Shown one piece after another: positions 1 through 64,000 of a stretch of DNA of 64,000 nt. Under the pieces are notes generated by a model. The model was not told where the DNA came from and did not search any database. It saw nothing but the letters and a program-made list of their open reading frames with translations. The translations under genes and the position numbers were made by a program. Source of the stretch: Seison nebaliae (taxonomy: Eukaryota); assembly GCA_023231475.1 (NCBI GenBank), contig JALJEE010000735.1, forward strand, positions 62,001 to 126,000, in the 5' to 3' direction. How positions within the stretch are numbered: position 1 is the stretch's first letter; each line of letters starts with the position of its first letter.

Positions 1-1249
1 AATATTGAAAGAAATCCAATATGCAAATGTGATCGAATGTTGTGGATTATTGAGATTAATTGTGGATAAGAGACATTCCCGAATTCAATTATATGAATTA
101 GATGTGTTGAATAATTCGATGAATATTTTGTCGATAAGTGATCAATATCCATATCGATATAAAACGGATAAAACTAAAAATATGGAAATAAACAAAATAG
201 TTGGGAAGAATTCGATGATGGATCTTTTAAGAAATGAGGAACATATTCGAATAAAAGAATCATCAATATTACAAAGTGTTATGAGAATTCGATCGAGTTT
301 ATATTCTACCATCAATAATTTATTTGAGGAGAAGAATCGATCTTTCGTTACTACACCAACATTCACGTTAAATAATTGTGAGGGTGGATCCGATTCATTC
401 GCTTTAGCCAATAAACAATTCTTTTCAAATCAAAACATTTTTCTCACAGTCAGTTCTCAATTACATTTGGAATGTTTGGCAAATTCGTTAGGAGATTGTT
501 ATACTGTGGGACGAGTTTTCCGTTCAGAAAAATCATTGACGAGAAAACATCTCGCTGAATTTGATATGTTGGAAATGGAATTTCAAAATATTGATTCGTT
601 ACCCGATTTAATGGAGAAGATCGAAGAGGATTTGAAAGATATAATTCGAAGAGTTATGTTAAAGAAAGAAAAGGATCTGATTAATGCCTTATCTAATTCA
701 TCCGGATCCACAACAGAAAAAATTAAGAATTTAAAAAATTTATTAAATGAACCATTTATTCGATTAAGTTATGAGGAATCCATCAACATATTGAGAGAGA
801 AATGTAAATTATCAATTTCAGTAGGTGATGATATTGGTGGGAAAGAAGAAAAAGAATTATTCAAATATCTTCCATCAAACATCAGTGGAATATTCATTTA
901 TCGATGGCGAAAGGAAATGAAATCATTTTATATGAAATCTTCAGAAGGAAATGGAGAATTCGTTGAAAATGTCGACTTAATTCTAAAGAACGGTGGCGAA
1001 GTAGTTGGAGGAAGTCTGAGAGAAACGAATTATGAACAATTATTGATGAATCTCAATATCGAGAAAATGAAGGAAAAAGAATTGAAGAAATTGTCAATAT
1101 ATTGGTATCTGCAATTAAGACGATGTGGATTAACTAATGTTGGGGGATATGGAATGGGAATTGATCGACTTCTCTTGATATTAACTGGAATGACGACGAT
1201 TCGCGATGTTGTTCCATTTCCTCGCTTTTATAATAATTGTAAAAATTAA
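1..1249 (+). CDS. NARS2: Asparaginyl-tRNA synthetase, probably mitochondrial type; 5' end lies outside the window; no introns in the visible part
   Basis: Class IIb aaRS motifs: FLTVSSQLHLE, FRSEKSLTRKHLAEFDMLEME (motif 2), GEVVGGSLRE, YWYLQLRR, GYGMGIDRLL..RDVVPFPRF (motif 3). LTVS.QLHLE and the FPRF..C ending resemble mitochondrial/bacterial-type AsnRS more than cytosolic NARS1. Confidence 0.85.
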   Translation, partial: ILKEIQYANVIECCGLLRLIVDKRHSRIQLYELDVLNNSMNILSISDQYPYRYKTDKTKNMEINKIVGKNSMMDLLRNEEHIRIKESSILQSVMRIRSSLYSTINNLFEEKNRSFVTTPTFTLNNCEGGSDSFALANKQFFSNQNIFLTVSSQLHLECLANSLGDCYTVGRVFRSEKSLTRKHLAEFDMLEMEFQNIDSLPDLMEKIEEDLKDIIRRVMLKKEKDLINALSNSSGSTTEKIKNLKNLLNEPFIRLSYEESINILREKCKLSISVGDDIGGKEEKELFKYLPSNISGIFIYRWRKEMKSFYMKSSEGNGEFVENVDLILKNGGEVVGGSLRETNYEQLLMNLNIEKMKEKELKKLSIYWYLQLRRCGLTNVGGYGMGIDRLLLILTGMTTIRDVVPFPRFYNNCKN

Positions 1250-1835
1250 AATTTATTGTTATAATTAAATAATTATTATATTTAATTGTTTTTTCTGAAT
1301 TTTACAAAAAATTTGAAATTGTAAAATTATTGAAAATTAGTTAATTTTAATTTCGCGAAATTTTAAAAGAAAAAATTTTTTTCAATATTAACTTTTGATG
1401 AATTAAGAATGAATTGAAGGCTTTTATCAATTGAGTTTATGAAAAATATATCAATTAAAAAAAATATCAACATTTCTTTAAATAGTCTACCTTTAGAAAA
1501 TATTTTCAAAAAATCCAGATTCAAAAGTTCTTTAATGTCATTTAATCGAAAATTAGAACATATCGATTAATATAAATATTAAGCTTTACTATTGGATCTA
1601 ATTTTATATTGAAAATAAAATTAATAAATAAAATAAAGAAAAACCATACAATGGCTAAGCTTATTTACTTCGATATTTCCGATAACATAGCATGGTAGAT
1701 ATTGGTTTGTTGAATGAAGCTTACATTTTTGAAACTAAATTCTGCTATTTTCAAGCAGAAGCTAAAAGAGTTTTTCCTTCTCAGAAAACACATTGTGTTA
1801 ACTTTTAAATTTTAAATAGAGAATATTAGATTGAG

Positions 1836-3950
1836 ATGGACACTTCCGAAGGAGATGTTGAAGATGACAATTCGGAGTCCAACGAAGATATAATAAATTC
1901 ATCGGTCGAAATTCATCGTAGCGCGCGACGGCGACATCATATGGATACGGCTTTCATCTTCCTCAACAATCATCCATTCTCACCATTATCAGGAAAAAAA
2001 AAGAAACGAGAATTTAGAGTCGATTATATTACCTTTCAAGATTACTGCAAGGATCTTGGCAGTGATTATGATGGTGATACTTTCGACGACTATTTGGATT
2101 ATTTGAGTGATCAAGAAAGAAATTCCAGTGATGACAATGATAATGAAAATGAGAATGACAGTTCCGAAGATGATGATACGGATGATGAGGATGATGAAGA
2201 TGAAACGGATGAAGAAAGTGAAAATGAAAAGAACGATAATACAGATGAGAAAATGGTTGATGATAAAAATTTACCGATAAACGATGTGAGTAATGATGGT
2301 AAAAATGTGGTTATAAATGATGATAATAAAAATGTAGATATAAATGATGATGGTAATGATGATATTTCAATTGGAAAAAAAACTGACGACTCAAAATTGA
2401 TTGAAGAGAAAATGGAAAATGAGAAATGTAAAGCGAAACCGGAAGAATGTCCAATATGTTTTCGACCGTTCTCTCCCAACGGACACGCCACTTGTTCGTT
2501 AAGATGTGGTCATGTGTTTGGATATCCATGTGTTGTCAAATTGAAAGATTCGAGTCGATATGGTACGCAATTCAAATGTCCCAATTGTCGTGATCGTTCC
2601 AGTATGTCTGATGTAAGAATGATTTATTTTGGAACACCTCAAATGGAAGTGACAGCAAATGCGACATCAGAAAAAATAAAGAAATTAAAGAATGAAAATA
2701 AAGAATTGAGTTTTGCTTATCATTCTCTACGAAAACAGAAGAATAATATAGAGAGATTGCATGAGAAAGAATTGAATAAGAAGAAAATGATAAAATTTTC
2801 GTTAGATAAGAATATTTGCAAGAATTTCGTCCAATATAAGACGACGATTGATTTGTCAAAAGAAGATTGTGGAGAAGCGAAATTCATTGAATATGACAAA
2901 TATAATTTGGAATTAGTTATCGCACAAGAAATTTTTCCACCAAATGGTATTCCTTTCGATCAGACTTGGGGAGTGAAATGTATCGATTTATTGACGATGG
3001 AACCGACAAGTATCATATCTCTCCATTCGAAAAAGATGATAGATATGCAGATTTGTCCATTGGAACCCGATCAAATTCTCACTATTGGACGTGATTCCAT
3101 TTTTCAAATATTTTCTTCTCAAGAAAGAAACGGAAAAATCTGCGTTATGAATCATGGTCTAAAATCGAAATTTACCTCATGTTGCTGGTCGAGTGTTAAT
3201 GATAATCGTTTTCTAATTGGCGACAAGAATGGATCGATTCATTTATTTGATAAAAAATTCCCACGTCGTCCCATTTCATCATTAAATGTTTGTGATGGTC
3301 CCGTAATGAGAATGATTAATTCTAAAGTTAAAAATGATCATTCTTTTCTCGCAACTTCATTAACAAATGACATTTTTTCAATTGATTCGAACATGATAGA
3401 ATCTGAAAATTTGATTGAAAAGAAAGAGATCGAACAAGGAGAAGAAGAGTATCACAGGAATCGATATGATATCAATTCTACAACATTCCTTGAAGACAAC
3501 ATTTTTTTGGCGTATCGTCCCACAACATCTCGACAATTAAATGATCATATTCAATTTGAATTGATGGAAAGTGATTTACATGGAAATCATTTCAATTATT
3601 CTCTCAATGAGAAACGAATAATATCATCAACTGTTCCTATTAACAGTACAGGAAGATCAAAGTCGACATTAGTCAGAGAATCGAGAACATCACTTGGTAT
3701 TCATGCACATGGTGACGATGGAAATTTCCATATTTCAACATTTAACAGCGATTGTATCGATTATTCTTGGAAGTTTCCAACTCATGGACTTGTCCGCGAT
3801 ATTGGCATAATGCATTCAGATGAAAATATTCTCGAATCGATTATTCCTATAACAAAATCACATTTGTATGTGTATGATTTTCATGATTTGAAACAATGGG
3901 AACATCTTGATTCAACTCACATTCCTAAAACTGAAGACGAAATATTGTGA
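1836..3950 (+). CDS. RFWD3: RING-WD40 E3 ubiquitin ligase RFWD3-like, intronless, 704 aa
   Basis: Acidic disordered N-terminus, RING CPIC..SLRCGHVFGYPC..CPNC with the RFWD3-type CGHxFG signature, a coiled coil, then WD40-like repeats (SLHSKKMIDMQ, TSCCWS..FLIGDKNGSIHLFD). Confidence 0.85.
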   Translation: MDTSEGDVEDDNSESNEDIINSSVEIHRSARRRHHMDTAFIFLNNHPFSPLSGKKKKREFRVDYITFQDYCKDLGSDYDGDTFDDYLDYLSDQERNSSDDNDNENENDSSEDDDTDDEDDEDETDEESENEKNDNTDEKMVDDKNLPINDVSNDGKNVVINDDNKNVDINDDGNDDISIGKKTDDSKLIEEKMENEKCKAKPEECPICFRPFSPNGHATCSLRCGHVFGYPCVVKLKDSSRYGTQFKCPNCRDRSSMSDVRMIYFGTPQMEVTANATSEKIKKLKNENKELSFAYHSLRKQKNNIERLHEKELNKKKMIKFSLDKNICKNFVQYKTTIDLSKEDCGEAKFIEYDKYNLELVIAQEIFPPNGIPFDQTWGVKCIDLLTMEPTSIISLHSKKMIDMQICPLEPDQILTIGRDSIFQIFSSQERNGKICVMNHGLKSKFTSCCWSSVNDNRFLIGDKNGSIHLFDKKFPRRPISSLNVCDGPVMRMINSKVKNDHSFLATSLTNDIFSIDSNMIESENLIEKKEIEQGEEEYHRNRYDINSTTFLEDNIFLAYRPTTSRQLNDHIQFELMESDLHGNHFNYSLNEKRIISSTVPINSTGRSKSTLVRESRTSLGIHAHGDDGNFHISTFNSDCIDYSWKFPTHGLVRDIGIMHSDENILESIIPITKSHLYVYDFHDLKQWEHLDSTHIPKTEDEIL

Positions 3951-4011
3951 CAATTTGATTGTATTGACTATTTTGTTTTGAATTGTCAATTACTAATTTT
4001 TCTAATTTCAA

Positions 4012-4620
4012 TCAAATAAATTTATTACTTAAACTTTTGAAAATATTTCTCATCGTTAAATTTTCATCTATAGTATGGGACTCATTATCATCTAAAGAAA
4101 ATTGGAAAAAAAAGATAATTAAAATTGAGAAATAAATTAACTTTCAGTATTATCATCAGAATCTTCGTAAATTTCTTCAACAATATTTTGATTTTCATTC
4201 TTCAATTCTTGCTCTATAAAATTTATTAATTTATGAAGGGAAATGAAAGAACTTTTCTTTAAATTTCTTTGATGGAAACGAATACCCATAAAAACAATAA
4301 TAGTTATCGCTGTCAAACCGGCAGCAATGTAAATATAAACATTTTTATTTTTTCCATTTGCTTCTTCACTTTATATGAATTGTATTTGATTAATAGAAAA
4401 AATTTCAAACTTCCTTTGTCCTTCTCTTCCGACGTTTGGTTTGTCATTAATTTTGTTGTTTTATCTATTATATTAATCCAAGTAAACGGAAAAGTTGTTG
4501 TTCTACTAGTTGTGGTAGTTGTTGTCGTAGTAGTAGTTGTTGTTGTTGTTCTCGTTGTTGTTGTTCTCGTTGTTGTCGTTGTTGTTGTTGTTGTTGTTGT
4601 CGTTGTTGTTGTTGTTCTCG

Positions 4621-4663
<43 letters not shown>

Positions 4664-6269
4664 CGTTGTTGTTGTTGATTTCGTAGTTGCTAATAAATTA
4701 ATAAACAGTTAACTATTTTATATTTAGCAATTCTCACATTTTTTGTAGGAAAAAAATTCGATGATTAAAAATTTAAAATTGGCATAATCAAGTATAGAAC
4801 TTACTTTTTTAACAACATAGTTAGTCTAATAGATAAATATAAATCGATAATTTAAAGCAGCTGTCTTATTTCTCTCATCTGTACACTCTATATTGAATCA
4901 ACCAATAAATATATTTGTGCAATAACTATTTTGTCTAACAACTGTCACAATTCTCAACTTTCATGGTGAGTGAAGATTTTGGTATAAAACTATAGTCACC
5001 GACCCACAATACAAGAAAGAAGATCAATAACTTGTAGAACTATCCGTAGGAGACGTTTTTGTTGTTGTACTTATCGTAAAAATCGTGACTGGTTTTATTG
5101 TTATCTTGGATGTTGTTGTGGGAACAACGACTGTAGGTGCTTCAGTAATTAGTGTTATATTACCGTTGTTCTCAGTAGTTGCAAGATGTTCAATGACGGT
5201 TGGCCGACTAATACTTTGAATAGGATTTGTCACTTCAGTTGTTAACTGTCCTATAACTGCTGTTGAAGTTACAAATTTTAATGTCGGTTGTAATGGAGAA
5301 TGATTTGTCATATTGGAAATTTCCAAAATTTTAATTTTCTCTGTGATATTTGGTCCGGTTGAATTAATAGAAATATCAATCATTTCGTTATTCTTATTAT
5401 ACGTTAAGTCAATTTGTTCGGTGTCGATCAACTTGGACGTTATCGTTGAATTAGCTAAATAATATGGTTTTGTTCCGGTTTTATTATTTATAATATCCTT
5501 GGATATATTTGATGCTTGTTTAGTTGGTGGGTTATTAATAGATCTATTAACGTATTGTGTTTTTCGTTGCCATTCAATTAAAGCTTCATCTTTCTTCGCT
5601 AAGTATGAATTTTGAGTTTCATCTTAAAAAAATTGATGGAATTGAAAATTTTATAAAATGATTAACCATTCTCTATGTCAGATTCATGCGGTCTATTTGG
5701 TAGATGTAAATATTCATAAACTGCAAAAGATGCATCAGTGGTAGTACTTACATCCACTTCTTTCTTAGTTGATGCGAAAAAATCAATTATATCATTCAAT
5801 TCGTTACTACTTGTAAAGAGAATAATAACGGATCGACATTAGAATAATTCACAGAAACTTGTCATCATATCGACTATCAATAGTCGTCGAAGTAGTTTCT
5901 GTTGTCGTTTTCAAAGTTTCTTTAAGAATACTTGTTGTCTTATTGAGCAATGTTAAATTATTCTGCATGAAGATTCTCGTTAATATTCCCATAAATTCTT
6001 TGCTGTATAAATTTTAAATTATATTGTTATTTCTTAAATTTAAAAAGATAAAACGTTTCGTTGCCAATTTTCATCTTAGGTTTATCGTTCAATTTTTTTC
6101 TTTGCTTCATATCCGAAGAATTTTCCGTTTGAAGAGTTTCGTTATCGGTTAGTATCATATCCAAAAGTAAATTAGTTTCATTTTTAATTAAAGAATTACG
6201 GTAAATAATTGATCGAGGGAAAATATGAGAAATTTTATTCAAAATCAATAAAAATGGAATGAAATTCAT
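4012..6269 (-). CDS. Orphan Thr-rich mucin-like type I membrane protein (~544 aa, 8 exons: 6269-6055, 6002-5859, 5809-5667, 5622-5032, 4689-4411, 4363-4253, 4213-4142, 4091-4012)
   Basis: Manual splicing at GT-AG introns gives one open frame of 1635 nt: hydrophobic N-terminus, Thr/Pro-rich region with a poly-Thr tract, TM segment VYIYIAAGLTAITIIVFMGI, basic stop-transfer RFHQRNLKK and an acidic tail. No homology recognised. Confidence 0.7.
4494..4689 (-). repeat. Coding (ACA)n/(GTT)n trinucleotide tract encoding poly-Thr with interspersed Arg
   Basis: Near-pure gtt repeats on + strand, in frame as ACA (Thr) within exon 5 of the mucin-like gene. Confidence 0.9.
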
Positions 6270-6497
6270 CGATGATTAAAATGGAAATTGTTTCTTTTCA
6301 TCTCAAATTCTATTTATAATCACATATTGATTGACTATGATCTCATTGAAAAGAATGCACTTCAAAAAAGAAATTCAATTCACATATTGAGTATCCAAAT
6401 TATATTGGTTGTCTACATATTGATTGTCAAGATTTGGAGTTTCTAAAAAAAGAAATGAAAGAACACATTTCGTCTAGTAGACAATAGGAATATGAAT

Positions 6498-7368
6498 CTA
6501 ACTTACTTTATCTTCTTCGTATTTAACGTAAACATTTTTCATTCCTAAACAAAAGATTTATCATCCATCTAAATTCAAACAATTGTAACTTCGTTTAAGA
6601 CTATGAATCTTGTAAGTTGTTCCAACGATCATTAATACGATCAATAAAAGCATTACACATCCTATAATCACGTAATATTTATCTGTTGTTGAAATTAATA
6701 TGTGCTAATAATTTCCTTTTAGTGACATGTTAACTTTGGCTAGGTTGTTCGCTCATCAAGTTAATAGTTGTCATATTAGACACCGAATCATTCATTTGAT
6801 GAAGGAGATTTAGTGATTCATGTTTCTCTTGAATTATTCTTTTGAATATATTATCTAACAAAACATCTTGTTCAATTTCCTTATTACTGTTGGTTAAAAA
6901 AAATTTTTAAATGAATAAAGTGAAAAGTTTAATGATTAATTAACTCATTCCATATTGTATTGGCGACATTTTCATTTCTTATTCTCGTCGACATTTCCAC
7001 CAATTTACATTTTTTTAATTGACCATTGTTATATTTTATACAATGATTGTATCTATAAGTCAATATACATTCAATTATACAAAACATAAAATAATCGTTA
7101 TTAGAGTATCTCCACCAACAGTCAATACTGAAATTTTCATTTTGTCTCGGCAGATTAAGTTCATTGTCTAACCGGAGAAATTAGGTAATACTTTCTTATA
7201 TTAAACAATTTAACGAAAAGTTTTTGGGATAAAAAAATATGTTTCTTCAATAAGATCTTTGAACATATTTTCCAAATTAGACGATGATAAACTATTGACC
7301 TTCACCTTCAGTAATGAATATTTGTTAATTTGCATAATGGTCAGGAATATAACTAAAATGAAATCCAT
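6498..7368 (-). CDS. Orphan small single-pass membrane protein (~222 aa, 5 exons: 7368-7215, 7167-6945, 6886-6735, 6682-6590, 6544-6498); absent from the ORF track
   Basis: ATG followed by signal-like MDFILVIFLTIMQ. Four 45-58 nt GTT..AG introns restore a 669-nt frame with a Cys-containing ectodomain, TM YYVIIGCVMLLLIVLMIVGTTY and a short tail ending in TAG. Confidence 0.65.
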
Positions 7369-7777
7369 TTCCCTTAAACTGTAAAAATTTCCTTAAATTA
7401 CGAATTTAGAACTGAATCCGAGTAAAGCATAATCAATGTTTTTATTCAATTTATAATTTTTAAATTCATTTTTATATTTTTTTTAAATTTAACTTATAAC
7501 TCGGTTTGTTAAATTCCAGTTTTAGCAATCTCCAATAAATTTAAATAAAGAGAAATAAATAATATTTAACGTAATGCGCAGACGAATACAATTATCAATT
7601 GCAAAGTTTGATGTTAAAGATTTAACTTGTTCCAGGGGTTCCATGGGTTCCAGTTCTACTCCTTCCTTCTGTGACGGGAAAAAAACATTTGGTAGACCAA
7701 TAATTTCATATACAGCGTATAAAAAAATACGGTTATGTATTGTAACATTATGTATTGCGTTATAAATTGTGTATATT

Positions 7778-7964
7778 CCCTATCATACAAAATCAGGCTA
7801 AATAACGTCTAATTTTGAGGGTTTAAAAAAATCACTTTATTTAGCGTTTAAATTAAGTGTCTTTAGACCGAAAAGGTGACTAATTAATTATTAACGGTCT
7901 AATTAACCTCTAATTAAATACTCAGATGAGTACTTAAAATCAGACTTGTTTTTGTATGATAGGG
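7778..7964. mobile_element. 187-bp MITE-like element with perfect 15-bp terminal inverted repeats
   Basis: CCCTATCATACAAAA (7778-7792) and TTTTGTATGATAGGG (7950-7964); internal inverted pair TTAGACCG (7863-7870) / CGGTCTAA (7895-7902); flanked by TT on both sides. Confidence 0.7.
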
Positions 7965-7980
7965 TTATTATGTATGTATT

Positions 7981-8880
7981 GTGTTAGAAAGGAAGAAAGG
8001 TAGTAACCCTCGATGGATCTTTATACTATTTTCAAAGGTTTATAAGGATGGGAGTTCAGTGTACTATTGTGAAGGAAAAAATACAACAACAAAATGTCCA
8101 GGAAAGCTGGACGATCAAATTATACGTTCCCAATCTCAAGTCAACCATTCTCATCTACCTGTTCATGAAAAAATAAGAAATCTAGATTTTCTAACTAAAC
8201 AAATTCTAGATCACGGTATTTTAGAAACTAAACAAACGATGAAAAGTAACATAAATAGAGTGCGACAGAAGGTAAATAAAAACACAATATATGAAAACTT
8301 GAAGACCAAATGATTGGAAGATGTAACAATAATATGGAATATCGCTGATATCGAAGAACGCCGAGAGAAAGCGGCTGAATGGTTTTGCGATGGCACTTTC
8401 AAAACCTGGACTATAGTAACACTCCAATTCTCATCCTAATGAAGAACAGAAGTCACCTACCAAGCAGTTATCCAACAAATGAAGGAAACCAAGGAATCGT
8501 CACCAAATATCATATATATCACCCATAGTATTGAAGGGTATGTTAAAATACTGATCGATTATGTAAGAAGTTTGTGTTAGAAATATGAGAAGTGTGGAAG
8601 TTAGATTCGGTAATTTTGTCGGTGCTAAAAAAAACTTTTGTCAAAATGCTTTGCATAATTTGTGACGAATATGATCTAACGAGTTTGATGAAAGACCTCG
8701 AAAATCGATTGTTGAACCAAGAAAGATGGTGGAACTTTGGGAGTAATAGTCGAGAAAGATTGTGGGCCGGTTGATAACCGGCAACATTTGGACGGATTGA
8801 TGGAAAGTTTCCATTGGAAACACCTCGTGAGGAGAAAAGATAATCGTTGATATAATAATTTTAGTCCGCGGGGAGAACGA
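7981..8880 (+). pseudogene. Degenerate Mutator-like (MULE) transposase with an N-terminal FLYWCH/WRKY-like zinc finger
   Basis: YYCEGK..KCPGKL..NHSHLP is FLYWCH-like. AEWFCDGTFKT at ~8372-8406 matches the MULE first catalytic Asp motif (W..DGTFK). WWNF and ESFH-like fragments follow. Broken by stops and frameshifts. Confidence 0.75.
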
Positions 8881-11800
8881 TCATCAATATTGTCGTCTGC
8901 GTAAGTCATGGCTTGTGGGAACGAATTGCTTCGTTCATGTGGATGTCACATGATTCGTTCATCGATGACTAACCCAACAAAATAGGGACCAAGAATTAAG
9001 ACACAATAGACCTTGACGATATTTGGCTCTTTCTCGAGAAAGTATATATAAAATTGCATATCAAATTTTGGAAATTTAATTGTTTAATAATTTTATTATG
9101 CATATATATTATTTATTAATTTATTTATTAAATTACAAAGACCCTCTTAAATTCTTCTTGAATTAAATGTCATCCAGGAATATGGTAATGATTTGGGAAC
9201 CTTATATAGTAAATTGAATAGTAAAACCCGATTCTTCCATTCAGTTGGTCATTAAATTTTAAAAGAAAACTTGGCAAACTGAAAACAATTTATCCTATTC
9301 ATGTTTCTTTGAATTAAGTGACAATGAGATTAACATTTGTGAGATTAAGGCAAAATACTCTTTTATTTTGGATCGCAATGATTAACAATTTTCTATGGTT
9401 TACTGCTGTTTGACCACCTTTCCAATATGGCAATGTTGCTTACTGTTAGAAGATTGTCCAAACACATGTGCTTGTGATTTTCGATAAATCCGGATATGGT
9501 CCCCCTGGGATATATTGAAAAACATTTGAAAATTTATGTTCAACATTTATTTTTATTCCTAGGTAATAAGAGAAGTAAATTTTTTCTGAGAAGGTAATTA
9601 TTATAAGAAGATTATTCATTCAAGGCATTGTGTATTTATTATATTTCATCGATTAATGAAGTAAATACATAAAAACTTTAAACTAGCAACTATAATCCAA
9701 TATATCTATGCATCTATAATATAAAATACAATCTTATTTTATCATTCTCTTCTTTATACTATTATTCTATTTTTTTATTATTATTTATTATCAAAATTCT
9801 CGTCGCTATAAATAAGAAAAAATATTAAAAAAATTCCGATCATCATCAACGTTGATCAAGTGGTGCAAGTCGATAAGAGTCTCTTGATAAGTCAAAAGAT
9901 ACAATTGTCATTTAGTTCTTCCAAATGGACTTAACCACACAAGATTATCTCAACAATTATCTGAATACACAAGAATTTAGTTTTAAAAATTCAAGCTTCA
10001 TCTATTAATTTAAAAATTTTAAATTCATTATCTCATAAAACAAACTTGCTAAATGATTTCACAGAATATATTGACATATGTTCAGAGTTTTTAAGGAACT
10101 GAACAAACTTGTTTAATAGTTGTGACAAAACAAATTAGAATCTGACGCGTTTCACTTGAAAGAGAGAGGAGAAAATGGAGAGAGATTTGAATCAAAACTA
10201 CTAACGTCTTGAAGATTAGGTGAATAAGAATATATCTTAATTATTAATTGTCATCAATAATCTGAACGATCTTCCTCTCTTCTCAATGATCCGATTAATT
10301 GCGTGTTATTTTGAACGTTTAAAATTTGGATTATATAATAATAGGATTGTCCCTGATATTTTAAAGATTGTCTATTATCTATGACTGATACTTCTTGCTC
10401 TGTCTCTCTCTCTCGCCCTCTTTCTTCTTATTTTATTTGATTGTCCATTAAATTAGATGATCGTCAACATTGATCTGAGGTTCGATTAAATAAAATATTT
10501 TAATCTGAAGAGTTATTCATTTTTAATTTGGAATTTGAATGATCATCGTTAAGTTGTATTGTGTGGAATGAATGAGAATGTAGGAGGTAGAAGAGAGAAG
10601 TCAATTAAGTAGATTGGAAGCAGAATTAGATAATCTCAAAGAATCTAATTTAAATATTTTATTAAAATTAGTACGTCAACGTTGACAGGATGATTAACAT
10701 CAAGTTTATCACTCCAATTTTTCCTCTCCGATAGATGAAGAATATCATCTTCAGAAGGAAGAGTGGAGTCGATATCTTATGTTATGCAACATTCATCGTT
10801 GTAATGAGAAATGAATAATGATTATCAGGAAGGATGGAAGCAAACGAGAAAGTGTATTTCTAATAAATTTACTTATTCCATCCTCATCCAACAACGATCG
10901 ATCTGCCTTCTTCGTTTGTGCATTCTCGATATAATTTAGTGCATAATAATGATGAGTGTCTAATACCCAATTATTTCGACTCGTTCCTCTTAATGAGGAG
11001 AAGGAGAACGTGACTTTAATTCAAATTCGTTTTTTTCAACGAATCGAACAGATAAGATATCAATAATGCGCGATAATAATGATGCGTTTCTATGAAACAA
11101 ATTAATAATTTCCATTTGTTCATTTCGTAGAGTGGAGTCCGATAAATATCAATCGTCTGAGATAAACGAATGACTGATTCTTTAATATTTTTAATTATTG
11201 GAGGGCAGATAAGCGACTTTAAGCAGGAGAAGATAGATAAAAAAAAGAATTTGATGGAGGGAGAACAATCAGGATAAACGTAACGGAGCGGAGATAGACT
11301 ATTGGAATCACTCGTGTAGAAATATAGATTGTTGTTCGTTGTTATCTATGAGTTGTTTCTGTTTTTCGTCGACTTTAATGACGACAACTGACAAAAAATC
11401 GATGTTCGATTATTCGTTAGACTCAAAACACATCTCCATTTGAGTTCGATTATCAATCCTCATTTTTCAGTGTAGTTATGCCACAACAGTCATAGTTGCT
11501 ACGATTAGGGAAACTTCTCCCCATTTTATTCCTTTAGTGTTACTCTTTTTTTGAAAGATTGACACTTCATTTTCTCTAAATAGGACAGTTCGATCCTCAA
11601 TCATCTTCTTTTCATTTTCTATTAATTTATCTTCTACATTCTCCTGGTGGAAGTTCTGAATGAATGAATTCATATGAAAAACTTAAAAGAAGAACAGATA
11701 AGAGATTGAGGTACTGATGATAAGTTTCCATTATTCAAAATTTTCTACTAACTTAAGAGCACAATTCAAATAAAGATTCTAAAATTTCAAGAATAAGAAA

Positions 11801-12796
11801 ATAATTTTCTTTCCCAACATCAGAGATCGGTTTTCGAAGATTATAATATAAGAAATTAAAATCATAGAATGAATTAATTTCGACTGTTATTACAGAAAGT
11901 AGAGGAGGCAACTAAAGAATAATGTTCCTTATCTTATCTGCTGCCAAATCGGTTGAATGATATGTCTCTTGTTCCGTTTGAACTCTTCAAATGAAAAATA
12001 AAAAAGAACCTCTTCTATATCTTATCTAATTCGAACATTTATTCTGATGTCGACATTCTCGATCTATATCACAATACTTGACAACGCGTAACCGTTCCCA
12101 TCGTAATGGATTTGGATGAATTCCTTCCTAATTATCTTTCAACGTTCATCATTTGAGATTGTCATCAGAAACCGCTGTTGTTTGTCCAACATTCTATTCT
12201 ATCGTCATTTCCACCGACAGCCTAAACAACTTTCTTCAACGATTATGCTTTCTAATGAATGAATGTCTCCTTATACTACTACTAGTCTGTTAGAAGATAA
12301 AAACGAATGATTCTCAATAATCATGATGTTCACTTGTGTAGGTCTATATCTCCTCATCCACTAATTACATTCGTGCTATCAAGATGAGGTCCTATTTGAA
12401 GTTTGCAATGACAATCAGGATAAATCTTCGTTGATTGTTGAACGAATCTACATTCAATTCCAAGTTCAGCATCGAAGGAAATTGAAAACGTGGTGTTTCC
12501 CGTTGGAGAAGTTTGCTCAATATTTCCTCAAATTTTCATTCCTCATTCACTTTCGTAAACTTATGCGTTTTATTCTATTTCTTCCCAGTTGAAACGATTA
12601 ATCTTTCTTTAAATGATCGAAATAGAAATTCTTATTTATTTTCTCATCTATCTAATATTACACGTCACTTCAACACAACTGATTCATGAAATCTCTTCAA
12701 AATTTGAAGAAATTTCTACGTTTATCTTTCTTGCTGAATGGAATGATGATTGAGGGTAGTTCTATTTCCTTACAAGTTCTGCTCTTATTTAGCTGA

Positions 12797-13246
12797 AAAA
12801 CGGACAGATTTGCTTCTTCTACACCGGACAGATCTACTCATTTCTTAAAAATGGCAGACATTTAAACTCAACGATTTCTCAAAATTCCTTACGAAGTAAA
12901 TGTTTCGGAGAGTTCCCATTATAGTAATAGAAGAAATTGGAACATTTCTTCATTAAACCATATTTTTTCATTGAAATTGTGTTAAAAGAAGTAAAAAGAT
13001 GATCAATTATTATTAATTAACTACCTAAATATTGATTAATGATTACAATAAATAAAGAATATAAGAAAATGGGACAATTGTCCCAAATATAAAATGTTTA
13101 TTGAAATTAAAGGAAAAATGAACTAGATTTGTTCGAAATTTTTATTGTGTAGTGACATTTAAAGAGAAGTAGGAGGAGAACTGTCCGAAATTTATCATAA
13201 GAAATTTAGGAGAAGACATAGGAAAAAGAAGAGAACTGTCCGGTGA
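12797..13246. mobile_element. Degenerate inverted-repeat element of the GGACAG family (copy A)
   Basis: Left cggacagatttg and caccggacagatctact; right ggagaactgtccg and gagaactgtccggtg in inverted orientation; central palindrome gggacaattgtccc at ~13071. Confidence 0.45.
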
Positions 13247-13305
13247 CTGGAATGATATCATTCTATCGTTTTTTAGACTGCGATATGAATTAGCTATAGT
13301 ACTAA

Positions 13306-13375
13306 TGTATGTATGTATGTATGTATGTGTACACATATGTGTGTGTGTGTGTGTGTGAGTGAGTGTATGAGTATG
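13306..13375. repeat. Compound microsatellite (TATG)n/(TG)n
   Basis: Visible directly in sequence. Confidence 0.85.
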
Positions 13376-14450
13376 TAGGGTTATATCTGTCTTGATATGA
13401 GGAAGGAATATACATTTATAGTCTTTTCGCTTTGCTATTAATGCATCAATAAATACTCGAGGACAGATAAGACGACAGGCGAGAACCGAAGCAGTTTGCA
13501 CGTAGATAACTGTCGTTCTTATCTTATGTAAATACACGCGCCTGCATGTTATTATTGATAAAACAATAAGACTTAATCTCTTCACTCCTATCTGCAAATC
13601 TACTTCATTTATTCCTATAAAGATTTTTCCTTTATATTTTTTTGTTTTATTCTCTTCAAATGTCGGTTGAGTTCTTTTGAAAAGTTCTTTGAATTCTTTT
13701 TCAGGTTTCTATTAATAAAATCTTCCTGCGAAGATTCCTGTTTAATAATGGTCAATCTCAGGAAATAAGTTGCGAACGAATTAGAATAAATGTAAGTTAA
13801 GATAAGAAATAGAAAAGACTTTCAACTAATGGTACATAATGCTCTTTTGAAAAGAAGATGATACTGTTTTTGAAATTATCAATTATTTTAATTTTCATAT
13901 TCGGTTCTTAATTCCAGTCACTAATTCGAAACAGGAAAGTGTCGTATATTTATTGAGAATGAGATGGGAAGGAATTGAATGATTTCTCATCTTAACTAAA
14001 TATTTATATTCCTTCAGAGACATCGAAGTAAATTGAGAAGAGAATTGAATAAATAATATACAATATAAGTCTAATACAAAAGAAAGAACGTTGATGGATA
14101 ATCCTTCTTGAGAAGAAACATTAAATGATTCTCTCTGTCGAAGATCGTTGTTTTCCTTCCTCCCATTATCTTCACCGTTAAGGAAGCAAATAGAAGAAGA
14201 AATTAATTATTTTAATATTCTTTCACAATTATTTAATGTGGAATTTTAATTCTTCAAATTATTTTAGTTTTATTTGAAATAATTTCATTTTTTATTATTT
14301 GGTGATATGGAATTCATTTCCATCCTCTTGAAGCGATCTCCCCTATTTTCTCTCTTTCTCCTTTATTTTACTAAATATAAACTCTCTCATGACTGGGATT
14401 AGAGACAGTTAGGATAGAGAAGGAACACATTGAAACAAACGGTCAAACAT

Positions 14451-14976
14451 AGATTAGAGGACAGATCGTAACTGTACTTAAAGATTTTATTTAGGACGGT
14501 TATCAACCCATAATTAGGACAGTTCATCTACTCTCTCTTCATTTTTCAAACATTTCTCTACTTATTTGTCTGATTTTCGAATAGTTGAGAACTGTCTGAG
14601 AAAAAGAACAATTCTTAAACTTACAACGTACTGAAAATTATAAAATGGAACTTAAAATGTTATTATTTTTTTTATTGTAAATGTAAATCGTTAAATGTAA
14701 ATTAAATTTTAATGGAAACAGTATCCGTTTCTACGAAAAGGAAGACACATTTCATATGTAAAATTAATCACTAATCTCTTCAGCTCCTCATCTTTTATGT
14801 TATCGGATAATCTAGACTTTTTTCTCACTTTTTTATAAACAATTTATTTGAATAAAAGAATTTGGTCAAGAACTGCGCTTTAAATAAAATAAATAGGTTG
14901 AGAACTGTCCTAATTATTGGTTGAGAACTGTCCCCTAGAAATTTTTTTATAACGAGCTACAATCTGTCCGGCTATC
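14451..14976. mobile_element. ~525-bp non-autonomous DNA transposon (MITE) with ~75-bp imperfect TIRs (GGACAG family, copy B)
   Basis: 14459-14532 (ggacagatcgtaact..ggacggttatcaacccataattaggacagttc) matches the reverse complement of 14896-14969 (ggacagattgtagct..ggacagttctcaaccaataattaggacagttc). Direct repeat CAAACAT flanks both ends (14444-14450, 14977-14983). Confidence 0.7.
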
Positions 14977-17669
14977 CAAACATGAAGAGATCTGTGAACT
15001 GATGTGAGAGTTTGTCAAAAACCAGTTTCGTTTCAAGGTTAAGGATTGAGATGTCTAATGACAGATTCTTCATGAGAAGAATGATGTAGTTTAAATTGGA
15101 ATAGATTGGGAGAAGTTTTCTAATGAAATTATTAAGTATTCCTCCTCCTTTCCAATCTAATAATAATGACTAAGAATATCAGTAGAATGCTGATAGTATT
15201 ATTATTCTCTTTCAATATATCTGTTCGAAGTCGATTGGCAAATATCTCACATTAGAGACAGTTCAGAGAGAACTGATGTACATATCTCCATGAGATTGTT
15301 GATACAGTTGTTGTTCTTATCGTCATTTCGCGTAGATTACGTAAGAATTAGGATTCTTCATTACTATCATTCTTCATCGAATATTTAAAAGAACGAGAAT
15401 TTTATGTGTATGTGATGTTTGAGGGGATGGAGGAAGGGGATAGATTAATGAATGCTTTGGTTGTCACCCGTGCGGGGAAGGAAAACAAACGCGTCAATGA
15501 ATCTCTATCCTGATGTCCATGATTATTCCATGATGATGACTTTGGTCTTTTTTCCCATCTAATGGATGTATTCTTATGGAACTTCTTTTTAATTTAAATT
15601 CGACAACAGTTTATTCTTTGATGTAGTTGATGGCAGAAGTGGTTGGGATGTACCAGCATATTTACATGACTCGAGATATGTACATAGATTGTAGACGTAG
15701 ATGATTTAACTGTTGTTATTAATTCGAATTGATATGATGAGATGATGAGAATAATTTTAATATGAAAATAATTCGAGAAATAATTTCGGTTATACGACAA
15801 CAGGACAATGTTGATGATGAAATTCATGGAAATGAGTTGCAGTATGTAGGAATGAGATAAGAACGGCTCGCTTCACTCTCAAACCTTATCATCATTCAAA
15901 AAGTGGGAAGAAAAAAAAACGACTACGAGTTGAATAAATATTATGCTGAGTCAACTGAAATAGGAAGTTTTGTGTTGCTTTTAGGGAAAGTAAAGAAGAA
16001 AATGTTGGAAGTACAAGCGATCTTCTGAACGTATCCTTCTCCAATTCTTGTTTTTCTTCTCTATTTTTTTTCGATGTCTATCGGTTCCTTTGTTAGTCAT
16101 ATCTCTTTTCCTACTGCCGAGTGAGACATGATTAAAACGATATACTGAAAGGATCTCTCGATAAAAGCGAATAGCTCGGTAAACAAACGATTCTCAAATT
16201 TCTCCGTCGTTGAGCTAATTTCATGATATATTCGTATTAATGAATTAATGTCGTTTTCATTATTTTCGACGAGTCAACGACGATTTAACGAATGGAAGAC
16301 ATATCGACTCTCGAAACGATCGAGAAATCAAATTTCAGATCAAAGTCAGGTTGATCTAATCGGGATCGAATGTTGTTGAATGTACAACATTTCATCCATT
16401 TGCCTCCATTAAACTTCGTCTATCCAAGTCAAGTTCATCCATCATATCCATCAACTCCATTTCAATTTCTTTCTTCTGCACTCATCATGCTCATTAATTG
16501 TGGAATGTATCATGTAACAATAATATTCGATTTCATTCCTATTAATCTTTAGATTGTCAACTCCTATTCTCATAGCAAGTATCCAGTAACATATTATTCT
16601 TCGATATCAATGGAAAAAAGTGAACGAACCAATTTCACAAGAGAATCATTCAGTCTCTTAATCATTTTCCACCTTTTTTATTTTCATGTTTTTAATCGAA
16701 TGTCAATTCCAAACTAATTATCATAATCCCCGAATGAAGCGATGATATAATATTTACTGTCATCTGATAAGTGTGATAAATAAATAGAGCAGGCATGGTG
16801 AAGCGTATTATTTAGTATCATATTGAAATGTGGAACGAGATAGATTGATAGATAGAACAAATTCAACAGGTGAATATGTACGTGTCTGTATGTGCGTGCA
16901 ATGGGAAAATGAAACTTTAACAAACAGCAGCCAGATTTGGTGTGTGACATTACCCCCTCATACTGATTACAACGATTTACATGGTTAAATATTATTCTTC
17001 TTTCTCTTACTCTGATCATCGACGTTGTCGTCGTCGTCGTCGTCGTTGATCGTTTATTTCGATTATCATTATATGGATATTACTAATCATTCTTATTACC
17101 GTTAAATGAAGTTGATTGATTTTACGGATATATGAATCATCTCATCAGCTTTATGATTTCACGTCCTCTATTATTTCTTTCCTTCACAATAAATAAATTA
17201 ACATGTAATTCGACGGGAATTAATATTCGGAGAACTATATCTCCTATTTATTCTCTGATTCTTTTAACACTTGAGTCAATTATTAATATTTCATTGAAAC
17301 GACTGAAATGACAAAATGAAAAGTTTCATAATTTTCCGGATGATGATGTTGAAATACGTAAACATTCAGGATTTAGTTGTGGACGCGTTCTTGTTTGTCG
17401 TATGTGTCGATTCACACATTCTCTCCAGAGTTGATGGTAAACATTTAAAAGTTTTCCTCATTTCACTATAAATTACAGAGTTCGATAGTCAGTCAACTTG
17501 AAGTCTCATCCCAAACAGGTTCTCCTCATCATCACCAGCTCACCAGATTTCTCTAGAGAGACGTCCACCACATAACATGGAATTATTATTTATATGATGG
17601 ACATAAATTATGTTTCATCGAATTATAGATTGAGACAACAGTCCTATTTGTTCATAACTAAATATTTAT

Positions 17670-18078
17670 GAAAACGGATAGATCTACTTTTTGTGAAATA
17701 GACAAATTTTTATGTTATTTTCTTAATTGGGACAGTTTTACTTTTTCAAAATTTTTTTAAGAAGCCGTCTTTTGTTTTTTATGGATATTCCTCCATCGTT
17801 TGTGGACCAATTCAGTTTTTAGGGGGAGTGAATTCCTTTCCGAAAGCAAATGAAAACTCTGGGTAAAGACAACTCTAGAATTGTCAAATTACATTGTCAT
17901 TGTACAATGTTTGCTGCAAGTATATGAAATTCGTTTGGCCTGTTGCACTGTCCCTATGACTAGAAACTGTTTTCCAAATGACTAAAAAAGTGTTAAAGAA
18001 AAATAACTGTGCGGAAATATGAGGAAGAATAAGTTAGAGACATATCTTACAAGAAATGGAAGTAAAACTGTCTGGAAA
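17670..18078. mobile_element. Possible third, more decayed GGACAG-family element (copy C)
   Basis: aaaacggatagatctact at 17671 resembles the copy A left end; gggacagtt ~17729, actgtccc ~17947 and aaactgtctgg ~18065 in inverted arrangement. Confidence 0.35.
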
Positions 18079-18589
18079 ATCAAAAAACCGGAAAAATATT
18101 TAAAAATAATACTTTTTGTAATAAGTTCTGTAGAATAATCCAACAAACGAATTAAATGATCACGTCAAACGATCAGAATGATCTCCTAACGTAAATTAGG
18201 ATGAGAGGAATAAAACTTCATCAAATGATGGATCGTATTAAGTGTGCTGCTTTCTTTTAACGAACGGACGCTATTTCTCTATTTTCTTCATCTCTAGAAT
18301 CATATCTCGAAATAGCGGAAGGATCAACTTACTTTTGTTGCATCATCTTATGGATAAGGTTTAGTTAACTCATTCATTTATTCATTCTTTTATTCTATCC
18401 CTTCATCTATATCTATCCAGTTTCATTCTTTTATTTAGTCATTCATTCTTTCTTTTATGCAATAACTGACTAACTGACTGACTGACTGAATGACTGACTA
18501 AGCTCACTTTAAAAGTTAGTTCGATCTACTTCATTTTTTTGTTATGATTCTATCATCATCCCAATACTCGTGCTCCATCTCTTTTAAAA

Positions 18590-18868
18590 CCGGACGAATA
18601 ACCTCTCTAGCTTAAGCAATAGGACTCAAATCTTCTTCGATCTCTTGAAATAAAATTCCGACACTTTATTCGTATCAGTTCGAAAATAAAACCAAAATTA
18701 GTCACTAGAAATATTAAACTTCAATTTTTGTTCCTTTATCGTTTTTAACTTAAATTTTACGTCATAATTAAAATTTTAATTGTGAATTGAGAGAAGTCTG
18801 CATTTTTTTCAAGAAATAACTAAACTGGAAGTCAATCAGAGTCTTAATGCTTTGGACACATTCGCCCA
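18590..18868. mobile_element. Degenerate ~280-bp MITE-like inverted repeat
   Basis: ggacgaat..aagcaataggactc on the left versus gagtcttaatgctt..attcgccc on the right (12/14 match for the core arm), AT-rich interior. Confidence 0.35.
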
Positions 18869-20605
18869 AGTCTAATCTGTCTACTTATCTTCGTATTCAC
18901 TCGTATGTCGATCTGTACGTCTCTCGTTTGTCCTATCCATCATTACTATTTTTTTCTTAATACTTAGTCACCTATCAACAAACTTGTTAGTCAATTCATA
19001 CCTGATTCTGTTGAATGACTATTGTATGTTATGATCATTCACCTCGACTCGTCTAATGGAATGGAGTGTGGATATAATGGGAGAGACAACCTTAGAATTA
19101 ACACCCGAAAAATCGTAAGTTACAGTGAGGAGATGGGGGTGGGAGGGGGTGAGGAATTGAGACGGACATAAGAAGATATATTAAGCTAGAAAAAGATGGA
19201 TAGAAAGACAGATGCATATCGGTAGTCAGACAGTTCTGTATCTGCAGTTTCCATATCTTTGTTCGTATATTCATTATTATCTACCTATTTATCCAACAAA
19301 TCATCTATTCATCTATCCGCCTATCCATCATTATTCAGTTTCCTATCCATCCATTTGCATATATCTTCCTTATCCTTTGATTCGATTTTGTGAGAGATGT
19401 GCAATATTATTTGAATACCAATAGATGCCAGTGAGTATATAAGTACAGTATTAGTGAATGCATAAAGGATAATACTATATTTAGAACATTGCCTACATTA
19501 TCCTTACGAATGGCAATATGCTTATTATGTTTCGATAGTTTATTATTCAAATGTATTTGGATAAATTGCATATTCCTCCATCTACCAGTTACCATCAGAT
19601 ATGGTATATGGCTCGTTTCCTTTTTTCCTCTTCTTCTCATATACCAAATGATTATTTGATGACCAATTGGCTTTTATCACAAATTTGGAAGAATTAAAAA
19701 AATGTTCGTTAAGAATCGTGATGATTATCTTGAAGGATTATTCTTTTAAATTGTTCCTGATCATCTTTTCTTGTCAGAAAAGAAGAGATAAGCAATCTAG
19801 TTAATTTGGTGACGATTAACTGCTTCTCTTCTGCTCATTTTCCCATTTTATCCTTCTAAATCATTAACAGACCACCAACATTTCTCACATGATTAAATAA
19901 TGATATTTTAATGAATTCTTTCCATCCACTGCAGCCAATTCCGGCGTTATCTAACTTCCATAAATCTCAATTTCATTTTTTGGATATTAAAATAATTTTC
20001 AATTCCGGTTCTTATTTCGGTTGACACCTGAGTTAAGTGTTTAATACATTATGTCCTACTCTTCTACTCTTTTGATGGTATATTTGATGGTAGATTCAAA
20101 TAATTTCATTAGGATAATCTACGAATCTCACCATATGGACATCGAGCAAGAAAACATGGCTATGAGGTGAAAATTGCGAGATTTGAATATGGTCGTTGCT
20201 AAAGAAAGAAATGGCAAAAGAAATAAATTGTAGTATGTATCATGATGTGCATCTATCTATCTATCTTTATTGACTGATGGATTGATATCTACCGATTGTA
20301 TATATCCATCCGATATCGAAGTGAATTATCATTATTTAAATCTCTTTATCTTCTTCCACTGCTGCCATTCCATCACATATCTTTCCATAGAAGACGCGGA
20401 TAAAGATGGTGCATAAAAGAAAGTTGAACTATTTGTGTGTGTTGAGAGGGAGAGACACCTATCCATCATGGATAGACGGATGTGTCTTTATTTATTATTT
20501 GAGGATAGGATCCATCTGGCTATCCAGCATATATTTATCTTTGAATCTCTTGATCTATTCATTTATCATTTTCTTCTTCTTCTTCATCTTCATCTTTGTC
20601 GTTTT

Positions 20606-20660
20606 GGAAGAAGAAGTAGAAGAAGTAGAAGAAGAAGAAGAAGAAGAAGAAGAAGAAGAG
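20606..20660. repeat. (GAA)n microsatellite preceded by a (TTC/ATC)n tract
   Basis: Visible directly; it produces the spurious poly-E/R/S ORFs in the track. Confidence 0.85.
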
Positions 20661-21786
20661 TATTCACTTCGATTGCTGTGAAAAGGAGTGCATCGTACTA
20701 ATTTCCATTCATTATTCCTATCATCTACTCCTTCATTGAGACGAATATTAATGGATATAACACGCACATATCTCCCAAATAGTATTAGCTATGTAATCCA
20801 TCCATCTATCTATCTATCTATCCATCCAGCCAGCTAGTTAACCATTCGATCTATCCAAGTATTTTCCAATTTATCTTACAATCTATCAATCTCCATCTAT
20901 CCACATTATCTGTTCATCTATCTGTACGTTCGACCATTCCTTCATTCGATCGTCTAACCGACCGCCCATTCGTCTATCTATCGACGAATCCTCATATCCA
21001 TCTACTGTTCCTTCAAATGAATGTAACAACGAATTAGGGAACTCGAACGGTATAACATGATATGTTGTTCTCTTCCTATGTATGTGAAATGGGAGAGATG
21101 TTAGATTCGGATGTGGAGTCATTTTAAATGAAATTTCAATCCAAATCTATTGTCGTATGTCGTTCGATTAGACGATTAGTGTTTAATCAAATTCATTATT
21201 ATCTTCTAACCATTAAAATGGATGATTAGTAATCTTGTGTAAACGATGAAGATAATTTTGCATCGTTCGAAAGTTCTTTACTCATCTCAATAGAATAATC
21301 AATCTCATAACTGTAAATTGGCATCATCATGTTTATCTAATGTCTTCCTCTTCTTCCTTCCCTTCACCTCCTCCTCCTCCAACTCCTCCTCCTCCTGCTT
21401 AACAACGGGAACGATAGATATGATATATATTCATATAAATTACTCAATTCTTCTAACTTGATCATCATTATCCATATCAGTTAAATGACGATGTACCATC
21501 ACCTTTACCACTCTCTGTTAATGGCAGAGATAATGATTTACTCGTCATTTTATGGATTCTCAATATGATCATGTTGATGGAACGAGGTATAGACTCAATT
21601 TATCATAATTCCATCGAAGATCATCTGAATTGGATTGATGTCGGTTAATTCGGCTTATCATTATCAGTTTGAAGTGCCAACACATGCAGAAGAATCAACG
21701 CCTCTGTTTCATGACTGTCTGATAAGTAGTGTTAATCTTTTATATCGACCGATAGAGAATTCCCTTTTGGTTCTTCTTCTTGTCGC

Positions 21787-21787
<1 letters not shown>

Positions 21788-21826
<39 letters not shown>

Positions 21827-21827
21827 G
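21788..21827. repeat. (GTT)n microsatellite, non-coding
   Basis: About 13 gtt units. Confidence 0.85.
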
Positions 21828-24800
21828 GTCCCTGCAATTTCTTCATTTACTAATAGTTATGATGAATATTGGAAGAGATTCCTATTTATAAATAACGATC
21901 AATGATGAAGATGAAAATTTTATCAAAATAACAAATTTCATATAATGTTAAATCATCTTTTCTAATACTACCACTATCATCATCATATTCATTATTATTA
22001 TCAGTATCCATATCAGTCCCAATACAAATCTTCTTCCATAGCGAATAGATTAATGTGGAGGAGCAAATGCTTAAAAGGTATAAGAGAAGATATGTAAATC
22101 TGTGCACTTCGACTACATATCTCTTCCGCACGTACACATGATGTTATAGGTAATAATCAGACAGAAAGTTCAGTTTGGAAGTAAAGAAATATCTTGTAAT
22201 TACTTAGATCGTAAAGTCTAAAGCATTAACGAAGGATCTGCATCGTTCTTAATCGTCAATGTTCCGGAGAAAGAGCATAACGATGCATTGCATTGGGACC
22301 TGCACCTTAATCCTTTCAAGTCGTTTGGGAATCTCTTAAGGTACTTAAAGATCGTATCAAATATTCATTCTAATATGATTTCATTTCGTCTTCTTCTCTC
22401 CTCCTCCTCCTCTTCTCCCACCAAAAATATTCTTCACTTCCATCATATAAATATCTTAATTTGTTTTCGTCTTCTTCTTCTTCTTTAGTTTCGGATACAA
22501 AACAGTTTTAATGGTTTGAGATTCTTATTCTTCTCGTTCCATTCTCTCTCACCATAAATCTCATCTCATGTCGGTGACGAGTCTTATCAGAATGAATATG
22601 ATCTGATATTAGTTGACTCATATTCGCTCCATACTTCTTCTTCCTTTAAACTTTCTCCCAACACCACATTTCTCCGTGAGTGAATGTGTGAGTGAGTGAG
22701 TGAGATTGTTGACGATTCCATGGATACATATCCGAATGAAAATATTCGTTCAAAAAGGAGATAATTCCCATTGTCACATGATGGGACGAGAGATTGATGG
22801 ATAGTGACGAGTATTTTTTTGTATTAAATGCATAGAATATATACGTGTTAGCCAGATCATCGTTCAAACGATTATTATATCTTATAATCATTTATTTTTA
22901 ATGTTTTCTCATAATCATCATGTTTAATTATGGACAATATATTCATCACTATCTCCCATCGTTCATCATATATATATATATATATATATCATAAGTGGAA
23001 TGAATCTCTTTCAAAATTATCAGTTTTATCTCTGGAAAGATCACCTCTGACAATGTTCACATCTGTTACTATGAATAACTGTGAAATGATGCGTTTCATA
23101 TCCTGTTACGGATAAAAGAATTTGTTAACGACGCAAAAAAGTGGAAATTGATCGTTTTGTTGATAAGTGGAAGATCTTGATAACTCACATATTGTCAATA
23201 GAGATGAGAGAGAAGAGATGAGATATTGTTATCTGATCACAATTTTCGGTTCTTTTCCTTTAATAGCAGATCGTGAATTTTATGAATCTAATTTGGAAGT
23301 AAAAGAAAAATTATATTTAGGAAAGAACTAAAAGAATTTTAGTGATTACATGAGATGGAGAAGTTCCTTCAAATTCATGTTCCAATTCTCAATCGTCAGA
23401 ATCCTCTATCAAATAGGAAGATATTCAAAATGTTTTACCTTTTACTCCTTCTTTCCTAAAAAGGCCACGAGGAGAGATGGTTTTAAAATGTTCTTTCTCT
23501 TGTTGTCGTTGTTGTTGTTGTTGTTGTTAATTCTATCCTTAAAGTTCTGTGTAGTTTTTGTTGTTGAAAAGAAAAAGAAATAAATGAATATGGAAGCAAT
23601 CTATTCTTAATCGTCACGTCTTTGTCGATTATGTTTGGGCGAATGCATTCGAAATATTCTTCTAATTTCATCGACGTTAGCTGCGTGCTCGATCCGGATT
23701 CCATGCAGTTAATCCGCACAGATTACTAACAGATTATCGGAATACCGGTTCGCGTGTCATGTCGCTTAATTGAATACGTATAATTTTTAGATATATGAGA
23801 GCTCCATTTATGTCGACTTGTAGTCGAACATGAGAAAAAAAATTTGACTAGAAATTGATGTGGATCAATGCGAATCATGAAAAATTTTTATGAATCGGTA
23901 CGTGAATAAATTTTGATGCGTCATTCCATAATTGGGGAATTAACTCGTAGTACCTAAATACTTCGACTGTCCTACATTACACGAGATTATGAGAAGGAGA
24001 TGTCTTGTTTATTTGGCGAATGAGATTGGGATGCAAATGGAATATTCATAATTCATACCTTTAATGGATGTGACGCCGATCGAGTGAATTGATGTCTTTA
24101 AGATTCTTTCCATTTTTCACATTTCTCTCATGTTCATTTATTATCTTTTACTTCATTAATCTTAATGTTTCCCCTTCCATTCTACCTTCCTACTAGATGA
24201 CATAATGTTTATGCATATAACATTCATTTGTAGACGAATGTTCACTATCAATCGCTATCACATTCACCGTAACGACCACGACGATGACAACCACCACCAC
24301 TTGTACTATAGAGGATGGGAATTGTTGTCAAATGAATTTGTCAACGATTAGCATGGGATTAAGTTCTGACGATTAGTTTTGCCTGAGTGGAATGTGAAAA
24401 TTTCTTATCGATCGATAAGACTACGAGTTGTCGAGATAACGTCATTTTGGAAGAAGTAATTCCAAAAGAGAAATAGAAATTGGTGAATTTCCCCCAATTC
24501 CATTCAACGCCAACATTCCTCTCCATTTATCGATCGATCGATCGATCTTGATTGATGATATTGTGTGCAAATCATTGGGGGAAAAAGATTCAGTTAAGCA
24601 TAGAACAATTCGACAAATCAAGTAATGGGATAAGATCAATATTCCTTTTTTTTTCGAATATCGACAAATGATGATTATGAATTTCAATAGAGGATGGATG
24701 GTAGTTAATAGAAATTTTCGAGAACAGTTTCCTCTCCTCCTCGTCATAAGAGACAGGGCGGTGCACGAAGTACATATATCGAATATTCACTGAGTCGTTA

Positions 24801-27800
24801 AGGCAGCAATCCTGCAACAGGTGTGCTTGATTGGATTGCCTTTCTGATCTGGTCACAGCCGGTGAGATTCTGTATGTGTCATCATCATCATCATTATCAT
24901 CATCACCGTTATTATTATGATCCTCCTTTATTCACTCACTCATCTTCACTTACTATTCGGCTTCCGATGTCGTTTGGCCTATCAGTGTGAGAGCTAGAAT
25001 AAGTCTTTTCTTTCACTTCGTCATCTTCTACTTTTTAGTCATTGCTACTGCTGTTGCTTCATCCATTTCTCCTTTCTCCCATTTTTATTTTTCTTCTTTT
25101 TGCTCAATAACTTCTTTCGATTTAATTCTTCCTGCATAAAGTATTAATGATTGAGTATGTGAGCAACAGCGGTTCAAGTGTCGCAGTTAGTATAAGGGGG
25201 AAAGCATATTAACAGAAAAGAGGAAAGTGGATCTGAATTTTGAAGTCAAACGATCGATCGATGGATGGCAGCAGATGGTTCTTTCGTTGCACAATCGAAG
25301 AAATGGGTTTAGGAATAGAAATGACTTATTCATCGTACTTATTCTCTTTGAGCACGAAGTCTTCATTCAGATGTGCTGACAAATTCTCTTTTGCTTCTTC
25401 CTATCTCTACTCATTCTTCAACACTATTATCTTCTCTCACTTTTAACACACTGGTTCTTTAGTCTTTAGGTTTTAGGTATTAAATTAATCTAATTTAGGT
25501 TTAACGGATTTTCCACAAGCCATTGGAAAACTAATTAAATGTATTTTAAAATTTTAATTATTGAAAGTCTTCTAAATGGCCGACGAATAGTGGACTCTGA
25601 CGAGTGAAAGAATTATAGTCCTCTCTTCTTATTCACATTCTTCAATGATTCGTTGAGTTTTAATCAATGTCATTGAGATGGTCGTAAATGATTTATTCTT
25701 TCACTAATTTATTATTCTCTCTCCTTATTATTGTTACAATGGATTAAATTGATGTCGATGTATCAAATTTAGTTGAATCTTGGAATTTGATAGAAAACAA
25801 AACGATTATAAATGTGATGGAAGAGTCATAATCCGAGATAAGGTATTTAGCTTCTCATATCTCTCCGCTCTCTCTCTCTCTCTCATTCTTCATTCCTTCT
25901 CCTTAATCGTTAAGAGAATAAGAATAGTTCGATTGGAACTAATTTGTTATTTTTTCATTTAAAATAATTGGGATTCTTTACAAAAATTTCTCGTTGACTT
26001 TATCGTTTCCATCTTTCTTTCCCTCACGAATTCATGAATGATTGCGTTGTTTTGCTTATGGATTAGCAATTTGATCCTTTAATTATTACCAATTCCATAC
26101 AGGAATTCTCTGCCAATTCGAATGGAAGTTGTCGAGTGGAATTGATTGATTTTCTAACTGTCATTCATCGTAAGACGTTTACACATCTAGCGACAACTCA
26201 TTTTCTATTCGAATCGATTATTTCTTCACTTTTGACGGATAAGAAGACATTAATGTGTGTGTATATGTGTGAGTATGTGCGTCGACACCCGATCTACAGA
26301 AGACTATACGCGGATAGATGGACTGGAGAAAAAAATTCTTTTACATTGTTTCCTAATCGACAATAGGTAGAAGAAATTAGTGTGAAAGAATTACATTGCC
26401 GCCTTCTTTTTCTCTCATTATTTCCATGCTGATGCTGATGATGATTATTACAATTATTATGATTAGTGTAATTCCTAGTTGTTTGAACGTATTCTATTCA
26501 AATGGAAAACAGACCGATCGAGACAATAGCTTTCGATGACAAACGATTGTAAAGAATTGATGTGAAGCGATTTCTCTTCATCGCGATTTGACTCCATGGT
26601 GATATCGCGGTATTGTCTCATAAAAAATGAAAAACAAATTAATCTTATTGAGCTATGACAGGTTATCGTCTTTTCAATTCCTGAGAGCCGAGCACATTGT
26701 TCGCCTCGTCATCGATAATCTATTGTTTTTCTTTCCTTCTCCACTTCCAATCTGCACTGGGGAATCGGTAAAGACAGTGAGAAATAGATATACATTTTAG
26801 TATATGATAGTCTACCTTCATAGCTTATTCTTGATTCGAGCACGTCGAATATCTGTTCAATAATGAATTCTCTCATTTCCAATATTTTATTCTAATTATT
26901 TGTATATGAGAATGGATAGTCGACTTGCTCACCTACCGATACTAACACCGTCATTCTACCCATTATTGGCATCGTTCATCATTATGGAGTCGATGATTTG
27001 CCTTTCCATTTCTTGTCTCTCCTTTCTCATTCTCACATTCTTCATATTTTTCATTTTCATCTACTTCTTCTCCCCCTTCCATCGTGTCATCTTCATCCCC
27101 TCCAGTTCTCCATCCAACAAAATTCCCACCGTCTCATCTTTCATCATTATCTTATATTCAAAACTTATTTATTCCGATGTCCCTCGATACATAAATGAAA
27201 AACTAATTTTTCACTAAATCTTGATCAGAGTTGAAAAGTAACAATATAGTTCGTAGTTCGAGAAAGGAAGGAACATAGTTCGCGTCATGTTAGAAAAAGA
27301 AAGTTTTCTTATTTCAACATCTTCGTTTAGTGACGAATGTAATCGAACATGGTGGACAAGATGCCAAGGCAACCGTAGAAATCAAGTTGCAAGCCATTAT
27401 TGGAGATTCAGTTATCTTGACTCACGTAATTGCCTCATTCTTCTGTCGAATCGTTCTCTTCTCTGTCTGACAAGAGGGATTTCATCGACGAAACTTTCAT
27501 TTGAAAGAGGACCATAATAACGGAATGTTAATGGAAAGAAAAAATAAAAATCTTTATGGAATGAGATGAGATGAAGAAACATATAAGAGTAAACTGCATT
27601 TCTATTTCATAGTCATAAGACAATTGTTTCAGTTAAGATTCAAATGGATTGTCATCGACAAAATCGTCTTACATTTTCCAATCATTCACTTTTCAAACGT
27701 CATTAAAGTTCATTTTCTGCTTGAATCAAGCTTTTAGTCATTATATTGTTGTTGTTATTATTATTAGTAAAACTCTCTTCCATATTCGATTCTGTATAAC

Positions 27801-30800
27801 TAATACGTAATCCATTTCTGTCGATTTAGAAGAGTTTAATGAAAACGTCGACTTCAAATATTTTCAAGTCTTTGATGCAGCTAATCACTTCGTCTCCATT
27901 CTCTTCTTACTCGCTTATTACCATTCACTACCTAACCAGTCAATTATTTGTTATATTTCAATTTTAATTCTTCGTTCTCATGTGAAACTTATTTACTTTC
28001 GACAGAGTTTGTTTCTCCCGCCCAATGTCGAGAAGTTTCTGAATGTCTTCTTTTAATTCCTCCAGCTACCAACTAACTGAATGGGAAGTATATCGGTTAG
28101 TCGTAAATCCCTCTGAGAAATATATATATATATAGGATATATTCATTCGGTAAGAAGATTTGTTTGGATTGATCATGGTGGAAAATGGAAAGATATTTTG
28201 ATTATCTCAATTTATGCATCTTTTAACGGATTAGTGTTATAATGGCATATAGCTCATCTCAAATTTCAAATAATTAATTTCTCCTTTTTCCATCTAAATT
28301 GTCTGAGTAGTTCAATTTGAGAGGAAGCACATTTTGTGCATATTCAAATTGAGTATTCGTTATTCACGTCCCATATCTACAGGAATAGAGATAGATATTA
28401 AAGAGATATAATCTATTTACACTACGAAATTGGATGATTCAATGAGGACGAACGATTAAATAAAAGTGTTTTTCCTTTCATTAGACAGATTGGAATGAGA
28501 TTAGAAAGATTTGAAAGTTTATCGTAAATGTGATTTAGTCATTTTGGAGATGATATGTAATTGACGATAGATAGAAGTGAAATGTTATTCTGAGATTGAT
28601 ATGTTTTCTTCAATGAGATCCCAATTCGATGAGGAAAGAATATTCCAGAAATTCGGTAATAATCAACATAATTATTTTTCTTATGAGGATTCTTGTTAAA
28701 TGATTAATTGGAATAAACTAACGAAATTGAATGAGAGGAATTGGAAGGAAGGAATAAGGACAGAAAGAACTCTTTAATAAATTGTTTTTGTGAGGTGGAT
28801 AACGATGAAGACGATCGATACATATATGATGGAGGGCACACGAAAACTGAAAATCAGAAATTGAATTTCATCTCATTTCTAGTTCGTCTTTTCATTCTGT
28901 CCCCCCTCCCCTCTTCCTTCACCATAACATCTCATCAACACTTTTCACGATTGTCGTGACGAGATCGATCAAAAACAAATTAGCTGAACTTCTTCCATCT
29001 GCCAATATGTTTCTCTTCGTAATCGAATAGCACAAGCATCTTACCGTTCGAATTCATTTCCAATCGACGAGAGCTATCGGTATTACTTTCCGTCTTTTTG
29101 ATTCTCCTATTATATCTTCGTGTTGAGAACGATTGAAAGGAACCGTCACGACGACGTTTCGATTGAGAAGAAGAGATCATTCCTAATGAAAAAGAAATGA
29201 GATTGGAATCGATAAGTTTCCCTTTCTAATGTGATGGTGGAAGACGACATCGATTGATTTCTGACAGTCAGCGTCAACGAATACATTTCCAAATGGAAAT
29301 CAACGAGTTTAACTGTCATTTCGTGATTGTATGTCAAATGAACAGCAGCAATATGTTCAGAAATGTTTATGTTCAGAAATTAGAAAGTCGTCGTCTTCTG
29401 TGCGCACATATCTACATTGGCATATGGCTAAGCACTTATCGTTGTCATGACGACGATTTAGAAATGAGTCTATTGAACACTAGCGATCGAAATTCATCAG
29501 ATAGAAAGCGAGAAGTAGATTTCGTTTTCGCTCCTCATATATTATTCGACATAATGTCATCTATAAGGAATATAAATTGTTCTTCTCATTTTCTTTATTT
29601 TCTTTTAGTTTCATATTCCACCAGTCCCCCCCTTCACTTCTTTTTCAGTCTCTTCTAATTCTTAGAATGATAAAAACTATCAAGCTACTCTCATTGTTGT
29701 TGTTGTGTATTCTCATCAATATCATCTCCCATTCCTTTTTAGACGACGATTTACTCCCAATTAATTGGAACATAAAACTGTTTAATAGATTAGAGTGCGA
29801 GAATCATTATCATTCTCAATCACTTCCCTCACTCGTCTTCTACATCCATCTGCTACTGTCAAATAGAATTGTCTTGTTTTCTCTCTCACATCTCTCAGAT
29901 TTATCAGCGTCGTCAGAATGAGGATGTGGGTGAAGGAAACATCGTGTTAGAACAATAACGCTTATCGTCGAAACATAGTTCCCTTCGAAATAATCGTTGT
30001 TATCGTTAACCGATAATTATTATTTCCATCAACCACCACCCACCGTTTCATCATTCTCTATATCATATTTTCCATTCCCATCTACATAGCCAGTTCCGCA
30101 GATTCAACATCATTGTCACTTATGTTCACTTCACTTATTATCGTCAAAAGAGTGTTCATTATATAATTTGATGTCATACGGATTAATCGTCCATTGAAAC
30201 GCATTCCAACATACTCTTTTTCCACACTACAACATAGAGTGTAATGTTTTCTTATCAATTCCTCATCTGAAACTTCACTATTTTCGGAGAATTAAATTTT
30301 TCGACATCTTAACTCGTCGACTTACAATATTGGTACTGAATATTATAATGAATGACATGTAGTTTAACAATCTTATAAATGAGAAGTCTTATAAATGATA
30401 ATATCATATCTCATTTTGATAATCGTTACTTATTCACAATTTCAACTAATCTACTTTATCATTGAATTGTCGAGTTTATTTATCTTATCTCGAACCGTTG
30501 TCAATTCGGTTGAATATGAATTATTATCAGTCAACAATTTCAAGTTTCATATTTTTCTCAGTTAATTCGTCAGTTGAGATGGTTGTCGGATGATTCTCTA
30601 AGAATTCCTCATCTGAATATATGACAAGTTCGAATTGTTCTATCAGTATGTCGACTGCGTCCAACCTCCCCATGTTCGACAAGTACGTTCCATTACATGT
30701 AGATGTGGCGGATAGGTTTATGTTCATCGATATAATGTTAGTGTACACATACCCAGGTATTGTCGATGTATTCTTCAAATATTATATATTATTAACGCGT

Positions 30801-33172
30801 GAATGAATTGGGAAATTGCTGATTCCATTTTCTTTCATATATTCGATACGATGATGTCTTTCTATTCCATTTATTTCTTCTCTTCTTTATTCCTCAATTG
30901 CTTCCCTCCAATTCATTTCCAAATCGATTCAATAATTAATGGAATCAAACAGTTCCTGTAGAGAGACGTTCTTTCGACATTCATCGATCAAATAATCGTA
31001 TTTTAAATGTAGTCATTTGGGAATAGAACAAAGAAATTGATCTAGTGTCGCGCAATCTCTATTGGAGAGAAAAGAGGTCGACGTTGTCGCCAATTTCATC
31101 GCCAATACATCACAAGAGAACGTCTTCGTCGTCGTCTTCTTCTTCTTCTTCTTCTTTGATTAGTCAACGTGAACGATTTTAAGTCATTATATTAGGGGGT
31201 TCAGTCTTTTCAGTTCACATCTTCCGATTCCTTTCATGAAATTTATTTTTGAATTATTCGATAAACATTTCCCCTTCGCACACCTCATTGAAACACTCTT
31301 CCATCAATGTCTTCCTTCGACAATTCAATTCACTAAAATTTTCTTTTATTAAACTTCGATACACGTTTCTTGCATCATAATTCGTTTGTTATTCGTCGTC
31401 ATTATCATCTTCGTCCGTTTTGGAATTCTTCTTTAGAACTCCCTTCCTTATCACTTCTACTTTTCATCATATAATTGATTAATATGTTTCCTCACTTATT
31501 TAAGCTACATTTAATATTCGTAGTTGCATTCAAATATCTCTACAACTGATTCCTTATCAATTTTTCCTTATCTTTAATTATAATTCTCATAATATGTATA
31601 TTGTTCGAGAGTCGACATGCCAATGTATCGATGTGGATAAGTAGGAGAGGATGATGATAGAGATAGTTCTCATAAGCTGGTGTTCACTCGAAATGATTCG
31701 CATTGATTTATTGTCATATTGAATCGTGTAATGGGTGAATGGGAGGGAGGGGGAACGTAGGCGGAAATGGTTTCTTTTTAGAAACGCCATCGTTCATCAA
31801 CAACAATACAATCGATTTTTTCTTTGATTTGGAATGTGATTTTCTTCTATTCAGATTCACTCAGCCACTCTCTCCTCAAGTATAAGAAGTGACGATATTA
31901 AAAGAAACATTAAGTGCGACGGCACCAACCCCATTTCCTTTCGTTCTCCTGATGATAGTGATAGCTGTTGGGAATTCCGGTCGCGTTTTTAATGTACGGC
32001 ATCCTTTCGCTTCAACGCCTTTTACTCGTTAGATAAAGATGAGATTCGCATGAACAATAGAACGATTCCATTTCTAAACTTTTTATTTTGTCTGACGACA
32101 ATATAATTCCACCGTCAACCGAGAGAGATGACAGCGTTTAACTGCTCGTTGGTAGTAATGGGAATTTAATTACTGTATTAGAATGTCGATATTCCTCATT
32201 TTTCTTCCTTTAGAATTTATGTTTGATTTGGTAAATTCTCGTCGATTCTCCATTAGACTATTCCATTCTGATATTCCAATGTTTATCGATTTATATCTCT
32301 CCTCTCGACAATACTTGTATTGTGAGAGTATGTGCCCTCACACACACACACACACAGTGAGATGTATCAATTGTGTAGGTGTCTGATGTGTATATGTGTG
32401 TGTGTGTGTGAGAGAGGATATCAATCAATCATTCAATCCGTTCATTCATCCATATTTACTCATTTTTTAAAGGATTTATTCGCAGAGAACTATAATTCCA
32501 TTTATTTCATGTGATTTGTCTCCGTGGTAATAGGAGTCTCTCCCATTTATTTTCTCTCATTTTTATCTCGTTCAACTCTTATTTGCTGATGATAGATATA
32601 TGCGATTTTACCTTTAAAGTGTGAACTCTTTTTTTCCCCTTCCACCAAAACTAAAGTACTGCAAACAAATTTTCTTCTATCAGAAGAAAAGAATTTGATA
32701 ATGAATAAATTCATCTGTTGTTCCTTCTCATTTAATCGTTTATTGTTTTGCATTCCGCAATCGTCATCAAATCGATTCTTCATCAGTCAAATACATCAAT
32801 CTTCCACTGTTATCGATGAATGATTTCACCTTTGGTGTTTGAACAATTCATTTCTTTTCGTTCGCTCATCTACCATAAGCATCGATGCGGATGAACGCCA
32901 TTCAATGGCACAATCTCTTCTTTCAACATCGATAACATATTCTCAATCTTCCATTCATCAAATATTTAATATATTCTTTCTTATCTTTCAATTGTTTCTC
33001 TATAAATTTTTCCTTGGATAGATCTAAGATTTTATTTGATAGTATGTGCGTGGTCGAGTGATCGATTCGTAGAAATTTAATCATAAAACTATTCAGCATT
33101 CAAACAATTTTTTTGTGAAGAAGAAAATCATATTGAGAAAGAAAGAATTCTCCGTTCAATGTTTACATTGGA

Positions 33173-34756
33173 ATGACTACATTGGATGATACAAATAAAC
33201 TGGCGAGAATGTCTCTCCTGCTACAAGCGCCTCCACAACCATTAATCAGTTCGAATGATTTGGAAACATCGACAACTGTCATACCAACCACATCCTCTGT
33301 GACGTCATCTCTTTCGTCATCAGCATCATCGACATCTTCATCATCCTCGTCCTCATTAAAAAGAAGTATCGACAATGTTTCTTGTTTAAATGTGTTGACT
33401 TCGGCATCACCCGAATCATCGACATTATCATCAAATGATTTATTAATTCCACATTCGATGGACACACCAGAAAAATTATTGAAACTCTCTGGCGTATCAT
33501 CTCAATTCGATTCGAATAAATTGTTAATGAAGAATCTCATATGTAAAGAAGAGAAGATGGAAGAGAAATCTAATGAAGATGTGACATTGATTGAGATGAT
33601 TAAAGAGAAATCGATAGATATCAGAAATCAGATTCAATCATCAAATTTTCGATCGATTCAATGTAAAGTCATTTATAGTTCGACTGGTCAAGAAGAAGAG
33701 AATGAAATTATTTTTTACGACAACTTATTTATGAGAATGGATGACAATTTACAAGTGTCTTTATTACCTTTAATGATTCTATCAGATTTGGGATGTATCG
33801 ACCAATTCTCTTATGTTCTTTTGACACAATTGAAAACGAAATTGATTCTCAATCATATTTATGAAAGGAATCATATTAATCATAATCAGATCGTAGATCA
33901 TATATCCGACTCATGTCAGAACTTATTAACAACAGTAACAACACCAACAATAACTCAAACTAGTACGACGACAACAAATGAGAATGATGGAAATGATTTG
34001 AATAAAACATTAACGATCTCTCAACAATTATTTCCAGAGATATGTCAAATGAATGTGAAGATGAGAGTGGGAGGAAAAGAGATTCGATTAAATGAATTAA
34101 TCAATGAAATGAATGAGAATGAATTATCATTGAAATCGTTATGTGATGGAGTAGATAATAATGAATATCAGTTGCCATATATTCAGATTCATGTTTATGG
34201 TGAAATGTCGACGATGAAGATGGATGAGAGAATTCGAATGAGAATGTCACAGAAATTGTTAGTTTTGAGTGAGAAGATTATGCCAAACAAATGGAGAACG
34301 ACTCATCATTCTACTATACTCTCTCTCATCAACAATATGATGTCCGATATGAAATTATCGACAATTGATCAAGACACATCAACTCGTTCATGTTGCTCAT
34401 CTATCGTTTCAACTCTTTCATCTTCCTCCAATCAATTAGCGAATGCAGCGGAAGTGTCAAATCGATTACTCTCTCTCTATAACTTACAAACGAATTCGAC
34501 GGATGTCCATTCCACAAACGGTACACCATCAACTAAAATGATTATTAGTAGTTCGATCGCTCGTTCTATAACGACAGCTACCATATCAATGGCGGAATCG
34601 CCTCAAATCAATAATAAGAAGAATGAGAAGAATTTAGAAGAGAATGAACAAATCGACGAGAAGGTAATCGATGATGGAAATGATGATATTCCTTTAAATT
34701 TCGATTTGATTAATAATAATAATAATAATAATAATCGTTCGGATAATGATCAATCA

Positions 34757-34793
<37 letters not shown>

Positions 34794-37105
34794 GAGGAAA
34801 TGTGAACAATAAGAATATGTTACAAGTATTTCAGTTGTTGGCGAAAGTGATGAATATGGCAAATCGGAATAATGAAGAGAATGAAAATAAATCAAATTAT
34901 CAATCGAAAAATTTTGAAATGAATGAAACTTTCGTTGATGATTTAGTCGATTCAGAAGATAATAGTACTCCATCACAAAATGATTCATTTAATCCTTATC
35001 TTCTTCAAACGCCTTCAAACAACTCTCAATTACAACAACAACAACACCATATACAGAATTCTTTAGAAACTATCGATTTCCCGAAAGAGAATTGTCATTT
35101 GGATGTGAATCGACCAGTGCCGACAAATGATAGAAAACCGAGAGATCGAACCACATTTGATCCACAAGAAGAGATTCCAAGATTACAAAAGATATTCGAA
35201 AACACTCCACATCCAAATCGTGGACAATTGGTAAAAATAACGGAATTGTTGAACCGTCTTAGAAATCAAACGGGTCGCCGTTCTCTCGAAGTACACAATG
35301 TGCAGTATTGGTTCAAGAATTCACGAGCATCGATGAGAAGAAGAACATTAACGAGTATGAAACAAGAGACGACGACAATTCAATCTGATCGTCATAGTGA
35401 CGATGAGGAAGAAATGAAATTTTCATTATCTCCCGAATCTTTTTCACCTCGATCCACCAAATTTGGCGATCAGTCAATCGATGAGAATAAGATGACGAGA
35501 GATCGTTTAATTTCCACGATTAAAATGGAGAATTGTAGAATAACACCTCAGTTGTTGGAGTATGCGACAGCGGAGAAACATTCGTTGGGACGAGGTCGTG
35601 GAGTACATAAATATCTTGCGGCACATGCGAGATCAGATGATACTAACGGACGATCGATGAATAATGATGACGAGAATTTCGTTATTGAAGAGGTATTCAA
35701 TTTACCGTTGGAACAATTGAAGAAGACTTTAAATGAAAAGTTGATCAACGGAAATATTGTTAATTCTAGTAATTTGTCTAACGGTCGAACAATGATGAGA
35801 AATATGGATCACGAAATTGTCAATGCTTCAATATCCACCACTCCCACAAATGGTACACGTCAAGTGGGCAGTCAGAAAAGGAAGAAAGCATCACCAAATA
35901 AATTGATATTGAATGGTTTGATATCATCCGTTCCTATTATCTCCTCCTCATCTCAAATCGATTGTTGTGGAGAATATTATAGCTCATTCATTAATGAGAA
36001 TATTTCACCTTCACCATTCTCTTTAGAAGGATCACTTACCAGCAATAAAAATAAGAATGATTGTAATAATAATGGTCTCATAATGAGTAGTAAAGAGAAT
36101 GCTAATGGTCATACAAATGGTGATATTCAATCAACAATTGAATCGATTTCTGATGAACAAATGACAGACAATTGTTATCCGAATGATACTGATTCTGATA
36201 TGGATGATCAGAATTCTAACCAACAACAACAACAACAACAATGTCAGATGAATGAAATAGGTATTGATAATTTCAATAATAATAACAACAATAACAACTC
36301 GGATACTTCGAATAAATGTGGACAGTTGTTGTTGAAGGAATTCCTCAAATTATATTCAGCCAATTTCTCACCAAATCCAAATACGAATAACAATAATAAT
36401 AATCAATTATCAGATGCGACAAATTTGTTATTCGCTGATAATTTAACATCTCATAATAATAACTTCTCTAACAACAATACGAATAATATTGGAAAGTTAT
36501 TTGAACAAGCAAATTTTTCATTGAATAATCTCCATACTAATAATAATAATAATAATAATATCTCAAATAATAACAACAACAACAACAACGGTAATAGTAA
36601 TGGTGGTTTAAATGTGAATATAGGAAATTCGGCAAATTTCCTTTTAAAGAATATGGCGAATGGTTGTGATGAGAATAGTAAAAAGAATGGAGATTGTAAA
36701 GTTAATACGAAATTACATGAAAAGAAAGTGATTCTTTCTCCATATGACAATTTGGATAAGATCAAAGATCTCACTAAGAACGAACGAATGGCAATCGCAG
36801 CAGCTGGACGTAATCGAGTTTTCATCGATCCAGTTTCTGAAGTGCCAATTCTCAAACGACATTTCGCCAAAGACACTCATCCTGACGTGATGACATTGAA
36901 GGATATTTGTAACGAGATTAATGCTGGAGAATTCCGTCGTCGAATTCAACCGTTAGAAACGAAGAATATTCATCTTTGGTTCAAGAACCATCGAGCTAAA
37001 GTGAAACGTTTACACGAGAAAGGTATCACGTTGCCAGAAGCGAAATCTCATTTTACGAATTCCAGTTCGAAACTTATCAAATCGTCTCGTATCTACAAAC
37101 AGTAG
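33173..37105 (+). CDS. dve: Defective proventriculus / Compass (SATB-related) homeobox transcription factor with two atypical homeodomains, 1310 aa single ORF
   Basis: HD1 RTTFDPQEEIPRLQKIF..PHPNR..LEVHNVQYWFKNSRA (~35132-35345) and HD2 RNRVFIDPVSEVPILKRHF..THP..LETKNIHLWFKNHRAK (~36808-37010) closely follow the two Dve homeodomains (RTSFDPE.ELPKLQ.WF; RNRTFIDPVTEVPKLE.WF). Poly-N/Q/S linkers. Confidence 0.9.
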
Positions 37106-37647
37106 TAGAGAGAACTGATGATGTGATGAGTATTGATCGTCGTAGAAATGAGAAGATTATTTCAAACGATTGATTAATTGAATATTCGAAATATGGATCT
37201 CATAATGTATTCAATTATTTAGGTGGATGTTAATCACTTTAATTTCATTTCTTTCCATTTCCTCCAATGGAATATTATACTTTCCATATTTTATTTATTT
37301 CGTTATCATAAACTTATTCCATCACTTCCATTATCTGATTATTAATCATTTAATCTCTTCTCAAAGTTCCTTTTCGCATATCAGAATTCTCATTTGAATT
37401 GTGGATGGAAGTTGAAAATTCTCTTCCTCAATTCTCCTAAGAAGTATTATTCTAATTTATTTAATTTCATATCCTTCTCATAAATCAACATGTTTCACCG
37501 TAATAATTCAAAGAAAATCTCGTTTTATTTCAACCATTTGCCGAAGTAATTAATAATTTGGAAGACATCTGAGAAAAATGTCATCGATACCTTTTCATAT
37601 CATTCCATCTTAGTATCTTTATTCTTTTCTTTCATTCTTTATATTCA

Positions 37648-37678
<31 letters not shown>

Positions 37679-38567
37679 CTATTCGGATCAGATAATAAAA
37701 AAGAATTTATTATCCATCACTACCACCACCACCACCACCACCATCATCACTATCCATAACGGTAATTATTATTGGAGTCGTCTGTTTTCAGTATTTATTA
37801 TTTCACTTTATCACAGTCATCATCATTCGAATGATTCTTTTACTTTATTATCATTCTTTGATTCGATAAGTTTTTCTTTCCTTTTTTTTTATTCTAATCG
37901 CTCACTATGTGATTGATTCCTTGTTTGTTTCCAAAATTGTGTTCCGCTTGTATAGAAATCATCAATCTTGTCATTTTTCGGGAGACCAACTCAACAAACT
38001 CGCATCGTTGTTAATAATACATCTATTAATCGATGCAGTCATCCGTTGTGACAACCAGGTGCTCCAACTTTCTTCTCATCCATTTTAAAAACTACAACAA
38101 ATTTTTAACGAAGAAATCATTCCGAACTATTCACAATTTATTCGATTTCAAGTTTTTTATTTTCAATTTCTCACAACCGTTCTACGTATTAACCACTACT
38201 CAATAAACATGAATAACTACAACAAACGAATTCATCGATTTTCATTCAGTGACAAATGGAAATTTTGGACATGCACATTCTATTTGGTAGGCGCTGGAGA
38301 AGGAGTCGAGGGAATAATCGACGAAAAAATAATCCGACGACTCACATTGTTCGCCTAAATGGGAAAATTTATTTATTCTTATCGAACCTTCTATCGAAGA
38401 GAAATTCCTACAGATTTAATTCAATTTATATTTTGAGAATGATCAACCGAATCGCGTTTTTCAGTATTCGTCTTTTCTTTTATTTCAATCCATCTAAAAC
38501 TCATACAACTTTATATAATAATTCAATTTTATTTGAATAAATTTATTATTAAATATTTCTACTTTCA

Positions 38568-41500
38568 TCAGTTTATTTGCAGTTTCACTTTACCTGGAAC
38601 ATTTCGACTTAGATCGTCGTCCTTCATCATTTGTATCATTTCTCTTTCATGTCGATTCGAAATTGACTTATCTTTGACAAACTGTTGAATTGCTTGTTTC
38701 ATCGCTTTCGTTTTCTTCGTTGTTCCCGGTAACAATTTTGCCTTATACTTATACGATTGGAGACATGAATATGGTGCACACACTGAAAGAGCAAATATCA
38801 AGGGGATCGATTCTTCTTTATCATTTGACAATTTCACATCTGGATGTCCTATTAACATTTTCGGGAGTTGTGCCAAATATTCGTCAACTTTCTCATTTGT
38901 TGAATGATCATCAATTTTATCTTCTCCATCTTCATCATCTTCATCTTCATCGATGAAATGCATCTGACCTATATCAAAAAATGGAATCATTAAACTTTCC
39001 ATCATTTGGTAAAATTTGAAAATTTTGAGAAAACTTAAGAATAATCGATGAAATATTAATAACAATAATTATATCATTTATAAACATGATATAATAAGAA
39101 TTAATGAAAATAGCTCAAGATGGAACCTAATCGACTTGTTTGTTCAGTGGTGACGGAATGCATTCCACTCTTCTTCGTTTGTTTCATTCCTTTCATCATC
39201 GTTCGACGTATCCGTTCTTCACGTTTCTTCTTTCTTTCCTTTCTCTTATTTGACTTTTCTTCTCCTAAATTCGATGACCCAAAATTCTTCGTCTAAAAAT
39301 GAATTGAATAAATGAAAAACTGAAGAAGAAGATGAAGAAAAACAGATAAATATTTATTGATCAGTTCCGCATCATCTTTATCGAATTTTGATGGTTTCTT
39401 ATTTTTTTGACGACGAGATTGTTGTTGCTGATTTTGTTTATTTGCCTTATTATCAATAACATTTTTTTTATGATTTGTCGTTTCGTCATGATGAGAACTG
39501 TCAGAACCGGAATCGGAATAAATAATTTGTTTTGTTAAATTTTCGAGAATTGTATTAGGAAATTCTTTTTCTTTTAAGATTTTATCATTCGATTCGGTTA
39601 GTGGAACGGTATTGTTGATGATTATGTTCGAATCATTGGACTGATGGTTTGGAGGAATGGTTTGAGTAGAATGGATGAGTGGAGATGATTCATTATGTTC
39701 ATTAACAACATCAGCTGGTAGAACTTCCTGTTCTGATATCGATTGTCTTTCCTTCTCAAGTGTTTTATCCATTTCCATTTCTTCATTTTCAAGTGTTTCA
39801 TTGATCTCCTCTTTTTCCTTTTTCTCATCAATTCTCTTCTTCTGTTTCGATTGCTCATCATCACTCTCTATTTCCTTCTCCGTCACTTCTTCATACATGT
39901 TGATGGAAGGAAAATAATTTTCGTCAACACAGAAAACTATTCCAAATCCGAAAATTAGCTTTTGTGGAACAAGAAAATTCTTCTTTCCTCGAATGACAAA
40001 TGAACCGGTTGGCAAATATTCACCACTCGGTGCGGTTTTCTGCACTTGATGTGCATACACCCACCATGATCTAATCAACAAATGTTGATCCCATGCTGCA
40101 CTATAAACTATGGCCATCAAACCTGCTTCATTCAAAGTTTTCGGTGGAATTTCTCGATCTAATTTAACACGATCGAATTATGTTTGAAAAATTTAAAAAT
40201 AAGAAACTTTTATATGGATTTTTTATAATGACACTCGATGCTCCATGGAGATCAGCATGGACATAAATATCATTCTCCTTCAAATGTTTCTTGTATACGA
40301 ATTCGTTTTGTTGTTGATCTCGACCTCCTATAAAATAGATATTAGAAGAAGTTAGTGGATGAAAAGTTGAATGGTGAGAATAACCGATCACGAGATATCC
40401 ATCTGATGAGATGAACCAAAGAAACTTTTCGAACCAAAATATTTTTCTGGCTTTTCGTATCTCCGTTGCAATCTGTACATTCTTTATCGTTTCTTTAGCT
40501 GACGAGGAAGAAGAATAAGATTAAAGAATGATGGATTAATATTCATTAATAATAAACCATGTCGTGCTGCATTCTTCAATGCATCTTTCTCAGCTGCTGC
40601 TGTTCGTTCTTGTTTCTCTTTTAACTGTTGTTTCAATTTAAAATATTTCTCAGCATTCGTATAAGCATTCAAATCGATATCAATTATCACTTCAATTGAT
40701 TTAATTTCATTATCTTCTTCATTATCATCATCATCATCTTCTTCTTCATCATCTTCCTCATCGAATGAAGGAGAAAGATTCATAAGAAATTGATTCGTTT
40801 CTAATTTTAGTTTGAGGATTCGTTGAGCATCAATATCACCATTATCTTGACCATCTTCCACCATCTCATTAATCTGTTTCCATGATAATCGTCTACCGAG
40901 TGCTTCACGTAAAATGTTTATACATCTTTCCACACTTTCCACATTCTCAATAATCAATTGTGCTTTCTTCTCATTCTCAATCGATTGCTCCTTCATTTGT
41001 CGTTGACGACGTTCATGATCTTCTTCCACATTCTGCAACTTTTTCAATGCCTGTCGTTGTTGTTGTTGTGCTTTAGCTTCGGTTCGTGCAGATTCGATTT
41101 TTGAAAAGAATTCATCGACAGCAGCTGTATATGAATCGAATTGTAAATAAGAATCGTTCTCATATTGTCGGAAGAGTATTGGAAAGAATTGATCGTATCT
41201 AAAAAAAGAATATTAAGTTCTTTGCATTGATATCGAATTTGATGATATGTTAATTGAATTCGATAGAATTGAGAGAGATGAATGAAGATGAAGAAAATAA
41301 TATGAATTTCTATCGAATTGATAAATGAGGATAAATGATCGAATCAATTGTCTAATTGTTTTTTTTTCTTCTTCTCCTCTTTTTCAATCGATTCCTTCAA
41401 TAGAACACGTGCACTCTATAAACACATTTCACATCCGCTACGTTTGTGAAACAACGACTATTGATTCGACGAAGTGTTGTATAATGAGAGAACTGTATTA

Positions 41501-44500
41501 AAACAGAAGACGATGACAACAACAACAATGATGACGAGCATGATGACGACGACGACGAAGAAGGAGACATTACGAAAACAATAAAAAAAGGTTCGATAAA
41601 AGAAGAAGAAGAAGAGGAATCGATACAAGAATTGTAGAAGCATATTAGAATTGTAGTATTTCTTCACAATTACATCATCACATTTGGAGATCATACATTC
41701 TCATCTCCTTTATGATGGCATCATCATCATGAGTGATGCCATCATCATAAGCATCATTATTCTCATCATCAGTCATTATATTTCTTGGTAGAACGGCGAG
41801 GAAGACATCAATCGATTATTCGAATAAATGTCCTTCACCTAACACACATCCAATGCGAGACATTGCCAATAATAGAATGTGAAGAATGAGCAGAAAAAAG
41901 AAGGAATGACAATATGAAACGAACGGCAACAATTTAACGGAGAAGTCAAAATATTTAACTAGATCATCTTTCTTCCTGACGAGAAGAGAATTTTATTTGA
42001 AATTAATTAATCTTCACCATCATCTCCCAATTGTACCTGTCAAATAAACGGTGTGAACACATCCCTTTTCAACTCCACCAACTGAACAATCATCGTGAGA
42101 ATTGATGACTTATTAAATTAGATCGTGGTCAAATCGGAAGATTTGATTAAAAATATTACCGAATTAATATCAATTCTCACTTCCTCCACCACCAACCACA
42201 CCACCCCAAAATATGCAAATAATTTAATAATTTTTCTGGTTGGAATTCATCAATAAATCATGTTGTGGTTCCATCATTCAATATCGATACCGATTTATCA
42301 AAACTATCATCTCTTCTCTATTTCTCGTTTCAAATAAAACAAAATAATATTATCAGAACACATCGACAACATTGGAGCAGGAGAACAATTGGGATAAATT
42401 AATCTGCATGATATAATATCATCAAATCTATTCTGATTAAATTTCAATTGTTATTATCCATATAATCTTCCGGGAATAATAAGATTTCAATTCGAGAAGA
42501 AGGATAAATTAAAGGGGGAAACCATCATGTATATTGGATCGAGAAGAAAGAGTCGACAGAAAAAGGTTAAATGAATTAACAATTCCCTCACCTCGATACC
42601 TTAGAAAGCTCGATTTATTGTTGTCGGGTGGGTCGATTATGATATCTTTCTACATATCAATTCACCAAATCTTTTCATTAATTCTTGCACAACGAACTTG
42701 TGAGAGAATGCGAAGGATTTGGATAGTGAATGTCAAATTGTTAGAAGAATAGCAGGGCCGAAAAAAAAAAAGGAGGAATGGAATGAGAGCCAATGGAAGA
42801 AATGAGAAGAATGACTGAAATCAAAAGGAGAGAATAGGTGGGGGTGGAACGGTGTAAGGAACTAGAAGAGTAGAAATAGTGAAAGTGATAGACAGAGTAT
42901 GTCGTGACCACACAAAGCATAGCCTTCAATTAAAACGGATAGAATTTGTTCATACTTCGTTCATTAGAGTAAATTGATGGGAGGAAGAAGAAGAAGAAGA
43001 AGGAAAAGAAGGAGAACAAATGGAAAGGTCCTTGTCCCAAATCATTCCATAATAGTCATCAGTTATTGATACATTCATTTCTTAATTCTTTCCTTCGACC
43101 CACCAACACTTCTCATAATGAGTCGGAATATTAACGAATAATGAATCAACAACTAAATAAATCAACAGGAACTTCGTCTACCAGTTCTGTTCGCATAGAA
43201 CGAATTGAAACGATATTCTTATTATCTTACCAATTTCAACATCTTCCATTTTTCTTTTCCTTCTGACGGGATCTTTCAAAACGAACATTATTCTATAGAT
43301 CTACTTAAATTCATTTCGAACAATGAAATGAAATTAGTGGGAGCACAGACGACTCCGTTAGGCAGATCGTTAGGAAAGCGAACATTCTTTACATGTCGTC
43401 TCTCACTTTCCCGTCCCATCTCTCCAATCATCATTATCATTTATCTGGATAAATAAACGGCGAATGTTTCCATCTGACAAATAAATGATGATCAATTATT
43501 GTAGTAAATATCGTCAATAAACAGAAGACAAGAAGAATCAAGAGAATTGTTGAGTAAAAGAATCAGATGTCTGCAGAACTGAAGTTATTCGTCTGATGAA
43601 CTACGTAATGGAAATGAATGAATAAATTATCGGAGTAATAAATGAAATAATTTCAATTTTATCAGATGGATCTACTTCTCATTCAACAACTCTGAGTGTT
43701 TGATTGATCATTAACATCGTTTGCATATGAATAAAGGAAGACGTTATCAGATAGAAGATAGAAATATAATTGTTATGAAAGTATATTTCACACATTCTCC
43801 TCTTTCCATTCTCTATCGTATTCATTAGATTATGATCATTACATAATATTCATTTAAATATATGATCGATATCGATGATCTATAATTGAATTAACTTATC
43901 ATCGAATCTCATTCCACAAGTGTGATTTGCAGGTCACTCTTCTTCTGGAGGAGGGAAAGTGAAGAACGCAGCAGTTCTTATAGAAATATATAAATTTATC
44001 AAAATTCTTTCAACTAATTTCTCTTCCTTCTACAGTTCAATCAATTCTTCGATAAATTCATTAACGAAACCGCTGAAATTGAAGAAAAGGAAGACGAATA
44101 TCAGCGAAAACTTTACAACTCTAAGAAGCGTGCAGAACGTCATAAAAATATTCGTAGATCTGTCAAATCGAAAAAGGAATCACCAGTTGAACGAAAGAAG
44201 AAAGATGTTCTTGTAAATATCGAAGATGAAAAACCGAAAACAACTTTATTGTTTAAGAGATTGTTGAGAAGTAAGAAAATAGGAATAGCGAACAAAGAAG
44301 AAGAGGAAGAGAAAGAAGAAGTGAGGAAGGAGTATTTGAAAGAAACATCGTTAAATCGGAAGGAAGTAATAAGGGTCAAGAAAGAACTCCATTCATATTA
44401 CAAGAACAAATACAGTAGGAAATACCGCGCAGTTTCCGTTCGTCATAAGAGACTGCAACAATTCCTAAAGAATCAGCAATCGACAAAAAAAAATGAATTA

Positions 44501-47500
44501 ACCCAACCGAAAAAGAAACGAATAAGAGTTAACGATTCATATATGGATCTGAATCGATCAAATGATTTACAGAAAATGTCATTCAATGAAGAATCGGAAG
44601 AGACGAATAAAAAAGAAAATAGAAAGATATTTCAATCGAAATATCCTTTAGCCAATTTCGATAATGAAGGTGACATTCCATGTTAGTTGACTTGATCTAA
44701 TTTATTAAAATTTCATTAAATGCATCATCAGATCGAGAAGGACGATCTGGTGGGAAGAAAGCGTTAAGAACAATGAGAAGATTAACACCATCAGGCGATC
44801 ATAGAAAATATCGTCAACATCAATTAAGAAATGCTTCCGCTCATACAACACCGTTACAAAGATCATCATATAATAATTATGCGTTAATGGAACGTGCGAG
44901 ACAATCAAGAAAAAGAAATTTCGAATATCGAAAACGAATGGAGAAAGAATATGATGATATTCCGGTTATTCAACGATCCTTCAGTTTAGCTGTACGGAAA
45001 CCTGAAGGAATTACTCATGTAGAATTGGATGATTATCTCTTGAATACATCGAAGAGATATGGAGTAATTCTAGACGATAAACAAGAATTACTCAATGAGA
45101 AATTAGCAAAAAAGTTACATGAGGATCTGAAGGAAACGCGTTTGAAACAAACAATAACTAAAAGAAATGGATGTGAAAAGAACAGAAAATATTCTCATGA
45201 ATCTCATTCATTATCTACACCGAATTCATCGATCTTGTTATCATCCTCCTTAAAGAAATCTAGCTCCTTATCAATTGACACATTAAGTACTTACTCAATT
45301 TCGACAAAATGTGAAAGATCGACATCTAAATCATCATCTTCCTCAATTTCCTCATCATCCTTCTCATCCTATTCCTTCTCCACACATTCATCCATATCAT
45401 CATCATCATCATCATTCCGATCGATTAGAAGTAATGCTCAATCAAATTCCTCTACATTATCACAATCAGGAAGTTACTCATCAAAATTATCATACAGCTC
45501 ATTGTCGATTGGAGATATACCACCGAAAACTAGTCGAAATAAGAAGACTGAATTGAGAAGGAAAGGTAAATTATCGACAAAACAAATATTGAAACAGAAA
45601 GAAGAGAAGAGAAAAGTTTGTCATTAATATTCTTCCAAATCAAACTTTCAAATTATGTGAATGACTTACCGTTCTAATCAGTTATGAGGACATCTCTGAT
45701 AAAGATCGTTTCGATTAAGCAACAGAGAATCATTCATCATATTTCTCCTCTTATTATTATTATTATTATTAATATATTGTTCCTTCTTTTCTAAATCATT
45801 ATCTTAATTTTGTTCTTATTCTTATTTGATTCTAATGTATCTCCTTCATGAAAAGGAAACAAATCGACGATTCCTTTCCAAGTTCACCAATAAGAAACTA
45901 CCTCCCATACAAATTTCAAAAAAGAAACCAATTTTTGAAAAGTCTCCTGATCCCAACGATACAAGAAACAAATTATTGGATCGAAAAGAAAATGTGAAAC
46001 AACTGCCGTTACCGCCGAACCAAGCGGAACGCTTGGCAAAACGACGAAAAGACCGAATTTGGGCGATGGCAAAAGTTTTGCTGAAACATCTCTTCTCACA
46101 AATCGGCTTAAGTGGATTGGTCGTTGTTTATGTGATGTTAGGTGGATTTATTTTCGACGCCCTCGAATCAGGTTATGAAAGTAAATGGCAACAAAAAAGT
46201 CGCATAGCGCGAGCGGTTTATTCTTCGTTTAGTTATTAAGAGTAATGACAATATTTAAAAATTTGTCGATATTTAGGGATTTATTACGGAAATGATGAGA
46301 TATACAGAAGGATTAGTTGCCGAACGTTATGGGATGCCAATTCGATTAACATTAACAAATTATTCTTATGTTCTTGGTTAATAATAATAATAATAATAAA
46401 TAAATCTCTTTAAATTATTTATTTAAAAGGAACGAGATTAAATGACTTCCTTGCTGGTGATATTCATTATGAGAAAAGTGATATTATGGACGCATTATTG
46501 AAACCGATTATCATGCCCGACATGTCCAAGACGAATATTCAAGCTACATGTCAACAATTCTGTTCATTAGATTCTCATCAACAACCAACAATCAATTTAA
46601 AGAATAATAGTAGGAATCTCTTTCGAATTCAAAGAATTCGACGAGAAGTAACAAAAATTTTGAAAGATACCGTGAGAGAAGAACGTCAAGTGAAATCGAC
46701 CGTTATATCGACAAAAAAACCGGCAGTATTGAAAGATGTAAATGATGTGAATGATGTTGAAGATACAGAAATTTGGACATTTGCAAGTTCCATGTTATAT
46801 TCAGCCACCGTTATTACGACAATCGGTTAATTTTTCCCTATTTCATTCTCACCAATGATTTCTTTATTCGCTATTACAGGTTATGGGAACATCACACCAA
46901 AAACGGATTGGGGCAAAATTGTGACAATAATTTATGCATTATTCGGTATTCCATTGATGTTCATGTGTCTGAACAATACCGGTGACATGTTGGCGGACAT
47001 CTTCACCAAATGTTATACAATGTTCATCAAATGTATATGTCATCTTATATGTTGTCATACATGTCGGAAGAGTGGAAAGAAGAAAGAAGAAATGAACACG
47101 ATCACAGAGAAAATTTCGAAGGAACAATTACTGAAACAAAAGGATGTTGATGATATGACTGAATTGGAGTTGTTACAAACGAAATTATATGAGATAAAAG
47201 ATTCTTTCAAAAACGCATCGAACTGGTTCCATATTTCAACATTACCCAACTTTATCATACAACCGACAAGTATTAAGAGACCAAATATAGATCCGGAAAA
47301 GTTCTTAACTTCACCACCACTTCTCAAGAAACAGATTTCCGAATTCGCCAATGAGAAATTTAAAGCCATCTCTCCATCTCTATGTAGCGTTGGTGGATTG
47401 AGACGACAAATGAAGAATGAAGAAAGAAAAAAAAGTAAATTATTGAACAATGTGGAGAATGATGAGGATAAAACGACTTGTATGACATCAAGTCAATGCT

Positions 47501-50009
47501 CTCAATCGACAACTACACATGTGAACACTCCGAAACTGTTAGAAGATCAGACGAAATCGATTGAAAAGAAATCGAGAGTTTTAAAAAAGAAATTGAAATC
47601 AATGTCGAACAGTAAGTCGTTGGAGAAACAAAAGTATCAAAGTGGAACTTTATTTCTAAAACTGTCAAAAGAACATATTAATATGTCGCCCTCTCTCAAA
47701 TTCTTATCTGTTCCATCGATTGGGAGACGAGATCGATCGTTTGATTTACAGCAACAATCATTCAAATCGATTAGTATTCATAGTCCAACATTTCGCTCAC
47801 ATGGTAAACGATCAAAAGAAAAAATTGGAAAGGAAAATAATGAGAAATATTTGGCAACTATTCTTCCATTAGAAGAAGAGACGAAGAAGAAAGATGAGAA
47901 GAAATTAGAAGTTCAATCGATTTCCGAAATGAAATCATCGATGGATGAAAATAAATTAACGATATCAGCTATTACATCACAACAACATTCATCGGAGAAT
48001 GTTGAAAGTAAAAGTGTAAAAATTAGTACCAATACAACAATGATTACATTGACAGACAAATCGGACAAATCAAAAGAAGAACAACAATCAAATAAAATGG
48101 AAAAGAAGAAATATAAGAGTAAGAGAACTCCATCAAAACATCGTCATAGACACAGAAGATATCCACACTCTTATGATAAAAGGAGGAAATATGAAAGTCG
48201 CTCACATGGAAGTAAACGAAGTAGAAGTAGAAATCGTACGAAGAAACGAAGGAGAAAAGGATCTCAAAGGAAAAGTGAAGCAGCGAAAAATTCACATTAT
48301 GGATATGATTATTATAAAATTATGAAAGAAAGACAACAAATGGATGTTCGTTCATTTCTAGTTATAATATGAAATTTTAAATCTCTCTTTCTAGAAACAA
48401 CCAGTTCATGTACCAATTCTCGCTTCTCTCGGGATATTATGTGCCTATATATTCAGTGGTGCTGTTCTATTCGGAGCATGGGAAAATTGGACGTTATTAG
48501 ATGGAGCTTATTTTTGTTTCATAACATTCACATCCATCGGTTACTTTCTTCGAAGGAAATATTTAAAGAAATTTTATAACCTTTCTTTAGGCTTTGGAGA
48601 TATGGTACCTGGGAAGGGTTCACTCGATGGATCATCGGCAGAAAAAGCAGCATTATGTTCTCTTTATCTATTATTTGGAATGGTCATAATGGCCACGTGC
48701 TTCAAAGTTTTCATTTTCTCTCATTTTCTTCTGACTATTATTATTAACTTTGCAGTTGATGCAAGATGAAGTTCTAGCCAAAGTGAAATGGCTCGCGCAA
48801 AAAATGGGAATTATCGAATAATTTCATACCTCACACTAATTCCTATTTATTTCCCTTTCCTATTCACACAAAATAATTGGACAGTTTTCTAAATAAAGTT
48901 TCCGATCTTGTATCTGATCGATTTCTTCATTTATTTTATACGAACCTTCGAATTTTATTAGGACGTCCCACAATTTCACCCGCATCTTTATCCAAATGGG
49001 AATTGAGCATTTTCTCAAATAAGATAGTGCTTTGTTTATGTCCATCTCCATCTAATGCTCCCTGTGATATAACACTCTCTTCCGTGAAAGTGATATATCC
49101 TTTGGTGGAGGACATATGTTGGATTTCCATCAATTCATCATCACAATCACATAACGATTGATAAATATCAACATAATCTGAGAATCGTATGAAATATTGA
49201 AATATTAAAAGAACTAACATTTCTCTTCAACTTCTTTCAATTTTATATCAACTGGAATTTTCCGTTTCATCAAACAATGAACAATCAACTGTTGACCAAA
49301 TACTAATAGATAAATTTGTAAATTCATTAATAAAATTGAAAGAAACCATATTTCTTCAATAAAACTTTTCGGAGGAATTCTTGTGGTTTACATTCTTTCA
49401 AGAAAACTTTCATTCTAAGAAAATCAAAAATTTTCCATCAAAACACAAATGGAACTTTTCAAAATCATCATTTGATCTTTGTCCATCCAATTTCATTAAC
49501 GGTTCTAATGTTCGCGCTTGAGACAAATCGTAAATTTGATGTTTCGTTTCAAAACAATCGTTCTCCAATTGTCGTTTAATTGTATGTCGACGAAATCGTA
49601 ATTGATGGAGTATTTCATATGAACTGTTCGTCAAAATAATGTTTCCTTTCGCGAATAATTCGAGTATGATATGTGTCTCCACTTCACCCGAACCGAATTG
49701 GAAATCAATGATTCGATCAATCGATCCCAACTGTGTGATCTTTTCCAATCGTTTCCCTTTCAAATGCTTCCTCAATTTCATCGAGAATGACGATGGCATA
49801 TCATTCTTTTTCCATTCAAAATTTGTTACATGAAATCGAGCACCACTCTCCAACAACAACATCGATCTACATTGTTTCGCCATTTGGAATTTGAATAAGT
49901 AAACTTTTTGATCGATATCATAAATGTTGACGAGTCGAAAAGATTGGAAAGTTTTTTTCACGTCCTGCAAAGCGACCATTAGGTCGACTCCACTGAACTT
50001 TAATTTCAT
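38568..50009 (-). CDS. NEMF: Ribosome quality-control factor NEMF/Rqc2/Caliban (~1064 aa, 10 exons: 50009-49456, 49414-49347, 49302-49219, 49177-48946, 41198-40558, 40498-40385, 40327-40208, 40158-39344, 39292-39127, 38968-38568)
   Basis: NFACT-N ([27 protein letters not shown]), [70 protein letters not shown], and C-terminal [16 protein letters not shown]. Spliced frame is 3195 nt. Confidence 0.93.
43567..48821 (+). CDS. Two-pore-domain (K2P/TWiK-family) potassium channel nested antisense in NEMF intron 4 (~1422 aa, 12 exons: 43567-43583, 43666-43697, 43933-43973, 44036-44681, 44732-45615, 45856-46215, 46277-46376, 46430-46825, 46880-48345, 48395-48539, 48591-48706, 48756-48821)
   Basis: M1 [24 protein letters not shown]1 [27 protein letters not shown]2 [11 protein letters not shown]3 [22 protein letters not shown]2 [22 protein letters not shown]4 [20 protein letters not shown]. 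The channel core (45856-48821) is high confidence. The first five exons are frame-consistent but lack homology support. Confidence 0.85.
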
Positions 50010-50180
50010 TTCGTCTGTCCAAAATAAAAGGGAGATAATAAATTTTTCAAATTAATTTAATTAAAAATTTCAATAAAATATTCTCAGAAAAAAAATTATG
50101 AAACTAAACATAAAAAACGATTCTTCTTTCATCTGTTATGAAGGAGGAGATAAAAAGCGAAAAAAGGAAGTGAAATTCTT

Positions 50181-51206
50181 TCAACTTTCTTCTAAACGTT
50201 CTTTAGGTCGAAGAAATTTAACGATTACTTCTCGAAACTTTAATGGTTGTTCCGAATGTACCCAATGACCAGCATCTGGAATTTCAACAAATTTCACTTT
50301 TTTGAAAGCATTATTTATCAGATTCGTATTCTCATTATCATCATTAAATGGAGGAACATGTGTCGAATCACCACCTCGTATAAATAGACAATCGGAAACG
50401 ATATTGGTCATATTTGAAAGAATGGGAATATCAGCAATTTGGTGAAGATTTTGAAGAATTTTCGGAACATTTAATTTCCAATGAACAGATTCGTCATCAA
50501 CACCTATGTTTGTTGAGAGGAAATCTCGAATCATTTTATTCGATTCAATTGATTTCAATTTCTCATCGAATTCTTTCTTCACATCATATAGACTCGAATT
50601 ATCAGATGTGATAGATGGATAACCGAAATCCATCATTAAATGAAGATAATTCTCAAATTGTTTTATATGAGTCGATTTGAGTAATGAAGAATCGACCACA
50701 ATCAATTGATCAACAACTTCCGGATATTTAAGTGAAAGATTTATTGCTGTTTTCCCTCCCATACTATGTCCAAGAACAGCAACTGTCGCCTCTTGTGTTT
50801 TCTCTTCTTCAATTGAAGATTGAAGAATAATATGTTGAATTGTATAACGTAAATCTTCACACATCTCATCATATGACATTCCACCATCATTAACATGATT
50901 CATAACATTCCCATGATTCCTTCCATCTAACGTCACAACTTTATAACCAGAATTTTCACTTATACTCTTAGCGAGACTACGCCAATTACTTCGATTACCA
51001 AAGAGGCCATGTGAAATAAATAACCATCGATTCAACTTCTTATCCAACTCTTTCCGATGATCATAAACATCATGAGTCAAGACAATGGAAGAAATATCTT
51101 GAGAATTATTCGAATTCCCATTCGACAAATTTGAATGGAAAATTTTCAAAATATTTTTTTTCAAAATTATTTCATTTAATAAATAATTATTCTTTCTCAA
51201 CAACAT
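50181..51206 (-). CDS. ABHD11: Alpha/beta hydrolase ABHD11-like, intronless, 341 aa, probable mitochondrial presequence
   Basis: HGLFGNRSNWRSLAK, LDGRNHG, nucleophile elbow GHSMGGKTA, LFIRGGDS, AGHWVHSEQP. Confidence 0.9.
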   Translation of the reverse strand: MLLRKNNYLLNEIILKKNILKIFHSNLSNGNSNNSQDISSIVLTHDVYDHRKELDKKLNRWLFISHGLFGNRSNWRSLAKSISENSGYKVVTLDGRNHGNVMNHVNDGGMSYDEMCEDLRYTIQHIILQSSIEEEKTQEATVAVLGHSMGGKTAINLSLKYPEVVDQLIVVDSSLLKSTHIKQFENYLHLMMDFGYPSITSDNSSLYDVKKEFDEKLKSIESNKMIRDFLSTNIGVDDESVHWKLNVPKILQNLHQIADIPILSNMTNIVSDCLFIRGGDSTHVPPFNDDNENTNLINNAFKKVKFVEIPDAGHWVHSEQPLKFREVIVKFLRPKERLEES

Positions 51207-52429
51207 GACGGTGAATTGTATTGCGTCTATGATAAATGTACGATGATGGATGTCGTATCTTTTCGATTTTGAGACAAGCCTAACTTACAATTAATTCAGT
51301 TGAGCAATTCAAATTTCATTTCGATTTAATCAATGTTAATTTTTTAATTATGTCTTAATATTTTGAATGTATTACAGTTTTCACGTTATAATCACATTCT
51401 TCTAATACAAATCGAGGAAGTTATGTCATATTCACTAGAAGTCCATATAATTCATTAGAAGTCTCTCATTAAACTTTCGTCGATAAGAAATTACTTAAAA
51501 TTATTTATCTGAAGTATATGGAAATTTCTTATTTAAAATGGTTATCTATCATTGCAAGAATATATTGTATTTATTGAAACGAAATTTATGTACACAATTT
51601 AAATTAAGCTTTACCCTTTCTCTCAAACTTTCAAAAATTCACATTTTAATTTCTTTTTAACTGAACGAAAATTAATTATGACATTGTCATAAAGTATTAT
51701 AAAGAGAACTCAAATGTGTGCCTCTTTGAATAATTTGCGAAGTTTGAAATTCGAACGTTAAAATTGTTAAGAATAAGAAAATTTGATTATTTTTCGTTAG
51801 ATATTTTCTCTAGTTAAATATTCTGATTTTGGTAAAAAATTAAATTGAAAAAGATGGAAAACATTCTATGAGTAGAAAGTGATGAAAATAATGAAAAATG
51901 TTTATTTAAACGAGTAATTTAGATTGAATAACGCATCCGAAACTTCACTTAAATTCGAACCGTATTTTAACAATTTTTGCGATAATTCAAATATCGATGG
52001 ATAAGAAGTCATACATTCTCCAAATGAGGATATATTTAGATGGATCGTCATTGAAATTAATATGTGAACGTCACTTCTATTTATCTTCACTTACGCAATA
52101 TTTATTGAGCTAACGTAACAAGTAGAGATTCTAATTTTGTTCGACCACTCCTAAATCGGATGATGTGTAAGCTCTTATTTTCAATAGATTCTTCCATTAG
52201 ATCCGTCACCAATCATGTTCAGATCTTTTTAAATGAACTTCAATGACGATTTGGAACGGAACAACCTTCGGTGGAAAACTTTTAGTAAATTCTCAACGAA
52301 TAGTATAGATAAATTATTCGGAACAGACTTATTTCTACAAAATTCGCCATTATTAGATAAACTAATTCTTAATTATCATTCTTACAAATCATTCTTTCTT
52401 AATCAAATTCATCATTCTTATAATACAAA

Positions 52430-53645
52430 ATGGAATTCGCTGATTTTTCTACTCAACTCTCTTGTGGAATACTTTTTGGTATTTTTATGGAGAAAGGCAA
52501 TGGTTAAATTGATTTTAATAAAATTGTATTGTAATTCATAAAATTTTAGTTCACTTACCTCAAGTAATTAGAGCTCAGATGCATTTTGATTCACTTGTTA
52601 TGATGAAAATGTTCTTAAGCGCTATGGCCGCCAGTTCCTTCTCTTTTGCCTTACTAAGTTTAAAATCTCAAAATATGCGAAGCATCATTGAGGGACACCG
52701 AAAACGAATGATCAGAACTTCAATTGTAAAATTTGTAAGTGGCGGCGCTTTTCTAGGAATGGGAATGGCCATATGTGGATCATGTCCAGGCACAGTGTAC
52801 GTTCAATTGGGCACTCTTTCTTGGAGGACGTTATTTGTCTTTCTCGGATGTTTATTAGGAGGATATGGTTATTCTCATGTAGATAAGTTTTATCCGGAAA
52901 ATGACAGTGGCAAGTTCCTCGGACTTACTTCAAATCGATTATTGTTAGGAAAAGGAAATTAAATTTTTATTCATTTACTAAAAATTATTCACTTATTATA
53001 GTGTCAGTGACATTTTGCAACAACCATTCCACATAGTTTGTTTTGGTGCCAGTGGAGCATTATTGATATTGGCCATATTATTGGAAATTTTTAGTCCTTC
53101 GACGGCGTCAATTTTTGTTTAATTTTTTTTCTGTTAAGTCTCTCTAAATATTTTGTGTCTTCTATTAGTCTGAATTTTCGTCGAATAGTTGGAATCCTGT
53201 AATTTGTGGTTGTCTTGTTGGTTTGCTACAAATCCCGATGGTTTGGTTCTCATCCACTCGATTGGGAGCATCCGCATCATTCTTGTCAATAGTGGGTTAT
53301 ATTTCTCCTCAAATGAGAAATGATTACGTGAATCGATTTATGGATAAATCGTCATTACGTCAAATGTTGTTTAGTACTGCTATCACATTTGGTTCGTTTC
53401 TCTCACTCTATCAATTAACGGGAGAGAGTACGTGGGAATTTAATGATTCAACATTATCATATGGAACACCTGGAATAATTTCCTGTATAATAGGAGGCTT
53501 CCTCATTGTGTTTGGAGCGCGTGCTGCTGGTGGTTGCACATCTGGACATGGTCTTTCCGGAGCGGGATTATTATCTTTTCCATCACTTCTGGTTGTCGCA
53601 TCAATTTTTGGCGGGGGAATTCTTACATCTTTATTATTTATCTAA
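52430..53645 (+). CDS. YeeE/YedE (TsuA-like) sulfur/thiosulfate transporter family membrane protein (~352 aa, 4 exons: 52430-52502, 52550-52943, 53002-53116, 53169-53645)
   Basis: GILFGIFMEKG.V..P.VIRAQM..MMKMFLSA, GGAFLGMGMAICGSCPGTVYVQLG and GGFLIVFGARAAGGCTSGHGLSG are the two Cys-containing YeeE/YedE motifs. Spliced frame is 1059 nt. The intron 2 donor could alternatively be at 52914 (also GTT). Confidence 0.85.
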
Positions 53646-56600
53646 ATAAATTTCTCTCTAAATTTTACTTGACTAGTTTAATTTCTTAATAAACTTTCTT
53701 GTTGAGTCGTGTTCTTTGTTAGTGCGTGAAAACAACTATACTCTCTGTTTAAAAGGATGTCGAACGATGTCATCAAATAAAGAGAAGGTCATGTAGATGC
53801 TATTGTGAGATTGTGTAATGAGAGATGCGAAAGTTTGATACAAAATAGGAGATTAGTGATACGAGAAAACGTTTATCCATCCCAAACGTTCAGAAGATAA
53901 ATCAGACGATCCTCATTATCTAAATCGGTGGGAAGAACGGTTTTCGTGTACAAGTCGAATAATGGGAAAGGCGGGCCGGTTCGCTATGTGGTTAAGGAAA
54001 AGAGTGAATGTTGTAAATAAGGAAGAAAACTTCGAAGAGAAAGAGAAGGAGAACAGTCAAATAAAGTATACTTGAAAATGAACATCTTTTGTTATTCGGT
54101 TGCGTGTTATTGTCGAAATGTTATGTCTGATGTTATTGTTGTAGACTTCTCCCATTAACGAGACATGTCCTCCATTTTCTTCTAGCTACGTCCGTCGACC
54201 AAATTATGTAGTTTGATATATCGCTCCTTATGTAGAGGTACGTACACGTAGGGATTGTTATTCATGCTTCCGTTCTTGGGTAAAAGTCTATTCACCCACA
54301 GTTATCGGGTCAAGGAAACTGACAAACACATTCTCCTCTCCATGTCGATGTAGTGAGGGGGGAGGATGAAGCTACCACAACTATTACCACCGTCAATTTA
54401 TTATGTCACTTCAAATTGTCTATACTACTCATCAATTTTCCATAGATCATCAATCTCTCTCACCGTCAGTTTGGTGAAGTAAGCAAGAATATTATCAAAA
54501 TTTCATCGTTTCTAATTTCGTCGCGGATTGTTTCATTCCGGAAATATCTATAAGGAAGTAGTCCAGATGTGCATTGGTTTTCACTTTTATCATTTCCCTT
54601 ACGAAAAAAAGTCAGTTAGGTAAGTCCAATACATTTCACCTTTCCTTCATACGACTATTAAGTGTGCATTATACTTCATAATAGAAGCGAAATATAATAT
54701 AATTTCACATGCGAATAATTTTCCTTCACAGACCTACCAACTATCAGACGACCACATATGTAAACGATGCATTCCTTTGATGCATATCATCGTCTTCCCC
54801 ACCATGTCATGTTCCGTCAGTTGATTATGTACAATAATTATGTATTCTCTCCCCACCCTCCTTTCTAAATATCCATCGACTTATGTGTATATATTCCCGT
54901 ACATAATCTTCCCTACCGCAAATACCAACGTGGCTTTTAGCATGTGACCGATTGACCGTAATATGGCATTGCTCCATTCACTTCCTCAATTATACATATT
55001 CGAACTAAGAGGAAATGTCGGGCGCCCTTCCTTCTCATTGCGTCAGTTGTACACAAGTGGTCTCTCTGTCTACGATTTTGGTGTTGGAAAGTTGGATCTA
55101 TCGTTCCTATATTGTGGCCGCATTTATTGCGTGGTATTGGTAAAATTGTTCAATGCATCTCTCCATCACCAAATATTTCGTTTTAATATTTCAATCAATT
55201 ATATTACTCAATTTCCTTATCAATATATACTCGTGTACGTAATATGGTGATGGGTGAAGTATAGACAAATTCTTCCAATAACAGTTTTCTACGCCGACTT
55301 CTCCCGTCATTATATAAGAGGCTATATATGTGTACGATTATTGTGCGTAGAGAAGGAAAATGGAGAGAATCATGGCATTCGCCTCAACTTCAACCCATTA
55401 TTATAACAACAACCTTACTACTTTAGCGGCGGAATTCGTATTTCATTTCCTCTCCTCCTCTCTACTCTCTCCTCAAGTGACGAAGGCAACCACTACTATT
55501 ATCCACTATTTCCTCATTTTCTTCGTTTTTCGCGCCCAATGGCATCTTTTGCATTTAGTTAGTCAGTCATTTATTCATTCATTCATCTCTCTTATTTTTT
55601 TTCTTCTTCCTTTTCTTTTCACCGAAGAATATTTTATTCATTTGTTGATTCACTCCTTCAATCTATTCTCCTATTTTTTTTTCTTTAGTTCATCTGCCAT
55701 CGCTTGTAGTCTCACTATTTCTTCGTAGTGTTCGGACTTTTCATTAAATCTTCTAAACTTTATCATTATCATCATTAATGTACGATTATTTAATGTTCCC
55801 CTTTCTCGCTGTCATCGTCAAGTAGCCGATCTTATGTAACTGCTATCATTTATTCTTTCGATGTATGTTCGAGGTCACACTCGAGCTTACGCATATAAGT
55901 TTATAAGGTCATGAACGGTGACTATTCCTAGTTTCACCGTTGTCGTTTTTCCGAAGAGAAAATCATCCCCGAACATCACCCACATCATTATTAACCATTT
56001 TACTAATAACACTTTCCTCTTCCACAACATTCTTCTACAACGAATGTTGTTGTTCGCAGATGGTCGATTAGAATACTTCCAATTAGTTTCACTATTTCCT
56101 CCAACATCTTCCATCGGTCACGTGTCCCCATTCGACTCGTGACGTTGTTGCATGCCGCTTCCTCCTCCAAAACTTCATTCCTTTCTTCTTCTTCCTTTTT
56201 TTACTCGAAATGAAAAGAAATTTTTTCAATATGACTCAATCCTCTTAATTTGATGGTAATTGATAAAGAGTGAAGGAAATGAACTGCTGTAACAGTTTGA
56301 CGTCATCATATTATCCCACTCCCATCTGCAATCATTCTTAGTATTTCTTGTTAATAATTTCTTTAAAAGGTCATCCCAATGTCTTATACCATCTTATCAT
56401 ACCACTGCCAGTTGCCACAAGTAAAATGGAAGTTACCAAATAAATCTGAATTGTTAATGTTTATCTTTCTCCTGATTTGGGAGGTGAGTCATATTAATTA
56501 ATAAGATTTTTAATTGACTTACAACTGAATAGATATGTCAACGGTTCTATGCATCATCTCAATAATATCGTGAATTTATTAATTTCGTAATTTTTTATTG

Positions 56601-58744
56601 AACAAAAAACTAGTTCAAAATAAAAGATATAACGCCTAGTTGAACATCTATGTCCCTATAAGTTCCCAATCAATCTGAATTTGTATGTATATGTGTCTGT
56701 GTGTGTGTTACATCTTTTATGTATTCAATGCTGCCGATTATGTAAAGGTTAAAAGGACAAGCACCTCCACTTCTTCCACAAATTTCCTTCTTTCACAAAA
56801 CGCAACATCAATTTCATTTTCACATATTCTCCCTTCGACAATAACGAACGTGTCCCCATAATTTTTGTGTTTTCGAAACAAATTATCGAATGATTCTTAA
56901 TAGATAAATTTTTGGTGGAATGGTCCTTCTTCTTCCTCTTGTCAACTTTCTACTATAGAAACGTGCTTACTCATTCGACATACAACTAGTGTTGTGCGAA
57001 AGAAGAGAAAAAAAATTTGTGTTTCCGGAACAAAATTGTGATATCAGTATTCCTGAACATCCTGAACATACATTGTTCATATCTATACAATTCTTTATAA
57101 TCTTCCAATTTTGTTCCATAGTATTCATTCATTAATAATAATTCCATTGATCAATTTCCATGTGATGGTAGTCGAACAATTTTCCCTAATTCTCCGCAAC
57201 ATACTGACTATATAAGTTCTGAATCTGAATTATAAGTTATCGGAAAGGAAAAGAGGTCAATTACAAAAGTTCTTGTGCATTGCGGCTAAAATTTCTTTTA
57301 CTCTATCGACTGTTCATCATTTCAAGGACTTTCCGCCTTGAATTTGTCGAAGTGTAGAGAGAATGTTACGTCTAACATACGGATGAATAAATTAATAGGT
57401 TCATTCTCTTTCACATATCTTCGTTCCCATTGATGGTTATGCTATCGCGTAGGAGTTATCACCGGCTGTGGGCGAACACCCACAGACATTCAAGGAAATT
57501 CTGGAACTATTGGAAGCGTAATTTTTGTTTTTATTATAAGATGGATCTCTTCTTTTTTTCTTTACAGAAATTTAATATTATATCGAAGAACTTCGATCGT
57601 GTTGATTGATGGGCTATTTTAATGATATTCCCTCTTTTCTGAATCATCATTACTCATTATTATATTAATTTCAATATTTGACGAAATAGATATTTTTCAC
57701 TTCTCTCACCTCTGTGTCTAACCTTTTACACGAGGAGAGGAAGTGAAATTGAATACATTCTTCGACAGTAAACAATCTTTTCAAATAGATAAATTTTGAG
57801 GAAAATAAATCGAAATAATTTGATCGATAAATATTACTCAATAATATGAATTGGAAGGAATGTTAAAGAAATAATCCATTACAATGCTATAAATAAAAGA
57901 GGTTTTGATTGAACGTCTTCTCCCCATGTTGTAGATAAAGGACAAATTGATGAAATTAAAAATGAGGAAACATTTGCCTATTATCCAACACTATATTCAA
58001 GTAACCATTTGACCTGTTCAAGAACGGTCACGTAATTCTCTGTTCATTTTTATTCGATTATTATGGTGATTGCCCGTATATTTTTTTGTTTATTGAAAAT
58101 GAATCGAACCGATATTCATTCGAACGAATAGTATACTGAAGGTTTCTGTCGAATCATACTATCAATCCTTCTGTCTAAATTATGCACAAACATCAACACA
58201 AAATAAACGAAATAAACAAAATGGGGTACCCATCATCCTAAAAAAATTAAACAACATTCCTTTTATTCTTTCCTGTTATCTGATTATCAAGATTTATATT
58301 CGCCTATCATATTAACTTTTTTTGTTGGTAGGAGAAGGAATAGATGGTAATTTCCTCATCTCATCTTCCTTAATCCGTATGGCGAAAGTGTCTTTGTCAC
58401 AAAACAAATGAAAGTGATTTGTGAGTTTTAAGAAGAAGCATTGGAAGCAGACTTTGTATATTTTTCGCCCAATTTTTCGTCACTTCTTCTTATATCCTCC
58501 TACCAACCCCGCACAGCGAGGCGACGACCAAAATAACTTATTCACCAAATCTACTTCCTGTATTTGATGCAATTTGGGGGAAGAATAATTAATAATATAT
58601 TTTTCTAATATTTCGATTTATATTTTAGGAAAGAAAATAATGACACAAAATTTCTGTGGTAGTTGTCATCATAGTAATAATATTTGTCGTAGTAGTAGTA
58701 TTTGTGGTTGTGGTAATATTAGTTGTAGTAGTGGCGATAAGAAA

Positions 58745-58812
58745 GTGTGAGTGTGTGTGTGTGCTTGTGTGTGTGAGTTTGTGTGTGAGTTTGTGTATAT
58801 ATATATATATAT
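58745..58812. repeat. (TG)n/(TA)n microsatellite
   Basis: Visible directly. Confidence 0.85.
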
Positions 58813-61168
58813 GATCAGATAGGTCTAACTAAAAGTATACGTAATATTGGAACAAGTAGTTGAGTATGTAGACCTCTTCACTTCTTTTCCAATTTTTAAT
58901 TCTTCTTCTTTTCTTCCATCTAATAAAATTTGAGTTAATGTTATTTCCTCATTCTTAATGCTCTTTGCTCCTACCATCCAATATTATACAAATATCCACT
59001 AAATTTTAAGCACATTCACGCAGTATATCACTGATATCAAATCATCTACATTTCACACATAATAATACTAACACAAATGTGAAAGGAAGATGAGTCTCAT
59101 CACCATTCGAGTTATCATTCACCTTTAATAGTTACGGTTAACTTACTTTATTGAACGATTTCTATTAAAATTTTACATAAGAGGAAATATTTCGTAGGGT
59201 AATAATGATAATGATGATGTAATCAGTATGAAGTCGTGAATAACGACTATTCGATCACATCAGATAAATTTCCCATTCCATTTCCTCCTCCCAATCCAGG
59301 AACGTTTTGAGTGACCAACCGATATCGTCCTTTCAATAATCGTTAAATAAATAAATTTTTCTATTTCCTCCACGTTCTCGTTCAATGTTAATCACGTAAT
59401 GATTTTGATAACTCATTCGGTTACCCATCTAAATGATCATTGGTTAAAATTCGACATAAACGGAAGGAATTGATGGGAACGTTACAGTAATTATTATCTT
59501 TGTTTACTTCCCGGTTATATCGCTCTCTAACTCTTTAGTATTCCTGACTCATCGACCACTTTTCTGACATAAACGATTTTCAAATGTTTTTCCTCTTTTC
59601 TCTTCTCTATTCAGCCCCATCGAATGTGGGAAGCTCTTCATTCCTATTTCATCACATTACGTATCGGTGAAATAATCGTCATATCTACACATGTAGTCGT
59701 CGAGTATTTCCTGTAGTAGAAGACTAATAATTTATCATTCATTTATTTACATCCGTCTACCACATGGGAAATTGTATATACGACAACAGACATGTACTGG
59801 CTAGAAGTATAAACAAATAACTCTCATTCACCACCACATTCTCATACTATGAATCTATATATAATTACATATATCTACATTCATGTGTATAATTGTGTAT
59901 GTTAGTGTGTGTTTATACGTAACTATTCCTACATCATATCTAATCATCATGAGTATGGTGAACGTATAGAGAACTTTGGTTGACAGGGCACTGAACGGTC
60001 AAAAAATTTCCTTTTCATTCTTCCTCCTTCTTCTCTCCCACACTTTTTTTTGGAGAGGAACTGGCCGATTCTATTATATTATACCGTCATTCTACGGTCC
60101 AAAGTCTTCCGCAATTCTCTCTCAGTTCTTACACAATATGTTCCCAATGCATGTCGATGGAGAAAAGTCTCTTATGTAACGTTCCATTTTCTTTCCTTCT
60201 TTCATTATATCACTACTACTACTACTACTTACTGTCTGTGATCACGACCACGGCTACTATACCACCAACTGTATTTGTAGTCCACTATCATCTTCGTCTT
60301 ATTCAATTACGATTAACATATTACCTCTGTGGGTGGTAAGGCACTTAGCATCAAAAAAGATCAATTTATGAAAATTTCTTCCAATTCGAAATTCCTAATC
60401 AATTTAAATTTTTATTACTACCATTTGTTATGGAAAAAATGAATGTTTTCCTTCATCTTCACTCGTTGATGTTGTTGTCCACAATATCGTCTTTCCAATG
60501 ATTTGAGGTTTCTATATCGTTCATATCTTCTCTTTCACTTCGTCTACTTCATCTTCACTCGTTTTCAACATTTATTACGTAATTAGCCGAACGAACAGAT
60601 GCAATGGAGAATAACAGTTCTTCCTTCTTCCGCTATGGACATCTCAGCGAACAATTATTATTTTCCTCAATAATTATTTCCAGTTTTTCTCCTTAAATAA
60701 TTACGCTTTTTTTCCTTTTTTTTTGTCTGTATGTCATGATGGTATTATGTTGGCAATTCGACTTCCTCAAATTGATGTCGGAAGTAGAGAGATATTTCTC
60801 CTCAGACCATATCGTTGAGGGGGTAGGGGGAAATGGACAATGTATTTTATTTTATTGTTCCCCATTTTCTTTTCATCCTTTACGATAATTATTTGTAATT
60901 TTTCTTTTTATACAATTTCATCCAACAGACATTATTGTCCTTTACATCATTGATTAAATTATTTATTTTTTCTTCTCATTCTCAGATTAGGTGAAAGACT
61001 CAGACAAAAATAGTTTGATGAGTATATTTATAAGTTTATGTGATAATTCCATCATCGAATAACATCAATTACAATTAGATGACATAGTTGTTAATTAGAA
61101 ATAACAACAATAGTTCTTCGACAACAATTTGGCATTTGAACGACGAGTAATCGTCGTTCACGCTGATA

Positions 61169-64000
61169 ATGCACGTTAATATTTCTTCTGATACGACGAT
61201 AATTATTCATAATAACGGTGAAAGAATAAATAATAATTCAGAAAGTTGTAACAACAATAACAGCAATAATAATAATACTACGAATTTGGAAGAAAAAGAA
61301 AAGACGAATAAGAAAAGTAATTCGTCATTATTTGATATTGACGAAGGGAAATCGAGGAATTTACCATCATCACCCTCATCACTCAGTGACCAACAAGGAG
61401 ACACTGAATTAGAAAAGGATTTGGAGAAAGATAATATTTCTTCAGATTTATCTAATAACAAATTATTCTTCATTGATACATCTGAAGAAAATTGTAAAGA
61501 AATTAGAAGAAATTGTTTTAAAACAAAAAAATTAGAAATTGATTATCCTCGTGTCGCCATGTCAACGACATCATCATCTGATGAGGAATCATTAATTTAT
61601 GAAGATCATAATATGTCATCCATCATCACTTCAAGTAGTAACATCATTCCTCCATCAATCGCCACTACCATCACCACACCAACAACAACAACATCTTCCA
61701 CATTCAATTTGGATCGTCGACGAAAAGTTAAAAGAAGAAATAAGAATAATCGTCGTGAACGTGTCTCTTTTTTAAAATTGGAGAATAAAGAAGGAAATAA
61801 ACAACATCAAAGAAGACCTCAAAGTGAATCATCATCTTTATCATCAGGAGAGAATGTTCAATATAGACACCATCCCAGAAGATTGAATAAAAAGCAATTG
61901 GGAAGTCGTTATCAATCAGCCGACGCACTTTGTTATTATGATTCTTTAAACAAAGTCAATGAACAAAATACTAAAAATAAAATTTCCAGTGAAAATGAAT
62001 ATAGTCCCAACATTAATATCATGCAAGACAATTCCTCATCTTCCGATCAACCAGACAACTTGAAGAATGATACTAAAGGAAAAAATTCGACTACCTCCGT
62101 TGCCGATTATTTCAATTCCAAATTATTTTCTAATGATCATTTCGTTTGTGCAATTTGCAATGCAACATTCACAATGTCTGATATTCCCAAATTTGTTAAA
62201 CACAAATTGGAACATCGACAAACGTTAATAGAATCACCGACGAAAAACATGAAAACTGACCAAAAGAATCAAGAGGATTTTAAAATGAAATTATCCATCA
62301 TCGATAAACGATATGCATGTTGTTGGTGTGAATTCATTTCAAAGAATCCAATCCGTCTTAAACGGCATATGCAAGAAGAACATCAGATTGATATTCCTCG
62401 AACTAATACTGAACATTCATCCACAATTACCTCTACAATTGTTACGCCGACTCTCTCATTACCTCAATCTATCAATCGAACTGATATTACTTCATCATTT
62501 CCTCTGACAGTCACATCTCTCTATGAATCTAATAGTTGTTCGATAAAACCTGAAGAAGTAAAAGAAATAAAAAATAATGAAATATTTCTTGGAAATCAGA
62601 AAGAAGAGAAAGAGAAAATTGTAAGCACAGAACCAATTCGAACAGAAACGAATTATTTGTTGACACTTCCCAAATTTCGACGATTATCTTATTTGAAAGA
62701 TAAAATGAAATTCGGTTCCGTAAAGAAAGTTATATCACCAGAAAATGAAGAAGAAACGATTGAAACATCATCGAAATCTCAGTCATTCGCATTCCAACGA
62801 CCTCAATTATCATCATCAAATAAACCGATTGTAAAACCGATAAATCTCGATGTTAATGTCGTTCAATTATGGGAGGCAGTTCAGTCAAGGAATTTTGATG
62901 AAATTATTGAATTGTTATCAATTGAAAGTAATGAAATTTCTAGTGACATCGATCAAAAAACAAAGAAATTAGAAAAAATTAAAAAGGAGAAGATTGGTGA
63001 TAACGAGGAAGATAATGAAAGGAAAAATATTTCCAGATTGTTATTACAACAAAGTATTCGTTCAATTTTAAAACAAGAATTGAAAGCAGAAAATCTTTTA
63101 GATGAAGATACGAAAACTAATGAAACACTTCCATCACTTACTTCACCATTAATCGCATCAGTTGTTCAAGTGAAAGAAGAATGTGTTTCTCCCAAACTTG
63201 ATTCATCATCCAAATCATTCTCATCCTCATCCTCATCAGACGAACAGAATGATAATGTTGAAAGAATACCAAATCTAAAAGTACGACAAGCTGTTCGATT
63301 ATTACAGAGATATCTTCGACAAACTACCATTAATGATTCGAGTTATGAGTCTTCAACCTCCACACCATCGTCTTCATCATCGAACGGACATGAACGAAAC
63401 AAAGAGAAAGAGAATGATAAATGCCAAAAATTATTGAATTTGAAACATATGGATAAGTTTAAGGAGTTGATGGAGAAGGTGGAGAGTAGATATGTTGCTT
63501 CGAAACGGAAAAATTCTTTCTCATCCGTCATTAAATCACTTGGTGTGAGTGAAGCCAAACAGAATAGTAATGTCTCCTTGTCACCAGTAACAGTGAAAAC
63601 GCAAATTGTGGGACCAGGCCAAGAATTACGTTTACCAATTCCATTTTATGAACAACTTCATACGAAGCCGTCGTTGTTAGAGAATCAAAATTCGATGATG
63701 AATCAATCATCTGTTGAAAAATCATCGATATCTATCGATAGGAATTCACCTTCACATATAAAGAAGATGGATGATACAAGTGGAAGTGAAAATAGTAGTT
63801 GTAGTAGTTCGTTCGCTCCCGGCACTACCACGACTACTAGTGACAATTCGGAGAAGACGAGTGATTCCAATGGCTCTTACGCAGTCCACTCTCAATTATC
63901 TCAAACGTTAATTTTTGAGTTTAAATCTATTCTTTTTCATTTACATTTATTTTCACATATTCAGAAGAAATATCGGTTATAAAGGACGAATGACAAGAAC
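61169..64000 (+). CDS. C2H2 zinc-finger transcription factor, tentatively BCL11-like; continues past the window via intron 63907-63964
   Basis: FVCAICNATFTMSDIPKFVKHKLEH (~62141-62215) resembles the BCL11 N-terminal finger (C..C...F...DI..FIEHK). YACCWCEFISKNPIRLKRHMQEEHQIDI is a second finger. The ORF tail LIFEFK.. reads as an intron (GTTAAT..TTCAG) with an open frame after it. Confidence 0.65.

Follow-up and report, generated by a model that had tools for sequence, protein, structure and literature searches.

Does Seison nebaliae start its introns by a rule of its own, given that few animal splicing signals are as stable as the purine at donor position +3? The question was raised by a 64,000-nt stretch of its DNA (the window), for which the original prediction had listed 35 introns in six genes, all starting with GTT. 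The firmly placed introns in the window indeed all start with GTT. We rebuilt 32 of the 35, and 32/32 start in this way (nine in NEMF, eight in the K2P potassium channel gene, three in the YeeE-like gene, seven in the mucin-like gene, four in the small membrane protein gene, and one in the zinc-finger gene), although this set was made with the earlier list known and is thus partly circular, and 12 of the 32 are supported by frame alone. The 5'-most three K2P introns of the list (GTTAT, GTTTG, and GTTCT) were not confirmed; the deposited model has a single GTT intron of 1470 nt there (42566-44035). The seven quoted donors anchored in conserved protein motifs were all present at their coordinates, and GTA or GTG donors and G at +4 were absent as claimed (0/32 each). 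The statement that every intron starts with GTT stands for six genes of one window. The features are listed in Table 1.

Table 1. Genes, donors, and introns of the window, in window coordinates
Feature	Position	Strand	Details	Evidence
NEMF gene	38568..50011	-	9 introns; Pfam NFACT domains	junction scoring, blind parser; first three donors in deposited P0001
NEMF donors	49455, 49346, 49218, 48945, 40557, 40384, 40207, 39343, 39126	-	all GTT	a GC or GTC site is tied with each of the final two
NEMF intron 4	41199..48945	-	7747 nt; GTTCG..TAG; opposite-strand K2P gene inside	sole in-frame candidate, 43.5 bits
K2P potassium channel gene	42527..48821	+		deposited P0113 maps exactly; junction scoring, blind parser
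K2P donors	42566, 44682, 45616, 46216, 46377, 46826, 48346, 48540, 48707	+	all GTT	
K2P intron within first pore motif	46826..46879	+	GTTAA..CAG	126.4 bits vs 76.1 for next donor (also GTT); second-lineage blocks end at 46829, two runs
K2P intron within second pore motif	48540..48590	+	GTTAC..TAG	172.9 bits vs 124.1 for best non-GTT; second-lineage block ends 48543, 48551
K2P intron	46216..46276	+	GTTTA..TAG	weak profile margin; second-lineage block end 46218, exactly +3
YeeE/TsuA-like sulphur transporter gene	52430..53645	+	donors 52503, 52944, 53117, all GTT	PF04143; blind parse equals deposited P0164; profile scoring
YeeE intron 2	52944..53001	+	GTTAG..TAG	16 bits above best non-GTT; second-lineage block end 52946, exactly +3
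Mucin-like membrane protein gene	4007..6269	-	3' end approximate	frame and blind parser only
Mucin-like gene donors	6054, 5858, 5666, 5031, 4410, 4252, 4141	-	all GTT	4252 called at one parser penalty only
Small membrane protein gene	6500..7368	-	3' end approximate; donors 7214, 6944, 6734, 6589, all GTT	frame and blind parser only
Intron at end of long zinc-finger-like exon (ORF 61151-63982)	63907..63964	+	GTTAA..CAG	read from sequence alone

Less dependent on the earlier list was a profile scoring against homologues, in which every in-frame GT/GC..AG pair near 17 junctions was considered. Twelve of the 17 were firmly GTT (margin of at least 10 bits, or no non-GTT candidate), three were weakly GTT, by 3 to 4 bits only (49455, 46216, and 53117), and two were near-ties with the non-GTT site ahead by at most 0.5 bit (GC 39370 versus GTT 39343, and GTC 39135 versus GTT 39126). 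A parser blind to positions +3 to +8, whose model of intron bodies and acceptors had been trained on 11 introns from the same window (donor positions excluded), called GTT in 30/34, 29/30, and 28/29 introns at three penalties. Its lone GTC at the two higher penalties lay where NEMF was forced to stop before the 7.7-kb intron, and two GTA introns and one GC intron were called besides the GTC at the lowest penalty. An earlier blind parser, which spliced known exons too heavily, was not used. The deposited gene models had GTT at 16/16 donors, each with a unique placement, and contigs from a second lineage (~18% diverged) aligned through +3 at 4/4 donors having a listed block end. Protein searches, subject to length limits, revealed no Seison copy of NEMF, K2P, or YeeE that came from a transcript. 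Of the sequencing runs, two (X1 and X2) covered the introns as DNA does and two (X6 and X7) yielded no alignment; neither result bears on expression.

Among the 588 GT sites of the same genes that are not donors, 234 are followed by T (0.40), GTT being the commonest GT trinucleotide, and the intron bodies are 46% T. The 12/12 firmly anchored GTT donors, found on both strands, correspond to p ~2e-5, or 1e-4 using intron T content, and exons showed no avoidance of GTT (70 of 157 Val codons). A similar method applied to K2P of bdelloid-like loci gave GTA at 35, GTG at 6, and GTT at 3 of 46 donors, and +3 was A or G in 41 of 45 GT donors; these 46 donors represent a small number of intron positions among related species, with near-identical alleles counted and probably a few false junctions too, and are labelled bdelloid-like by best hit only. 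Duplicates, junctions with a margin below 8 (two dropped bdelloid-like ones began with GTT), and loci below 55% identity to bdelloids were left out of this control. The GTT dominance might be local, or result from AT richness and the choice of gene models, with mixed +3 genome-wide, as could be argued from this composition, the introns placed by frame, the two tied NEMF junctions, and evidence consisting of DNA only. We consider it very improbable in view of the anchored donors on both strands, the GTA and GTG donors of the bdelloid-like loci, the second-lineage blocks passing +3, and the deposited models, which settled on GTT also at a questionable fusion intron. The idea that K2P introns lie at the same positions in bdelloids and Seison was wrong at the 13 control junctions inspected, leaving in-place conversion of ancestral introns without support.

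All 32 rebuilt introns have GT..AG ends, with T, C, and A at -3 in 18, 9, and 5 cases, respectively, and a T-rich stretch upstream, as expected of U2-type (major) introns, and major-spliceosome proteins are scored complete in a published table. U12-type introns carry the donor motif RTATCCTY; no rebuilt intron starts with it, and its 10 occurrences lie away from these donors. An introner origin was also rejected, as 31 introns compared all against all share only AT-rich matches of 12 to 22 nt. No clear branch point consensus was found among the rebuilt introns. At the donor, no purine occurs at +3 (0/32), which departs from the canonical metazoan GTRAG. Position +4 is A16 T11 C5 G0, +5 is A12 G7 C7 T6, and +6 is T in 21 and G in 1 of 32; the commonest start is GTTAA (9/32), and GTTTG occurs in 2/32. 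Compared with intron composition, A at +4 (p=0.03), G at +5 (p=0.009; 7/32, ~3 times background), and T at +6 (p=0.03) are enriched and T at +5 is depleted (p=0.002), all as single-test p values. The residual donor signal is thus the usual consensus with one change, a weak GTTAGT. The predicted relaxation of +5 G (7/32) is peculiar to Seison only in part, given the enrichment over background and the bdelloid-like donors, where +5 G is found in 23/46. C is never found at +3 (0/32), though it makes up a quarter of intron pyrimidines (p ~1e-4). A occupies 51 of 96 positions at exon -4 to -2, versus 38% in the coding background, and 15/32 donors lack both -1 G and +5 G.

We suggest, at slightly less than an even chance, that these are ordinary short GT-AG introns whose +3 T is likely genome-wide and likely enforced by a spliceosomal adenosine facing +3, for which the U1 5' end is the likeliest site. 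The weak residual GTTAGT together with the lack of +3 C points to such an adenosine, and most probably to one in U1, as Entamoeba has, and A is favored over G as the partner because +3 C is absent. The U1 snRNA 5' end would have changed from ACUUAC to ACUAAC, with its adenosine pairing with the intron +3 U. With METTL16 apparently lost and the U6 helix weak at +4/+5, the main donor signal may be the +3 pair together with the contacts of U5 to the end of the exon. We infer the genome-wide scope, the U1 change, and the METTL16 and U6 consequences; no Rfam family matched within the window. The +3 T in 32/32 rebuilt, 12/12 anchored, and 16/16 deposited donors, against 3/46 bdelloid-like ones, counts in favor of this explanation, as do the A-rich exon ends and the METTL16 score given below. 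The mean number of matches to canonical U1 is 4.38 of 9 in Seison and 5.17 in the bdelloid-like donors (p=0.004); with the one-base U1 change, the Seison mean becomes 5.38, not different from bdelloid-like (p=0.37), the one-match gain being by construction. A single U1 base pair would be a weak cause of 32/32 strictness with 15 donors lacking both guanines, and the evidence base is one window and six genes. Furthermore, canonical U1 is kept in most lineages with changed donors, as reported for 227 Saccharomycotina genomes (PMC10581693), several protists (bioRxiv 10.1101/2022.06.08.495308), and Fritillaria (PMC13326754).

In a published BUSCO table (PMC12256650), Seison is the one syndermatan of 25 for which METTL16 is scored missing, a soft absence given that Seison lacks 356/954 genes in total, 76 of which no other species lacks. 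SNRNP40, LSm2, and SF45 are also scored missing, while PRP8, PRP6, PRP31, SNU23, MFAP1, and SNRNP27K are scored complete. The original prediction of an altered recognition machinery is in line with the shifted donor consensus and the METTL16 score, while PRP8 and SNRNP27K are complete, and such a machinery is what we infer. Elsewhere METTL16 loss accompanies +4 U, yet +4 in Seison is most often A and has not switched to U. In a wider reading, which we hold slightly more likely than not, a compensatory change in a core snRNA (at U1 position 6, at U6 G44, or at both, a U6 change being linked to METTL16 loss) would have turned all Seison introns from GTR into GTT, leaving a donor code of little beyond GTT, the first such rewiring in a metazoan.

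Alternatively, U1 may be canonical, with +3 U imposed as the donor is handed over to U6, through either a G44 to A change pairing with +3 U or an unmethylated but otherwise normal box with a G44-U wobble. With the G44 to A change, the motif that METTL16 targets would be disrupted as well. According to PMC11732430, +3 lies opposite U6 G44 and the hand-over is subject to proofreading, which suits the +3 strictness; the scoring of METTL16 as missing in Seison alone and the suggestion by Roy and Bowser that GUUUGU might pair better with U6 (bioRxiv 10.1101/2022.06.08.495308) point the same way. However, the U6 box is reported to be invariant across 240 fungal genomes (PMC10581693) and retained in Entamoeba (bioRxiv 10.1101/2022.06.08.495308) and Fritillaria (PMC13326754), the wobble version should permit +3 C (0/32), and +4 has not switched to U, so that we regard a U6 origin as rather unlikely. 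Improbable, and more so, is a choice of +3 U by diverged proteins (U1C, LUC7, PRP8, SNRNP27K, or a new RNA-binding factor) with all snRNAs canonical. Protein or modification changes are given as the cause of donor shifts in yeasts (PMC10581693) and tunicates (PMC13326754), and Seison proteins are very divergent (the N-terminal part of NEMF has 36 to 60% identity to other eukaryotes), with three spliceosomal proteins scored missing; against this stand the six complete ones, and the literature surveyed contains no protein change inverting the +3 purine to U. Donors displaced by one base, to which canonical U1 would bind in a shifted register, would fit the frequent GTTAA, but the predicted +6 G is not above background and +6 is mostly T, which makes this reading hardly credible.

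The U1 change has a reported parallel in Entamoeba, whose GUUUGU(U) donors have a complementary, co-evolved U1 and an unchanged U6 box (bioRxiv 10.1101/2022.06.08.495308); in Seison it is a proposal. In both, +3 U is near-universal on GT-AG introns (GUUUGN at 96.9 to 98.5% there; here, in the window, in rebuilt, profile-scored, and deposited donors). However, the reported Entamoeba genomes are intron-poor and have +4 U, +5 G, and +6 U fixed as well, consistent with the earlier remark that GUUUGU keeps +5 G, whereas Seison genes here carry as many as nine introns and, in the 32 donors, neither +4 U nor +5 G is fixed, +3 alone being so. Saccharomycotina, in which switches from +4 A to U are linked to METTL16 and SNRNP27K loss (PMC10581693), share a one-position donor shift with Seison, where METTL16 is scored missing, but the Seison shift is at +3, +4 A is still commonest, and SNRNP27K is complete. 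Fritillaria borealis (PMC13326754) is likewise an animal with a genome-scale change of splice signals, with reduced U6 m6A; as described there, its terminal dinucleotides are loosened while the U1 end and U6 box are conserved and METTL16 is kept, whereas Seison keeps GT-AG and tightens +3. Metazoan donors are described as being of two kinds, one AG/GUNNN and the other NN/GURAG (PMC11732430). Seison shares with them the GT-AG ends, a mild -1 G, A-rich exon ends, and T-rich acceptors that are mostly YAG, but no Seison donor fits GURAG, and nearly half lack both guanines.

No GTT-type donor rule for Seison or any animal was found in the literature searched, which excludes the annotation paper (Hagemann et al., Hydrobiologia) and the PMC8351084 supplements, where splice signals could appear. 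Switched donor codes in the literature surveyed are mostly those of intron-poor microbes, where few introns have to change jointly. If an animal whose genes carry as many as nine introns has indeed fixed +3 U and loosened +5, a change of donor code can sweep through many introns, and such an animal would reveal the step that enforces +3 (U1 pairing, hand-over to U6, or m6A43). Gene finders with borrowed splice models would probably mis-annotate the Seison genome; the deposited model already splits NEMF and fuses it with a neighbor.

The window consists of AT-rich eukaryotic DNA, and the exons of NEMF, K2P and YeeE match the NCBI proteins SNEBB_003075, SNEBB_003074 and SNEBB_003076 of the seisonid rotifer Seison nebaliae, respectively; all three deposited models translate exactly from it. 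All evidence on the Seison introns presented here is at the DNA level. The original prediction held that 35 of 35 introns in six genes begin with GTT. Its quoted donors (5' splice sites) were all present where it placed them, and the 32 introns that we rebuilt all had GT..AG ends and a GTT start; the three 5'-most K2P introns lie outside this verified set. Most of the rebuilt introns (28/32) were 39 to 61 nt long. At +4 the donors showed A16 T11 C5 G0, bearing out the claim that G never occurs there, with A12 G7 C7 T6 at +5, T21 A8 C2 G1 at +6 and A12 G11 T6 C3 at -1, the last exon base. Neither -1 G nor +5 G was present in 15 of the 32.

This set was assembled with the original list in view and is partly circular, and four less circular tests were added. 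Fourteen NEMF and K2P junctions and three YeeE junctions were scored with profiles lacking Seison sequences, the candidates being every in-frame GT or GC donor and AG acceptor up to 60 nt from the expected sites. With candidate sets that were small (1 to 14) and, for NEMF and K2P, limited by analyst-chosen anchors, GTT led by at least 10 bits or had no non-GTT competitor at 12 of the 17 junctions, and led by only 3 to 4 bits at three. The remaining two lie in the NEMF tail, where conservation is poor, with a GC or GTC site leading by no more than 0.5 bit. T follows GT at 234 of 588 non-donor sites (40%), and p for 12/12 GTT junctions is about 2e-5 at this background or 1e-4 with the intron T content. 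A blind parser, an intron caller ignoring +3 to +8, picked GTT in 30/34, 29/30 and 28/29 introns at three penalties, and its YeeE parse equalled the deposited protein exactly; an earlier version, which over-spliced, was dropped. Furthermore, all 16 introns of the three deposited models start with GTT, with no other placement within 12 nt. Introns of the window genuinely start with GTT, and the pattern probably extends to the whole genome.

The control was drawn from 67 K2P loci in scanned metagenome contigs, with 55% identity to bdelloid proteins as the minimum. The 46 distinct, well-placed donors kept (loci L001-L039), which are non-independent and assigned to taxon by best match, comprised GTA 35, GTG 6, GTC 1, GTT 3 and GC 1. 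This comparison, of the kind proposed with the original prediction, revealed a difference, with A or G at +3 in 41 of the 45 GT donors; related animals whose introns are similarly short retain a +3 purine. Only 23/46 had +5 G and 28/46 had +6 A, so rotifer donors may be weak in general. The Seison GTT represents a transformed donor consensus, of which examples are already known in other organisms; its interest is that it occurs in an animal and fixes +3 alone. Literature searches on syndermatan genomes and donor evolution, covering few subscription journals, turned up no description of GTT donors for Seison or for any other animal.

The +3 base opposes position 6 of U1 and later G44 of U6. As the cause of +3 T we tentatively favour a base change in the U1 snRNA, which would supply a partner for +3 U; several observations argue for it. 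One in four intron pyrimidines is a C, yet none of the 32 donors has C at +3 (p about 1e-4); this speaks for A rather than G as the partner. Relative to intron composition, the bias that remained was +4 A, +6 T and, at +5, G or the avoidance of T, a pattern equal to the standard consensus altered at a single base. Seison donors matched canonical U1 at 4.38 of 9 positions versus 5.17 in the control (p = 0.004), and a one-base U1 variant at 5.38 of 9, on par with the control (p = 0.37). In Entamoeba, according to a preprint (bioRxiv 10.1101/2022.06.08.495308), 97-98.5% of donors are GUUUGN; its U1 is complementary to them and its U6 box is unaltered. Against a U1 change, a single base pair gives only slight reason for +3 to be so strict, and donors changed while U1 did not in yeasts (PMC10581693), several protists (bioRxiv 10.1101/2022.06.08.495308) and Fritillaria (PMC13326754).

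A U6-centred explanation seems unlikely and a protein-only one distinctly improbable; both are kept alive by METTL16, which a BUSCO sheet (PMC12256650) scores as missing from Seison, while the remaining 24 species all carry it, at least as a fragment. The +3 contact with U6 G44 is called weak in PMC11732430, and the yeasts, as described in PMC10581693, moved +4 to U, whereas Seison did not. The protein check suggested originally was answered in part, by these BUSCO scores: SNRNP27K and PRP8 are scored complete, as are PRP6, PRP31, SNU23 and MFAP1 (PMC12256650). Among the rows listed there, METTL16 is one of at least 76 genes missing in Seison alone. Its absence may thus be a detection failure. 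ZMAT5 is a minor-spliceosome protein. The same sheet (PMC12256650) scores it as missing from Seison as well as from the two acanthocephalans, and the Seison column also lacks SNRNP40, LSm2 and SF45. Shifted-register donors failed their test (+6 G in 1/32), as did U12-type and introner readings of the Seison introns, and an Rfam search of the 64-kb window detected no family.

The DNA runs also contain low-depth contigs with exons 17-19% different, mainly A>G and T>C, which fits the higher-GC strain A described in PMC8351084. Donor bases of this second lineage were deduced from block edges. Among the 30 listed of 172 pieces, blocks stopped precisely at position +3 of donor 46216 (46218) and of donor 52944 (52946). 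In two runs a block ended at +4 of donor 46826 (46829), and at donor 48540 the ends were 48543 and 48551; further blocks started 5-11 nt inside acceptors, and others stopped within exons. Within one YeeE block, 17 of the 34 third codon positions had diverged, and so had 8 of the 13 with a T, so the T apparently kept at four donors (roughly p 0.02-0.06) gives modest support. Blocks mostly outside called exons (42526-42587, 43018-43179, 43446-43513, from 51276 and about 52060-52080) are possible regulatory elements or uncalled exons.

Genes and open reading frames located in the window
Feature	Coordinates	Strand	Evidence
NEMF intron, 7747 nt, with the whole K2P gene antisense inside	41199-48945	-	
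Class II (Asn-like) tRNA synthetase, long intron-free ORF	2-1246		Pfam
RFWD3-like RING-WD40 protein, long intron-free ORF	1830-3950		Pfam
Alpha/beta hydrolase, long intron-free ORF	50184-51206		Pfam
Two homeodomain matches, long intron-free ORF, 1322 aa	33137-37105		Pfam
Cys/His pattern, 116-aa ORF	7963-8313	+	
YeeE/TsuA-like gene	52430-53645	+	

The deposited model missed the 7747-nt intron, truncating NEMF, and fused the NEMF 5' half to an upstream ABHD11-like gene via a doubtful 171-nt intron (50185-50015), which is probably false. GTT was chosen even there, which hints that the gene finder's donor model was GTT-trained. The homeodomain ORF we take to be SATB/dve-like. The 116-aa ORF had no Pfam match; on visual inspection its pattern resembles what is left of a transposase zinc finger. 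At 9000-33000 and 54000-61000, submitted ORFs gave no convincing Pfam match (150 of 485 window ORFs of at least 45 aa scanned; short exons are missable). Homologues of the YeeE/TsuA-like gene occur in molluscs, brachiopods, echinoderms and bdelloids, and its reading as an isolated bacterial transfer was therefore rejected.
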